DNA of 64,000 bases from an uncultured Chthonomonadaceae bacterium. Lineage in GTDB: Bacteria > Armatimonadota > Chthonomonadetes > Chthonomonadales > Chthonomonadaceae. Location of the stretch: contig CAWFQB010000004.1 in NCBI GenBank assembly GCA_963817895.1, positions 640,001-704,000 of the forward strand, read 5' to 3'. A program made the position numbers and the translations under genes. The notes under the pieces are model-generated. The model did no database searches. It had not been told where the DNA came from and saw nothing but the letters and a program-made list of their open reading frames with translations. Numbering within the stretch: position 1 is the stretch's first letter; every line of letters begins with the position of its first letter. This document shows positions 1 to 64,000 of this stretch, piece by piece.

Positions 1-1
1 A

Positions 2-691
2 TTCGTTATCCTGACGGAACGCTCCGCGTGGGTCTGGAATGGGAAAACGTATGTTCGGAAGGACGCGCCGCAATCGCTGAACCTTTTGGGCAGCGTTCGG
101 CTGCGCTCGGACGGCTCCGAGCGCGTGCTGGCGGCAAGTTCGCCAACGGATATACGCGCCTATCGGGTGGATGTAAACAGCGCGGCGCTGCTGGTAGACC
201 CGATTGCGACCCCGGCTTCCGCGCAGGTGGCGCAGATGGCAATGCACAACACGCCGGAATTCTTCGACAAGATGGAGATGCCGTCCGAACTGACGCGGGG
301 CGGCATATTCGGGTTGATGACGGCTTCCCGACTGAATAAACAACTGCTGTACCATGTGGATTTAGATCAGGATGTGGACATCAAGAACGATCCGACGGGA
401 TTGACAAAGCCGAAACTGGTGCTGAAAAGTCAGGGCTGGAAGGTGGGCGTGGTCAATCCGCGCGAGCCGAGTCTGGCGAACCAGTTTTTCACGCAACGTC
501 TTGCCGGTGACATTTACGATGTGGCGACGGAAAGCGCGCATGGCGACGGAACCCCCGGCCTGCTGGTGTTGACCAGTGAGGGACCGGAGGGCAAAGGCCG
601 CAGTCTGTATTTCTTCGCCCTCAATACCGCCACTACTGCCACTTCCGCAACCATCCCCGCATCGGCGACAACGCCAGAGAAAGCCCGCTGA
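2..691 (+). CDS. Hypothetical protein, 5' partial
   Basis: Frame is open from the window edge to the TGA at 691; ends in a Thr/Ala-rich tail; no recognisable motif. Confidence 0.6.
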   Translation, partial: FVILTERSAWVWNGKTYVRKDAPQSLNLLGSVRLRSDGSERVLAASSPTDIRAYRVDVNSAALLVDPIATPASAQVAQMAMHNTPEFFDKMEMPSELTRGGIFGLMTASRLNKQLLYHVDLDQDVDIKNDPTGLTKPKLVLKSQGWKVGVVNPREPSLANQFFTQRLAGDIYDVATESAHGDGTPGLLVLTSEGPEGKGRSLYFFALNTATTATSATIPASATTPEKAR

Positions 692-778
692 CAACAGAAT
701 AAATCTGGATAAACCACGCTGAGACAGTATGAAACCAATCTCCTTTGTATTCGGTCAATGGCATCAGGAGGTGACGTA

Positions 779-3487
779 ATGTTCAACACCAAAGCGTTTG
801 AGAATTCCCGCGCCGATGGGTTTCCCGTCCTCGAAATCGTTCAGGAAGAAACGGGAATGCAAACCGGGCGCGCGTTTGTGCCGCTGAAACATACGCGGCT
901 GAGTGGCGATGTTGCCGGACCGCTGGCCGCGCTGACCCTGACGCAGACGTTCGGGTACGGGCGCGAACAGTCCGACAAAAAGCTGGAAGCCGTGTACCGT
1001 TTCCCCCTGCCGGGAGACGCGGCGGTGACGGGCGTTCGGGTGCAGTTCGGTGACGTGGAGATTGCCGCTGAGTTGAAGGAGCGGCAGCAGGCGGAAACGG
1101 ATTATCAGGAAGCGGTACAGCAGGGGCGGCAGGCCGCGCTTGCCACCCGCGAGTCGCCCGATGTGTTTACCCTGCGCGTTGCGGGTTTGCAGCCGGATCA
1201 GGAAGTCAAGGTTGAAACCAATTATGTGCAGCTTGCGCGGGCGGAAGGAAGCCACTGGACGCTGCGGGTTCCGCTCACCACGTCGCCGCGCTATGTTCGG
1301 GCCGATGAAGCGAACAGCCGCCACGCCGAAGGCCAGCCCCTTGCCCTGCTGCGCGATCCCGGCCATCGGTTCGGTTTGGACGTAAAATTTGAACAGGCCG
1401 AAAACGTGAAAAGCGCGACACACGCGCTGGATGTGCAGGATTTGGGCGGAAACTTGAAACAGGTTCGATTACAAAACGGCGAAGTGTTGCCCGACCGGGA
1501 CTGCGTTCTTTCGTGGCAGGCGGTTCAGGAGGCGGCGCGTCCCGGTTTGAGCGTCCTGCTGCACGATGATAGAGCAAGCGGTTATGCCTACTTTCTCGCG
1601 CTTGTCGCGCCACCCAAAGCGCCTGCGGGGAAGACCGATGTGCCGCGTGAAATCGTTCTGCTCGTGGATCATTCCGGCTCGATGAGCGGGGCAAAATGGG
1701 AAGCATCGGATTGGGCCGTGAAGCAGTTTCTGGGCAGCCTGACGGACAAAGACTCGTTCGCGCTCGGCCTGTTCCATAGCACAACCCAATGGTACAAGCA
1801 TGGCGGACTGCACCGCGAAGCGCCCCATGCCGCCAATTCTGAGAACGTGGAACGCGCCCTGCGGTTTCTGGAGGGCAGCAAGGACAGCGGCGGAACGGAA
1901 CTAGGGGTCGCGCTGGAACAGGGATTGCATTTGCACCGCGCCGGGGGCGATCTCGCCCGTCACCTGCTGATTGTCACAGACGCGGAAGTAACGGATAGCG
2001 GACGATTATTGCGTCTTGCGGAAGGGGAAGCGGCAACGCCCGACCGTCGGCGCATCAGCGTGTTGTGCGTGGACGCCGCGCCCAATGCGTTTCTGGCAAC
2101 CGAACTGGCCGAACGGGGTGGCGGTATCTCCAAATTCCTGACCAGTTCGCCCGATGAGGAGGACATTACAACGGCTCTGGACGCGGTATTGGAAGACTTC
2201 GCGCAGCCCGTGCTGGCGAACCTGAAACTGGAAGTGAACCAAGCGGGCGTGGAAGCGTCCGGGCGCAACATCCTGCCGGGACGCAATGCGCAAAGCAGCG
2301 CGATTGACATGGGCGATCTGCCGCGCGGACGCGCCGTTTGGATCGTCGGGCGCGTAAAGCGTGGCGACGATGCCAATCTGGATTTCGCCGTCACGGTTGG
2401 CGGGCGGGAAGTGGCGCGAACCGGTGTCAACGCGCAGACGAACGCTGTCCGTCCCGCGATCAAGGCGCTGTTCGGGGCAAAGCGGGTTCTCGCGCTGGAA
2501 TACCTGATAACGGCGCATTACGATACGGACGCGGTACGGGAACAGTTGACGCGGCTCGGTTATGATGCAAAAACCGTATTGAGCGGCTCTCCTCAGAAAA
2601 GCGTATATGCGGAAAACGCTGATGTGTCGCCGCAAACTGCGCTGAAAAATCTGCTGGTGAAGGAAGCATTGGATTACGGCCTCGCGTCTTCGGAAACCGC
2701 TTTTGTCGCCGTCCGAACCGAAGCGGGCAAGCCCATCGAAGGCACGGTTGCCGTTGCCAACGCCCTCCCCTCCGGCTGGTCGGAACAGTTTGTCGGTGGC
2801 GCGGCTCCAGCAGGCACGGTTATGATGCGCGCAATGCCCATGCTTGCGTCGGGTTCCCCGTCCCCGGCGAGGTTTGCCAGAGCGAAAATGATGCCTCAAC
2901 AATCTGGTTCCGTTGATTATGACGGAAAGAATATTCTTAGCGTGGCTGCTGACGCAAGCGAAATTCTGCCGATGGCAGAACTCAATGAGGGCGTGGCGAC
3001 AATGGATTGGATGGATCAGGAACAGGAACGCGGTATCACTCTGCCGCCTGCCAAGCCTGCTCTATCTGCCGCTGCCGCACAATCCTTCAGCGCGCCACCT
3101 CCATTTGCCGCTGCCACACGAAGCGGGCTGTCACTGTTTTCGGGCATCCCCGTATTTGCCGATGGCGAAGCGGTTTTGTTCGATACGGGCCGTGATGAAG
3201 ACAACGCGAAACTGCCTCTGAGCGCGACATTCACAAAACTGGAAATCCGTTTCCCGAACGGCAAACCGGACCTGAACGCGCTCAGTCAAAACCTGATGAT
3301 ACTGCTGTTCGTGGACGATCTGGCGCAGCCGCGCGCCCGCGTTCGGCTGTCTGATTTGCTGCGTCAGGGTGGGGCGCGTCCGCTCAATGTGCAGCGCGTG
3401 TCGGGGCAGGCCGTCCGCATCGCGCTTGTGGATGATTCGGGAAACCCGCCCGCATTGCCGATGTTGGAACTCGCGCTGCGCTGGTGA
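779..3487 (+). CDS. VIT + von Willebrand A domain protein (inter-alpha-trypsin inhibitor-like)
   Basis: VIT-type segment (EAVYRFPLPGDAAV), MIDAS motif DHSGSM, GGTE and IVTD motifs; GGAGG RBS before ATG 779. Confidence 0.9.
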   Translation: MFNTKAFENSRADGFPVLEIVQEETGMQTGRAFVPLKHTRLSGDVAGPLAALTLTQTFGYGREQSDKKLEAVYRFPLPGDAAVTGVRVQFGDVEIAAELKERQQAETDYQEAVQQGRQAALATRESPDVFTLRVAGLQPDQEVKVETNYVQLARAEGSHWTLRVPLTTSPRYVRADEANSRHAEGQPLALLRDPGHRFGLDVKFEQAENVKSATHALDVQDLGGNLKQVRLQNGEVLPDRDCVLSWQAVQEAARPGLSVLLHDDRASGYAYFLALVAPPKAPAGKTDVPREIVLLVDHSGSMSGAKWEASDWAVKQFLGSLTDKDSFALGLFHSTTQWYKHGGLHREAPHAANSENVERALRFLEGSKDSGGTELGVALEQGLHLHRAGGDLARHLLIVTDAEVTDSGRLLRLAEGEAATPDRRRISVLCVDAAPNAFLATELAERGGGISKFLTSSPDEEDITTALDAVLEDFAQPVLANLKLEVNQAGVEASGRNILPGRNAQSSAIDMGDLPRGRAVWIVGRVKRGDDANLDFAVTVGGREVARTGVNAQTNAVRPAIKALFGAKRVLALEYLITAHYDTDAVREQLTRLGYDAKTVLSGSPQKSVYAENADVSPQTALKNLLVKEALDYGLASSETAFVAVRTEAGKPIEGTVAVANALPSGWSEQFVGGAAPAGTVMMRAMPMLASGSPSPARFARAKMMPQQSGSVDYDGKNILSVAADASEILPMAELNEGVATMDWMDQEQERGITLPPAKPALSAAAAQSFSAPPPFAAATRSGLSLFSGIPVFADGEAVLFDTGRDEDNAKLPLSATFTKLEIRFPNGKPDLNALSQNLMILLFVDDLAQPRARVRLSDLLRQGGARPLNVQRVSGQAVRIALVDDSGNPPALPMLELALRW

Positions 3488-3495
3488 AGGAAAAC

Positions 3496-6400
3496 ATGAG
3501 CCATCCAAATTCAAAGCAGAGTCGCCGCCGTTTTTTGCGCAATGCCGTTCACAGCATGGCGGCGGCTTCCCTTGCCACTGCGGCGGGGGCGGAAGAACTG
3601 CCGCCTTTGGTGGATTTGAATGCCGGGGACGCAAGCGCGGGCGGAGTGGAATGGCGCAATCGGGGTCTCCTCGGCGCGTTTCAGCGTGTTGGAACCCCGA
3701 CTGTTGGCGAAGTGGGCGGCGTTCGGGCGGTTCGGTTCGACGGCAAGCAGGATGCGTACATCGGCCCGCGCTCGGTTGCGGCAATCGAAGGCAATGAGGC
3801 GCGAACCATTGAGGTTTGGGTTTATAATCCAACGATTGATGCGGCGGAAGAAACCCTTGTCGCGTGGGGCAAGCGTGGCGGGCCGGACACGTCGGATATG
3901 TCGCTCAACTACGGCAACAGCGGCGCGTATGGCGCGGTCACGCACTGGGCATCCGATATGGGCTGGAATTCATTGCCGGAACCGGGGCAATGGCATCATC
4001 TGGCGTACACCTACGACGGTAAAATGGCGCGGATTTACGACAATGGCGTGGAAAGGAACAATCGCCCGATACGCCTGAACACCGCGCCGGGAAATACCAT
4101 CAACATAGGGGCGCAAAACGGCGCGAACGGCAAGCCCCAATTCCTCAATGAGTTCGACCTCACGCAGCAGGCGGGTTCCGTGTGGATCGCGTCCGTTCGC
4201 GTTTATGCGGGCGCGTTGTCGCGTGACGCCATCCGCAAACGTTTTCAGCAGGACGCCGCGCGGTACAAAGCCGTCGTTCCCCCGCCGCAGTTCGACATGC
4301 TGGAAGCGGGAACCGAAACGTACCAGACTTCGGCCTTTGCGCTGACAGTGCTGAAAAGCGCCCGCGTCGCGCAGTCCCTGACCGCCCGCGATTCCAATTT
4401 CGATTTTCTGCCCTCCGACCGCATGGAACTCCGCGCGAGTGACCATTTCTATCATCTTGGCGATGTCACGTTCCGCGTTCGGATAAAAGATGAGACTTGG
4501 AAGTCGTATTCGTCCGCAGACAAGCGCGCGGACATAAGTACAGGCAAATTGCAATTGCCGATGAGCAGTTTCGAGGCTGGAGGGCTGACTGCCCGATTTG
4601 CAAAAGATACCCTCGCGGTCTTCGGCCCCGATTGCCCGATTGCCGTTGAGCGTTGGTGGGGCGCGATGGGCGACGATCTGGTTTTACGCTTTAAACTGGC
4701 TAATCACACATCGCAGGCTGTTGAACTTGGGGCGTTTGGGGTGGCGATGGCGTTCAACAACATTTTGTCTAACCGCCCGCTGGAAGAAGCGCACGAAAAA
4801 TGCGCGTTTGCCGACCCGTATATTGGGGATGAGGCCGGTTATGTGCAGGTAACGCGCTTGAACGGCAAGGGACCCGCCCTCCTCGTCCTGCCCGAACCCG
4901 GCACATCGTTTGAAGCCTACCGGCCATTGCGGGATGACCGAACGCCGTGCGATGTAACCAATGAAGGCATGTACGAATGGATGGTACATTCCAAAGCATA
5001 CGCGGAAAACGAATGGAAAAACGCGCCTGCGTGGAATCAGCCGACCTCCCGTATGTTGCCCCCCGGCGCGTCGGTTACGTACGGCTTCCGCTTCGCGCTG
5101 TCTCCCGATATACGACACATCGAATCCACTTTGCTAAAGCAGAAACGCCCGATTGCCGTCAGCGTTCCCGGTTACGTGCTGCCAACCGATCAAATCGCCC
5201 GGTTGTTTGTGCATCCTTCCACTCACCTGCCGGGGTATGTCACCAGCATCCGCGTAGAACCTTTTGACGCGCTGGAAGTGCAGCCGGACGCGCAACTCTC
5301 CCTGAACGGCTGGGAGTTTTATACCGTGACGGGTAAGCGCGTCGGTCCCTGTCGCCTGAATATATTTTATTCCGACAAAACGCAGCAGTGTGTTCAATAC
5401 AATGTGATCGCGCCGGAAACCGAACAGGTACGGAAATTGGGGGCGTACCATGCCACAAAGCAGTGGTACGACGATCCAAACGACCCGTTCGGCAGAACCA
5501 ACTCGTTTATGCCGGTCAACCGCGAAACGGGCAAAATCGTCCTTCAACATTCGCATGTATGGATGTCCGGGCTGAGTGACGAGATGGGCGCGGGGCCATC
5601 CGTCGCAATGGCAATGAAGAATTTAGGGCAGCCGGACGCGGGCGAAATCGCCCTGCTGGAAAAATACGTCAGTACAACGCTGTGGGGCAAACTACAGAAT
5701 CCCGATTACGGCGTGAAGGCAAGCCTGTTCTATTACGAGCCGAAATTGCAGCCCGGTTACTACACGATACGAAGCGGGTGGGACAAGGCGCGGGGCGAAA
5801 CGACGTGGCGGGCGTACAATTATCCGCATGTCGCCTGCGTGTACTGGAGTCTGTACCGCCTTGCTCGTAACCATGAGGGGCTGGTGAAAACCCGCAAGTG
5901 GGACTGGTATCTGCGGCAGGCGTATCAGACGGCAATGGCGATGCAAACGCACTGCGGGCGTCGCCCCACAGATGGACTGGCGCAATTCGGACTGATGGTG
6001 GGCAGCGTGTTCGTGGAAATCCTGCGGGACTTGCAGCGCGAAGGCTGGAAAGCGGAAGCGGCAACATTAGAAGCTTACATGCGGCAGCGGGCGGAACACT
6101 GGAAATCCCTGCGCTATCCGTTCGGCAGCGAAATGCCCTGGGACTCGACCGGGCAGGAAGAAGTGTACAGTTGGTGTCGTTATTTCGGTTTTGACGACAA
6201 AGCGCAGGTGACGGTAGACGCCATTTTGGGCTACATGCCGACGGTTCCGAACTGGGCATACAACGGCGCGGCCCGCCGCTATTTCGACGCGCCCGTAAAC
6301 GGTACGCGCTGGCCCGACATAGGCCGTATGACCAATCACTACGGCTCGTCCCTGAACGCCATTCCGGTTCTGGACAACTACCGCCGCAACTCGGAAGACT

Positions 6401-6960
6401 TTTATTCCCTGCGCGTGGGCTACGCGGGCATGAATCAGGTAATCGCCAACATAGATGCCAACGGACACGGCTCGTATGGCTTCGACGCCAACCCTGCCGT
6501 ATTGCAATTCGACCCGTATACGGCGGATTACGGCATGGCTTTTTATGGCTACGCCCGCAATTGCGGCGCGTATGTGATTCAGCATCCCGTATTCGGCTGG
6601 CTCGGATTGGGCTGCAACCTGCGAGAAGAAAACGGGCGGCTGCACATTGCGCCCCGTGACGCTTTCCGGCAGCGCGTGTTTGTGGCCCCGCTCAATCTAT
6701 ATCTCACGCTGGATTCGGGAACAGTGGAAAGCATTGTCGCGCATCCGGCAGCAAAAACCGTAGAACTCACATTGGCAAAGGCAACGCCTGCTACTCCCGC
6801 CGCCCGTCTGCGCATAGAAAACACGCGGAACGAAAAGCAAAACGCGCCGCAGTGGACGCCTACCGCCAACCTGAAACAGGAACGGGGCGCGTATGTCGCG
6901 CCGCTTACTCATGCGCCCATGACGATTGGATTGAAGGTAGCCGCGAATAAACGCGAATAA
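3496..6960 (+). CDS. Tat-exported LamG + DUF5695-like putative glycoside hydrolase
   Basis: SRRRFLR twin-arginine signal; LamG motif WHHLAYTYDG; C-terminal RAYNYPH and PFGSEMPWDSTGQEE segments recalled as DUF5695-like. Confidence 0.75.
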   Translation: MSHPNSKQSRRRFLRNAVHSMAAASLATAAGAEELPPLVDLNAGDASAGGVEWRNRGLLGAFQRVGTPTVGEVGGVRAVRFDGKQDAYIGPRSVAAIEGNEARTIEVWVYNPTIDAAEETLVAWGKRGGPDTSDMSLNYGNSGAYGAVTHWASDMGWNSLPEPGQWHHLAYTYDGKMARIYDNGVERNNRPIRLNTAPGNTINIGAQNGANGKPQFLNEFDLTQQAGSVWIASVRVYAGALSRDAIRKRFQQDAARYKAVVPPPQFDMLEAGTETYQTSAFALTVLKSARVAQSLTARDSNFDFLPSDRMELRASDHFYHLGDVTFRVRIKDETWKSYSSADKRADISTGKLQLPMSSFEAGGLTARFAKDTLAVFGPDCPIAVERWWGAMGDDLVLRFKLANHTSQAVELGAFGVAMAFNNILSNRPLEEAHEKCAFADPYIGDEAGYVQVTRLNGKGPALLVLPEPGTSFEAYRPLRDDRTPCDVTNEGMYEWMVHSKAYAENEWKNAPAWNQPTSRMLPPGASVTYGFRFALSPDIRHIESTLLKQKRPIAVSVPGYVLPTDQIARLFVHPSTHLPGYVTSIRVEPFDALEVQPDAQLSLNGWEFYTVTGKRVGPCRLNIFYSDKTQQCVQYNVIAPETEQVRKLGAYHATKQWYDDPNDPFGRTNSFMPVNRETGKIVLQHSHVWMSGLSDEMGAGPSVAMAMKNLGQPDAGEIALLEKYVSTTLWGKLQNPDYGVKASLFYYEPKLQPGYYTIRSGWDKARGETTWRAYNYPHVACVYWSLYRLARNHEGLVKTRKWDWYLRQAYQTAMAMQTHCGRRPTDGLAQFGLMVGSVFVEILRDLQREGWKAEAATLEAYMRQRAEHWKSLRYPFGSEMPWDSTGQEEVYSWCRYFGFDDKAQVTVDAILGYMPTVPNWAYNGAARRYFDAPVNGTRWPDIGRMTNHYGSSLNAIPVLDNYRRNSEDFYSLRVGYAGMNQVIANIDANGHGSYGFDANPAVLQFDPYTADYGMAFYGYARNCGAYVIQHPVFGWLGLGCNLREENGRLHIAPRDAFRQRVFVAPLNLYLTLDSGTVESIVAHPAAKTVELTLAKATPATPAARLRIENTRNEKQNAPQWTPTANLKQERGAYVAPLTHAPMTIGLKVAANKRE

Positions 6961-6968
6961 ACGCGAAT
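6941..6968. repeat. 10-bp tandem repeat (A/C)CGCGAATAA, about 3 copies
   Basis: ccgcgaataa acgcgaataa acgcgaat spanning the stop codon between convergent genes. Confidence 0.75.
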
Positions 6969-6980
6969 GGGGAGAGGAAT

Positions 6981-7763
6981 TCACTGTTTGACGCCAGCGG
7001 ATTCTAGCAGATGAACGGAATCCGTTTGATGCGCTATTCTGGCAGCATCCAGCGCGGTTGTTCCCGCTCTGTTACGTATGGTGGGGTCGGCATGATATTT
7101 CAGCAGGATACGCTCAATCTCCACGAAGTTGCGGCTCGCGACCATCATAAGTGCGGTATCCCCGCTATTGGATATGGCATTAACATCTGCTCCATGCTTC
7201 AGAAGCAGCAGAGTATTGGACGCTTGTTCAAAACACGCGGCGTAAATCAATGGCGTTGTGCCGTACTTATCCTGAACATTAATCCGGGCGGAATGAGCCA
7301 GAAGCATCGAAAGTATGTCTGTGTCCTGAAATGAGGTTGCCTCCATCAACAGAGTGTTGCCGTTTGGACTGGATAGGTTGGGGTCTGCCCCGGCTTCCAG
7401 CAGGGTTTGAATGACAGCCTTCTGCCTGTCCCATACTTCCAATCCGTGCATGTCACGAGAGAAAGCACAATGAGAAACCGCAGATTGTAGAGCCGTTCGC
7501 GTCCTGTAGCGTGAGGTAAGCGCCTGCCATCTTCCACTGCGCAGATACTCCCATGTCTCCCTTACGGAATCGCTGTATTGAGCGTTAGGGTCCGCGCCGT
7601 CGCGCAATGCTTTCAGAACGATACTCGGAGAAGCGTCAATAATCCCAACCCGCAGGTCATTGTTTACGGCTGTCTGCCACTGAACGCGCAGAAAGACAAG
7701 ACTCGATATGACCACAACCAGGCCAATCACGATGAGAGCGGATTGTCGGGAAGACTGTTTCAT
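6981..7763 (-). CDS. Ankyrin repeat protein with N-terminal membrane anchor
   Basis: GADPN, GTTPLIYAA, GDTALMMVA, GTTALDAA repeats; hydrophobic N-terminus. Confidence 0.9.
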   Translation of the reverse strand: MKQSSRQSALIVIGLVVVISSLVFLRVQWQTAVNNDLRVGIIDASPSIVLKALRDGADPNAQYSDSVRETWEYLRSGRWQALTSRYRTRTALQSAVSHCAFSRDMHGLEVWDRQKAVIQTLLEAGADPNLSSPNGNTLLMEATSFQDTDILSMLLAHSARINVQDKYGTTPLIYAACFEQASNTLLLLKHGADVNAISNSGDTALMMVASRNFVEIERILLKYHADPTIRNRAGTTALDAARIAHQTDSVHLLESAGVKQ

Positions 7764-8368
7764 CGGCTGTTCAGAGTTAGCGTGGCATTGACATCATCTG
7801 CTTCTTCCGTTTTTCGCGGCAGTGAAAAGACATAAGGGATTGGGGTATCGGCGCGTAACAGTTGGTCGGCGGGAACGCGCGTTGTATCGCTTGCGGCGCG
7901 TAACAGGGTATGCGGTTCTGCGGCAATTGCGGAGGAGGCGCGGAGCAGTATACGGGCGTCTTGAGGGGCAGCAAGGTCAAAGTCGTAGAGGGCGTACATC
8001 GGGCGGCCATTGATGAGATAGCGCGGCTTTACTCCCTGCCGCGCGGCGACAGCAGGCAAATCTTCCGCTTCAATCCCCAACAAGTCGCTTGTCTCTTCCG
8101 CCGTGCCGAGATCGAGCAGGCGCAGGCGAGTGTTGAGCAGCCATCCGCCCACGCCGCCAATCGCCGTCCCGAAAAACAGCAAGCCCTGCGCGAAAGAGCC
8201 GTTTTCCCCGACGCGCCATCCCGCCGCCCCCTGACCGAGCGCGAGAACTATCTGCAGTATACCGCCGCCAAGCATCAGGGTACAAAACCCCGGCGTTGGA
8301 ATCCCATCCCCGCCGCCCGCAAAGACAAAGGGTTCTTTCGCTTCATCCCACGCCTGCCGCTTGTTCAT
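7760..8368 (-). CDS. 2-TM protein with HTH-like domain and triple-LLR C-terminal tail
   Basis: Two hydrophobic segments; GVKPRYLINGRPMY domain shared with neighbours; LLRAS..LLRAA..LLRAD; 4-bp overlaps with flanking genes. Confidence 0.85.
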   Translation of the reverse strand: MNKRQAWDEAKEPFVFAGGGDGIPTPGFCTLMLGGGILQIVLALGQGAAGWRVGENGSFAQGLLFFGTAIGGVGGWLLNTRLRLLDLGTAEETSDLLGIEAEDLPAVAARQGVKPRYLINGRPMYALYDFDLAAPQDARILLRASSAIAAEPHTLLRAASDTTRVPADQLLRADTPIPYVFSLPRKTEEADDVNATLTLNSR

Positions 8369-9015
8369 TGGCGTTGTATCTCCTGCAAGGGTTGCTCATC
8401 AGAAGTTTCCATCTGAATATAGGAAGGGGCGACGGCAACAGCAGGGGCAACAGTCTGCGCCGCTTCTAAATCGGAACTCGGAACACGCAGCAGTTGTTCG
8501 GGATGTGTGGATATGTCGGCAGTGGCGGGCCGCAGCAAAATCTCCTGCGTGTCGTTTGGGCGCGCGGCGGCTCGCAGCAGGATTTCGGAAGCGTTGGCGA
8601 AGTCAGCGGGATTGTAGTAGTCCATGCCGTTGATGCTCATGCGCGGTTTAATGCCTTTATCTTGCGCGACCTGTGCCAGCATCGTTTCCGGTACGCCGAA
8701 CCGGTCTGAAAGCTGATCGGCAGGTTTAAGTGAAAGAATGTGCTTACGTAAACTGCGCATCCACAGGCCCATGCCGCCGAAGGTCAGCGCATGAATTCCC
8801 GATACGTAAACGAGGACGCCAATTGCGGCAGGCCATGAAAGCGTCAACAGCGCGAACAGCAGCAGCGCAAAACACACGCAGGCCGCGCAAACGCCATAGA
8901 TAATAAACCCAGTTCCGACCCCCTTCAGGAGACGTTCCCAATTGCCGCTTCCCCGCCATTGACTGACGCCACGCTTGTCTTTGCCCCCGTATTTAAATCC
9001 CCATACTTGCGCCAT
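8365..9015 (-). CDS. 2-TM protein with HTH-like domain and triple-LLR tail (paralog)
   Basis: GIKPRMSINGMDYYNPADF; LLRAA..LLRPA..LLRVP. Confidence 0.85.
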   Translation of the reverse strand: MAQVWGFKYGGKDKRGVSQWRGSGNWERLLKGVGTGFIIYGVCAACVCFALLLFALLTLSWPAAIGVLVYVSGIHALTFGGMGLWMRSLRKHILSLKPADQLSDRFGVPETMLAQVAQDKGIKPRMSINGMDYYNPADFANASEILLRAAARPNDTQEILLRPATADISTHPEQLLRVPSSDLEAAQTVAPAVAVAPSYIQMETSDEQPLQEIQRQ

Positions 9016-9026
9016 ACCTCACTCCA

Positions 9027-9587
9027 TCATTCTTGCGCCGCCCGCAGCAACTGTTCCGGTTTTGCTTCCTCTGTCCCGACAGAAGGCCGCAACAGCATAT
9101 CTCGCGTTAGCACAGGCATAGCGGACGGGCGCAGCAGGGTGTTGATGTCGCCAAAATCTCTGGGATTGTAGTAGTCCTGCCCGTTGATGTTTATCGTCGG
9201 GGTTATCTGCTTCTGTGCAGCCCACTCCTGCAAATCAGAAAAATCCATCTGGAACTGACGACACATAGCCTCGGAAGATTTCAAATGCCGTAAACGATAG
9301 CGGGTTCTCAGCATCCATACGCCGCTGCCCCCAAAAGTAAATACCCACATCGGATACATGATGACATCCCCGGCACGGCGAAAGAATTGATCCGCTTCCG
9401 GGGAAAAGAGGGGAGCATGATGCCGATGTGGTCTATTCCATTTTACAATAACGGAGGGAATCGTAAGCACAAACATAGATGCGCAAAACAGCCACACGAG
9501 CGCAAGCCAGACGGGCGGCTTATTCCAGCGGCCTTTGTACATGGGGGCGCCCGCTTCACTGACGCCTATTCGCTTGTAGCCAATCAT
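9027..9587 (-). CDS. 2-TM protein with HTH-like domain and triple-LLR tail (paralog)
   Basis: QITPTININGQDYYNPRDF; LLRPS..LLRPS..LLRAA. Confidence 0.85.
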   Translation of the reverse strand: MIGYKRIGVSEAGAPMYKGRWNKPPVWLALVWLFCASMFVLTIPSVIVKWNRPHRHHAPLFSPEADQFFRRAGDVIMYPMWVFTFGGSGVWMLRTRYRLRHLKSSEAMCRQFQMDFSDLQEWAAQKQITPTININGQDYYNPRDFGDINTLLRPSAMPVLTRDMLLRPSVGTEEAKPEQLLRAAQE

Positions 9588-9602
9588 CCTGCTTCTCCCA
9601 TT

Positions 9603-11141
9603 TTAGTCTGCCAGTTCACCGGTAAAGCCGGTTAAATTCGCTTCCAGTGCGCGGACGGGAACCAGTTTGCCGATGAGCGAATCCAGTGAACGGGTTCCCC
9701 CGGCGGGAACGGTGAAGTTGACCATTTTCTGGGTTCGGGTGTAGCCGCTCAGACGGTTCGGGTCGCGCTGGCTGCGGCCTTCCACCAGTACCTCAAAGAC
9801 CTGTCCGACCTGCGCCTGATTGATTTCCACCGTGATCTGATTCTGGCGGGCAATCAGGGCGTTCAAGCGTTCGATTTTCACTTTTTGCGGAACCTGATTT
9901 TCCATTGCGGCGGCTTTGGTGTTCGGGCGCGGGCTGTACGCGAACATGAACGCCGAGTCGAAGCGGATTTCTTCCACCATTCGCATCGTATTGGCTACTT
10001 GTTCGTCGGTTTCGCCCGGATAGCCGAGCATCATATCCGTCGTGATGGCGATGCCGGGAACGCGGGCGCGAAGGTTGTCCACGATTTCTCGGTAGCGAGC
10101 AACCGTATAGCCCCGGTGCATCTCCAGCAGCAATTCGTCGTCGCCCACTTGCAGCGGCAGGTGTACATGTTCACAGACGTGTTCCAGCCGCCCGATGGCT
10201 TCAATAAGTTCATCGGTAAAATCGCGCGGGTAGGGACTGGTGAACCGGATGCGCTGTATGCCGCGAATGGCATTGATCTGTTCCAGCAATTGCGCGAACG
10301 GAACGCGGCCTTCCGGCAGGTTTTTGCCATACGAGTTGACCGTCTGGCCGAGCAGGGTGATTTCGCGCGTCCCATTTCGCGCCAGCCCTCGATTTCCGCC
10401 AGAACCTCTTCGGTCGGGCGGCTGCGTTCTCGTCCCCGCGTGAGCGGCACGATGCAAAACGTGCAGAACTTGTCGCAGCCGTACATAATCGGCACATGCG
10501 CCTTCAATTTGGCCTTGCGCTCCACAACGCGGGCCGGAATATCCGCCACAATCGCGCCCTTGCGCGGCGGCAATTGCAGCGCGGTCAGCGTGGTCGTTTG
10601 CGTTTTGCCCCGCGACAGTCAAGAGGAAATAGGGATAAGGGATGAGGGATGAGGGATGAGAGGTACACGCCTCTTTTCCGTTCTCCTCTTCTCCTTTTCT
10701 CCTTTTCTCCTCTTCTAAAACAACCTCGCCCGACTTGACGCGCCGGACCATTTCAGGAATGGCGGAAATATTGCCCGTGCCGACGACCATATCTACATGG
10801 GGAGCGCGGCGCTTGATTTCCACGCTTTCCACCTGCGCCATGCAGCCGCACACGCCGATGACCATGTCCGGGCGGTCTCGCTTGATGTCGCGCAGTCGGC
10901 CTAATTCGCTCCATACCTTTTCTTCGGGTTTGGCGCGGACGGAACAGGTATTGAGCAGCACAACATCGGCTTTTTCCGCATCGGCAACCGGCTGGTAGCC
11001 CATAGATTCCATGTACAGCGCGATCTGCTCCGAGTCTTCCTCGTTCATCTGGCAGCCCCACGTCATAATATGATAGCCGGGCGCAGGCGAAGCGGTTTCT
11101 TGACTGGCGGCGTCAGGCAGAGCAGCGGTTTGCTCGAACAA
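9603..11141 (-). CDS. miaB: tRNA methylthiotransferase MiaB (two compensating frameshifts)
   Basis: TWGCQMN, LNTCSVR and GCMAQ in the N-terminal domain; radical [11 protein letters not shown] lies in the alternative frame 10031..10573; C-terminal TRAM domain. Confidence 0.93.
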
Positions 11142-11274
11142 TCGTTTAGTAGGTTAGAAATGCTCACGATAATCCCAATCTTAATGCGTTATGATTACAG
11201 GGCGGCGCGATACAGGGCAGCCGTGCAGGTGAAATCGTATCTGGAAATTCCAACGGCAGCGAAAATGTGAAAGC

Positions 11275-11313
11275 CTTGACAAATCTCACAGGCGAAGTGT
11301 GTGAAATCTCACA
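11275..11313. promoter_or_regulatory. Two tandem CRP-like boxes
   Basis: CTTGA-N6-TCACA (11275-11290) and TGTGT-N6-TCACA (11298-11313) in a divergent intergenic region. Confidence 0.45.
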
Positions 11314-11527
11314 ATCGAAGCCCCTACTTTGGCGCGTATTAACGACTCTAGTATAGCAGATACGCCCTGTGGTTGCCGAATTCCAACATCAGGCGGCGCG
11401 TGACGGTAATAGCCCACTCGCCGCGTTGTATATGCGCTGCAAAAGATGCTAAAATTGTAGAACTTCCCGGTGACTTATGCTGAGAAACGGAAGAACGACG
11501 ACAATGACGACAATGACGACAATGGAA

Positions 11528-12932
11528 ATGACAACTCACGATACGGAACAGTTGCGCGACCAATTGCAGGAGATGCGGCAAAACGGCTGGATTTGCGCGA
11601 ACGCCAACTGCATACCGTGCATGAAATCAGTTCGGCCCTCGCCTCGCAGACGCGATCTCAACTCCATTTTGCGGGAAACCCTGCGCGTGTCGCTGAAAAC
11701 AGTCTGCGCGGATGCCGGCTCGCTCTTGCTGTACGACGCGGAGAAGCGCAAACTGGTATTCGAGTTCGTCGTCGGCAAAACGGAACTCATCGGGATGGAG
11801 ATTGATCCCGAAACCGATTTGAACGGCAAGGCTTCGACGGTATTTCGCACCGGGCAACCGCTCATCACGCTGGACACGATGAAGGAGGGCTACAACCGAC
11901 TTTCGATCAGAAGACCGGCTATAAAACGTCCAGTATCATCACGGTTCCCCTGAAAAACATGGGCGGCAAACCGCTGGGCGTGATGCAGGCGCTCAACAAA
12001 ACGGAGGGGCATTTCGACGAAGAGGATCAGGAACTGCTGGAAATCGTCAGCAGTCTCGCGGCCACTTCAATTGTCAACGCGCGCCTGGCCGAAGAAGCGC
12101 AGCTTGCCGCTGTCGCCCGCGCGGTCGGGGATTTGAGCCACGACATCAAAAACGCCCTGACGCCCGTTGAGTCCATGATAGATACCACTGTAGAAGCCTT
12201 CTTTGAGCCGATGTATCAGGCGCTGGATGAGCATCAAGCCGGAATGGCAGGCGCAATCGCCCAAAGTGACGACGGAGATCATGGAGGTGGTCGAGCCGCT
12301 GCGCGCCTGGTATCCCGAAATGCAGATCTTCCGTAAAGGACGGCTGCGCCGACATTCGCGAAATGGTATCGGAAATCGCCGATTACATCAAGGGTACGCA
12401 GTCTACCTATATGGAGGAAAACGACATTCGGGAGGTGCTGGAAGAGCGGCTGCGGCGGCTGCGCGTGGTGGCAAAACAGCGGCGCATCACCCTGCACCTG
12501 AATGAGAATACGGACGCGAATGAGACGACGGTTCCCGTATTCGCTTTCGACCGGCGGCTTGGTCGGACGGGCCGTTTTCAATCTCATCAACAACGCGATG
12601 GGAGCCATCAACGACGCCGTGAAAAAGAGGACGCTGGAACTGCGCCCCTTCAACATCTGGATACGCGCCTCATCCGTTCAGGAGGGCGAATGGCCGGAAG
12701 GCCGATATTGCCTGCTGGAAGTCCGCGACGACGGGCCGGGCATCCCGCCCAAAGTGCTGGAATCGCTGTTCACGCCACAGGTCATCAGCACCACGATTGG
12801 CGGAACGGGCATCGGCACGCGCTTCGTGAAAAGCGTGGCCGACGCGCACGGCGGCGCGGTCGGCGTGGAAAGCGAACCGGGCAACGGCGCGCGTTTCTGG
12901 CTGAAACTGCCGCTTCGACAGCAAAGGAGTGA
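11528..12932 (+). CDS. GAF-domain sensor histidine kinase (multiply frameshifted; 3' end uncertain)
   Basis: Fragments: GAF (GVMQALNK..FDEED), H-box LSHDIKN, N-box NLINNA, DDGPGI, GTGIG. Confidence 0.8.
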
Positions 12933-12968
12933 AGGAATGAAATATCATTCATCCTCTCATCCTTTGCC

Positions 12969-13669
12969 TCACGCGCTTTGCAGCACCTTGTCTTCCAGCC
13001 CTTTTTTGTTCAGGACGGTCAGGCGATAGCGGCTGTCTACGGAAATCAGATTTTTGGCGCGGTACGCGACCATTACTTTGTTGACGCTTTCGCGGGCCGC
13101 GCCGACGAGATCGGCGATGTCCTGCTGCGTCAGGCGGATGGGGATGAGAATGTTGCCGTCCGGCTGCGGTTCGCCATACAATTCGCAAAACTCCACGATT
13201 TGAAAGGCGACAAGGCCGTACACGTCGAGGGTACAGTGCGCCTGTATTCGCACGTTCGCCAGACGAAGGCGGCGAGCCAGAATCACGCATCATGTTGCGG
13301 GGAAAAGTGGAGCCGTCCTTCATCAGGCGGTCAAAGGCAACGCGGTCAATGCTGATCATCGTGGTCGGTTCCTGCGTGACCACATCGGCGGAGCGTCCGT
13401 TAGAGTCGATCAGGCTCATTTCGCCTACCGTATCCCCGGTGGCGAGCAGGGCGAGAAACACCTGCTGGCCGTCCGGCAGCGAAGTAGAGACACGGACGGT
13501 TCCGTGCTGAATAACGTAAAAAATGTTCGCCCGGATCTTCCTGACTGAAAAGGATCGCGTTGGCTTTGTAAGTGCGTTCGCGCGCGTGTTCGGCAATGAA
13601 CGCCAGTTGGTCGGGAGTCAACCCATCGAAAAGAGCGATTTTGGGCAGGCGATGTGGATCAAGTGCCAT
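12969..13669 (-). CDS. Crp/Fnr family cNMP-binding transcriptional regulator (frameshifted)
   Basis: Phosphate-binding cassette GEMSLIDSNGRSADV; HTH LTQQDIADLVGAARESVNK; spread over three ORF fragments. Confidence 0.88.
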
Positions 13670-13868
13670 GAACGTGCAACCCTCCCCGGACATAAGCGCC
13701 GGAACTGCGATTAAGCGCGTCAAACTGTGAAAAAAGATAAGCAATAGTACGGTGACATGAACGCATTATAGACCGCGCCGCAACACTTGTCAAGCCGATG
13801 CGCCGGGGAAATGCGTTCCTATTATAACCGGCGTTTTGGATGGCGATAAAAGCCTGTTCCTGTAGGTT

Positions 13869-13910
13869 CCCCTTCTCCCAATTTTGGGAGAAGGGGTTAG
13901 GGGTTGAGGG
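13869..13910. repeat. REP-like palindromic element, CCCTCACCCC..GGGAGAGGGG family (reverse orientation)
   Basis: ccccttctcccaattttgggagaagggg hairpin followed by ttaggggttgaggg; related to 28354 and 33411. Confidence 0.75.
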
Positions 13911-13942
13911 CTATTTGGGATAGACAGCAAAGGAGGCATCAA

Positions 13943-14557
13943 ATGCCGGAAGAAATCGAATTGGATATACGGGAACAGCAGGAAAAAATGGAGGAGATGC
14001 ACAGGGAACACGAGGAACATTCCGAGCATCCGCCCTCGCAACTATGGGTGCGCCTGATCTCCCTGAGTACAGCATTTCTGGCCGTGATTGCCGCTGTCGC
14101 CGCGCTGCAATCCGGTTCCCTTGTGAACGAGGCGCTGCTGGAACAGATCAAGGGGACGCAATCGCAGGCGAAAGCGTCGGATAGCTGGACGTATTATCAG
14201 GCGAAGGGACTGAAGCAGAACGGCGCGGAGCAGACCGCCGCGATTTTAGCCGCCAATCCCGCGCAGACAAAGGCGACGGAACATTACCGCGAAGAGGCGA
14301 AACGCTACTGGGAAGAGAAAGAGAAGCAAAAGGCCGACGCGGAAAAGCTGGAGGAGGAGCGCGACAAATCCAACGAAGCCTCCGAACACTTCATGCACAA
14401 GCACCATATCTTCGCCATTTGCGTGACTCTGACGCAGATCGCCATCGCGCTTTCCGCCATCGCCGCCCTGACCCGCCGCAAAGACGTCTGGTACGGAAGT
14501 CTCGCAGTTGGGTTGGTGGGATTATTTTACCTCGTTTATGGCTATGCGCAGCATTGA
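13943..14557 (+). CDS. DUF4337-like membrane protein
   Basis: TM - ASDSWTYYQAK - coiled coil - 2 TM layout; AAGGAGG RBS. Confidence 0.8.
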   Translation: MPEEIELDIREQQEKMEEMHREHEEHSEHPPSQLWVRLISLSTAFLAVIAAVAALQSGSLVNEALLEQIKGTQSQAKASDSWTYYQAKGLKQNGAEQTAAILAANPAQTKATEHYREEAKRYWEEKEKQKADAEKLEEERDKSNEASEHFMHKHHIFAICVTLTQIAIALSAIAALTRRKDVWYGSLAVGLVGLFYLVYGYAQH

Positions 14558-14566
14558 GAAGCGTTT

Positions 14567-15538
14567 TTAGTTTGCAAGGGCGGTGTTGAAGAATGTGGTT
14601 ATTTGGTGGGCGTATTCGGCGGGCGCGACGTTCTGCGCGCTGATATGATCCGCGCCGGGAACATGCCACAAACTTTTGGGCTGTCCGGCGGCCTGCAAAA
14701 GCGCCTGCGTCTCTTCGGGCGGGCAGAGCGTGTCGGAACCGTCTTCAATCAATAGCAAGGGACGCGGCGCGATACGGGCGATTTCTTCAATCGGAGCAAT
14801 GTCGGCGCAGCTTTTGCCGATAAGCGCCTGCCCGATGAGGCGCGTGGGAACGGCAAGGAGGGGAGCGGCTGCGCCCAAAACGGAGCGGAAATGGTTGTTG
14901 ACGGCATGATCCAGTCTGGCGAACGGGCTTTCCGCAACCACGCCCTTTACGTCGGCGCAGCGGGCTGCGCCCATCAGCACAACCACCCCGCCCATAGACT
15001 CGCCAAGCAGCCCGAGAGGAACAGGCTTCATTTCCGGGCGCGATTTCACATATTCTATCGCAGCCAGTAAATCTCCCACTTCGCGGTAGCCGAGCGTGCA
15101 GCGCGTGCCTTCGCTTTCGCCCCTTGCCCGAAAATCGAACAGCAGCACGGCAAAATGGGCTTTATGCAGGATCGCGGCGGTGGCAAGCAGATCGGTTCGG
15201 TCGCTGTCCACGCCGTGACAGCAGACAATCACGCCTTTGGGCTTACCGTCAGTCGGAATAAACCAGCCATGCAGCGTCAGTTTGTCCGGCGCGGCAAAGA
15301 CGATATTCTCATATTTCAGGCTATGCGCCCGTGGCGTCACCATAAGTTTGTGCTGTTTGGGCCGAACCGTTTCCCATGCCAGCCTGCCGCATATTATCAG
15401 ATAAGCCGAGACATTCAGCAGCAGAAGTATCAGCACCCTCCATCGAGAGCGTTTGCGCGGTCCCGGCAACCGGCGCGTCCTCGCTTTCAAGAACGGCAGG
15501 TTCCCATTCTCTTCCTCCGCATCAGTAATCCTGTCCAT
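14567..15538 (-). CDS. Alpha/beta hydrolase with N-terminal TM
   Basis: CCHG, FDFRARGES, nucleophile GESMGG, Asp and His (GADH). Confidence 0.9.
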   Translation of the reverse strand: MDRITDAEEENGNLPFLKARTRRLPGPRKRSRWRVLILLLLNVSAYLIICGRLAWETVRPKQHKLMVTPRAHSLKYENIVFAAPDKLTLHGWFIPTDGKPKGVIVCCHGVDSDRTDLLATAAILHKAHFAVLLFDFRARGESEGTRCTLGYREVGDLLAAIEYVKSRPEMKPVPLGLLGESMGGVVVLMGAARCADVKGVVAESPFARLDHAVNNHFRSVLGAAAPLLAVPTRLIGQALIGKSCADIAPIEEIARIAPRPLLLIEDGSDTLCPPEETQALLQAAGQPKSLWHVPGADHISAQNVAPAEYAHQITTFFNTALAN

Positions 15539-15594
15539 CCTGAAAAATCCTGTTCATCCTGTCTATTTTCCGTTGTTTGTCTACCGTCTACCGT

Positions 15595-16011
15595 CTACTT
15601 CCTGCGCCGATTGCGGCGGGAGCGGGGGCTGTGTTCAAAACGGGGAATATACAGCCCGTTGCCGCGTAGGTTCGGTATCCATGCCGGAACATCCTCCTGC
15701 AACGGCAAATCGGTCACGCCCTGTTCGGCCAGCCAGAGCAGCAGTTCCTGTGAGCGCGGATCGTTGCGGGCGCGTTCGCGCAGCGTGCCAATCGCGTGTC
15801 CGGCGGCATCGCGGACAGCGGGGCCGGTGGGTTCGGCATACGTCTGGAAAATGGCGATCCACAACTCTTTGTCGTAGCGGCGGTTGCGGCAGGGACAGGC
15901 GGCGCGGAGAGCGGCGTTTTGCTTTACCGGATCGTCGCAGGCCAGTTCTTCCAGCAGGCGGGGAACATCGCGAAACGAGATGCGGGCGTCGTGTTGTTTA
16001 TCTTCGGGCAT
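15595..16011 (-). CDS. Hypothetical helical (HEAT-like) protein with CPC motif
   Basis: ALRAACPCRNR; VRDAAGHAIGTL. Confidence 0.55.
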   Translation of the reverse strand: MPEDKQHDARISFRDVPRLLEELACDDPVKQNAALRAACPCRNRRYDKELWIAIFQTYAEPTGPAVRDAAGHAIGTLRERARNDPRSQELLLWLAEQGVTDLPLQEDVPAWIPNLRGNGLYIPRFEHSPRSRRNRRRK

Positions 16012-16148
16012 GATGGCAGCAATCCTTTCAGGAATCTACGCTTATATCGAATCGCGTCCCTTGATTGCTCAATGCGCCCCGCGAAGTGGAGCCATGCAGG
16101 AATTCCATTGCGAAGCGCGAATAAACATGCAGAAAAGGAGACAGCATC

Positions 16149-17096
16149 ATGTCTATCATTCACAGAGGAGTATTGTTTGCGCTGCTGCTGTTCATAATCG
16201 CCGCGACAAGAACCGCCGCGACAAACGCGGGCAAACCCGCCAATACCCGCCTGTACTACAGCGAGCAATGGCCCGATCACGCGCAGGTTTACGCGATGAA
16301 CGCGGACGGAACGCAGCCTACATGCCTGACGCCCACTTCGGATACGGATTATCGCCCCGCCGTGTCGCCGGACGGCAGAACCATTGCGTTCACCACGCAC
16401 CGCGACGGCGTCCGTTCCCTGTACCTGATGGACGCGGACGGCTCGCGTCAGCGCCGTCTGACTTCCGACAGTGACGCGGGCTTGCCCGCATGGTCGCCCG
16501 ATGGCAGGCAAATAGCATTTTCCAGCAATCGCAAAAACGGGTATTGTATCTGGACGATTAACGTAGATGGATCGCAAATTCGTCGCCTGACGAACGGGCC
16601 GTCCGACGACAGCCCTGCATGGATGCCGGATGGCCGCTCGCTCGCGTATCAGGGTAAGTCCGGCAGCAAGTGGCAGTTGTTTACAATTAGCGCGGACGGA
16701 ACCAACCTCCGAGCCATAACGAAAGGGTTATGGGATGACCGCTGGCCCGCCCCCTCACCCGACGGCAGCAAAATCGCTTTCACCAGTTACGAACAGGGCA
16801 ATGCCGACATTTACGTGATGGACACGAAAACCCTCCATTCCACGCGCCTGACCTCGAGCGCCGCCGATGACATACAGCCCGCATGGATGGCGGACGGCAA
16901 AACTCTGCTCTTTCACAGCAACCGGGCGGGGAAGTTCGACATCTTCTCCATCACAGCAACAGGCGCGGACGAACACCGCCTGACCGCAAGCGTAAAGGAT
17001 ACCCGCGAAATCGCCTGCTTCGTCCCACATGTAACTTCTGTTCCGACACGCGATAAGCGCCCTGCACGAACGCAATCCAACCACAAACGTAATTGA
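16149..17096 (+). CDS. TolB-like PD40 beta-propeller protein
   Basis: Signal peptide; repeated PAWSPDG..IAF motifs; AAGGAG RBS. Confidence 0.9.
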   Translation: MSIIHRGVLFALLLFIIAATRTAATNAGKPANTRLYYSEQWPDHAQVYAMNADGTQPTCLTPTSDTDYRPAVSPDGRTIAFTTHRDGVRSLYLMDADGSRQRRLTSDSDAGLPAWSPDGRQIAFSSNRKNGYCIWTINVDGSQIRRLTNGPSDDSPAWMPDGRSLAYQGKSGSKWQLFTISADGTNLRAITKGLWDDRWPAPSPDGSKIAFTSYEQGNADIYVMDTKTLHSTRLTSSAADDIQPAWMADGKTLLFHSNRAGKFDIFSITATGADEHRLTASVKDTREIACFVPHVTSVPTRDKRPARTQSNHKRN

Positions 17097-18703
17097 GAAC
17101 AGCATTGGTTGCGTATATAAGCGAAAGGAAGCGAAATACGTTGATGGACACAAAGAGGTGGCGCAAGGCGTGGGGGCGTTGGAGCGCAATGGCTGGTCTT
17201 GCAATAGGCTTGTTGGCGTGGGGAAGCGCTAACGCGATTGCGGCGGGAAATTTGACGCCGCTGAAGGTGGAAGGGACGCAGATTCTGGACGGCGCGAACA
17301 AGCGCGTTCGGCTGCGGGGCGTGAATGTGCCGAGTCTGGAATGGGATCGCAAAGGGGAGGGACACATTCTGGAAACGGTTCGCGTCGCCCTCAAAGACTG
17401 GCATGTCAACATCATCCGCCTGCCCGTCGCGCAGGATAGCTGGTTCGGCAAAATGCCCGATCAGGCGGATGAGGGCATGGCGTATCGCGCCCTTGTCCGG
17501 CAGGTTGTAGACCTGTGCTACGCGAACAACTGCTACGTGATTTTGGATTTGCACTGGAACGACGCGGGGCAGTGGGGGCAGAATGTCGGGCAGCACGTCA
17601 TGCCGGACGAAAACAGCCTGCTGTTCTGGAAGAGCGCGGCGACCGAATACAAAAACAATCCCGCCCTCATTTTCGACCTGTACAACGAGCCGCATGACGT
17701 GAGCTGGGACATCTGGCGGGACGGCGGGCAGGTGACGGAATCCGACGGCAAGGGTGGAACGCGAACCTACAAAGCCATTGGAATGCAGCCTCTTCTCAAC
17801 GCCGTTCGCGAAACCGGGGCTAAAAACGTCGCGCTCATCGGCGGCCTGAACTGGGCATACGATTTTGACGGCATACTGGCGGGACGGCAGCTGAAAGATA
17901 CGACCGGGCGCGGCGTGATATACGCCAACCATGCGTACCCGCAAAAAGGCGAATCCGTTGCCGTGTGGACAAAGCGCATGGAAACGGCGACCAAAACCCT
18001 GCCGGTTTTTGTGGGGGAGTTCGGCAGCGATCCGGGCGGTGGGGTGGGCGAAACGGGCGAATCGTGGGTGCGGCACGTATTGCAGGTAATTCAGGATCAC
18101 GACTGGAACTGGACGGCATGGGACCTGCATCCCGCCGCAACGCCGAAACTGGTTTCGGATTGGGAGTATCATCCGACCGCGCACTTTGGAGTTTGGGTCA
18201 AGCAGGCGCTGAATGGCACACTGGCGCATTATACGCCGCCTGATCCGGCTCTGATGGTGGCCCCTGCGCTGACGACGGGCGCGGTCTTCGCGGACGCGCT
18301 GGCGAACGGCTGGCAAAGCTACGGTTGGGCCAAACTGGACTACGGCAATACGTCCCCGGTTCACAGCGGCAAAACATCTATCAAGATACAGGCGGGGCCG
18401 TATGAGGCGATGTTCCTGCACCACGAACCCTTCCGTATCGGCAACATGCGTAATCTCACGTTCTGGATACACGGCGGGCCGGAGGGCGGGCAATCGCTGA
18501 AAGCGCAGGCGACCATTGGCGGCAAGCCGCAGACCGTGTTCACCCTGCCTAAAGTCTATCCGAACGCATGGCGCATGATCGTGGTTCCGCTTGCCGCGCT
18601 CGGCATCACGGACAAATCCAACATGGACGGCTTCTGGATAGAAAGCCTGAGCGCAACGCCTGTGCCGCCCTTCTATGTGGATGATATTGCGTTTACGCCA
18701 TAG
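17093..18703 (+). CDS. GH5 glycoside hydrolase with C-terminal CBM-like domain (true start likely slightly downstream)
   Basis: ILDLHW, LYNEPH acid/base, HAY, VGEFG nucleophile; signal peptide. Confidence 0.9.
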   Translation: MRTALVAYISERKRNTLMDTKRWRKAWGRWSAMAGLAIGLLAWGSANAIAAGNLTPLKVEGTQILDGANKRVRLRGVNVPSLEWDRKGEGHILETVRVALKDWHVNIIRLPVAQDSWFGKMPDQADEGMAYRALVRQVVDLCYANNCYVILDLHWNDAGQWGQNVGQHVMPDENSLLFWKSAATEYKNNPALIFDLYNEPHDVSWDIWRDGGQVTESDGKGGTRTYKAIGMQPLLNAVRETGAKNVALIGGLNWAYDFDGILAGRQLKDTTGRGVIYANHAYPQKGESVAVWTKRMETATKTLPVFVGEFGSDPGGGVGETGESWVRHVLQVIQDHDWNWTAWDLHPAATPKLVSDWEYHPTAHFGVWVKQALNGTLAHYTPPDPALMVAPALTTGAVFADALANGWQSYGWAKLDYGNTSPVHSGKTSIKIQAGPYEAMFLHHEPFRIGNMRNLTFWIHGGPEGGQSLKAQATIGGKPQTVFTLPKVYPNAWRMIVVPLAALGITDKSNMDGFWIESLSATPVPPFYVDDIAFTP

Positions 18704-18735
18704 TTCCTTTTGGCTAAACAGTTTGAGATTATAAT

Positions 18736-21594
18736 ATGGCACCTAAACTTACACTAACAAACCTCTTTTGTCTCCTGTTTAGCATTGCGTTGTTGCTTGC
18801 GAGTAGCATTATGAACGCCGCGCCCGTCACACAGGGACGCGAACGCCTGCTCATGGACAGTGGCTGGAAGTTCCATTTAGGCGATCCGGCGGGCAATGCG
18901 ACGCAAACACAGACCACGCGATTGCAATGGCGCTACAAGTCCGTAGCGCAGGGACAGGAGAATTTGGAAACGCCTGCCGCTCCCGATTTCCAGATGGATG
19001 AGGGCTGGAAAGACGCTGGCGTTTCGCAGGACGTGTTCAACGGGCGGCGCGGCTTCGCGTGGTATCGCGCCACGCTTCCCAACGTACCCGGCGTGACGCG
19101 GGTTCTGCATTTCGAGGGCGTGGATGACAACGCGACGGTTTATGTCAACGGCAAAAAGCTGCTGCATCACGAGGGCTACGACGAGCCGTTCAATGTGCCG
19201 CTTGCGGGCGTGTGGAAAGAGGGCGGGCCAAACGTCGTTGCTGTGCTGGTGGAAAATACGGCGGGCGCGGGCAGCATCGGCGCGGTTGGATTTCAGGAGA
19301 GCGAAGTCGCCGTAGACGAAACGTATTCCAAACCCGGTTTTCAGGACAGCGACTGGCGCAATGTCCACCTGCCGCATGACTTTGTCGTAGAAGGGAAGTT
19401 CACGCCCACTGCGGATGCCAGTCATGGGTCGCTGCCGACGGGAATCGGCTGGTATCGCAAAACGTTCACGGTTCCCGCTTCGGATAAAGACCGCGCCCTG
19501 TGGGTGGACTTCGACGGCATTTACCGCAACGCTTATATCTGGCTGAACGGCAAACTGCTCGGCAACCATAAGAGCGGCTACATCGGGGCGCATTACGACA
19601 TCAGCAGATTTGTGAATTACGGCGGTACGAACACGCTGGCAGTACGGGCGGACGCGCGGGCGCAGGAGGGCTGGTGGTACGAAGGCGGCGGCATCTACCG
19701 CCACGTCTGGCTGAACAAGGCCAATGTTGTCCATATTTTGCCGAACAGCATATACGTATCCTCACGGGTACAGGGCGACAGCGCAAACCCTGAAAGCGCG
19801 AATGTGCAAGTCAAATTTAAAATGTCAAGTTGGTATTATGGGGGGCCGCGCCGCATCAGCTATCAAATTCGCGCGGAAATACGAGCATCTGACAATTCTG
19901 ATACCAAAATTGTTGCCCGTGCTAGCGATTCTGGCACTGAAGCGGATGAGGAACCCGGATCAGTTCACAATCTGCAATTCACCATTCCGCATCCTCGTCT
20001 CTGGTCTCTCGAACAGCCAAATCTCTATCAAGTCGTCATCCGCATTCACCTCGACGAATACGATAATGCAGGAACAGGTAAGGCACGCGACGTTCTGGAT
20101 ACTACTTCGACGACATTTGGCATCCGCACCATCAAATTCGACGCGCAGAAGGGCTTTTTCCTGAACGGCAAGCCGGTCAAGATACAGGGGACGTGCAACC
20201 ATCAGGACTTTGCGGGCGTGGGCATCGCCATGCCGGACAGTCTGCTGGAATGGCGCGTGAAGAAACTCAAGGCAATGGGCAGCAACGCCTATCGTATGTC
20301 GCACAACCCGCCCGCGCCCGAACTGCTCGATGCCTGCGACCGGTTGGGCATGCTGGTCATGGACGAAACGCGGCATTTAGGCGACACCTACCGGCCTAAA
20401 ACCAGTCGTGGCACGCCCGTCAGCGATCTTGGCGACCTGAAAGAAATGGTGATGCGCGACCGCAACCATCCGAGCATCATTCAATGGTCACTGTTCAATG
20501 AGGAGGGCTTGCAGGGCAGTGACGAGGGCGCGCGTATCTTCAAAGCCATGAAGGAAGCCACGCTCGCGCTCGACCCGACCCGCCCCACGACGGGAGCCAT
20601 GAACGGCGGGTGGGGATACGGTATTACGTTTGTTGAAGATTTGCAGGGCATCAACTACGCCCCCGGAGCTTATGAGGGCTTTCACCAGAAGTTTCCCGAC
20701 ATGCCTTTGTTCGGCAGCGAAACGGCAAGCGCGGTGAATACGCGCGGCGAATACGTCACCGACCCGCAAAAAGGCTATGTCAGCGCATATGACGTGAACG
20801 CGCCGAGTTGGGGGCAAACGGCAGAAACGGCGTGGAAAGCTATCGGCACACGCGAATACGTAGCAGGCGGGTACGTGTGGACGGGATTCGATTACAAGGG
20901 CGAACCCACTCCCTACGGCTGGCCGTGCATCAACTCGCACTTCGGAATCATGGACGAGTGCGGCTTTCCCAAAGACACGTACTACTATTACCTCAGTTGG
21001 TGGGGCGACAAACCCGTCGCGCATATCCTGCCGCACTGGAATTGGCCGGGAGATGAGGGCAAACCTAAAGACGTGTGGATTCACAGCAACGCCGACCGGG
21101 TGGAACTGTTCCTGAACGGCGCGAGTTTGGGCGCAAAAGACATGCCGCGTTTGGGACACCTGCAATGGAGCGTCCCCTACGCCCCCGGCCAACTGGAAGC
21201 AAAGGGCTACAAAGACGGCAAAACTATTGTAACCGATGTGGTAGAAACGACGGGCAAGGCCACGCAAATCCGCCTCAAACCGGATCGCAAAACCATGACC
21301 GCGAACGGCGAAGAGGTCATCATGGTAGAAACGGAACTGCTCGACGACAAAGGCCGCGTGGTTCCCGATGCCGACAACGAAGTAATGTTTGAGGTGACGG
21401 GCGCGGCGCATATCGGCGGCGTCGGCAACGGCGATCCGAGCAGCCACGAACCCGACAAAGCCAACAAACGCCACGCCTTTCACGGCCTGTGCATGGCCGT
21501 CGTACAGGCATCCGAGCAGCCCGGTTCCGTGCAGGTCACAGCCACGTCCCCCGGCCTGAAACCCGCCAACGCCACCTTACAGACAAAGAAGTGA
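18736..21594 (+). CDS. GH2 beta-galactosidase-like enzyme, secreted, with extra N-terminal sugar-binding domain
   Basis: GIGWYRK, CNHQD, AYRMSHNP, RDRNHPSIIQWSLFNEE, GYVWTGFDYKGEP. Confidence 0.93.
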   Translation: MAPKLTLTNLFCLLFSIALLLASSIMNAAPVTQGRERLLMDSGWKFHLGDPAGNATQTQTTRLQWRYKSVAQGQENLETPAAPDFQMDEGWKDAGVSQDVFNGRRGFAWYRATLPNVPGVTRVLHFEGVDDNATVYVNGKKLLHHEGYDEPFNVPLAGVWKEGGPNVVAVLVENTAGAGSIGAVGFQESEVAVDETYSKPGFQDSDWRNVHLPHDFVVEGKFTPTADASHGSLPTGIGWYRKTFTVPASDKDRALWVDFDGIYRNAYIWLNGKLLGNHKSGYIGAHYDISRFVNYGGTNTLAVRADARAQEGWWYEGGGIYRHVWLNKANVVHILPNSIYVSSRVQGDSANPESANVQVKFKMSSWYYGGPRRISYQIRAEIRASDNSDTKIVARASDSGTEADEEPGSVHNLQFTIPHPRLWSLEQPNLYQVVIRIHLDEYDNAGTGKARDVLDTTSTTFGIRTIKFDAQKGFFLNGKPVKIQGTCNHQDFAGVGIAMPDSLLEWRVKKLKAMGSNAYRMSHNPPAPELLDACDRLGMLVMDETRHLGDTYRPKTSRGTPVSDLGDLKEMVMRDRNHPSIIQWSLFNEEGLQGSDEGARIFKAMKEATLALDPTRPTTGAMNGGWGYGITFVEDLQGINYAPGAYEGFHQKFPDMPLFGSETASAVNTRGEYVTDPQKGYVSAYDVNAPSWGQTAETAWKAIGTREYVAGGYVWTGFDYKGEPTPYGWPCINSHFGIMDECGFPKDTYYYYLSWWGDKPVAHILPHWNWPGDEGKPKDVWIHSNADRVELFLNGASLGAKDMPRLGHLQWSVPYAPGQLEAKGYKDGKTIVTDVVETTGKATQIRLKPDRKTMTANGEEVIMVETELLDDKGRVVPDADNEVMFEVTGAAHIGGVGNGDPSSHEPDKANKRHAFHGLCMAVVQASEQPGSVQVTATSPGLKPANATLQTKK

Positions 21595-21619
21595 CAGGTA
21601 AATCGGGCGAGCAGTAGCA

Positions 21620-21648
21620 TTGACAGAGTAGATATTTGCCGTTATAAT
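21620..21648 (+). promoter_or_regulatory. Perfect-consensus sigma70 promoter
   Basis: TTGACA-N17-TATAAT, about 70 bp upstream of the cyclase pair. Confidence 0.8.
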
Positions 21649-21720
21649 GCTCTTATATCCCTCTATTTGCAGGGACATAGAAGTTATAACTACACAACTT
21701 CTGCTTGATGAGGCGCTGAC

Positions 21721-22293
21721 ATGACTACTGACATAGAAATCACCGCGCGGCCACATACCTCCGCGCCAACTCGTCTCATGGCAATTGTGATCGCGGATAT
21801 AGTTGGTTCCACGCGTTTAAGTTACGAAGCAGGCGATCTGGCATTGCATACGGGAATTGGTCAACTGCTTGCGCGTGTCTCTCATCTTTTGGAGATTCAT
21901 TCAGGCCGATTAATCAAGGATATAGGCGATGGCTTCTTCGCCGTGTTCGAGGATTCTGCCGCTGCCACAGAGTTTGCTGCCGAACTGCTGCAAACTCTTG
22001 ATCGGGAGCCTATTCTCGTTGGAAATAATAAGATTAGTTTAAGGATGGGATTGCATGTAGGGAGAGGGCAACTGCAACAAACTTCGTATGGGGTGGATGT
22101 GTTCGGGGCATCCGTAGAATTAGCGGCCCGCTTGAATACATACGCGCCTCCCGGGCAACTCGTTGTGTCGAAAACCGCTTTTGACACATTGCCCGATAAT
22201 CTGCAAGCCTCCTTTCAGCCAATAGGAGAACTTTTCCTCAAGGGCGTCGCAACTGCAATTCAGGCGTATGTGTTGACAAAGACGGGAGAGTAG
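21721..22293 (+). CDS. Stand-alone class III adenylate/guanylate cyclase domain protein
   Basis: ADIVGST, IKDIGDG, LRMGLHVG, DVFG..VELAARL, LKG. Confidence 0.9.
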   Translation: MTTDIEITARPHTSAPTRLMAIVIADIVGSTRLSYEAGDLALHTGIGQLLARVSHLLEIHSGRLIKDIGDGFFAVFEDSAAATEFAAELLQTLDREPILVGNNKISLRMGLHVGRGQLQQTSYGVDVFGASVELAARLNTYAPPGQLVVSKTAFDTLPDNLQASFQPIGELFLKGVATAIQAYVLTKTGE

Positions 22294-22299
22294 TCTGCA

Positions 22300-22950
22300 A
22301 TGCCGCCTGATACTGTGGACGTTCCCGAAGTAGCGACAGAAGCTATTGTTATTGTAGATTTAGTCGAGTCGGCGTCTACGAGTAATTTATTTGGATGGTA
22401 TGCGGTTGGCCGCTCTTTGATGCGTGACCTGCGTGGTATGATCCATGAAGTAGGCGATGCGCGGGGGCTTCAGTGCCTGAAGAGTATAGGCGATGGGTAC
22501 TTGCTTGCCTTTCGAGCTAACTCCTCTGCGGAGTTAGCTGTTCTTCATGCCATAGAAAGCGCCTTGCTGCTTCTGGACTTGGTCTCGAAGCGCAATCGCG
22601 CGGTTCCAGAAGAACGTGTTATTAATTTGCGATTAGCGGTTCATTTTGGTGAAGTGGATGTTATCGCCAACGACCGCGAAGGGCCGCATGTCACGTATGC
22701 TTTTCGTCTCGAATCCATTGATAGAGATGCGCTTGCCGACGCGTTCAACCCAATTCCTCCTGAAGATTTGCCCTTGCGAAACTATATCCTGTGCAGTGAA
22801 GAGGCAGCCGGTATTCTGGAAAGGCGTTCCTCCCTGTACGCGATTACGCGCATTGGATTGTTAAAGTTACAAGGATTCCCCGGCTGGCGCGAAGTCTTTT
22901 TGGTACTGCCGATACATAGCAATGTATACACGCCTGAGTCTGCTATTTGA
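22300..22950 (+). CDS. Second, divergent class III cyclase domain protein
   Basis: VDLVES, LKSIGDG, LRLAVHFGEV, DREG..VTYAFRL, LQG. Confidence 0.85.
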   Translation: MPPDTVDVPEVATEAIVIVDLVESASTSNLFGWYAVGRSLMRDLRGMIHEVGDARGLQCLKSIGDGYLLAFRANSSAELAVLHAIESALLLLDLVSKRNRAVPEERVINLRLAVHFGEVDVIANDREGPHVTYAFRLESIDRDALADAFNPIPPEDLPLRNYILCSEEAAGILERRSSLYAITRIGLLKLQGFPGWREVFLVLPIHSNVYTPESAI

Positions 22951-23131
22951 TTAATGTACCTCTTGAAGACATCGGCAGGTTCCAGAGAACGGAAAAGCAA
23001 GGCGCATCGCGTTGTACCCGCGTCTATGGAACCTGCCGCGCAATTTTCCGAGTAACGCCGCGTGGTTCCCGACGCCGACAACGTAGGTGTTCATCGCGGA
23101 AAACTGCAATGAGCCAAAGAAGGCATAAACC

Positions 23132-23616
23132 ATGTCTGTTACGGATAAATTGCGTTCTGCTGTTATGAAGGTACAACAAGGAAGCCGCGTACAACGAGAG
23201 TTGTACGTTGCTATACCGTTTGAAGCAGCGTTTGCAATGTGTCTGGAAGCGGTTCAGGCGATCTCCGGCTGTTCGATTAAAGCGCAGAGTCCACAGGCAG
23301 GTGTAATATGGGCTATTACGCGCGTAAACTGGCAAACTTTCGGGGATACGATTACATTGAAGCTCACCGCGTTGGATGATGGGCAAACGCGGGTAGATAT
23401 TAGCAGCAACACAACTCTGTATCAATTCATAGATTATGGACGTAACGCGGGACACATACGTGCGATTACAAGCCATTTGAATAGGGAGCAGGAAACGCTG
23501 TTGCGCCACGCCGATAAACCGGAAGCTGCCGGGGTAACGCTGTTGCGCGCCGCGCAGGCGCAAACGTCTACTGCGCCGCGCGAATTGCTGCCTCTGCTGA
23601 CAATGAGAACGTTTGA
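23132..23616 (+). CDS. DUF1499-like alpha/beta protein with triple-LLR tail (1-bp deletion near 23591)
   Basis: TFGDTI..TRVDISS..DYGRN core; LLRHA..LLRAA..ELL; adding one G gives ELLRSADNENV* ending at 23616 (uncorrected ORF ends 23671). Confidence 0.7.
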
Positions 23617-23707
23617 TGGGCGTTGGCATAGCAGAAGGCATACTGTAGACCTCTTTCATAAGTCCTTGTAAGCGCGGCAGGTCTTATCTCATTCAAGAGA
23701 CTTATGA

Positions 23708-25132
23708 CAGTATCTTTGCACTTTTGGGTTCAGGCCGCCAAGAGTAGCTGCACCTGCTCTGGCGTGGTTCCTTGTTGGTAGTGGTCGAATACCCATTGCA
23801 GCAGATTGTTCTGGTGTTGTGCCTGTATTTGGCGTCTCATGTGTCCGATACTGACACTTTGCTGTCTGTTCTCAACCCTCGGCTTCGGTAGAGAGGCGCG
23901 TTGTTCTTCCAGAAACACGTAGGCCAGACACGCAAGCGTCCAGAAGCGCACGACGGCAACATCGCTCATCATCTGGTAGTGGTCGGTGCCGAAGAGTTCC
24001 TTGACATCGGCAAAGAACGTCTCGATGTGCCAGCGGACGGCGATAATGGCAACAAGCGTTGGGGTGTCCGCGTCTACCAGACTGCTGACGTAGAAGGTTG
24101 TCTTGTGCGGCGGATCCTCCAGGTGACGCTTCACGCACAGCACTTGACACGCGCCTAACTTGCGCACCAGCGTTCGCCGCCGATGCACCCAGAGAACCTG
24201 CCCGCCCGTGTCCGAAGGCCAGACCACCTTCTCGAACTGCTCGTCCGTCACAGATGCGGCGTAAACCGACAGCTTTTGCCAGACTTTGTTTTCCTGCGCG
24301 TCCGTCACGCGCAGACTGCGGTTGCAGGCTAGACCGCCGCTGAGGTCGAAGCCGCGTTGCTTGGCCGCTTTCCACAGCGCTTTGTTCATGTACCACGCAT
24401 CTACCAGCGCATGCGTGTGCGTGTCGGGGGCAGGGACAAAGGTTTGCACACACGAAACCGCCATCGCGACCTTGCTCACGAACGGCGTTTCTTGCGCTTG
24501 GCACACGTTCTTGGTCCGGTACATACGTGGCAGCAAGGGACAACGCCTGCCAACAAGCACATACAACGCTTGGAACAGGCTATGCCCGCTCACCCGCTTG
24601 CCGTGTGTGCTGCTGTGGTGACGCCCTAAACCGCGCATCGTTTTGGCATACGGCTTGGCATGGGTGCTGTCATCCATAATCAGGTAACCGGTGAGCAGGG
24701 TTGCCTTCGGACGACCGGGCGCTTTGCCGCGCTGTTGTCGTTGGTGTTGATGCGCGTACTGAACGCTTGCTTGCTGCTGTTGCCGAAAACGGGCTTGCCA
24801 CTGCTCTGCTAAAGCGGCTTCGCTCCACGGCGCACGGGCAAAGAAGCGCGACAGTCCGGCTAAAGTGACACTGCATTGCACTTTGTGCAACATTCCTGAG
24901 AGTGTGCGTCGGCCTTCGACTTGCATGAGCGCCAGCAGTACGGTTTCGAGGTACTTGAACTGAGGCTTGCTGAACACGCAACGAAATGCGGCTAGGAATT
25001 GACAAAGTGCCTGACTTGCGCAGATAATAGGAGTGGGCATGGTTTTCCTCGGGAATGGATGGTTGGCACTTTCCATTTTCCACAAAGAAAGCCATGTCCG
25101 CTACCCCTTCTTCAAAAAGTGCAAAGATACTG
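23708..25132 (-). mobile_element. Complete IS701-like insertion sequence
   Basis: Perfect 18-bp TIRs CAGTATCTTTGCACTTTT (23708-23725) and AAAAGTGCAAAGATACTG (25115-25132); flanking direct repeat TTATGA (alternatively 19-bp TIR with TATG). Confidence 0.92.
23730..25085 (-). CDS. DDE transposase (IS701/DDE_5-like)
   Basis: LIMDDST, LVDAWY, RWHIETFFADVKE; single intact ORF between the TIRs. Confidence 0.9.
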   Translation of the reverse strand: MWKMESANHPFPRKTMPTPIICASQALCQFLAAFRCVFSKPQFKYLETVLLALMQVEGRRTLSGMLHKVQCSVTLAGLSRFFARAPWSEAALAEQWQARFRQQQQASVQYAHQHQRQQRGKAPGRPKATLLTGYLIMDDSTHAKPYAKTMRGLGRHHSSTHGKRVSGHSLFQALYVLVGRRCPLLPRMYRTKNVCQAQETPFVSKVAMAVSCVQTFVPAPDTHTHALVDAWYMNKALWKAAKQRGFDLSGGLACNRSLRVTDAQENKVWQKLSVYAASVTDEQFEKVVWPSDTGGQVLWVHRRRTLVRKLGACQVLCVKRHLEDPPHKTTFYVSSLVDADTPTLVAIIAVRWHIETFFADVKELFGTDHYQMMSDVAVVRFWTLACLAYVFLEEQRASLPKPRVENRQQSVSIGHMRRQIQAQHQNNLLQWVFDHYQQGTTPEQVQLLLAA

Positions 25133-25165
25133 TTATGAAAGAGATCTTGTGTATGAGGAGACAGA

Positions 25166-25675
25166 ATGGAACCAAAAACCGAACTGGAACTGTGCCGGAT
25201 GCTTCTGATTATGCACCTGCGCGGGTTTGTGTATGAACTGCGGCAACTGCCTGCCGATAAATGGGATTGGACGCCCGATCAGGCCGCGCCCACTGCCCGA
25301 ACGGTTGCGGTACATGCGTGGCAATGGCTGATTTGCGACCGACAGCACATTGAGGAACCGGACGCGACAAAACACGCCGATGTGCCGGATGCGCCCCACG
25401 ACCCGGAAGCGTTTTGCGCCGCGTTCGAGGCGGAAACGGAGAACTGGAACCAACTATTGCGCAATCTGACGCCGGAACAACTGGACAGCCCCCGCAAACA
25501 GTTCAATTTTGCAGACTCCAGGATGAACGTGCGCGGCTTTATCGGCCATATCATTCAGAACACCATTTACAAGCACGGACAATTCAGCACCCTGTTTTTC
25601 GCGCTCGGCTGCGATGGCACGGAACCTTACGACGCGCCGTTCCCCAATCCCATCTATGCGGAGCATTGCCGCTGA
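25166..25675 (+). CDS. DinB-family protein
   Basis: WDWTP..VAVH and HIIQNTIYKHGQ; GAGGAG RBS. Confidence 0.8.
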   Translation: MEPKTELELCRMLLIMHLRGFVYELRQLPADKWDWTPDQAAPTARTVAVHAWQWLICDRQHIEEPDATKHADVPDAPHDPEAFCAAFEAETENWNQLLRNLTPEQLDSPRKQFNFADSRMNVRGFIGHIIQNTIYKHGQFSTLFFALGCDGTEPYDAPFPNPIYAEHCR

Positions 25676-25678
25676 AAA

Positions 25679-26533
25679 TCACGCTTGCGTTTCTTCTTGT
25701 TCAGATTGGGACGCCCGCAATAACTGTTGGGGGCGTTCCGTGTTTGTGGGGTGAGTGGCGCGTAAGAGAGTTTCGGGTTGGGAGGTAGGCATATCGGCTG
25801 CGCGAAGAAGGGTTTCCGGCACTTCCTGCCGCAGCAGACGGGCTTCCATAATGGGAGCAAGTTCCAGCGCCTTCCAGCTTATGCGCTGATGTTGGGCGTA
25901 TGTGCAGATGGTTGCGCCGAGGGCTTGCATCTGTCGCAGGGAATTGCGATTGCCGATGAGCGCGAGCGCCTGTAACGTGCGCAGGGGCAATGTCTCGTCA
26001 AAGTGTTCGCCGGAATACAGCGAAGGCACAGCCAGCCTCCAAAGCATCTCCTGCATCCTGCCGTTCAACAACCCGGCGTCCGCTTCCCTAACATGTTCGA
26101 GCAGCCGGGTAATAGCGCGTATAACTTCGGGATGCTTGCCCCATGCGAACCGCGTTCCCTGTATCAAGGCGGGCAGAACGCGCAGATCGTCGGTTTGGGT
26201 CAGAGCATAAGTGGCGAGACGCTGCCCCGGCCCCGGATCGTAGATAAAGGCGCCAAGTAATACCAACGCCATACTGATAGGGAATAAGGCGGCAACAAGC
26301 GAAGCACATCCTAAAAAAATTGCGAACGCGCCAAAGAAAATGAGAAGATACCCTGCAATTTTGGGGCGCAACGTTTCTTCCGTCGCAATGTATTCCAGCA
26401 ATGCCGTAATCGTACGCGGGTCAAGTTCGTACAGTTCGGGTTCGGAAGGCCAGTCGCGTTTCAAGTGATGCAGTCGGCGTATCAACTCTTTTGCGCCGGA
26501 TTGTCCTATTACTTTGGGTAGGTTCTGCGGCAT
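25679..26533 (-). CDS. 2-TM + HEAT-like protein with triple-LLR tail
   Basis: ALTQTDDLRVLPALI; LLRAA..LLRAT..LLRAS; paralog of 27473..28321. Confidence 0.85.
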   Translation of the reverse strand: MPQNLPKVIGQSGAKELIRRLHHLKRDWPSEPELYELDPRTITALLEYIATEETLRPKIAGYLLIFFGAFAIFLGCASLVAALFPISMALVLLGAFIYDPGPGQRLATYALTQTDDLRVLPALIQGTRFAWGKHPEVIRAITRLLEHVREADAGLLNGRMQEMLWRLAVPSLYSGEHFDETLPLRTLQALALIGNRNSLRQMQALGATICTYAQHQRISWKALELAPIMEARLLRQEVPETLLRAADMPTSQPETLLRATHPTNTERPQQLLRASQSEQEETQA

Positions 26534-26576
26534 TGCGGTTCCTGGAAGCGCGGCGTTGGCGCAGGGAGAAAACAGT

Positions 26577-27476
26577 TCAGGCGGGCATGTCGGCGTTGTC
26601 GGCACTGGTGGCGCGAAGCAATTCTCCCGCTGAAGTATCCTGTCGTTCCTCAGACGAACGCAAGAGGCTTTCAACGGCTTCGGGTTTGCGCTCAGGCCGC
26701 AGCAACACGTCTTTGCCCTCCTTCTTCGCGATACGCTCTTGAATTACCTGCGCGCAACGTTCGGCAACTACTCTCGGCTCATTCAGAAGCGACCCGTTTT
26801 CGAGAAAGCGTTCTACGTCAGGTAAGTCTCGTTTGTCGCCTACCTGCTCCAGCAGACGCAGTATCGAAAAAGCGCGTTCCGGCGTGTAAGCAGGTGTCTT
26901 AATTTCTGTAGAATTCATGGGAAACAGAAAACTGCGCATCCGTTCGCGTTGGCGCGTATTCAAGGCGTCTACATTCGCAGTCTGCATCAGGGGGAGCAGG
27001 CGCACAACGGCCTCATTTACCGACAGGATAAGGCTGGAATAAACATGGCCGGGATGCTCATCGGCATCTTTAAGTTCAAGTATGGGGCCGAGCATAATTG
27101 GGTCGCAGGTTTTCAGGATGTAGCGAGCAAGCTGTTGTTCAACTTTAATATCTTGACGCGCATAAGCGGTAAATAGGCTCGTTATCAGCATAAGAGCGCC
27201 GACGATGAGAAATGAACACCAGATAAGCGTAATCGGACCGCCAAAGATTATCCGTAGTTGGATTACAACGAATGAAATAAAGAATGAGTAAACGGTCATG
27301 TGTGCCAGAGCGATAAAATGGCTGGTATTGCGCCGTACCCGCGCCACGAGTACCCGGAACTCATCAGGAGTGAGCAGGGGAGTTTCGGCATGTTGTTCGG
27401 CTGCGGATGGAGATGACGGCTGCATGGCGTAGTATTCCGCGCGTAATCGTGATTCCTGTTGAGGGTAGAAACTCAC
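26577..27476 (-). CDS. 2-TM + HEAT-like protein with triple-LLR tail
   Basis: LEQVGDKRDLPDVERF; LLRPE..LLRSS..LLRAT. Confidence 0.85.
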   Translation of the reverse strand: MSFYPQQESRLRAEYYAMQPSSPSAAEQHAETPLLTPDEFRVLVARVRRNTSHFIALAHMTVYSFFISFVVIQLRIIFGGPITLIWCSFLIVGALMLITSLFTAYARQDIKVEQQLARYILKTCDPIMLGPILELKDADEHPGHVYSSLILSVNEAVVRLLPLMQTANVDALNTRQRERMRSFLFPMNSTEIKTPAYTPERAFSILRLLEQVGDKRDLPDVERFLENGSLLNEPRVVAERCAQVIQERIAKKEGKDVLLRPERKPEAVESLLRSSEERQDTSAGELLRATSADNADMPA

Positions 27477-28321
27477 AATTCCCGTTCCTCTCCCGTACTG
27501 GCACGCAGGAGTTGTCCCGTCGGTTCGGGAGTTGTGGCGTGAGCGGCGCGAAGAAGCGTGTCCGGTTGATTGGTGGGCGTATTAGCGGTGCGCAGGAGGG
27601 TTTCGGACACTTGCTGACGTTTCAGGCGGGCTTCCATGAGCGAGATGAGTTCTCGCACGATCTCTAAAGCAGAGACACCGCCGTATAACCACATAGAATT
27701 ATGGGCGAGTTGCTTCAAGCGCGTCAGCGTGGTTTGGCTGCCGATGGCGGCCAGAATGTGCAGCGTGAGCAGCATGGTTTCACTGGATCTGGTTGACGAC
27801 AGACCTTGCATCTCAACGTTAATTATCCAGAGTTGCTTTTGCTCCGCGTCGTCCAGCAGTCCGACGTGGTCTTCCGTGACGTGTTCGAGCAGGCGCAGTA
27901 TGGCGGCGCGTATCTGCGGATGCCGTCCCCAGGTGTGGCGCGTCGCCTGTATAAGCGTGGGCAGTGCGGCAACGTCGTTGGTTTGCGTGAGGGCGTAGAC
28001 GGCGTAGGGGTACTGTCTTGCGGCAAGGACGAACGGGAGCAGCAAGAGGGCTTCACAGGTGGCAACCCACAACCCCAGGGCGAAATCCCCCTTTAATGCG
28101 CCGGCTGCCAGAGCGAACAGCACCAGTGACCGGGCGGTAAGCGCAAGACTATGGTGTGTTTTTGCGCGGGAAGCGATGTAGTCCTGCAAGGCTTCGATTT
28201 GCAACGGAGTAAGTTGACGGAGCAGGGGTTCGTCCGCCCAGCGCCAGCCTCGGCGGGAAAGCAAGCGCATGATGCGTTTGGCTTCTCGATGCGGATGCGA
28301 GTTAAATTTGATGGCGGGCAT
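27473..28321 (-). CDS. 2-TM + HEAT-like protein with triple-LLR tail
   Basis: ALTQTNDVAALPTLI; LLRTA..LLRAA..LLRAS. Confidence 0.85.
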   Translation of the reverse strand: MPAIKFNSHPHREAKRIMRLLSRRGWRWADEPLLRQLTPLQIEALQDYIASRAKTHHSLALTARSLVLFALAAGALKGDFALGLWVATCEALLLLPFVLAARQYPYAVYALTQTNDVAALPTLIQATRHTWGRHPQIRAAILRLLEHVTEDHVGLLDDAEQKQLWIINVEMQGLSSTRSSETMLLTLHILAAIGSQTTLTRLKQLAHNSMWLYGGVSALEIVRELISLMEARLKRQQVSETLLRTANTPTNQPDTLLRAAHATTPEPTGQLLRASTGEEREL

Positions 28322-28353
28322 GGCGTTGGCTTTGGGCAGTGCGGAAGATTGTA

Positions 28354-28408
28354 CCCTCACCCCCGACCCCTCTCCCTGATTCGTCCGCTGCGCGGACAGG
28401 GAGAGGGG
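28354..28408. repeat. REP-like palindromic element, CCCTCACCCC family
   Basis: ccctcacccccgacccctctccctg...cagggagagggg. Confidence 0.8.
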
Positions 28409-28427
28409 AGCAAGTATGGAAGCCGGG

Positions 28428-29651
28428 TCACAGATTCGACGGCACATCTTCCGTCTGAGCTTCGCGTTCCAGAGCGATGAGCGTGTCGCGGCGGTTCCAT
28501 TCTGACCGCTCGAACATGTTCAGGCCGGGATCGCAGATGATGCCGTTTTCTTTGCGCGGTTCGCTGCTGTTCAGGAAATCCTCGTTGAGCGTCACGCCCC
28601 AGCCCGGACCGGACGGCAGATGGAAATGACCGTCAATCACTTCGGGATAGGGGCTTGCCACCTGCTTGATCTGCGAGTCGGTAAAGTCGTTGAAGTGTTC
28701 CAGAATTTTGGCGTTGCGCAGGCCGAACATCATGTGCAGCGTGGCGACAGTGGTAATCACGCCGCCGACGTTATGCGGGGCGGCCATGATGGAGTACGTT
28801 TCGGCAGTTGAGCAGATTTTCTTCGTTTCCAGCAATCCGCCGCACTGGTTCAAATCGGGCTGAATGATGTGCGCCAGCCGGTTGCCCAACAGGTCGCGGT
28901 ACTGCTGCGCGTGGTACAGGCGTTCCCCCGTCGCAATCGGAATACTGGTATGTTCCATCACATAGCGCAGGGCGGGAACGTCTTCGGGGCGGCACGGCTC
29001 TTCGATCCAGCCGGGGTTTAAGTGTTCGATGGCTTTGGCGATCTCGACGGCCTGATGCGGCGCGAACCGTCCGTGCATTTCCACGAATATTTGCACATTG
29101 TCGCCTGTCACGGAATGAACCGCTTCAATTAGTTCAATGGATTTGTGGAATTCGTGGCGCGACAGTTCCAGATTGCCGTTCCCGAACGGATCAAATTTCA
29201 AGCCTAAATACCCGCGTTCCACGACTTTCTGCGCGGCCTCAATGAACGCTTCGGGAGTGCGTTCGCCCTTGTACCAGCCGTTGGCATACGCGGGAATCCG
29301 ATCATGCACCTGTCCGCCAATGAGTTTGTAGACGGGCAGGTTGGCTTTTTTGCCGATGATGTCCCAACTCGCCATTTCCACCAGAGCGAGCGCGGACATA
29401 ACCACTTCCCCCGGTGAGCCGAAATCCAGCAGGGTAAATCGCCGGTACAGCGCCTCGATGCCGTACACGTCATGCCCGATGAAATGCCGCCGCGCGTCCT
29501 TCAGATACTCCAGCACGGTATGGGTCTTGCCCAAAATACGCGCTTCCCCCACGCCCGTCAGTCCGTCTTCCGTTTCTAAAACAAGGTACGTCAGGTTGCG
29601 CCAGGGCGTCGAAACTACGAATGTGCGATAGCCGGTAATCTTCAAGTTCAT
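28428..29651 (-). CDS. Mandelate racemase/muconate lactonizing (galactonate dehydratase-like) enzyme
   Basis: AYANGW, KFDPF, EMHGR, WIEEP, ATGER, APHN. Confidence 0.9.
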   Translation of the reverse strand: MNLKITGYRTFVVSTPWRNLTYLVLETEDGLTGVGEARILGKTHTVLEYLKDARRHFIGHDVYGIEALYRRFTLLDFGSPGEVVMSALALVEMASWDIIGKKANLPVYKLIGGQVHDRIPAYANGWYKGERTPEAFIEAAQKVVERGYLGLKFDPFGNGNLELSRHEFHKSIELIEAVHSVTGDNVQIFVEMHGRFAPHQAVEIAKAIEHLNPGWIEEPCRPEDVPALRYVMEHTSIPIATGERLYHAQQYRDLLGNRLAHIIQPDLNQCGGLLETKKICSTAETYSIMAAPHNVGGVITTVATLHMMFGLRNAKILEHFNDFTDSQIKQVASPYPEVIDGHFHLPSGPGWGVTLNEDFLNSSEPRKENGIICDPGLNMFERSEWNRRDTLIALEREAQTEDVPSNL

Positions 29652-29660
29652 TCTCCGATG

Positions 29661-31401
29661 TTATTTATTTTCTCGAAACTGCGTATCTTTCCATTCGGCA
29701 AACAGGGGGCGCAGTTTGCCGCGCTGGTATTTGCCTGTAGAGGTGACGGGGAAGGTATCCCCGAACACGACTACTTTGGGCGATTTGGCGAAGGGGAGTT
29801 TTTCGCGGCAGGCGCGGAGTATTTCCGCTTCCGAAACGCTGCTGCCCTCTTCGCGCTGTACGTATGCGCCTACTTCTTCGCCATAGAAATTGTTTTCAAA
29901 GCCCACTGCCATTGCCGTGCGAATTCCGGGGATGGCGTTCAAAACCTCATCTATATCGAACGGCGACAGGTTGATGCCGCCCCGGATGATGAGTTCCTTC
30001 AAGCGTCCCGTGATAAAGAAATAGGGCAGGCCATCCGCGCCCATGCGGTAAAAGCCCTCATCTCCCGACCGGAACCAGCCATGCGTAAAGGCGTCACGGT
30101 TTGCGTCCGGGCGTCCATAATAGTACCGCATGACATTGACGCCGCGAATCACGATTTCGCCCCGCGTTTCGGATGGCAGCGCGTTGCCTGTCCGCGTCGT
30201 GTATCTGCATTTCGTTGACGGGAAGGGGGCAGCCTATACTTGGAAACCCGCACTCGCTGCATCCAGTAGTTGTATTCTTCCTCCGTTTGCTTTGCGGGCA
30301 GGAAGCAAGAATAGCACGTTGTTTCGCTCAGGCCGTACCCGTGCGTGATGCGCAGTCCGAATTTGTCATGAAAGCGGCGGGCCACTTCGACGGTCAGCGG
30401 GCCAGCGCCACACAGGATGCGCTTGAAGCGGGAAAGGTCGTACTGCGTAATATCCTCGCCCCGTTCCGTCAGAAACGCGAGAATGGTGGGAACGACACTG
30501 ACCCACGTACAGCCTTCCGCTTCCAGCGTTTTCCAGAACGAACCTGCGCTGAATTTACGATTGATAACCACGCTGCCGCCAATGACAAGCGGCGTCAGCA
30601 GTGTTACCACGATGCCGTTGACATGGTGCAGTGGCAGCACATTCATAGCGCGGTCGGCGTATCAAATTCCATCCACAGGCAAATCGCCATCGCGTCAGTA
30701 TATTAGATTGCCGTGTTCAAGGACAACGCCCTTTGGGCGGGCCGGTTGTGCCGGAAGTATAGACAATCAGACATTCGGTATTGGCGTGAACAGAGGGGCG
30801 TTCGCGTAACAGAGCTGTGTTGAACAGGGGAGTGGCAACAGCGCTTTCATAATCGCAGAGGGCGGCTGAAAGCGGGTAAATCGTAGGCAGGGGATTGTCT
30901 GTGTTTGCAGTTTCGGGCGTTGATTGCGACAGTTTATTCCATTTGTCTCGGTTTTCTTCGGGTATGAACAGGGCTTTTGCGCGGGAATGGTGGAGAATGT
31001 AGCGAATACGCTCTTCATCTTCGGCAGGATTGATAGGCACAATCGTTGCGCCCAACGTCCACGCGGCAAAGTAGACAAGCGCAGTACGCGGGTCGTTGAC
31101 CAGCAGCGTGGCGATGCGATCTCCAGGCATAATCTGCGCTTCAGCCTGCATCCATGCCTGCAAGCTCACGCAGGACTTCGATAAACTGCCGATAGCTGTA
31201 ACTGCCCGCGTGCCCGTTTTCATCGTAGTACGTAAGCCAGTTCGCATTCCACATACGTCCGTAACGCGCTCGCAGCAAATCGCCAATGACGGAACCGTAC
31301 ACTCGGACGGCATACGCGCCGGAAACGTCACGCGCATGAGCGATGTTGTCCTGCGTGTCAGACGTGACATTGAATTGTACATTCGTGTCGTTGTCGCTCA
31401 T
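29661..31401 (-). CDS. Acyl-CoA synthetase / AMP-dependent ligase (multiply frameshifted)
   Basis: YTSGTTGPPKG, GYGLSET, RSGDEG, GRLKELIIRGG, TGK across fragments. Confidence 0.85.
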
Positions 31402-31421
31402 GGGGAACCTGCCTCTGACGG

Positions 31422-31470
31422 AAAAAGCCTGCGCGCGTCGTTGGAATGTACGACGCGCGCAGGCTTTTTT
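31422..31470. terminator. Bidirectional intrinsic terminator-like hairpin
   Basis: aaaaagcctgcgcgcgtcgt / acgacgcgcgcaggcttttt. Confidence 0.75.
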
Positions 31471-32053
31471 CCTTCCGGCAGTAGCGGTTTAATCCGACAA
31501 AAGCGGATTAGACGCTGAGATCGCTGCTCGTTTCCCTGCCGTCAATCAGGCCAAGCTGCATCAGGGCCATAGACGTGCTGGAAGCGGAAACGGGAAGACC
31601 GCTGATACCGGCATCGGCGGTCATTTTGCGCTGAAGGTCTTCGGCAAACGCCACGTCGTTATCGGACATAGCGCGTATCAGTTTCTTCAGCGTAACAAGC
31701 GAGGTTCGGCAGAATTGCATGAGTATGAATACTCCCATCCAGAAAGAGCGACGGCCAACAGGGGCCAATGAATGAGATACGCGCGGGGCGCGTATGGGAG
31801 CAGTTGTGCTGTGTCCCTCACGGGGCAGCGGTAGTGCAAGTCATGCGCGGCGGAACGCATGGGACTTCCTATCCTTATCGGCGGAGAGCGAAGAAATGAT
31901 AAACAGGAAGATACCGCATGGACACTGCAAACGAAAACAATGTTCCCGCAATGATGCAGCTTCAGGAACATTGTATCTTAATTATGGCAAATGTCAAGAC
32001 ATATTTTAAGGTAGACAATTGGATTAGTGAATAAAGAAGGCTTCAGAGCGGCT

Positions 32054-34693
32054 TCAGGTTCGCTTTGGGGCTGTCCATGCGGCGCTGAAGAACAGCGCAA
32101 GCAGGGCGCAGGCAAGGCATTGCAGAAACAATCCCACCCGGTAACTGGCTGGCTCGTAAGTGAACGCGACGATATGTGCGCCGGAAGGAAAGGCCACAGC
32201 GCGGAAAATGTTTTCGGGCGAGCGTTGGAGTTCCGCCTGTTTACCGTCTACCGTCACCTGCCAGCCGGGATAGAACTGGTCGGCAAGCATGAGGGTTGCG
32301 GGTATAGGCGCGGACACGCTCAAAACAACGCGGGTCGCCTCATCCTGCTGAAACGCGATGGAAGCGGGAGGGGAAAGCGGCAGGCCGTTCGCGTCCATCA
32401 GTCGGGCGCGATGCTGCGCGTTCGGCAGGGGATAAACGGCCATTTCATCATCCGAGTCATAGACCGCATTGGTTGTAGGGGGCAGAGTTGTACGAAACAG
32501 AGGCGCGGCGGCAGGCAGGGTAATCGCGTAAGCCGCGCCGAGAGCGGAAACTGCCGGGAGAGTCGGGTCCTGAAAAAAGACCATGTTGCCGACTTCGACC
32601 GGGCTGGCGTTTTTGTGCCATTTATTGTCCGCGACGAGCAAATTGATCGGCAAAACCTTTGTATTGTCCCGTCAGCAGCGAGTCATAACCCTGCACATCC
32701 CGCAGGCCGTAAACCAGCGCGGCATTGGGCGGCAGTACGGCAGGCGGCGGCACATTCAGGTTCCAAATTTATTGACGGGGAAAATGTGGTCATGTCCAAT
32801 GGCATCCTGCGCTAATTTGATACCTGGCGTGACAGGATATACAGAGGAAGGTGGAGCGGTAGGATTGATGCGGATGCCGACAAGAAACAGGTCCGCAATG
32901 GCAAGCGCAAGGCAAATAATGGCACAGGAGAAAAGAGCAGGGATTGTGAAGTCTCTCTCCTTTTCATTAGAAACGGCAGACGTTGGCTTTGTCTTGAACA
33001 GCAGCAGGGCAATACCGGCAGCCATGAAGACAAGCAACTGCATCCAATCCGCGCCGATACGAGAGATAGCCTCGCCGAAAACAGGAACCTTGATTTTTTC
33101 CATATTGGGCAAGTTCGCGCGTAACGCCTGCGACGCCAAACTTACCCCGATGGCGAACACAAACGCGAACATTCCATGACAACGCTGATTTCGCGCTTTG
33201 TCGGAGGTTGCCGCAACAGGCTGTCTAATCCCAAACCGGCAAGTACCCCAATCGCCAGCGCCCATAACACCAGACAGCGGGCAGGTGAACCCGACTGCGC
33301 AAAACCGGGGATAAAAAAGTAGAAGAGGGCGTTGAGCGGCGTTCCCAATGCCAGCAGCAGGGCAAGAACGGCAAGCAGGGCGAAGAACAACCTTATTCCA
33401 ACGCCTTTTACCTCACCCCAACCCCTCTCCTTGCCGCGCAACGCGTCAGGAGAGGGGCTTTCTGTATTACTGCCTTCTCCTGCTGTTCCTGCGTCGCTTA
33501 GAGAGGAGTATTTGTTGCTCTCATTTGAACGTGTTGCTTTGCTATTTACAATCGTTCGCGTAATTGTCAGCAAGGCCAGCAAAAGAGGAATGATGCCGAC
33601 ATAAATGGCGGTTTCCGCCGCGTTGTGCCGGATTGCGCCGTCACCGTCCGGGGTGTGTTTTACATAAAAGCCGTAATAGGGATTGCCCGCGTCGTAATCG
33701 TCGCCGAAGAAATCGGGCAGCGTGAGCATGGCTAAATCCATCGGCGGCAGCGCGTATTCCACATACAGCGCGTACCCTGCCGAGTGGGCTTGCCGACACG
33801 GTGCGACATGCGCGACAATTCCAGCGAGGGCAATATTTGCGGCAGGGCAAGCATCACTCCCAGAATCAGTCCGCCAATCAACAGCCCAAGCCGCCGCAAA
33901 GCAAAGGCCGCGCCATACTTCCGCCCCCGCGCTATCAGCAGCGCGATTGCCCACAAACTGCCCACCAGCAGCCCGTAGAAAGCGATCTGCAAATGTCCGG
34001 CGAGGAGCATTAGTCCTACGGTTAAGATATAAGGTACGAGATACGAGATACAGAGTCGATCGGCGCGATACTTGTATCTCGTATCTCGTATCTCTTGCCT
34101 ATCTCATATATTTGCCGCAGCAGCAGGGGGAACCAGCAGGAGGTGGCGAGAAAGGTGGGGAGTTGGAGCCATTGGATTTGCCAGTTGGAAAAGGCGTAGA
34201 CCACGCCTGCCAGCAGCGCGCCCGCTGCGCCGCAACCGATACGGCGCATGAAAAGGTATGTGAACCAACCGCATAATGTCAGATGAAGCAGGGCGGATGC
34301 GCCGAACGCGCGGGCAGTGGGCAGAAGATAAAATAGGAGGTTGGGCGGATAAAACACGGCGGACTGGCTGTTGGCGACAAAGGGCGTCCCGCAAAACTGA
34401 TAGGGGTTCCAGAGCGGAATGTAGCCGCTGCGGATAGTCTCATGCGCGAAGTTGCGCCAGGGGTAGAACTGCGCGATGCCGTCCCAACGCAGGGGGTTCC
34501 AGGGCGGCAGGTTGTCGTGGGGAATGGCAGCCGTCCAGGGCGCAATGTGTCCGAGCAGATTGGCGGGCAGAAAAACATCTCCCGTGAACGTGGAACGCCA
34601 CAAAAACAGGGCGGAAAGCAGCAGGAAAAACAGGGGCGACAACCAACCCGGCAGAACAGAGAAAGTCGAGTTGTGGGGGGAGCGGGTTTGCAA
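32054..34693 (-). CDS. YfhO-family polytopic membrane protein (GT-C-like; multiply frameshifted)
   Basis: PLWNPYQFCGTPFVAN..FYPPN, LAGHLQ, QILPSLEL, DQFYPGWQVTVDG..FRAV. Confidence 0.8.
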
Positions 34694-34707
34694 GGGATTG
34701 ATAAGGG

Positions 34708-34819
34708 GAGGAAGATACGAGATACGAGTGGGAGAAGCCTGATTTTTGATTTACGTCCATTTAGCGAGGCGAACGTTCAACGAGGATTTCACTCGTATCT
34801 CGTATCTCGTATCTTCCTC
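34708..34819. repeat. Inverted pair of GAGATAC heptamer tandem arrays
   Basis: gaggaagatacgagatacgagtg ... cactcgtatctcgtatctcgtatcttcctc; related copy at 34035-34094. Confidence 0.8.
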
Positions 34820-34821
34820 TC

Positions 34822-35184
34822 TCAAACTGGGTCAGAAAAAAATTGCAGGCTGTCGAGGGCGCGTTTGTTGGCGGGGTCGCGGCGCAACACCTCCTCGAAC
34901 TCCGATTTGGCTTTGTCGTACTCGCCAAGCATGGAAAACGTCAGCGCCAGATCCACGCGGGGGTCAACGCGAGTGGGCGTGAGAAGCACGGCTTTTTGCA
35001 GCTCCTCAATGGATTCGTCGAACAGGCCAATGAAGCCGTAGACCAGTCCCAATTGATGATGACCGTCCGCGGAATTGGGGTCCTGCTCTAAAAATTCGCG
35101 TATCTCGGTGACGGCCTCTTCATAGCGGCCCTCCACCTTGAACGCGATGCCACGATCCAGTTGACTGTTACCCTGACTGACCAT
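34822..35184 (-). CDS. TPR protein
   Basis: About three TPR motifs (GRYEEA..DPNS, GLFDES, GEYDKA..DPAN). Confidence 0.9.
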   Translation of the reverse strand: MVSQGNSQLDRGIAFKVEGRYEEAVTEIREFLEQDPNSADGHHQLGLVYGFIGLFDESIEELQKAVLLTPTRVDPRVDLALTFSMLGEYDKAKSEFEEVLRRDPANKRALDSLQFFSDPV

Positions 35185-35350
35185 TAATATGCTTCTCCTC
35201 GCGAGAGGTACGAAGGAGGAAATTGAAAAATGAGAATGACCGCGCCTGTTTGACAGTGCGTGTTTGTTTTACGTTGCTTAATGGCGCAAGTATAGCACGT
35301 TCCGCAGGGAAAATCAAGCGGTAGATTGTCATTCCATTGCCGGGTTTGGC

Positions 35351-36632
35351 TTATATTGTCGGCGCGACGTAGGGAATCACGTAAGGGCCGCGCGGAATGG
35401 CGAGCAGGCTTGCGTTTTGGCCCTGCCGTTCCAACGCGATTTGGATGCCCTGTTCCACCGAAGACGCGGGCGTGACGAAGCATTGCGCCAGTGTCGCGTC
35501 GGGGATGCCGTCCGCAATGCAGATGATGTTGGCGTGACGCGTGGCTCGCGCCAGTTCCTCGATTTCCCACTCTTCGGGTATAAACACGTTGGGCTGCGAG
35601 ATGTGTTCCACAAAGGCTTCCAGATCGTCGGCAGCCAGCAGACGCGTTCGCGAAATCGGGGCTGCCCACGCCCTCGGCGCACTGCGACGCGATCACAATG
35701 GTTCCGCCCTTTTTTACAACCGGGAGAGCGCCGACCATGCCTTTCACAGCCTGATAAAATGTCGTATCGAGGGGATACCCGGCGCAGGAAGTGACTACTA
35801 CATCCGCAAGGGCAGACGCCTGCGCCCGGACGTGCTTTGCGGCGAACGCGACGCCCGCTTTCCACGCCTGTTCCAGATCGCCCGCGTACACGCCCGTAAT
35901 TTGGTTGGCCTCGTCCAGCGTTACGTCTACAATCATGTCCGGGCGCAGAACTCCGGCGATTGACAGCGCCTCCTCGTGAACGGGGTTGCCATCCACGACG
36001 CCCATAGTGGCGAGCGGCGATTCGAGAAAACGGGGGCAGTGCCAGTTCTGCGTGGTTTCCATCGCGGCGACACCCGGCATGACCAGTTTGCGCCCGCCCG
36101 AATAGCCCGCCATGAAATGCGGCTCAATCAGGCCGACGGTGAGGCGCAAGTCAGCATTACAATAGGTTTTGTCCAGCCAGATAGGGACGCCGTTGGGCAA
36201 CTCGCCGAGATACTGATGCGTGTCCAGTTCCTTGCAGGCGTGATTGACGATGCGGTACTGCGCGGCGATCTCCGCGCCCACGAGGGTTTCCAGTTCCGCG
36301 CCCCAGTTCGGGCGGTGCGTCCCTGTCGCAATCAGAATGGTAATGGCTTCGCGGGCAATTCCGGCCTGTTCCAATGTCCGCAGCATGGGTGGCAGCAGCG
36401 TGGTATTGGGAACCGGGCGGGTGATGTCGCAAATCACGATGCAGGCGTTGGCGCGACCCTGCGCCAACTGCGTCAGCGAATGGGTTCCAATCGGGTTTTG
36501 CAGGGCGTGTTCAATGGCGCTGAGAGGATCGGCAAGGGCGGGCGCGGGCGTCAATCCCAACACGCCGATGAGATTGGCGTCCGGCAGTTCCGCCATCAGC
36601 CCTGTTTTACCATAATCCATGCGTACCCGCAT
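35351..36632 (-). CDS. larA: Nickel-dependent lactate racemase (LarA) family protein (frameshift near 35650)
   Basis: DITRPVPN, IATGTHR, EPHFMAGYSGGRK, FYQAVKG; C-terminus in ORF 35351..35611. Confidence 0.85.
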
Positions 36633-36654
36633 AATTGATTCTCCTGAAAGTTTT

Positions 36655-37845
36655 TTATAATGATTCGCGTTGCCAATCTTCGGCGAATGGGCGCAGTGGG
36701 CTGTTGGGATATTGTTCCACGAACAGACGCAGTAAAACTTGCGCGTCGGCCCGTCGGTCGAGGCGATTGAGATACAGGGACGCGGTTTTCAGCAGGGCGG
36801 TTTCGGCTTCGGGACTTGCCGTTTGATCCAGAGCCAATCCGCGCAAAACATCCGCCGCCAATCCGTACTGCTGTAACTCTTCCAGCGCAATCCCCACGTT
36901 TAACAGGTTCGCGGGCGATACATCGGCAACAATTAAATCGGACTCGCGCATTTCGGAATACAGGGTTGCGGCTTCCACGCGCTGCTGCTGTTCCAGGTAG
37001 TACGCCAGTACCTGATGGTACTGCTTTAGCGCCTGTTCCCCGTCGCCAAGCATGAGCCACGCCCTCGCCAATTCCGTCCGCGCCTCCTGATCGTTAGGAT
37101 TTCGCGCCAGCAGGGTTTCCCACTTTTTAATGGCCGCGCCGGGAACGCTTTTGCTCATGGCGTGCAGCGCGTCCAGGGAGAGATACGCCCGCGCCCCGTG
37201 ATCTGTAAGCCGGAGCAGGTACGCGCATCCCAATCCGAACACGAAGCCGCCGATGTGCGCCCAGTGCGCCACGCCATCGCCGTTGTTTCCCCCCAGCAGA
37301 TTCCACAATCCGGCGAGGATTTCCAGCGCGAGATACAGCGTGACAACCACAACCACATGGGCGCGAACCGGCAGGCCGACAAAACTGATGGTAGCGCGGT
37401 AGTAGCGGGCGGCGTACAAACCGATCAATCCGGCACATGCGGCAGACGCGCCGATGATGGGAGCGGACTGATACTCGGGCGGCAGGAGCGTGGCGGTAAC
37501 AAGGCATTGCAGCGCGCCGCCGACAAGCCCGCCGAGAAAATACAGCAACAGAAACCGCCGACTTCCCACAGCGGCCTCAATTCCCGTCCCGAATACCCAC
37601 AGGAAAAAGGCGTTCACGCAAAAGTGGCTCAGGCTGTCGTGAAACAGGGGATACGTGAGCAGGGCGAAAAACTGAAAGTGGTCCGGCACAAGTCCGAAAA
37701 ACGAAATTAAATGCGCGGCAGTGGAAGCGTGTCCGCTCCCGCGCAGCAGCAGCACGCAGAGCGACAGCAGAAACGTCACCGCCAGCAGTCCCAGGGTTGC
37801 AGGCGGGCGGCGCGAAATCGGATTGTCACTGTAAGGCAAAATCAT
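36655..37845 (-). CDS. Rhomboid intramembrane serine protease with C-terminal TPR-like domain
   Basis: HFCVN, IGASAA, VAHWAHIGGF. Confidence 0.9.
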   Translation of the reverse strand: MILPYSDNPISRRPPATLGLLAVTFLLSLCVLLLRGSGHASTAAHLISFFGLVPDHFQFFALLTYPLFHDSLSHFCVNAFFLWVFGTGIEAAVGSRRFLLLYFLGGLVGGALQCLVTATLLPPEYQSAPIIGASAACAGLIGLYAARYYRATISFVGLPVRAHVVVVVTLYLALEILAGLWNLLGGNNGDGVAHWAHIGGFVFGLGCAYLLRLTDHGARAYLSLDALHAMSKSVPGAAIKKWETLLARNPNDQEARTELARAWLMLGDGEQALKQYHQVLAYYLEQQQRVEAATLYSEMRESDLIVADVSPANLLNVGIALEELQQYGLAADVLRGLALDQTASPEAETALLKTASLYLNRLDRRADAQVLLRLFVEQYPNSPLRPFAEDWQRESL

Positions 37846-38065
37846 GGCATACTTTCGTTCGCGGTTGCCATTGTTACCGGCAAGTACATGCCTATTCGTC
37901 GTAAGTGGGTGAAATTCCTTCTGCGCAATCGAAGCGTATGTTCAGAGTTCAAGAGATCGGAACGCTGAACCCGGGCATCGCGAGATTCCCGAAGCCGAAA
38001 CAGTTGTCAATCTGAGTATGCGGCTCAGTGGGGCGGGCTGTGTGCCACGCGGAAGAAGGCAAAAA

Positions 38066-38105
38066 AGAAAGGCGAAAGTCGCAGACACGCTACTTTCGCC
38101 TTTCT
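38066..38105 (-). terminator. Intrinsic terminator
   Basis: agaaaggcgaaagt / actttcgcctttct stem with a T-run on the minus strand after 38124..38387. Confidence 0.7.
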
Positions 38106-38123
38106 ACTGTTGTCTTGTCCGAG

Positions 38124-38387
38124 TCAGTTACCGCTGTTGACGGGCTTGCCGGGGATGGAACCTTCTGAAGGGGCGGGATAGTAGGCGTGATTGTTGGCTC
38201 CGGCAGTGGGCGCCGCCGTCTGTGTGGATTGCTGTACGGCTCCCGGCGCAGAGCCTTTCGCGCCCACCACACCCGGAGACGGCTCATAGGCTGCGGGCTT
38301 AAGCGCGCGGGAACCAAATACCACCAGCAACGCCACCACAACCACGATAAGTCCCACTATCGCCGCAGGATGCAACTCTTGTTTCAT
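38124..38387 (-). CDS. Small single-TM protein
   Basis: N-terminal TM then Pro/Ala/Gly-rich region; directly downstream of the DUF1559 gene. Confidence 0.7.
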   Translation of the reverse strand: MKQELHPAAIVGLIVVVVALLVVFGSRALKPAAYEPSPGVVGAKGSAPGAVQQSTQTAAPTAGANNHAYYPAPSEGSIPGKPVNSGN

Positions 38388-38419
38388 ATTTTTGATCTCC
38401 AGTGTCTTCCAGTATGCGG

Positions 38420-39211
38420 CTAGGGGTTGGGATTGCCGACAGTTCCGCCGGGGCAGGTGGCGTCAATGCCATCATGCTCGGGGATAATATCATGCCAGTT
38501 GCCTGTGAAGCGAATAGCGGAAGTGGGATCGCGATGCGGCCAGCAGCGGTAGCCCGGCAGAATGGCGTATTTCTGGTTCTTCGGGTCGCCGGGGGGAGAG
38601 CTTTTGGCGTGACCGTCTATATAAACGAGGTTGGCGCGCTGCGTGTGGCGATATGCCCATTCGTTGCTGCCATCGCTGACTGAACACCAGTTCCAGTCGC
38701 CGCCCACGCTGTTGCAGTTGTCGCGCTCGAAGAGCTGGAAGGTGATGGCGGGAAAGCCAATGTTCGCGAGTTTTACGCCGAACACGGTTCCGTAGCCATT
38801 GTTTTGTCCGTCCCACCACAGCCATCCCAACTGCGAGGGCATGGTATAGGAACGCTGAAGGTTGCCCGCCACTATTTTGCCCCCTGCGATATCTACGGAG
38901 GGCGAAAATTGGTCACTGGGACAGGTCATAATCTGCTGGCTTTTGGAATACGGCTGGATCAGGCGATCCCACGTCTGAGCCAGAGGCCCCGGAGCGCCCA
39001 CAAACGGCGAACACATCTTCTCATCATAGTCCTGCGTATACATCATCATGCCTGTGCCAAGTTGTTTGAGATTGGAAAGGCAAGAGATAGAACGCGCTTT
39101 TTCACGCGCCTGCGCGAAGACCGGGAACAAAATGGCGGCCAGTATGGCGATGATGGCGATGACCACAAGCAGTTCAATCAGGGTGAATGCGTTTTTTGAG
39201 CGGGGTGCCAT
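38420..39211 (-). CDS. Prepilin-type N-terminal cleavage / DUF1559 protein with H-X9-DG motif
   Basis: [63 protein letters not shown]. Confidence 0.95.
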
Positions 39212-39450
39212 TGCTTATCTCCATTGATCTTACGAGGTATTTGCGCCCTGTATGTAATCAGGAACGATACTGGTGTAAATTTGAGCAGACGATGCGAGTA
39301 GCCTCCTTTCCATAACACTTTCTGGCGTAGCCAGATTCACGTCTTGTCATAATATTATACACAGATCGCAATGTAAATTCCTCCTTTTTCCAGCTATTTA
39401 TAAAAAAAAGCCGTTTTGCTGCTACGCCTGCAAACAGACTACTTCTCGAA

Positions 39451-39786
39451 CTATGTATTGGTGAGTACATCCTCCACGCTGCTGAAGTGGCGTTTACTAC
39501 AGATAGCGTTCGCTCCTGCTTGTTCCAGCAGCGAGTTGCCTGTGGCGTGAGAAGAAACTGCAATGACGCGAGGCGTTTGTGGCAGCGCCTTGATGTCCGG
39601 CAACAGTTCCGTTCCTTTGCCATCATCCAGATCATAATCCAGCAGAATGGCATCAAATTGTCGCGAGGCAAGCGCCTGCCGCGCCAATGCCAGCGAAGGC
39701 GTGACGACAACATCATGCGTAACGAGAAACGTCTTCAGCACAATTCGCGCAAACAAACGATTGTTTTCCACCCATAGAATATTCAT
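39451..39786 (-). CDS. Stand-alone response regulator receiver
   Basis: ILWVENN, LLDYDLDDGKG, AVSS, CSK. Confidence 0.8.
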   Translation of the reverse strand: MNILWVENNRLFARIVLKTFLVTHDVVVTPSLALARQALASRQFDAILLDYDLDDGKGTELLPDIKALPQTPRVIAVSSHATGNSLLEQAGANAICSKRHFSSVEDVLTNT

Positions 39787-40973
39787 GATGGAGGATGAGG
39801 CGAGGACATGGCGTCCGCGCTCGTGTTACGCCTGTTTTTCAGCCGCAGGAAGGGCTTTTCCACAAGCCGCCAACTTACGAAGGCGCACAACAATGTGAGC
39901 GGAAACGCCGCCGCGAACAATATCAACGGCGGCAGATGCGGGTTCAGCCATTGCAACAGCAATTGCTGAATGGGAAAAGCGTAGAGGTAGATGCCATAGG
40001 AAAAATCGCCCCGCCGTCCCCACGCATGGAGATTCGGGCGCGGCGCAAACGCGAACGCGAACAGCAAAATCGCGCCACAGAGAGGCAATACCGCAATCAG
40101 CATGGGAATCGCAAACGCGGCCAGCGCCACAACGCCCACATGAAGCCACAGCCAGCGCGCCGACAACGCGATGCGGTCACGGTACAGCCAGGAACACATC
40201 CCGGCCAGATACTGTGTCAGGTAATGCGGCCACATATCCACCTGGCCCACAACGGGCAAAATCCTGCCGGAACAAAAGGGCGCATGGGCATAGACTTCAC
40301 GCGCATATAAGCCCCAGGCCACCACAAATAGCGTCAAAACCATCCATCGCCGCCGATAAAGCCCCATCAGGCCGAAGACCGCCACCATCAGATAGCACAA
40401 AAACTCATTGCGAATTGTCCACAGACTGCCATTGGCGCTGTGATACGCTAAATTCGTGAACGTGGGCGGCAGAAAAAACTGTAGTTGCGCTGTGTTGTAA
40501 AGGTAGCGCGTTAGATGCAGCGCGCGCCAGTAAGCCGAACCATTTGCCGCGCCAGACGGCCCGACGAAAAGAGCGCACAGCAGCGTCACAACAACAAATC
40601 CCGGATAGATGCGCAGCGCGCGCTTTTTCAGGTAGTCTCCCAACCCTTTGCTGCGCTGCCAGCTTTGCGTGACCAGAAAACCGCTGACGATGAAGAAAGC
40701 ATCCACCGCGAGTGAGCCGCCATCTATCTGTCCCCGCGTCAGCCACCGAATCGGCTCCCACTGTTCGTACCCCGGCAGGGCAAAACTGTGCGAAAATACC
40801 ACGAGGGCGGCCAGGAAGAAGCGCAGAAAATCCAGATTGTTTTCCCGTCCCAAACTCGCCTGCGCCAGCGTCAGGCGCTGTTCTTCAGGCGTGGCGAGTG
40901 ACGAGTCGTTTGTGGCTGGAGGCAGGGATGCCGACGCGAAAATACGTTGGAATATGTGTGACTGAAACATCAT
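39783..40973 (-). CDS. Acyltransferase_3 (OafA-like) membrane acyltransferase
   Basis: LDFLR..VVFSHS, FFIVSGF, RALRIYP, NGSLWT, GDFSYGIYLY. Confidence 0.92.
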   Translation of the reverse strand: MMFQSHIFQRIFASASLPPATNDSSLATPEEQRLTLAQASLGRENNLDFLRFFLAALVVFSHSFALPGYEQWEPIRWLTRGQIDGGSLAVDAFFIVSGFLVTQSWQRSKGLGDYLKKRALRIYPGFVVVTLLCALFVGPSGAANGSAYWRALHLTRYLYNTAQLQFFLPPTFTNLAYHSANGSLWTIRNEFLCYLMVAVFGLMGLYRRRWMVLTLFVVAWGLYAREVYAHAPFCSGRILPVVGQVDMWPHYLTQYLAGMCSWLYRDRIALSARWLWLHVGVVALAAFAIPMLIAVLPLCGAILLFAFAFAPRPNLHAWGRRGDFSYGIYLYAFPIQQLLLQWLNPHLPPLILFAAAFPLTLLCAFVSWRLVEKPFLRLKNRRNTSADAMSSPHPPS

Positions 40974-40980
40974 GCGAAAA

Positions 40981-41988
40981 TCAAACCGCCACCTTGACTT
41001 CTGTTCCGGCTCTGGCTTTGTCCAGAATGGCGTTTACGAGCGTATCGGGGGCAATGGCTTCGGCTTCGCCCTCGAAATTCATAATCAGGCGATGGCGCAG
41101 CGCGGGAAGCGCGACGGAAGCGATGTCCTCCATGGCGACGTTGTACCGTCCGGCAAGCAGGGCTTTGATTTTGGCGGTCATCACAATCGCCTGCGCCCCG
41201 CGCGGACTGGAACCGAAGCGGACGAACTGCTTGATGGGCGGGGGCGCGTGTTCCGAGTCGGGGTGCGTTCCCAATACCACTTTGATGGCGAACTCGCGCA
41301 CGGACGGGGAAATCGGCACTTCCCGCGCCAGCAAGCCGCATCTGCAAAATGGTCGCGCTATCTATGACGGCCTGAATGGGCGGCGCTTCGATCCCGTCGT
41401 GCGATCCACAATCGCGGACATATCCTCAAACGTCGGCGAAGTTACCAGCAGCTTGAACAAAAAGCGATCCAACTGCGCTTCCGGCAGGGGATACGTCCCC
41501 TCCATCTCAATCGGGTTTTGCGTTGCCAGCACGAAAAACGGTTCCTGTAGCGTATGCCGCGTCCCCGCCACCGTGACGTTATGCTCCTGCATGGCTTCCA
41601 GCATGGCCGACTGCGTTTTGGGCGTGGCGCGGTTGATTTCATCGGCAAGCACGATGTTGGCGAAAACGGGACCGGGCTGAAACTTGAACTCTTTCTGACC
41701 CGTCGCGCCCTCGCCAAGAATGTTCGTGCCGGTAATGTCGGCGGGCATCAGGTCGGGCGTGAACTGGACGCGGGCGAATTTAAGATGCACGGCCTGCGAC
41801 AGCGTCCGCACCAGCAGGGTCTTGCCCAGTCCCGGCACGCCCTCCAGCAGCGCATGGCCGCTCGCCAACAGACAGATCAGTACGCCGTCAATGATTGGCT
41901 CATTGCCGACAATCACCTTGCGTATCTCATTTTTGACGCGCTCGAAATCGGTTTTGAATTGGGCGGTTTGTTGCTCAATAGTGGGCAT
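40981..41988 (-). CDS. moxR: MoxR family AAA+ ATPase (frameshift near 41360)
   Basis: GVPGLGKT, QFTPDLMPAD, LADEINRA, ATQNPIEMEGTYPLPEAQLDRF, SPRG. Confidence 0.93.
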
Positions 41989-41996
41989 TGTTGCTC

Positions 41997-43796
41997 CTAC
42001 GGATGAATACTGTCGAAATAGTCTTTTACCTGCTTTTTATAGGCGGCGGGGACGGATTCTTTGTCCAGAGTGCTTTCCGCCTGCTTCTTGCTGGTTTCGT
42101 AGGCTTTGTAGTAGGGGGAACTGCTTTGCGTTGGTTCGGGGTCGCCAGTCATGTTGATTTGCAGTTCGTCGCCATTCGCGGTGCGAGTTCCCATGACCAT
42201 GCCGTTGGGCGCGTGTTTGGACGGTTTGGACGACATGGCGAGGTACTCGGCAAACTTCTTCGCGTCGCCCTGCTTGCCCGCCGCTTTGCTCCACTGGCTT
42301 TTGTTGGCGACAAGCAGTTTTGCTTTGGTCGCGCCGGGGTCTTTCATCGCGTCTTTGGGGTCGCCATGCCCGCCAAAGCCGCTGCCCGGTCCTTTGCCGC
42401 CGAAGCCATTACCCATGCCCTTGCCCATTGCCATCGTCATTTTGCCGTCTTTGAGGGCCTGCATCAATTCTTCTAAGGCTTTGGCGTCCAGCATCGCCGT
42501 CATCATGCCTTTGCCCTGACCCTTCATCATGGCCGCCATGTTTTTCATCGCCTGCGCCAGTTGCTGCATCTGTTCCGCTGTCATTTTGCCCTGCATCTGC
42601 TGCATCTGTTGGGCAAGCTGCTGCATTTGATCCGACATCTGCTGCATCTGCGTGTTTTGAAGCGCCTGCGACAACTGCTGCATCTGTTGGGCCATCTGCT
42701 GCATCTGCTGCGGCGTCATTTGCGCCCCGTTCTGCTGCATCTGCTGCGCCATCTTTTCCATCGCCATTTGCATTTGCGACGTGTCGTTCATCTGCATGGC
42801 CTGCTGCATTTTCTGCATCGCCTGCTGCATCTGTTTCATGGCCTCATCAGGCTTGTTGGCGGGATCGTTCTGCGCGTTTTTGTCCTGCGGCTTCTGGCCG
42901 TTTTTGGTTTGGGGTTTGTTGGCGTTCGCCTGCTTGTCCTGCTGCGACTTTTCCACGTCCTGCTCCATTTTGTCCAGCGAGGATTTGAACTGTTTCGCGG
43001 CCTCTTCCATACTCTTTTTAGGCAGCATGGCCTCCAGCTTTTGCTTCTGCTCTGCCAGTTTTTGCGTCAATTTCGTCATGGCGACAAGGGCGGGCTTTTT
43101 CTCTATTTTGCCCAACCGCATTTTATTCGTCAGGGCTTTGATGTTCTGCGCGGCCTGCTTGGATTCGTCCAGTTTCTGAATATCGGCGGCTTTTTCTTTA
43201 TCGTCCGCGACCTTCTGTATGGCGATAGCGGCTATTTTCACATCTTCTACGTCCTTTTTGCGTTCCGGCGACCAGAACACGGGCAGGGAGGGCAGGAAGA
43301 AAACGCCGAACAACAGCAAAGATAAAACCATGCCGCCATAAAATGTCCGGGGCAGGCGAACGGGGAACAGGGCGGGAATATGGATGTTACCCGCGAAGTG
43401 GTTGGCGTCCGTCCATTGCTCGTGAACAAAGGGCGCGTTGGCGTCTATGCCCGACTGCTGAAACTCGATGGCGCTGCTCAGGCGCTCTTTCAAATCGGCG
43501 CGTCGCTCTGTCAGTTTGGCAACATCCACGTCCGTCAAACGCGGCCAGAACGCGCAGGCCACCCCGATCAACACGCTGATGCCGACCAGCAAGCCCAAAG
43601 CCATCGGTATGGGCGGCGCGACAACATGCGCTTTGCCCAACCCGACAAGCACAATGGCAAGCGAAGCCGACAGCAACAGGCCAAGCGACCCGAACCGAAT
43701 CAGCATGAGCGTTCGGATGCGCTGCCGCGCCTGCCGCAGTTTCACGCTTAAAGCGTTCGTCGTATCCGGCGTCGTATGCGCCTGTCCTATTCGCAA
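41997..43796 (-). CDS. Membrane-anchored coiled-coil protein with Gln/Met-rich region
   Basis: Three N-terminal TMs; LKERLSSAIEF; QQMQQ repeats; VPAAYKKQVKDYF C-terminus. Confidence 0.85.
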   Translation of the reverse strand: MRIGQAHTTPDTTNALSVKLRQARQRIRTLMLIRFGSLGLLLSASLAIVLVGLGKAHVVAPPIPMALGLLVGISVLIGVACAFWPRLTDVDVAKLTERRADLKERLSSAIEFQQSGIDANAPFVHEQWTDANHFAGNIHIPALFPVRLPRTFYGGMVLSLLLFGVFFLPSLPVFWSPERKKDVEDVKIAAIAIQKVADDKEKAADIQKLDESKQAAQNIKALTNKMRLGKIEKKPALVAMTKLTQKLAEQKQKLEAMLPKKSMEEAAKQFKSSLDKMEQDVEKSQQDKQANANKPQTKNGQKPQDKNAQNDPANKPDEAMKQMQQAMQKMQQAMQMNDTSQMQMAMEKMAQQMQQNGAQMTPQQMQQMAQQMQQLSQALQNTQMQQMSDQMQQLAQQMQQMQGKMTAEQMQQLAQAMKNMAAMMKGQGKGMMTAMLDAKALEELMQALKDGKMTMAMGKGMGNGFGGKGPGSGFGGHGDPKDAMKDPGATKAKLLVANKSQWSKAAGKQGDAKKFAEYLAMSSKPSKHAPNGMVMGTRTANGDELQINMTGDPEPTQSSSPYYKAYETSKKQAESTLDKESVPAAYKKQVKDYFDSIHP

Positions 43797-43883
43797 TTGC
43801 GGGTTTTGAAAACACTCAATGAATTTCCTCGACGGTAGTATTTACCATCTACCTTATGTCTACCCGGGATTTCATCCTTGCAT

Positions 43884-45629
43884 TCACATATCCGCTACGG
43901 TTTCCTCAAACGGCACATCCACATTCTTTTTCCGTTCGTTGCGCATGAGGGGCAGCAACAGCAGGAAACAGAGCAGGCCCAAACCGATCCAGCTCAAACT
44001 GACGGCTCGCCACATCGCCACTTCTTTGATGTTCAGGAAGTGTTGATATTCGTAAAAGTTGAGCGGTTCCGTAATCTGGTAAATGGCTTGCAGGGGATCC
44101 AGATAGTAGGCGTTGACCATGACGCCGGTTTTTATATCCCCGCCATTGCCTCGACTCGTAACCGGCACGACCCACACCATAATCATCAGCAGGTACGCCA
44201 GCGCCCACGCCACCCAACGATTACGAAAAACGGCAGACAGCAGCAGGCAAAAAAGCGTGTAGCCGAATGTCACTGCCAGCATCATCAGCGCGATCTGCGC
44301 GAACCCGCCGATCTTCGCCGCGTATTCGGGACTGGTGGCGCGGGCGACAATCGGGTCTATTTTGGGTGGGGGCGCGGGCTTGCCGTTGATGATTTGCGGC
44401 GTGAATCGGTGTTGGCGTCGTGATTGCCACAGCGGGCGGTTGCGCGGCGGAGTTGCCTATGTCGCCTGCCTTGCCGACAAGAACAAACGCCAGCCCGTAT
44501 ACGCCTATGCACAGCAGGCACGTCAGCATCAAAAACGGCAGCGCGGAGTTCAGTTTGCCGCGCATCAAGCCTCTGGGCGTCCATCCGCGCAGTAGATAAC
44601 TGCCGAAGTGCCGCGCCTCGTAAGACTTTATTTCCCCCGTCGCGAAAATCGGAATAATGCAGCAGCAGCACAACGGTCGTCAGAATCAACGCGCCGGTCG
44701 GGGGGCTGATCTGCGCCATTCATCCCTCTTGCGCCCCGATGATACCAACTGTTGAGCCACCAGAGGTTCGCGGCCAGCAGTTCCAGCCCGACGATTAGCA
44801 GGGTCAGGCCGCGCAGCAGATACCCTATGCGTTCGGGAAACGTTTCCAGCCGGACGCGCGCCACCGTCGCCATCAGAATCCCGCCCATAATACAGAAGAA
44901 CACAAACCCAAGACCGTCAATGGTCTGGATACCGAAAAACTGGTTGCCGAACCACGTCATACCGACGGACTGCCCCACGTTTTGACCGATGGAACCGCCG
45001 TTGTGGTCGGTGGAAAACCCGCCCGCCATCAACCCCGCGAACGACATCAGCACCATTGTCAGGTAGGTGAAAATTACGGACTGAGTTGTGTTGCGGGCAA
45101 TGCTCGACCACATCAGCCCCATCGCGCCCACAAAGAAACTGCCGAGCAACATTCCGAGGTACCAGCTCAACACCAATCCGGGATCAATGCTGCCTAGCAT
45201 GAAGCAGATGGAAACCAGCGGCAGCGATGTGAGAATCAGCAGGGACGTGAACGACACCGCCGCAAGCAGTTTGCCGATAACAATAGACCGCCGCGCCATG
45301 CGCGTCAAATACAGCATGTCCATCGTGCGCTGTTCGCGCTCAATGGTCAGCGAACCGCTGGTAATGGCGGGCGTGATAAACAGGACGAGAAATATCTGGG
45401 TTATCAAAATAGAGTAGAACAACTGCTGCCCCAACTCCGAAGATTGCGCTCCGCCCCCGCCCGAATTTACGACGTTGTTCCACCACGGAATATACGTGAA
45501 CAGCAGCACGAGGGACAAAAACGCCAGATACCCGAACATGACCCAGTACGCCCGCGCGCCCCGCATACGGACGCGCAGTTCTTTGGTCAACACAGGATTG
45601 TCCGGCAGCAGCCGCATTACCAGAGACAT
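43884..45629 (-). CDS. ABC-2 type permease, large (frameshifted)
   Basis: NPVLTKELRVRMRG, EREQRTMDML..IVIGKL; continues through 44221..44673 and 43884..44285. Confidence 0.8.
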
Positions 45630-45692
45630 GAGAACTCCAGAGGTAGATGGGTAGATAAGTAGATGTAATGTCAGCGCTACCTATCTACCTCC

Positions 45693-46751
45693 TCAAGCTA
45701 CCTGTCCTTTTGTAACCCTTAAAAACACGTCTTCCAGATCGGTTTCAGGAGTGTGGAATGAGCGGACTTTGATGCCTGCCTGAACGAGCGCGTACAGGAC
45801 TTTGTACTCTTCGTCCAGTTCGCCCACATAGCCGATCTGAATTACGCCGCCTCGTCCTGACTGTTCGATACGTTGCAGGGTCAGTTGGCGGCGTTCCTCT
45901 TCCGGCTGATTGGGAATTTCGCGCAGGCCGGTCGTCACTTTTACGTCGCTCACCATTTCGGGCATGGACATGAGAAGGGCTTCCGCCCGTTCCGTCTCTT
46001 CAATGACGCCGACATTAATAATCTGCTTGCCGCGCACCTGACGGGCAATCGTGTTCACGTCACCAGCCACAATCAGCTCGCCCCGCTCGATGATGCCGAT
46101 TTTGTTGCAGAACTCTTCCATTTCCGGCAGGATGTGCGAACTGACGATAATGGTCTTGCCCATAGACTGCAATTCTTTGAGCAGTTCGCGGATTTCGATA
46201 CGGGCGCGGGGGTCCAGACCGGACGCGGGTTCGTCCAGCAACATCACTTTTGGGTCATGAACGAGGACTTTGGCAAGGCATAGCCGCTGCTGCATACCGC
46301 GCGACAGTTTGTTGACATACGACTGCTTTTTCTCGGTCAGGTCGGTCAGCGCGAGAACATCGTCCACGATTTGCGTACGCTTTTCTCTTGGTATACGGTA
46401 CGCGGCGGCAAAAAAGTCAAGGTACTCCCACACTTTAATATCGTCGTACAGTCCGTACACGTCGGGCATATAGCCCACAATGCTGCGTATCTGTTCGGGA
46501 AAGCGCACCACGTCAATATCGTTCAGAAGGGCGGTTCCCGCAGACGGCACTATCAGGCCGCACAGCATTTTCAGCGTGGTGGTCTTGCCCGCCCCGTTCG
46601 GCCCGATAAACCCGAAAATGTCGCCTTTTTCCAGTTCCAGACTCAAGTCTTTCACGGCAACCGCAGGCGTCCCCTTGCCCTCGGAGGGGTACTCTTTACG
46701 TAAATGCTTTATCTGAACCATCGGGGACATAGGGAACTCCTCAATTCTCAA
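45693..46751 (-). CDS. ABC transporter ATP-binding protein
   Basis: GPNGAGKTT, LSRGMQQR, LLDEP, SSH. Confidence 0.95.
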   Translation of the reverse strand: MRIEEFPMSPMVQIKHLRKEYPSEGKGTPAVAVKDLSLELEKGDIFGFIGPNGAGKTTTLKMLCGLIVPSAGTALLNDIDVVRFPEQIRSIVGYMPDVYGLYDDIKVWEYLDFFAAAYRIPREKRTQIVDDVLALTDLTEKKQSYVNKLSRGMQQRLCLAKVLVHDPKVMLLDEPASGLDPRARIEIRELLKELQSMGKTIIVSSHILPEMEEFCNKIGIIERGELIVAGDVNTIARQVRGKQIINVGVIEETERAEALLMSMPEMVSDVKVTTGLREIPNQPEEERRQLTLQRIEQSGRGGVIQIGYVGELDEEYKVLYALVQAGIKVRSFHTPETDLEDVFLRVTKGQVA

Positions 46752-47562
46752 ACGCGAACCGGCGGAAGCCGGAAATCATGCGCCACAGCATCAGCGCGGT
46801 CAGGGTGACGTAACCGATCAGGCCATAGATCAGGTTCAGGCTGTCAATGGTACGGGAAGGGGAAAGCGCTTCCAGCATCATTTGAATGGGATTGAACCAC
46901 ATCAGGGGGCAATTCGTGATAAAGTTGTAATCGCCGACAAGCGAAGACAGCATGAACGTTACCAGTGTCGTGCCAATCATCAGACCCGCGACGACGAACG
47001 TGTACGCGGCCATGATCGCGTACAGGGTCCGCTTGAGCAGCCACGACATGAACAGCCCGAAGGTGGCAAAGAACAATCCCACGATAAACTGCGTCACATA
47101 CGCGCCCGCGAATTGAAGCGGCGTTATATAGTCCGTCGTTCCCGGCCCGCCTATATCGGCATAGAACAGCGCGAACAGCGCGGCGGGAAGGCCAAGCGCC
47201 AGAACAATCAGAATCGTCAGCATACGCGACAGCAGTTTGCCAAAGATGATTTCCGAGGGGCGCAACTGCGTGAAAATCAGCATTTCCCACGTCAACTGTT
47301 CGCGTTCCTGCGTGATGGCGTTGGCGGCGGCGACGGGCGCCAGCAGGCACACGAACGCGTACTGTATCCCCAGAATAATGGCCCACGCGCCATGCCCGGA
47401 CGAGGCGTGAGGGTCGCTGCGCAGGGTATTGAACACCTGATAATAGATGTAGCCGAGCAGCACAACAATGGCAATCAGTATGCCCACGCGCTGAATATTA
47501 GGCATCCGCCCGAAGCGCATGCGTATCAGCAACTCTTTTCGTAAAACGGGGTTGGAAATCAT
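46741..47562 (-). CDS. ABC-2 type permease
   Basis: NPVLRKEL, QEREQLTWEML..IIFGKL; about 6 TM. Confidence 0.88.
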   Translation of the reverse strand: MISNPVLRKELLIRMRFGRMPNIQRVGILIAIVVLLGYIYYQVFNTLRSDPHASSGHGAWAIILGIQYAFVCLLAPVAAANAITQEREQLTWEMLIFTQLRPSEIIFGKLLSRMLTILIVLALGLPAALFALFYADIGGPGTTDYITPLQFAGAYVTQFIVGLFFATFGLFMSWLLKRTLYAIMAAYTFVVAGLMIGTTLVTFMLSSLVGDYNFITNCPLMWFNPIQMMLEALSPSRTIDSLNLIYGLIGYVTLTALMLWRMISGFRRFAFEN

Positions 47563-49864
47563 CCGTTACGACCTGCCTTTCTCGCGCCGGGGGGCAGTTG
47601 ATCTTCCAGATTCAGCACGGGCTTCTGCTCGAACGGATTGGCAAGGGCGCGTATTTTGGGAGTGGCGTTGGCGGGCGTGGGCAGATGCGCGACAAGCAGG
47701 TTCACCTCTTCCCCCTGCGGCGCGGGCTTGCCGTTGATGCGCGGCGACATCAGCGAAGCGTCGAACCAGCCGACAAAAGCGTTCAGGCTGCGTCCATACC
47801 CGTGTCCGCTTTCGCCGTAGTTGCCGTATTGCCCCGAATCCCAGCCCCTGCGTCAGCGTGTCGCCAAGCGCCATAACCATCTTGTCATGCGTGGAAGCGG
47901 CCACAAATCGGTGCCGCGCGTCCTCACCCGTGTTGTTGGACAGCGGCAGATTATCGGGCAGGGACGCGAACGGAATGTTGGTGGCGTTCGGGCGAATTCC
48001 CCATGTCATGGTTTTGGGCGGGGCTGGACTGTCCGGGCATCAGGTCGCCCAATTCGACGTGCTGATCGTCGGCAAGCAGGGAACAGTGAACAAGCGGGTA
48101 GGGGGTCTGATTGGTGACGATTACCTCTACCTGATTGTTGGCAGTCATGCGCGTTTGCGCTTCGATGCCCTGTCCGAGCGATATGTTGAGCGGCGTGTCG
48201 AAACTGCGTTTGTCCCACAGCCGAATCAGGGCGTTGCGTATGCTTGAATCGCCGGATGTGCTGTCAAGCGTTAAATCGTGGACGCTTCCGCCCGAATTGC
48301 CGATAGCGTCCCGCAGTGAAAAAGCCTGCGCGTCCGTCACGCTGTCGGAAGCGATGGAGATGTCATACGAGGTTCGGCGGGGCGAGTACAGCGTCATTTG
48401 CCCATAGCCTGCCGCCTGCCCGCTGCCCGCCTGCGTTTCCACAACCACGACCCGGTTCGCGCTCAATGCCCCGCCCTTGATGCTCAGGGCGATAAAGTAC
48501 GACGTAAGCACGAAAACAACAATCAAAATCGGTATGGAAATCCAGCCCAATTCGCGGCGGTCATAGCGTTTGAGAATAAGGTAGTTGACAGGCAGAAGCA
48601 GCAGAATGTAGGTAAAGAGAAAGCCGGTCAGCACGCCCCAGTGCGGAAAACTGCTGGCCTGCTTGCCGGCAAGCGCGTCCACCATTCGCTGCGCCGCGTT
48701 GCCGAACGTCGTGGCGCTGTCCAGAACTTCGCGGGGCGAAATGGCCTCGTTGCCGGTTCGCAGCAGGTCGCGCCACAGGGGAGTGATCGCGTTCCAGCCC
48801 CGGAACGTCGGGTCTACATAATCGAACGCGGTAAACACAACTCGCCCCGCGCCGTAAGGCCGCATCGTGACAAGCGGCGTGGAGGCGGTAGGGCCGGCAA
48901 GCAGCACAGTCGCGCCCCGCGCCAGTGTTCCCGACGTGAGCGCGGTCGGCGTTGTCAGGCCGAGCGAAGACTGATAGCGCGTTTCCAGCGTGGGCAGGGA
49001 TCGAGCGGACACAACAGATTGCGGCACAAGCGGTAATAGATCGGCGAAAAATTGGCTGCGAAGATGGGACATGTCGCCCCCGCCCGAAACAATGAGCAAC
49101 CCGCCCTGCCGAACGTAGGTTTTGATGGCGGCGGTTTGCGCGTCGGTCAGGCTGTCGAGGGGTTGGTCGGCAAGCGCGATGGCGTCTATGGCCTCATACC
49201 CCTGCGGCATCGGGGGCAGGGCGCGCGCATCGGTGTACAGCAATTGCAGGGTGGCATTGGGATCAACGCCGTTGTGTTCGGACGTGTCGCCATTGTTGCC
49301 GTTGTTCCAGCCCATGCGCGAATTGGCAAGCGTGGCGGGGTTGGTGTGGCGGTGGATCAGGCCGAGCTTCTTTTTGGTCAAGAAGTTCAGGCCGCTGTTG
49401 TCGCGGGTCATTGCCAGCACGGTATACGCGCCGGGGTCTATGGGGCCGGGCAGCGCCATCTTTTTGGACGCCAGTTTGCGCCCGTCCGCAAGCAGTTGGA
49501 TTTCAAGGTCGCGGGTCTGCATCTGCCCGTACATTTCGGTATTGTGGAGGTTGAGGACAAACCCCTCCGCCTGATTCATCATGCCGTCGCGCAGCGTGAC
49601 CCGGCGCGTATACGTGGTTGCGCGGCCCCCGTGATCGAGCGTGATTTGCAGTTGCCCGGTTCCCCGCGCGCTCGGCCCGGTCAGGTACACGGTGATGGGC
49701 GTCCATGTATCGGGACGATACCGCGCCCCACTGGTGACGCTTTGCCCGAAGCCGACCAGAACGTCCATATCAAGGGCATGGGCTTTCGGCGGCAACAGGC
49801 CGAAAAGCAGGGCGCACAGAACAAGCAGGACAGCGGAACCGTGCCGGACAGAACGCAGGCGCAT
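47559..49864 (-). CDS. Large exported/membrane protein with GATase-like fold domain (frameshifted C-terminus)
   Basis: Signal peptide; YVRQGGLLIVSGG and YGAGRVVF; two TMs around PVNYLILKR. Confidence 0.75.
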
Positions 49865-50814
49865 GGATTTCAAACCCTCGCAACACAAAGCGGGTGAACG
49901 AAAGCGACAAATTCGAATACGTTTTCAAATACGATGGTGGGATATTCGACACGAAAGGCGATGTTCCCTGCGTACAAAAGAATTAACGCGCATAATCTTG
50001 CAGGCAGGCGATTACAATGGCAATACGAGGAGGAAAGCAGGCGGTTTCAGTAAGTTGCAACAAAATAGAGGTGAGGAGTTGGATGCCTTATCATTAGTAA
50101 CTTACCTTGCGCAGGCGGTTTGTTCCTCTTTGCCATACGCAAAGGAATTCATTCCGTTGTGTATGGCAAAGAGTTCGACTGCGTTAAGATGAGTTACATC
50201 TAAAGTTTTGCGGCTCCCAAAACTCCGCAGGAAGACATGCCGCGCCCGTAGAGTTCAATGACGGGAAGCATCTGCCGCATAAACTGTTCGGGGCGTTCGG
50301 CGTATCCCGGCGCGAGAGAGCGACTTTGCGCAAATACTGCGCGCGGGCGGACGGAACCCGGATGTTGTAAGCAGGGGAATACAGGCTTCCAATGCGCGGC
50401 GGCGCGTGTCCGCATCTGCCGTATCCGCATGAGGTATAACACGTTCAAAGGCTTGTTGGTACGCCACTGCGCGTTCGGGCGTCATGTCGCAGGCGTCCAA
50501 TTGGGTCAAACTCCGTCTGACGCGCCGCCCAGGCCTGTGATGCGGGCGAACAGAGAAGGATCTGTTCCGTACCTGAGTTGGAAACCGGCCATTCTGCTGA
50601 ACCGGTTGTGGGTAAAGCGGATGTATGTAAAGGAGAACGGAGAGCAGAGTGAGTCTGGATAAACGGACATGATCGTATTTCCTTCCTGCGCAGACTTGCC
50701 AATCGGCGAATGAAGCCGCCGGAGAATTGTAACAACGATTGGCTTGTTATCGGCTGAAGCGCAGGAAGAAGAAAGCCGGATATGCTACCGGAAAAACATG
50801 AAAAGTCTCTCTTA

Positions 50815-50962
50815 GCACACCGTCAAGGTAGAATAGGGGGATACGTTGTAGGGGTTCTGCTTGCTGAACCCTCCTCATACAAAACGCAGCAAGCCGCCAT
50901 TTTGGGCGCAGCAAGCCGCCATTTTGGGCGCAGCAAGCAGCGCCCCTACCTGGACGGTGTGC
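50815..50962. mobile_element. MITE/REP-like element with 17-bp TIRs and internal 22-bp tandem repeats
   Basis: gcacaccgtcaaggtag / ctacctggacggtgtgc; GTAGGGG..CCCCTAC core; second copy at 62294. Confidence 0.75.
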
Positions 50963-51021
50963 TGGCGCGTTGCGCGGCAAGGAGAGGGGTATGTCCACAA
51001 GTGGACGCCCGGTGAGGCGCA

Positions 51022-51771
51022 TCAGGCGTTAAGTTCGGCCATCACGTCGTCGGGAATGTCGAAGTTGGCGTGGACGTTCTGCACGTCCTCGTCGTCTTCG
51101 AGCCGTTCCATCAGGCGCAGCATCAGCTCGGCGTCCTTGCTGTCAAGCTGAACCGTGTCCGTCGGCTCCATCGTGTACTCGGCGTTGGCGATGGCGATAC
51201 CGGCGGTTTCTACCGCCTGCCGCACCGCGCCGAAATCTTCCGGCTGCGTGACGACTTCGTAATTTTCTTCATCGGAGCGCACATCTTCCGCGCCCGCTTC
51301 GATGGCGATGTTGAACAGGGTTTCTTCGTCCGTTGCGGTTCGCGCAATGGTAATGATGCCGATCGGACGGAACCGATACGAAACGGAGCCGGACTCGCCC
51401 ATGCGCCCGCCGTTTTTGTTGAAGATGTTGCGGATGTTGGCGACGGTGCGGTTTTTGTTGTCGGTCGCCACATCTACCAGAACGGCCACGCCGCCCGGCC
51501 CGTAGCCTTCATAGACCGACTCTTCAAAAACCGCGCCCTCCACTTCGCCCGTGCCGCGCTGAATACTGCGCTTGATGTTGTCCTGCGGCATGGAGTGTTC
51601 GCGCGCTTTTTGGATGGAAAGGCGCAGGCGCAGATTGTTGTCGGGATTGCCGCCCCCGTTTTTGGCCGCCAGAATGATCTCTTTGGCGAGTTTGGTAAAC
51701 AGGTTCCCCCGTTTTGCGTCCTGCGCCCCTTTGCGCAGGCGGATGTTATGCCATTTAGAATGTCCGGACAT
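51022..51771 (-). CDS. yebC: YebC/PmpR family protein
   Basis: MSGHSKWHNI, YEGYGPGG, TDNKNRT, EDVQNVHAN. Confidence 0.97.
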   Translation of the reverse strand: MSGHSKWHNIRLRKGAQDAKRGNLFTKLAKEIILAAKNGGGNPDNNLRLRLSIQKAREHSMPQDNIKRSIQRGTGEVEGAVFEESVYEGYGPGGVAVLVDVATDNKNRTVANIRNIFNKNGGRMGESGSVSYRFRPIGIITIARTATDEETLFNIAIEAGAEDVRSDEENYEVVTQPEDFGAVRQAVETAGIAIANAEYTMEPTDTVQLDSKDAELMLRLMERLEDDEDVQNVHANFDIPDDVMAELNA

Positions 51772-51870
51772 GGACGAGCGTTCCTTTCCCGACGGTTAAG
51801 CGGTTTTTGACCGCAAACGGCCTGACGTTTCAAGCCGGTTCGTCCTAGAATTATATCACTGCTAAGGCGT

Positions 51871-51899
51871 ATTATAGCATACTCCGCCCACGCGGTCAA
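51871..51899 (-). promoter_or_regulatory. sigma70 promoter for yebC
   Basis: TTGACC-N17-TATAAT with extended TG on the minus strand. Confidence 0.7.
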
Positions 51900-51942
51900 A
51901 ACAAAACGGAAACGGGCGGGTAAAACAAAATCACAGCCATAG

Positions 51943-51972
51943 TTGACGATGAAGAATGATGTTTGCTATACT
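51943..51972 (+). promoter_or_regulatory. sigma70 promoter, divergent from yebC
   Basis: TTGACG-N18-TATACT with extended TG. Confidence 0.6.
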
Positions 51973-52206
51973 CCTATCTGCCTGACGGAATGAGAAACAA
52001 CTCAGCGCCTATCACGACAGGCCGGGTGTTGAGAACACCCGGCGGGAGAGCGCAAGCGTCCCTCAGACGCGAATTTCATGCCTGTTAAAATAGACACTGC
52101 TGATATTTCACTGAGAACGTAACTGCCTCCTGCTATACTCTGTTTGCCCTCGCTGATGATGGCGTGAACCGTGGAAACGGCAGACGATGAGGGAAAGGAA
52201 TCCTGT

Positions 52207-53143
52207 ATGACGCGCGCGCTTGTTACCGGAGGAGCCGGATTCCTCGGTTCGCATCTTTGTGATCGCCTGCTGGCCGAAGGGCTGGACGTGATTGCGATGG
52301 ACAATCTTGTTACCGGGAGCCGGGACAACCTGCTGCATCTGCAGGACAACCCGCGCTTTTCGTTTGTGCAGCAGGATGTTATCGAACCTATCACCGTAGA
52401 AGGGCAATTGGGGTACGTGTTTCATCTCGCCTCGCCCGCAAGCCCGGTGGATTTTATGACGCTTGCCGAAAGAGATTATGAAGGTGAACGCCTGGGGCAC
52501 GGAACGCGCTCTCGACCTTGCGCGGGAAAAACAGGCGCGATTTTTCTTCTCCTCCACGTCCGAAGTGTACGGCGACCCGCTGATTCATCCGCAGCCCGAA
52601 GAGTATTGGGGCAACGTCAACCCCATCGGCATACGCGGCGTGTACGATGAATCCAAACGTTACGGCGAAGCGATGACCATGACGTACCGCCGCTTTTATG
52701 GCGTGGACACTAAAATTGTTCGAATCTTCAATACCTATGGTGAGCGCATGCGACTGGATGATGGGCGCGTGGTTCCTAATTTCATCGGGCAGGCATTGCG
52801 CGGCGACCCGATTACCGTTTATGGAACCGGCACACAAACCCGTTCGTTCTGCTATGTCAGCGATCTGATTGACGGCTTCTGGAAATTGGTGAATTCCGAG
52901 CAGTCCGGCCCTATCAACATCGGCAACCCGACCGAGCGTACAATGCTGGAATTTGCGCAGGAGATCAAGGCGCTGACCAACAGCAGCAGCGAAATCGTGT
53001 ACGAAGCCCTGAAAACCGCCGATGATCCCAAACAGCGCCGTCCCGACATCACCAAAGCCAAATCCCTGCTCGGTTGGGAACCAAAAGTCTCGCTGGAAGA
53101 GGGCTTGAAACGCACCATCGCGTACTTCAAGACCCGGCTGTAA
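52207..53143 (+). CDS. UDP-glucuronate decarboxylase-like SDR (frameshift near 52465)
   Basis: [40 protein letters not shown]. Confidence 0.92.
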
Positions 53144-53165
53144 CAATGTCACACGCTGGTACGAT

Positions 53166-54498
53166 ATGCGAATTACAGATATTATCGCGAAAAAACGGGA
53201 TGGAAACGCGCTGCGTCGGGAAGAGATTCAGTTCGTGATTGCGGGCGTGACGGACGGAACCTTGCCGGATTATCAGATCAGCGCGTGGCTGATGGCAACT
53301 TTTTTGCGCGGCATGTCCGAACAGGAAACGCTGGATTTGACCCTTGCCATGCGCGAATCGGGTGAGCGCATTGACCTGTCTGATCTGCCGAATGGCCCCA
53401 CATTGGACAAGCACAGCACAGGCGGAGTGGGGGATAAAACTACGCTCGTAGTCGTGCCGATACTGGCGGCGTTGGGCGTACCCATGCTGAAAATGAGCGG
53501 GCGCGGGTTGGGGTTTTCCGGCGGCACGGTAGACAAACTGGAAGCCATCCCCGGTTTTCGCGCGGATTTGACGGTTGCGGAAGCGAAAGCGCAGGTCGGG
53601 CGTATCGGCGCGGCCTTGATCGGGCAAAGCGCGTCCCTTGCGCCTGCCGATAAAATTTTATACGGCCTGCGGGACGTGACGGCAACGGTAGAAAGCGTAC
53701 CTCTCATCGCAAGCAGCATTATGAGCAAGAAACTGGCATCGGGCGGACAGCGGATTGTATTGGATGTAAAAGTGGGCAGGGGCGCATTTATGAAGACGCC
53801 GGAGCAGGCGCGCGTTCTGGCGCAAACGCTGGTACGGATTGGCAACGGCGCGGGCGTTCCTACTTCGGCAGTCCTGACGCGCATGGACGAGCCGCTCGGC
53901 AGGGCAGTTGGAAACGCGCTCGAAGTGCGAGAGGCGCTGGAACTGCTTCTCCATACGGAAAGTGAACCCGCCTTCCAAAATCTATGTATCGAACTTGCTC
54001 TGCATGGACTTCTGGCAGTCAACAGCAAATTAAAGGAAGAAGAGGCGCGTATTGCAATAGCAGAAGCCTTGCTGCGCGGAAGCGCATCGGCAAAATTCGC
54101 GGATATCGTGGCGGCGCAGGGCGGGCCGGACACACCGGAAGCCATTCTGAATTCGCTTCCCGTCGCGCCCATTCAGCAGGAAGTGAATTGCGAAGTCAAG
54201 CGGACTGGTGACGGGACTAAACGCCGAAACTATCGGTCGCCTCTCCGTAGATATGGGAGCGGGACGCCTGATGAAAAGCGATACGATTGATCCCGCCGTA
54301 GGCATTATGCTTCACGCGAAAACCCGCGATATTGTAACCCCACAAATCATGCTGGCAACCCTGCATGTTCGCGCCGGAGATGAGGGGAAAGTAGACGAGT
54401 GGACGCAAATTCTGCGTTCCGCCTATACCTTTGACGCGGACGTAAACAATGTTGAAACATTTAGCAAATCCTCGCTTGTGCTGGAAGTGGTTGAATAA
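53166..54498 (+). CDS. pdp: Pyrimidine-nucleoside/thymidine phosphorylase (frameshift near 54200)
   Basis: DKHSTGGVGDK, KMSGRGLG, LRDVTATV, SIMSKK; C-terminal domain in 54208..54498. Confidence 0.93.
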
Positions 54499-54549
54499 AC
54501 TGACGTGGATTTACGAAGGCAAAACATCTTTTTCCGGGCATTGAAAATA

Positions 54550-54787
54550 CCCGTCTGAGTGGCGTTCCGCCAAGCGTCCTTCGGACGCAAATTCATAAAT
54601 ACTTGAAGGATCGCGTCCGTAGGACGCTTGGCCGTAGGCCATACAGACAGGGGGGTTCAACCCCTGGCAAGAATGTGTCCTGTAGTGAACTTTGGCAGGG
54701 ATGCACCGGGTTGAAAATCTATGCTGGAAAGAGCGAGTGTCCTGCGGACACGAAATTCTTCAGGATTAGGTTATGTCCGTAGGACAT
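54550..54787. repeat. Cluster of GTCC-N3-GGAC mini-palindromes (REP/BIME-like)
   Basis: Palindromes at 54574, 54613, 54737 and 54773; further copy at 56036-56050. Confidence 0.75.
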
Positions 54788-54824
54788 TCGTACTTTCCTT
54801 CGCGGAATTTATTCCGGCGTACTC

Positions 54825-55985
54825 TTAGTGGTCCCAATGACCGTAGGTATCGGCGGGAAGTTTGCTGCCTTCCGGGTAGATGAGATAGATCAGGTATTTG
54901 GAGCGGTTCCAGGCGCGGAGGAAGTTGGCGCGGGGAAACACGCGGCGGCAGGCTTCGCCCTTTTCGGGATGGTGGGCCGGATCGTTCAGCACAATATCGC
55001 CCTCTTTCGTAAAGCCGTCACACACCATGAGATGCCCCGGATCGTTGTCGTGGGGCTTGCCTTTGAGCAGATCATACGACACGGATACGATGGGCGGGAT
55101 ACCGATGGCAACCCAGTCTTCCAGTTCGCGAATGTCGGAAAGGCGCGCGACATAGGCGCGGATGCCCGGAAACGAGCCGGCAAAAGCCGTGTTGAAAGGC
55201 CAGTTGCCGGTTCCACCGTACACTTTGTCGTAAATGGCGTGAGCCGCGTCGGGAACCGGAATATCGAGTTCGGGACGATGCAGCGATTTGGCCCAGAACG
55301 CCAGCGTCATGGATGTGCTTGTCGGACTGCACCAGACGCCGCCCCCCGGATAAATTAATTGTGATTTACCCGGAACCGCGATCTCTTTGCCCCATACCTC
55401 TTTGTTCGGTTCAAGCGGCGCAAGCGGCGTATGCGTATCGGCCAATGTCGCGCCCGCAAACTTCAGGCGGGGCAGTTCCCCTCCCGCTTTGCTTTCCAGC
55501 GTGATGCGCAGTTGCAAGCCTGTCGCGGGTTTGTTCAACACCAGCGTATCGGTGTCTACATTGCCGTCCTCATCCTTCTGATGATTTACGCTTTCGCGCG
55601 GAAAACCGCTGCCGTCCTTCGACCACAACCCCAACACGTAATATTTTGTCGCTTTGTCGCCGTGAAAGGCGCGAGCTTCCATTTTGATGCCCGTTCCCGC
55701 CGGGGCGTCCGCGTTCCACGAGCAGACAACTTCGTTGGCTGCAATATCCGTCGGCAAAACCGGGGACGTCAGAACCACAGTATGCGCGTCCGGGTGTTCC
55801 AGACGGTCGAAGGCGGCAAACTCATGGAAACCGATGAAAGCGCGTCCGCGCCGTTCCAAAGTCGGTGAATTCACGCGATGTCCTTTCGTTTTAACGGCAG
55901 GCGGAGCAGGATTTATCCGCAGGGTTGGCGAAATGAGTGGGGAGCCGAGAAGCAGGCTAAGACTAAAGGCGGCAAAAGCAAGCAT
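54825..55985 (-). CDS. Secreted peptidase C39-like protein
   Basis: Signal peptide; SQ..WCSPTS, GHLMV, VLNDP catalytic triad. Confidence 0.85.
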   Translation of the reverse strand: MLAFAAFSLSLLLGSPLISPTLRINPAPPAVKTKGHRVNSPTLERRGRAFIGFHEFAAFDRLEHPDAHTVVLTSPVLPTDIAANEVVCSWNADAPAGTGIKMEARAFHGDKATKYYVLGLWSKDGSGFPRESVNHQKDEDGNVDTDTLVLNKPATGLQLRITLESKAGGELPRLKFAGATLADTHTPLAPLEPNKEVWGKEIAVPGKSQLIYPGGGVWCSPTSTSMTLAFWAKSLHRPELDIPVPDAAHAIYDKVYGGTGNWPFNTAFAGSFPGIRAYVARLSDIRELEDWVAIGIPPIVSVSYDLLKGKPHDNDPGHLMVCDGFTKEGDIVLNDPAHHPEKGEACRRVFPRANFLRAWNRSKYLIYLIYPEGSKLPADTYGHWDH

Positions 55986-56114
55986 AAAATTTTCCCCTCA
56001 CAGATAGGAGTTTATCCCAACAGGGAACAGCATTTACGTCCGAAGGACGTTTAGCCGTAGGTTACGCAGACGGGTACGTTCTCTGTACCCGGCCTGGTGA
56101 GATAGGTTCTAAAA

Positions 56115-57092
56115 TCAGTGTTGACAACTGGCGGTATGGGCGTGTTCCTGAGTATAATCGTGGCTGTGTGTTCCCATGCGGCAGAAAAGTTCCTCCGTGT
56201 GGCAGGCGTCGCCGCACTCCGTTTCAATAGTGGAGTGCTGGACGTTGTACTCGGACGCGAGCAGGTTTTTTACGACCTGCACCACCTGCGCCGCCTGTGG
56301 CATCTCCTGTTCGCGAACGCGCAAATGGCAGGACAAGGCGTTCATGCCGTCGCCCACCGTCCATACGTGCAGGTCATGCAGGTCTATGACGCCGGGAACG
56401 GAGCGCACTCCCCGCGCCAGCGCGTCCAGATTCAGGCCGCGCGGGGTTCCTTCCAGCAGCACGTTGACGGTTTCCTGCACGATGCCCCATGACGAGTAGA
56501 TGATGAACAGGCCGATGAACGTGGAAACGAGGGGGTCGGCGTACACCCAGCCCGTAAAGTGAATGGCGATACCCGCCGCCAGAACGCCAAGCGACGAAAG
56601 CGCGTCGCCCGCCATGTGGATAAACGCGCTGCGCATGTTGACGTTGTGCGCGGCCTCGCCCCGAATTCCAATCGCGATACCAGTGTTCAGCGCGAAAGCA
56701 AGCGCGGCGACAAGCATCATCGGCGCGCTGCTGATGGCGTGGGGATGCGCGAACAACTGCCACGCTTCCACAAAAATAAAGACGGCGATACCAATTAATG
56801 TAAGCGCGTTGAACAGCGCAGTGAGGATTCCCACCCGATGATAGCCGAACGTGCGCGTGGAGGACGCGGGCTTACGGGCGATCCAGATGGCGTACCACGA
56901 CAGGCCGAGCGCCAGCGCGTCCGTGAAATTGTGGCCCGCGTCCGAAAGCAGGGCGAGACTGCCCGATTTCCAGCCTGCCGTCATCTCCACGACCACAAAG
57001 GCCAGAGTCAGCAGCAGGGACAGGCGCAGTTTGTTCTCGCTCATGCCTGCCGCGCTATGATGGGTGCATCCGCTATGATCATGCGCTGCCAT
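56115..57092 (-). CDS. Cation diffusion facilitator (CzcD/ZitB-like)
   Basis: SLALLSDAGHNFTD, AFIHMAGD, HDLHVW; His-rich termini. Confidence 0.93.
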   Translation of the reverse strand: MAAHDHSGCTHHSAAGMSENKLRLSLLLTLAFVVVEMTAGWKSGSLALLSDAGHNFTDALALGLSWYAIWIARKPASSTRTFGYHRVGILTALFNALTLIGIAVFIFVEAWQLFAHPHAISSAPMMLVAALAFALNTGIAIGIRGEAAHNVNMRSAFIHMAGDALSSLGVLAAGIAIHFTGWVYADPLVSTFIGLFIIYSSWGIVQETVNVLLEGTPRGLNLDALARGVRSVPGVIDLHDLHVWTVGDGMNALSCHLRVREQEMPQAAQVVQVVKNLLASEYNVQHSTIETECGDACHTEELFCRMGTHSHDYTQEHAHTASCQH

Positions 57093-57293
57093 AATTTCGG
57101 TTAGGACCTTTCCAAAGGCGTGATTCTTTTGTACTGACGAATGTTCCCAATTGATTTGCGTATGGTTCCATACGCAGCGCGGGAATAAGTTGACAGCGAC
57201 AGGCAATTGTACCACGATATGGGTAGAGGAAGAAACGCCAACAGGAGAATTTACGGCAAAATACCGGGAAAATGAGGCGGGAAATTTGCCCGG

Positions 57294-57323
57294 TTGACGC
57301 TGTTAATGGGCTTATGTTATAAT
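57294..57323 (+). promoter_or_regulatory. sigma70 promoter
   Basis: TTGACG-N18-TATAAT with extended TG upstream of the kinase. Confidence 0.65.
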
Positions 57324-57398
57324 GCACAAATCCCGACAGGGAAGAACCCCGATTTTGTCGCATGGCAGAAGGGAACGAGGCAGGTGGCAGCAAGTATT

Positions 57399-59144
57399 AT
57401 GGAAGACAACGACGCTCTCAAACAAGAAATAGCAGCCTTGCATCGGCAACTGGCCGAGCAAAAAGACAAAATAGACACTCTGGAACGCGCCCGAACCAGC
57501 GCCTCGGATGTTGGCGAAATGCCCAGCGCCATCAGCGAATTTGAAGACACGCTGCGCCGTCTGGTGCAGCGCACGGCGATGATTGTGCAGGCGGAAAAAT
57601 GCGTGATCATGGTGCGGGATCGGGAAGCCGATGAACTCGTCGCCCGCGCCCCCGCCTTCGGCATGACGGACCTGGAAGTCAAGTCGTACCGGATTGAATC
57701 GCACAGGGGCATATCGGGCGAAGTGTTTACGTCCGGCAAAGCGTCCATTCTGGAAAACAGTGGGGAAGACCCGCGCGCGCTCATGGAGCATTTGCCCGGC
57801 CTGCGCATCCGCAACGGCGTCACGGTTCCGCTTGTCGTGGAACGGCGGGATGATGAGAACCACATCACTGAACAGCAGCGCATCGGCGTCCTGCACTGCT
57901 TCAACAAGCGTTACGGCGGCGCGTTCATCGAAGAGGATGTGCGCCTGCTGGAACGCCTGTCGCGCAACGCCGCAGCCGTTATCGCCAACGCGCAGATGTA
58001 TCAGGAAGTGGTTCAGGAAAAGCAAAAACTGGTACACACGCTGGAAAGCCTGACAGCGGGATTGATTCTCATCAATCAGCATGGGCGTATCAGCCAGATG
58101 AACGCGCAGGCGCGAATCATGTTCAGTATCAAAGATGGCAACGATCCGCTGCACAAGCCGTTCACTGACGTTATTCAGCACGAGCAGTGCCTCGCCATTC
58201 TGAATCGTAAAATCGAGGAGTCCAATAATCCTCCACCCCCCAGTGAAGAAGAATTAGAGCCGCGTAAACCCGATGAAATCACCATCACGGACGAGGACGG
58301 CAGCTACGTCTATCAGCTTCATGCCGCCAATGTGCGCGATGACGACAATCAGCCGTTCGGCATCGTGGTTATCTTCAACGACATCACCGATCTCCGGGCT
58401 GTGGAGCGCATGAAGACGGAATTCGTTTCCATTGTATCCCATGAGTTGCGCACCCCGCTCACGCCCATGAAGGGCTTCATTCGCACCCTGCTGGATGATG
58501 AGAAAGAAGAGTGGTACAATCAGGACGACCGGCGCGAGTTCTATACCATCATTGATGAAAACGTAGACCGTCTTGGCCGCCTTATCAATGACCTGCTCAA
58601 CGTTTCGCGGATCGAGCGCGGCGCAGGACTGGAATTCAACTGGGCCGACGTGGATTTGCGTAAATCGGTGGATGACGCCATTTCGATGCAAAAAGGCCGG
58701 TCGGATACGCATCAGTTGGTTGTGGATTTCGAGCCTGAACATCTCATCGCGGAAACCGATCCCGACCTGTTCCAGAACATTCTGCACAACCTGCTTTCCA
58801 ACGCGATCAAATACTCCGATGGCGGCGAAGTGCGCGTTATCGGGCGCGTGGAACCCGCGACGGAGGACGAGCCGGAAACCGTTCTTATCGGCGTGAAGGA
58901 TCAGGGCCGGGGATTGTCGGAAGCGGAATTGAAAAAGGTGGGCTTGATGTTCAGCCGCTTCAAAAGCGCGGGCGGCAAACAGGGTACGGGCATCGGCCTG
59001 TACCTTGTCACCGCTATCGTGAAGGGGCATCACGGCAGGCTGATTCCCGAAAGCGACGGTCACGGCAAAGGCTCGACCTTCTGGTTCCGCTTCCCCCGCA
59101 AACAGCCAGTGCCGGAGACGAAAGTAGTGGAAGAAGCGAAGTAG
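57399..59144 (+). CDS. GAF-PAS sensor histidine kinase
   Basis: [29 protein letters not shown]. Confidence 0.93.
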   Translation: MEDNDALKQEIAALHRQLAEQKDKIDTLERARTSASDVGEMPSAISEFEDTLRRLVQRTAMIVQAEKCVIMVRDREADELVARAPAFGMTDLEVKSYRIESHRGISGEVFTSGKASILENSGEDPRALMEHLPGLRIRNGVTVPLVVERRDDENHITEQQRIGVLHCFNKRYGGAFIEEDVRLLERLSRNAAAVIANAQMYQEVVQEKQKLVHTLESLTAGLILINQHGRISQMNAQARIMFSIKDGNDPLHKPFTDVIQHEQCLAILNRKIEESNNPPPPSEEELEPRKPDEITITDEDGSYVYQLHAANVRDDDNQPFGIVVIFNDITDLRAVERMKTEFVSIVSHELRTPLTPMKGFIRTLLDDEKEEWYNQDDRREFYTIIDENVDRLGRLINDLLNVSRIERGAGLEFNWADVDLRKSVDDAISMQKGRSDTHQLVVDFEPEHLIAETDPDLFQNILHNLLSNAIKYSDGGEVRVIGRVEPATEDEPETVLIGVKDQGRGLSEAELKKVGLMFSRFKSAGGKQGTGIGLYLVTAIVKGHHGRLIPESDGHGKGSTFWFRFPRKQPVPETKVVEEAK

Positions 59145-59244
59145 GTGTTGGGTGTTCGGTATTCGGACAGTCGTCCTAAAACGAACACAAACCTTTGTAC
59201 CGGCGTATTCACCGAACACCGAATACCGAACACCCAACACCTAC
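59141..59244. repeat. Perfect 26-bp inverted repeat built from GGTGTTC-type heptamers
   Basis: gtaggtgttgggtgttcggtattcgg (59141-59166) / ccgaataccgaacacccaacacctac (59219-59244). Confidence 0.85.
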
Positions 59245-59281
59245 TGTGGAACATCCCCTCGGCGAGCAGAGTCAAAATACA

Positions 59282-59740
59282 ATGAAAGTGGTTCGTGTGG
59301 AATTTGCGCGTGAAAGGGAGAGTGAGGGGCTGCCGTTTCCTGCGTATGCGACGGTAGGGGCGGCAGGGCTGGATTTGTGCGCGGCTCTGCCTGCCGAGGC
59401 GCCCTGTACGCTTTCGCCGGGGCAGCGCGTTCTGATTACGACGGGCTTGCGGATTGTTCTTCCCGAAGGTTATGAGGGGCAGGTGCGGGCGCGCAGTGGA
59501 TGGGCGGTCAAGCACGGTATCGGCGTCCTCAATGCCCCCGGAACTATTGACAGCGATTATCGCGGCGTCGTGCAGGTTCTGCTTGTGAATTGGGGACAGG
59601 CGGCGTTTACGATTGAGCGCGGGGATCGTATCGCGCAGTTGGTAGTGGCTCCTGTTGTCCGCGCCGTTGTGGTGGAAGCGGAAACCGTTTCCGAAACTCC
59701 GCGCGGCAATGGCGGATTTGGCAGTACGGGACATAGATAG
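59282..59740 (+). CDS. dut: dUTP diphosphatase
   Basis: AGLDL, RSG, GTIDSDYRG, RIAQLV, RGNGGFGSTG. Confidence 0.96.
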   Translation: MKVVRVEFARERESEGLPFPAYATVGAAGLDLCAALPAEAPCTLSPGQRVLITTGLRIVLPEGYEGQVRARSGWAVKHGIGVLNAPGTIDSDYRGVVQVLLVNWGQAAFTIERGDRIAQLVVAPVVRAVVVEAETVSETPRGNGGFGSTGHR

Positions 59741-59774
59741 AATTACCTGAACAGCTACGCTTCGAGGTTTACTT

Positions 59775-61310
59775 ATGGAATGTACCCAATGTGAGATGCA
59801 GTTGAACGCGGACGCGAACTTTTGCGCGCGCTGTGGCAGGCAAATAGAGCGCAGCGCGTTCAAGAGTGAAGCGAACGCTGTAGAAGTTGCCGCCGTTCCG
59901 TCGCAGGCGCCTGTTGACACGGCAATGCAGGACGCGCTTGCCGCTGCCCTCCGCGCCAACACGCTTTCGGGCGGGTTGGGCGTCAAATCGCAACATGCGC
60001 CGTATGCCGTTTTGCCCACATCCCCGTCTACGGCGGCAGTGTCCGGCGAGAAGCTATCCGGGCAATCCGTTCATGCGCTGCTGGCGCAGGCCAACCTGCA
60101 CCGGATGCGCCACAGGTGGGATGACGCGATTGAATGTTGCGTGGATGTGCTGCGGATTCAGCCCGCTAATCAGACAGCCCATGTATTGCTGGGGGATATA
60201 TATCGGGACCAGAACCGCCTCGACGATGCTATACAATGGTACGGCATGGCCGTTGATTTACGCCCTAATCCCACCGATCAGGCGAAACTGGAACAGGTTA
60301 TTCAGGCGCGCGACCGCATGGAACGCTCGAATGTATTGCGTATTCAGCGTGGCTATGGCAATTCATCGGTGTCGGCCATTGATCGGGGAACCGATCTAAA
60401 CACAGGCACGACCAACCTGATGGGATTGTCGCCGCGCCGCTGGCTGCGCGGAATAACCGCAACGTCGTTGGGATTTGTCGTGCTTGTGCTGATAGGGCTT
60501 GCCTGGAACGCGAAACGCGGCCATACCGTGACAAGTTCCAAAGCGCCGAATACGCCCGCGCCGTTTGGAAGAGGCTCGTTCGACATGCCGGCCCATCGGC
60601 TGGATAAAACGCCGCCCGCGTATCAGGTGGCGCAGGCCGCGAACGGCAACCGGATCGTGGTTACGGGCGGCGCGGGACTGGCTCCCGACCGAAACCCGCG
60701 TACTACAACCGCGCCGCTTTCGCCGCAAAATACGCCCGTTCCCGGTCCATCGCGGCCCGGTTCCACTTTGCCCACGTTTGGCTCCGCCGCGCCCGCAAGC
60801 GCAGGCCCCGCGCCCCTGCTGAATATCCCGCCCGCGCCGGTTCAAAACGTTCAGCCGCTTCCCAACTCGGCGCAGCCGCAGAGTGGCGCGAGCGCGTTGG
60901 CGACAACCCCCCCGCCTTCTAACCGACTGACGGACGGCTTGCAACATGCCCAAACCGTGAATGATGGGGGCGTGGGCGCAACCGTGCTGCTGTCAGGCGC
61001 GCCCTCGCTGGTACTGGACAACAGCCCGCGCGGTCAGGAGATAATGCTGCGCAACGTGTACCGCGCGGCGCGTACCGCGTTTGCCAACAACACGATGCTG
61101 ATGCGGGTAAAAGTTTTCATCGAAACCCAGACGCCGACTTCCGGGCAGGCGGTCATTCTGGAAGCGGAAGTGGATCGCAGCACGGCCAATAACGCCAACC
61201 CGGACACAGACAGCGCCACAAGCCTGCAAAGCAGACTGGCGTATTTTCATTACACCGGAAACGTGTCCGCGCCGGTCGCCTCCCCCGTCACAGAAACGGG
61301 CCAACAGTAA
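59775..61310 (+). CDS. Zinc-ribbon + TPR + TM + Pro-rich extracytoplasmic protein
   Basis: CTQC..FCARCG; AHVLLGDIY..LDDAIQWY; single TM. Confidence 0.8.
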   Translation: MECTQCEMQLNADANFCARCGRQIERSAFKSEANAVEVAAVPSQAPVDTAMQDALAAALRANTLSGGLGVKSQHAPYAVLPTSPSTAAVSGEKLSGQSVHALLAQANLHRMRHRWDDAIECCVDVLRIQPANQTAHVLLGDIYRDQNRLDDAIQWYGMAVDLRPNPTDQAKLEQVIQARDRMERSNVLRIQRGYGNSSVSAIDRGTDLNTGTTNLMGLSPRRWLRGITATSLGFVVLVLIGLAWNAKRGHTVTSSKAPNTPAPFGRGSFDMPAHRLDKTPPAYQVAQAANGNRIVVTGGAGLAPDRNPRTTTAPLSPQNTPVPGPSRPGSTLPTFGSAAPASAGPAPLLNIPPAPVQNVQPLPNSAQPQSGASALATTPPPSNRLTDGLQHAQTVNDGGVGATVLLSGAPSLVLDNSPRGQEIMLRNVYRAARTAFANNTMLMRVKVFIETQTPTSGQAVILEAEVDRSTANNANPDTDSATSLQSRLAYFHYTGNVSAPVASPVTETGQQ

Positions 61311-61347
61311 ACTTACTATAAAACACAGGTTTAATGGTCGAACCAGG

Positions 61348-61390
61348 TACGCCGCGCTGTTCATCAGGAACAGCGCGGCGTATTATTTTG
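61348..61390 (+). terminator. Intrinsic terminator
   Basis: tacgccgcgctgttc / gaacagcgcggcgta followed by ttatttt. Confidence 0.7.
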
Positions 61391-61590
61391 CTGCCTGAAT
61401 CTATTTGTGTGACATTTGTATACTATGAACGGAAGAGACAAATTTTCATATCTAACCTGAAAAACAACGTCCGCGCAGGAAGTTGAACGCTCCGATGTCC
61501 TTACGGGAGTTCGGCGAAATGCTATAATAATAGAGCGGTTTCCTGTAAGATGCGGAGTCCAGTCTGATACTCCACAATGGTTGAGGCGAT

Positions 61591-62292
61591 GTGTCGGGAA
61601 GGATGAAGAACACAGCTATGAAAGTTCTCGTCGTGGATGACGAATTGCCGATTGTAGAGGCTGTCTCCTACAATTTGAAAAAGGAGGGCTATCGCGTTCT
61701 GACTGCCGGGGACGCGGAACAGTGCCTCGAAATCGCGCGTCGCGACCAGCCGGATTTAATCATTCTGGATGTGATGCTGCCCTCCGCCAGCGGTTTTGAC
61801 GTGTGCCGGATGCTGCGCAAGCAGAACAGCGTCCCCATCATTATGCTGACGGCTCGCGCCGACTCCTCGGATCGGGTTGTGGGACTGGAACTGGGCGCGG
61901 ATGATTACGTGACCAAGCCTTTCAACATGCGCGAACTGATGGCGCGAGTGAAAGGCGTATTGCGGCGTACCACCTCACAGGAAATGACGGAACAACCCAT
62001 ACAGGCCGGGAACCTGACCATTGATCCCAATCGTTTCGAGGTTCGGGTGGGAACTCGTCCGGTCACGCTGTCACCCAAAGAGTTTGAACTGCTGCGGTTC
62101 CTCGCTTCGCATCCGGGACAGGTGTTTTCGCGACAGGTATTATTGGATCGCGTATGGGGCGCGGAAGCGTATGTGGAAGAGCGCACCGTGGACGTGCATA
62201 TCCGCTGGCTGCGCGAAAAAGTGGAAGACGATCCTTCCCACCCCCGCCGCCTGCTGACCGTGCGCGGCGTCGGGTATAAATTCAGTGGATAG
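61591..62292 (+). CDS. OmpR/PhoB-family response regulator
   Basis: VVDDE, LDVMLP, GADDYVTKPF, RTVDVHIRWLREK, TVRGVGY. Confidence 0.95.
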   Translation: MSGRMKNTAMKVLVVDDELPIVEAVSYNLKKEGYRVLTAGDAEQCLEIARRDQPDLIILDVMLPSASGFDVCRMLRKQNSVPIIMLTARADSSDRVVGLELGADDYVTKPFNMRELMARVKGVLRRTTSQEMTEQPIQAGNLTIDPNRFEVRVGTRPVTLSPKEFELLRFLASHPGQVFSRQVLLDRVWGAEAYVEERTVDVHIRWLREKVEDDPSHPRRLLTVRGVGYKFSG

Positions 62293-62293
62293 T

Positions 62294-62456
62294 ACACCGT
62301 CAAGGTAGAACATAAAACATTGTAGGGGTTCTGCTTGCTGAACCCTCCTCAAACGTTGGCGGAACCCTCCTAATGTAAGGCGCAGCAAGCGTTTTCAGAG
62401 GGCGCAGCAAGCGTTTTCAGAGGGCGCAGCAAGCAACGCCCCTACCTGAACGTGCA
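62294..62456. mobile_element. Second copy of the MITE/REP-like element
   Basis: acaccgtcaaggtagaa..tgtaggggttctgcttgctgaaccctcctca..(gcagcaagcgttttcagagggc)x2..cgcccctacctg. Confidence 0.75.
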
Positions 62457-62515
62457 TCCTTGATGAAATGTTAGAATCAATGAAGTGTAAGAAACATCAT
62501 GGATAGGTTGACGCC

Positions 62516-63607
62516 GTGAACAGTGTTCAGGAAAGCAATGTGATAAGCGGGGCTGTGTACCGTCTGCTGCTGGAGCAGTTGGATACCGGAGTCCTGATTG
62601 CCGATGAACAGCGGCGCATTTTAGAGGGCAATGCCGCCGCCGCGCGTTTGTTGAGCGTTCGCGGGGGAAATCTTGTCGGCAAAACGCTGCTGGAAGCGAC
62701 ACTCTCATACGAGATCGGAACGCTGGTAAACCGCGCGCAGGAGAGCGGCGTCCCTCAACAGCAGGAGATACATCGCCCGGAAATCGGAGGGCGAATGTTG
62801 CGAACGCGGGTGATTCCTCTTGGCGCAAATAGCAAAACCGGCGTGGGCGCGAATGAAGCGGGTTTGGAAGGGGGCAACGGCAGCCCCTGTTTTTTGCTGC
62901 TGCTGGAGGATGTGACGGAACTGCGGCGGCTGGAAACGGTGCGGCGTGACTTCGTGGCGAACGTGTCTCACGAACTGCGAACGCCCCTCGCTTCCATTCG
63001 CGCGATGGCGGAAACGCTTCAGGACGGCGCGTTGTACGATGGCGAAGTCGCTAACCGGTTTGTAAACATTATTGTGGGCGAAGTAGAGCGATTGACGCGC
63101 ATACTGGAAGACCTGCTGATTCTGTCGCGCGCCGAATCGCAGGCCCCGGAGCGCGAACCATTCGCGCTGACCACGCTGGTACGCGATGTTGTCGAGCGGT
63201 CGAACGCGCAGGCGGAAAAATCAGGTTTGAAATTGTCCTATGCCGACAGCCCGCACATCGAAGTGAACGCGAACCGGGACCAGATTGAGCAGGTGCTGGT
63301 GAATCTGGTAGACAATGCTATCAAGTACACATCAAGCGGCGGCAAAATAACCGTGTGGACAGAGACAAACGACGGGCGGGCAAGCGTTCATATCAGAGAT
63401 TCGGGGATTGGCGTGTTAAGTCAGGACTTGCCGCGCCTGTTCGAGCGTTTCTATCGCGTAGATAAAGCCCGCTCCCGGCAATCCGGCGGAACGGGCTTAG
63501 GTTTGTCCATTGTAAAGCATATCGTGGAAATGCACGGCGGCAGCGTACAGGTGCAAAGCGAATACGGCAAGGGCAGCGTGTTTTCGTTTACGCTTCCTGT
63601 GCAATAG
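62516..63607 (+). CDS. PhoR-like PAS histidine kinase (no TM)
   Basis: [45 protein letters not shown]. Confidence 0.92.
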
Positions 63608-63849
63608 AAGGTCAGGTGTCGCGTGTCGAATAAATTCATCCAGCGCCTGAAACCCAACATCTGACAACCCTCCTTTTAACCCCTAACCCCTCTTTGCGCC
63701 CCGGGCTTTCCTCTGCGTCCTTCCTACGAATCTCTGCATGACGTTCTCCAACGACAAGCCTTCGATAGCAACACGCTAAAGATACTGCGGCGGCGTGTCA
63801 TAATAGATAGGCTTGACACAGAGTTATTGAATGGAAAGAACGGCGGTAT

Positions 63850-64000
63850 ATGCTCGGAGAACGCTGGCGTATTACACTGTGCGGCGGTCTGACGGCCCGA
63901 CAGGGATCCCACGTTGTTACCCGTTTCAGGACACAGAAGACGGGATTGCTGCTGGCCTATCTGGCTCTACATCATGAGCGCGCGCATGGGCGCGAAGAGC
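63850..64000 (+). CDS. SARP/BTAD-type transcriptional regulator, 3' partial
   Basis: Manual translation MLGERWRITLCGGL..TRFRTQKTGLLLAYLALH..HGREE. Confidence 0.7.
   Translation, partial: MLGERWRITLCGGLTARQGSHVVTRFRTQKTGLLLAYLALHHERAHGREE

Follow-up and report, generated by a model that had tools for sequence, protein, structure and literature searches.

The triple-LLR tail of one bacterial order: a probable docking tag with a TPR-AAA+ ATPase as candidate reader

Eukaryotes are well known to use portable short-motif tags that are recognized by a dedicated reader; to our knowledge, few such tags have been described in bacteria. The MIT domain of Vps4 reads the Leu/Arg-containing C-terminal MIM tails of membrane-associated ESCRT-III proteins, and the tails of ClpX-binding adaptors of the SspB type contact the zinc-binding domain of ClpX. 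In C-terminal export-sorting signals of the PEP-CTERM and LPXTG type, a transmembrane helix and a basic cluster come after a motif. Vps4-like loci whose neighbours include TPR and 6TM proteins have been noted in bacteria (PMC11237479). The SHOCT module (PF09851) is short, lies mostly at the C terminus and accompanies many unrelated domains in bacteria, its function being unresolved (PMC3581485). The Rubisco-binding motif of the Chlamydomonas pyrenoid is short and multi-copy, and gives unrelated proteins, both soluble and membrane-bound, a common address (PMC7673724).

The tail described here is built of three LLR motifs at or near the C terminus. It resembles SHOCT in being a short C-terminal module on many unrelated domains, yet it is predicted to be coil, has three repeats and belongs to a single order in which SHOCT is rare (10 of 68 genomes); moreover, PF09851 gave no match to 63 tails at E values up to 1. 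With the Rubisco-binding motif it shares the use of a short repeated motif on unrelated soluble and membrane proteins; the two differ in that the pyrenoid motif, [D/N]W[R/K]xx[L/I/V/A], is eukaryotic and requires a terminal or side-chain carboxyl, whereas the tail has fixed spacing and is followed by 2 to 53 residues beyond its last motif. The MIM is one amphipathic helix, in contrast to the tail, in which a three-residue core occurs three times in a Pro-rich coil.

The tail in the window and across the genome

The window, that is, the whole stretch of 64,000 nucleotides analysed here, comes from an uncultured Chthonomonadaceae bacterium. The original prediction described a portable module of about 35 residues on seven of its proteins, and the exact triple motif is indeed present in six of these ORFs, five of them with spacers of 11 and 12 residues. 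The ORF at 7760..8368 (minus strand) encodes a class C protein of 202 aa, composed of a membrane hairpin, a small HTH-like domain and the tail (motifs at 7940-7948, 7898-7906 and 7853-7861). Further class C proteins of 216 and 186 aa are encoded on the same strand at 8365..9015 (8572-8580, 8530-8538 and 8485-8493), where the stop and the next ORF's start overlap, and at 9027..9587 (9129-9137, 9087-9095 and 9042-9050), which has a miaB-like gene immediately upstream. Three class A proteins are also encoded on the minus strand: one of 284 aa from its ATG, at 25679..26533, with a HEAT-like solenoid, an inserted membrane hairpin and the tail after it (25802-25810, 25760-25768 and 25715-25723); one of 299 aa, at 26577..27476, with spacers of 10 and 12 residues (26697-26705, 26658-26666 and 26613-26621); and one of 282 aa from its ATG, at 27473..28321 (27590-27598, 27548-27556 and 27503-27511). 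In these six ORFs the last LLR is preceded by Q (five) or E (one) and lies 4-39 residues from the stop, and A or P follows 15 of the 18 motifs.

In the seventh ORF, a soluble DUF1499-like protein at 23132..23671 (plus strand), LLR-x11-LLR-x12-LL is present (motifs at 23498-23506 and 23540-23548, LL at 23585-23590), but the third motif is incomplete: the frame is left at about 23591, through a frameshift that may be genuine or an assembly error. Its orthologue in G001 (L105:1360-1878), 48% identical over 119 aa, has an intact terminal LLR-x11-LLR-x17-LLR. A homologue search with the 23132 protein returned an identical sequence as its sole match, and the contigs compared at this ORF mainly covered a transposase, with none spanning the frameshift. 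Frameshifts are numerous in this assembly.

The module is far commoner than the seven proteins originally proposed. The tail regular expression was fitted by 44 of 7317 predicted proteins, where every one of 40 within-protein shuffles gave 0-1, so the pattern is not a product of chance, and a tail HMM recovered 87 ORFs genome-wide and none from a reversed decoy. The tail is thus carried by more than 1% of the genes of this genome, yet lies outside every curated family that was scanned; it is present in 2905 protein clusters, and its carriers are mostly membrane proteins that are otherwise dissimilar. It consists of three anchors of the form L-[L/V]-R-[A/P] at intervals of 13-16 residues, and their Arg is conserved in 100, 100 and 97% of the first, second and third motifs (78 of the 87 tails parsed). 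Synonymous codons are distributed over every motif position, which, together with the conserved Arg, places the constraint at the protein level; this free variation rules out an origin as a DNA repeat or recombination site. In a set of 257 tails that contains the top-scoring HMM hits and is thereby biased to regular spacing, the first spacer measured 10-12 residues in 247 and the second 12-13 in 240, where the expression permitted 7-19 for each, and the two lengths were uncorrelated (r 0.05).

Family status, bodies and predicted topology

As had been suspected, the tail does not correspond to a named domain, since no family of Pfam, NCBIfam or PHROGs fits it. A scan of 63 of the 87 tails against Pfam gave a best E value of 0.02 with at most two members per family, NCBIfam gave a single match (E 0.008) and the best PHROGs match had an E value of 0.044. 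The ESM Atlas, queried with the tail alone, returned no usable match, a scan of viral contigs gave one weak match of 23 residues, no RNA holder appeared among those listed, and no description of the tail was found in the mostly open-access literature searched. The tail is restricted to one bacterial order: it was found in 49 of 53 relatives, the order having Chthonomonas among its relatives, and 347 other genomes of the phylum gave two marginal matches.

Within the order, the tail is attached to HEAT, short 2TM, HTH-like, Spo0M and DUF1499-like bodies. By hhalign no homology links the three large body classes (probability ≤1.2%), class-B-type tails occur on non-homologous bodies, and class C is found full-length in both tail-bearing families. 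That the bodies are unrelated is upheld, but the names given to them are less firm than the motif: a fold model supports the HEAT-like label, with the Pfam HEAT matches of the window proteins below cut-off; the HTH-like label has an HTH_17 match in 1 of 11 members (E 0.016); and the DUF1499-like label has an E value of 0.005, below cut-off. Every one of the genome's 51 class A HEAT bodies bears the tail (47 full and 4 degenerate), and HEAT matches in tail-less genomes are weak and generic only. The class A fold model (mean pLDDT 85.6) is all-helical and matches HEAT/ARM solenoids with Z up to 8.3, although the best match is generic, so that no function can be transferred from it. The likeness to PBS-lyase-type HEAT-like repeat proteins (PF13646, PF03130) concerns the class A body alone, as an all-helical solenoid; Pfam HEAT_2 matches to these bodies include some above cut-off, and CpcE/F is among the mid-ranking fold matches (Z 6.7), but class A differs in having a membrane hairpin inside the solenoid and the additional tail.

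In two AlphaFold models the tail is low-confidence coil (pLDDT 52-61 and 45-58), and it is predicted to be disordered. In 40 hairpins K/R residues averaged 2.8 on the N-terminal side, 1.0 within the loop and 2.9 on the C-terminal side, from which a cytoplasmic tail is predicted. Unlike PEP-CTERM and LPXTG signals, the tails were not found to have a transmembrane helix and basic cluster after the motif; the tail and the residues beyond it are instead hydrophilic. Being hydrophilic and predicted to be cytoplasmic, the tail is unlikely to be an export-sorting signal; sorting was one of the functions originally suggested.

A candidate reader and the alternatives

Our preferred reading, to which we assign a probability of about 0.65, is that the tail is a shared docking tag for the proteins that carry it. 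Docking on a shared partner, as was first proposed, remains the best reading of the tail evidence, but the partner is as yet a candidate only. As the best candidate, itself less likely than not, we tentatively put forward an order-specific TPR-AAA+ ATPase, which turned up after some ten other candidates had been tried; naming a specific candidate reader for the triple-LLR tail is new. The ATPase, a single-copy gene, was found in 62 of the order's 68 genomes and in none of 347 outside it, the latter with a model from five in-order sequences (E ≤1e-18, eight candidates scored per genome), narrow enough that distant orthologues may be missed. Its TPR domain is exemplified by L241:2202-3584 (minus strand) of G001. 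Among 401 genomes, tail and ATPase occurred together in 48, the tail only in 2 and the ATPase only in 2. Both are absent from two genomes of one genus, G024 (96% complete) and G264 (92%), which a quick tree nests within a tail-bearing family. Tail-less yet ATPase-bearing genomes are G025 (99% complete, with a score usual for its family) and G019 (97%), and the ATPase was not found in three tail-bearing incomplete assemblies, G000 (81%), G291 (91%) and G409 (64%), of which the present one is a member. Most of such a profile would be expected of any order-specific gene, so the informative signal is the one co-loss in a single genus.

If the preferred reading is correct, the tail would dock its carriers onto a common reader, most likely the TPR-AAA+ ATPase, the TPR domains of whose ring might bind several anchors simultaneously, and the ATPase might then exert a pull on tagged proteins or on the clients bound to them, leading to extraction or remodelling at the inner membrane face. 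Specificity would come from the variable bodies, in the manner of ESCRT-III tails recruiting Vps4. The proposed likeness to the MIT-MIM pair would lie in the Leu/Arg C-terminal motifs, the membrane-associated carriers and a classical AAA+ ATPase whose N-domain is helical. The candidate differs from Vps4 in that Pfam assigns it N-terminal TPR families and AAA, with MIT absent from both proteins scanned, and the tagged proteins here are not PspA/ESCRT-III: scans of 56 and of 7 tail proteins gave no PspA match, and the PspA genes are separate. A whole order-specific Vps4/Msp1-like membrane remodelling or extraction system, in which the dedicated ATPase would recognize a genetically encoded triple-LLR tag shared by perhaps as many as ninety or so membrane adaptors or clients that evolve fast, and possibly feed the UBact proteasome, we regard as unlikely in that full form. 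With a candidate reader named, an unexplained motif becomes a question of binding between two proteins; should the candidate prove right, the tail would provide a compact, transplantable tag for bringing an AAA+ machine to membrane proteins.

It is somewhat unlikely that the tail is a multivalent docking tag with a different reader, whether another hub or lattice protein peculiar to the order or one of the widespread machines, for example ARC (the UBact-proteasome ATPase), ClpC or FtsH, even though every line of tail evidence would fit equally. Members of the Pup-ligase family are present in all tail-bearing genomes tested, but the ligase also occurs in 230 of the 401 genomes, tail-less ones included; ARC adjoins a tail gene in 7 of 41 loci, but six of those seven tail genes are a single inherited orthologue; and UBact itself contains SDLLKR. 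UBact/ARC was accordingly set aside as non-discriminating in profile and adjacent mostly through one orthologue, and the ClpX zinc domain, DivIVA and ClpS linkage are likewise unsupported.

Self-association, in which tails would pair in register or attach to a neighbouring family member's HEAT domain to form a membrane-attached network needing no outside reader, is improbable. In class A a Cys is conserved in the last HEAT helix and the first motif lies exactly 17 residues later in 90 of 93 proteins; in one AlphaFold model this motif terminates that helix; with their spacing fixed, different tails would stay in register; and three relatives have an extra HEAT unit C-terminal to the tail. Against this, neither of the two monomer models has the tail docked on its own HEAT domain, the spacers are divergent and Pro-rich, and 30 of the 257 tails have four or five repeats.

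A role of the motif other than protein docking, whether in anchorage to a lipid surface, as a site of proteolysis or modification, or in pausing translation, is more doubtful still. Two aliphatic residues and an invariant Arg could contact a membrane surface or mark a cleavage site, and the three motifs cover about 32 residues with a median of 7 residues before the stop, yet two independently fixed spacers would be needless for an anchor, a site or a pause, and Arg is often followed by Pro. Genes downstream of tail genes are co-oriented in 50 of 74 cases against 72% genome-wide, which is no preference. Of the proteolysis tag that was also suggested, the phospho-arginine route alone is excluded, because the arginine kinase McsB (PF00217) was found in none of 41 family genomes, nor in G000. 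Mimicry of the RNA polymerase beta flap-tip helix, by which the repeats would bind sigma region 4 or NusA and hold it at the membrane, is most improbable: the third-motif consensus T-P-P-E-Q-L-L-R-A recalls the TPEEKLLRAI of the flap-tip chimera PDB 3t72, but the profile match (E 0.16) is non-significant, the host flap tip reads AEERLIIAIFG, with LII instead of LLR (five of five genomes), and the tail lacks the Ile-Phe pair and frequently has Pro after Arg.

Other partner candidates and gene neighbourhood

Several further candidates were rejected as partners of the tail. The ClpX zinc domain (PF06689) is disfavoured, as it was not found in the tail-bearing genomes G022, G023, G026 and G029 (96-100% complete) by a search that a very divergent domain could escape. 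DivIVA is present in 32 of the order's 68 genomes, not in this genus, and was not found in G000, G001, G002 and G005. PspA and Band_7 are present in all five genomes compared, both with and without the tail, and two further AAA+ genes of G000 have close orthologues within the genus only (five genomes tested). ClpS is found in 64 of the 68 genomes, tail-less ones included, and its linkage with tail genes is not enriched: a tail gene lies beside it in 6 of 40 loci, of which three were chosen because their adjacency had been seen beforehand and the remaining three come from one genus. No neighbouring gene is common to the tail genes, and 59 tail clusters have no enriched paralogue family except themselves. 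A MoxR operon is host to one tail cluster only.

The triple motif and the proteins that carry it

A six-frame scan found the triple motif (LLR-x10/11-LLR-x12-LLR) in exactly six ORFs of the window, with spacers of 11/12 residues in five and 10/12 in one. The original prediction had counted, after a 1-bp repair, a seventh, ORF 23132, a soluble DUF1499-like protein (window 23132..23671, + strand); as sequenced, its first and second motifs are complete and the third is cut after two residues by a frameshift. Its orthologue in genome G001 ends in an intact triple tail, so the tail architecture is real. The proposed regex and HMM census confirmed the motif genome-wide: the regex matched 44 of 7317 predicted proteins against 0–1 per set in 40 shuffles, and the HMM recovered 87 ORFs against none in a reversed decoy at the same threshold.

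BLAST clustering divided the tail proteins into a HEAT class (class A; 47), a short two-helix membrane class (class B; 16), three HTH-like proteins from the window and singles, the last including a Spo0M protein, both of whose homologues retain the tail wholly or partly. The tail is portable, as had been claimed: hhalign detected no homology among the three large body classes, and class-B-type tails also occur on unrelated bodies. The view that it is not a named domain likewise stands, as no Pfam, NCBIfam or PHROGs family matched the 63 tails scanned, and we found no description of the tail itself in the literature searched. It is similar in portability to SHOCT (PMC3581485) and to the Rubisco-binding motif of the pyrenoid (PMC7673724). 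A full or degenerate tail is present on every one of the 51 class A bodies, and structural matches to their fold are to generic HEAT/ARM solenoids only. At three loci (L057:1246-2499, L064:1297-2535 and L080:1321-2520) the tail is followed by an extra HEAT unit similar to the family's last repeat. In the window's own assembly, G000, an alcohol-dehydrogenase-like region and a class A membrane–HEAT–tail module share a single open frame on contig C11 (L039:1092-3767), either through fusion or as an artefact of assembly. Contig C4 (L023:7900-18600, ~40–51 kb) holds a cassette-like array of some ten class B genes or gene fragments, whose ends are conserved and whose membrane middles vary; ankyrin genes and small unrelated genes lie between them.

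Each repeat follows the pattern L-[L/V]-R-[A/P]-[S/A]. Among the 78 of 87 tails that were parsed, arginine is conserved at 100, 100 and 97% in motifs 1, 2 and 3, and the motif codons vary synonymously; the tail is thus under selection as protein. Spacer statistics came from 257 of 277 tails parsed from G000, its relatives and database matches, a set biased towards regular tails by its inclusion of the best-scoring HMM matches. Spacer 1 measures 10–12 residues in 247 of the 257 and spacer 2 12–13 in 240, their lengths being uncorrelated; a fourth repeat occurs in 29 and a fifth in one. The distance between the last motif and the stop has a median of 7 residues (range 2–53), and in class A the conserved cysteine of the last helix precedes the first motif by 17 residues in 90 of 93 cases. 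Two AlphaFold models give a confident body and a low-confidence coil for the tail, and positive-inside residue counts place it in the cytoplasm; the tail is accordingly predicted to be disordered and cytoplasmic.

Distribution of the tail

Among 1.84 billion representatives searched, 2905 clusters match the tail profile. In the best 150 of these the tail lies within 50 residues of the end in all and within 15 in 139, although one, P0012, appears to be an unrelated repeat. The atlas assigns the tail to Armatimonadota, and close relatives of the tail proteins are annotated as Chthonomonas hypothetical proteins. A phylum survey of 401 genomes, with 18 candidates scored per genome, showed the tail to be restricted to the order Chthonomonadales: it is present in 32/32 genomes of the window's family, 17/20 of a second family and 0/1 of a third, with two matches, both marginal, among 347 genomes outside the order. 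Even with E allowed up to 1, no tail in five genomes (G024, G264, G025, G019 and G021) was credible, and a test of four of these for the class A body gave only weak generic HEAT matches. A quick tree, taken before the search was complete, nests G024, G264 and G025 within a tail-bearing family, pointing to secondary loss.

A TPR-AAA+ ATPase as candidate reader

We consider a protein-docking role for the tail probable (roughly 0.65). Our tentative candidate for its reader, less likely than the docking role itself, is a conserved AAA+ protein of ~430 residues that surfaced during profiling of another ATPase, after about ten other candidates, and is present in 5/5 tail-bearing genomes (L239:2619-3896 in G005, L240:2251-3552, L241:2202-3584, L242:2261-3559 and L243:945-2252). 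Its TPR domain, at the N-terminus, contains a partly hydrophobic insert and is accompanied by one AAA domain. By N-domain model this ATPase is order-restricted, being found in 62/68 genomes of the order, at one copy each except for two in G002, and in 0/347 outside it. Tail and ATPase occur together in 48 genomes of the 401-genome sample; G000 and G291 have the tail without the ATPase, the near-complete G025 and G019 the ATPase without the tail, and G024 and G264 neither. The retention of the ATPase in tail-less G025 and G019 counts against the candidate, as does the failure to find it in the G000 assembly, which is 81% complete, although both same-genus genomes carry it. Such co-distribution is mostly expected of any order-specific gene, the real signal being one co-loss.

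As TPR domains are peptide binders and AAA+ proteins assemble into rings, one ring could bind several anchors. The fixed motif spacing would mirror adjacent binding pockets on an oligomeric reader, the ATPase would then remodel or extract the tagged protein or its client, and specificity would come from the variable body. In its working, such a system would resemble the Vps4 MIT-MIM pair (PMC11237479 for Vps4-like ATPases in prokaryotes), although by that pair's membership tests it falls outside it. What is new here is this candidate, together with the ruling out of several alternatives.

Other candidate readers and neighbouring features

No neighbour gene common to the tail genes was found. 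Every tail-bearing genome has the UBact-proteasome system, but so do ~180 others; its ATPase, ARC, is adjoined by one tail orthologue in six genomes and by a different tail gene in a seventh (41 loci). The G000 operon (C14:118016-130149, part in L176) encodes ARC, Dop/PafA-like ligases, UBact and alpha and beta subunits; upstream, a divergent HEAT gene bears a variant of the tail and, after it, a Trp/Arg-rich helix that may be amphipathic. ClpS was set aside because its linkage to tail genes is not enriched, DivIVA for its patchy distribution, and the ClpX zinc domain because it was not found in four near-complete tail-bearing genomes; a second short frame (74–318 aa) with a ClpX-type zinc domain, separate from ClpX, occurs in G013, G303, G317, G322 and G336. 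McsB fails as reader, the McsB-type kinase (PF00217) having been found in 0/41 genomes of the window's family versus 22/24 of the sister family, although G000 ClpC appears to retain the motifs of the phospho-arginine pocket. Against the PDB the tail matched, at E 0.16, the flap tip of the RNA polymerase beta subunit, but mimicry is dismissed because the host helix lacks LLR (AEERLIIAIFG in 5/5 genomes of the order, L180-L184, versus KLLRAI in the PDB chimera).

Within the window, the miaB-like, acyl-CoA synthetase-like and MoxR genes (9603-11141, 29661-31401 and 40981-41988) seem to be frameshifted or split, and clpB, clpC and ftsH look the same elsewhere in the assembly; these are probably assembly errors. 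Upstream of ORF 23132 lie two tandem, stand-alone adenylate/guanylate cyclase domain genes (21721-22950), and immediately downstream a DDE transposase (DDE_Tnp_1, DDE_5; 23730-25085) is inserted, near-identical pieces of which occur in four public runs.
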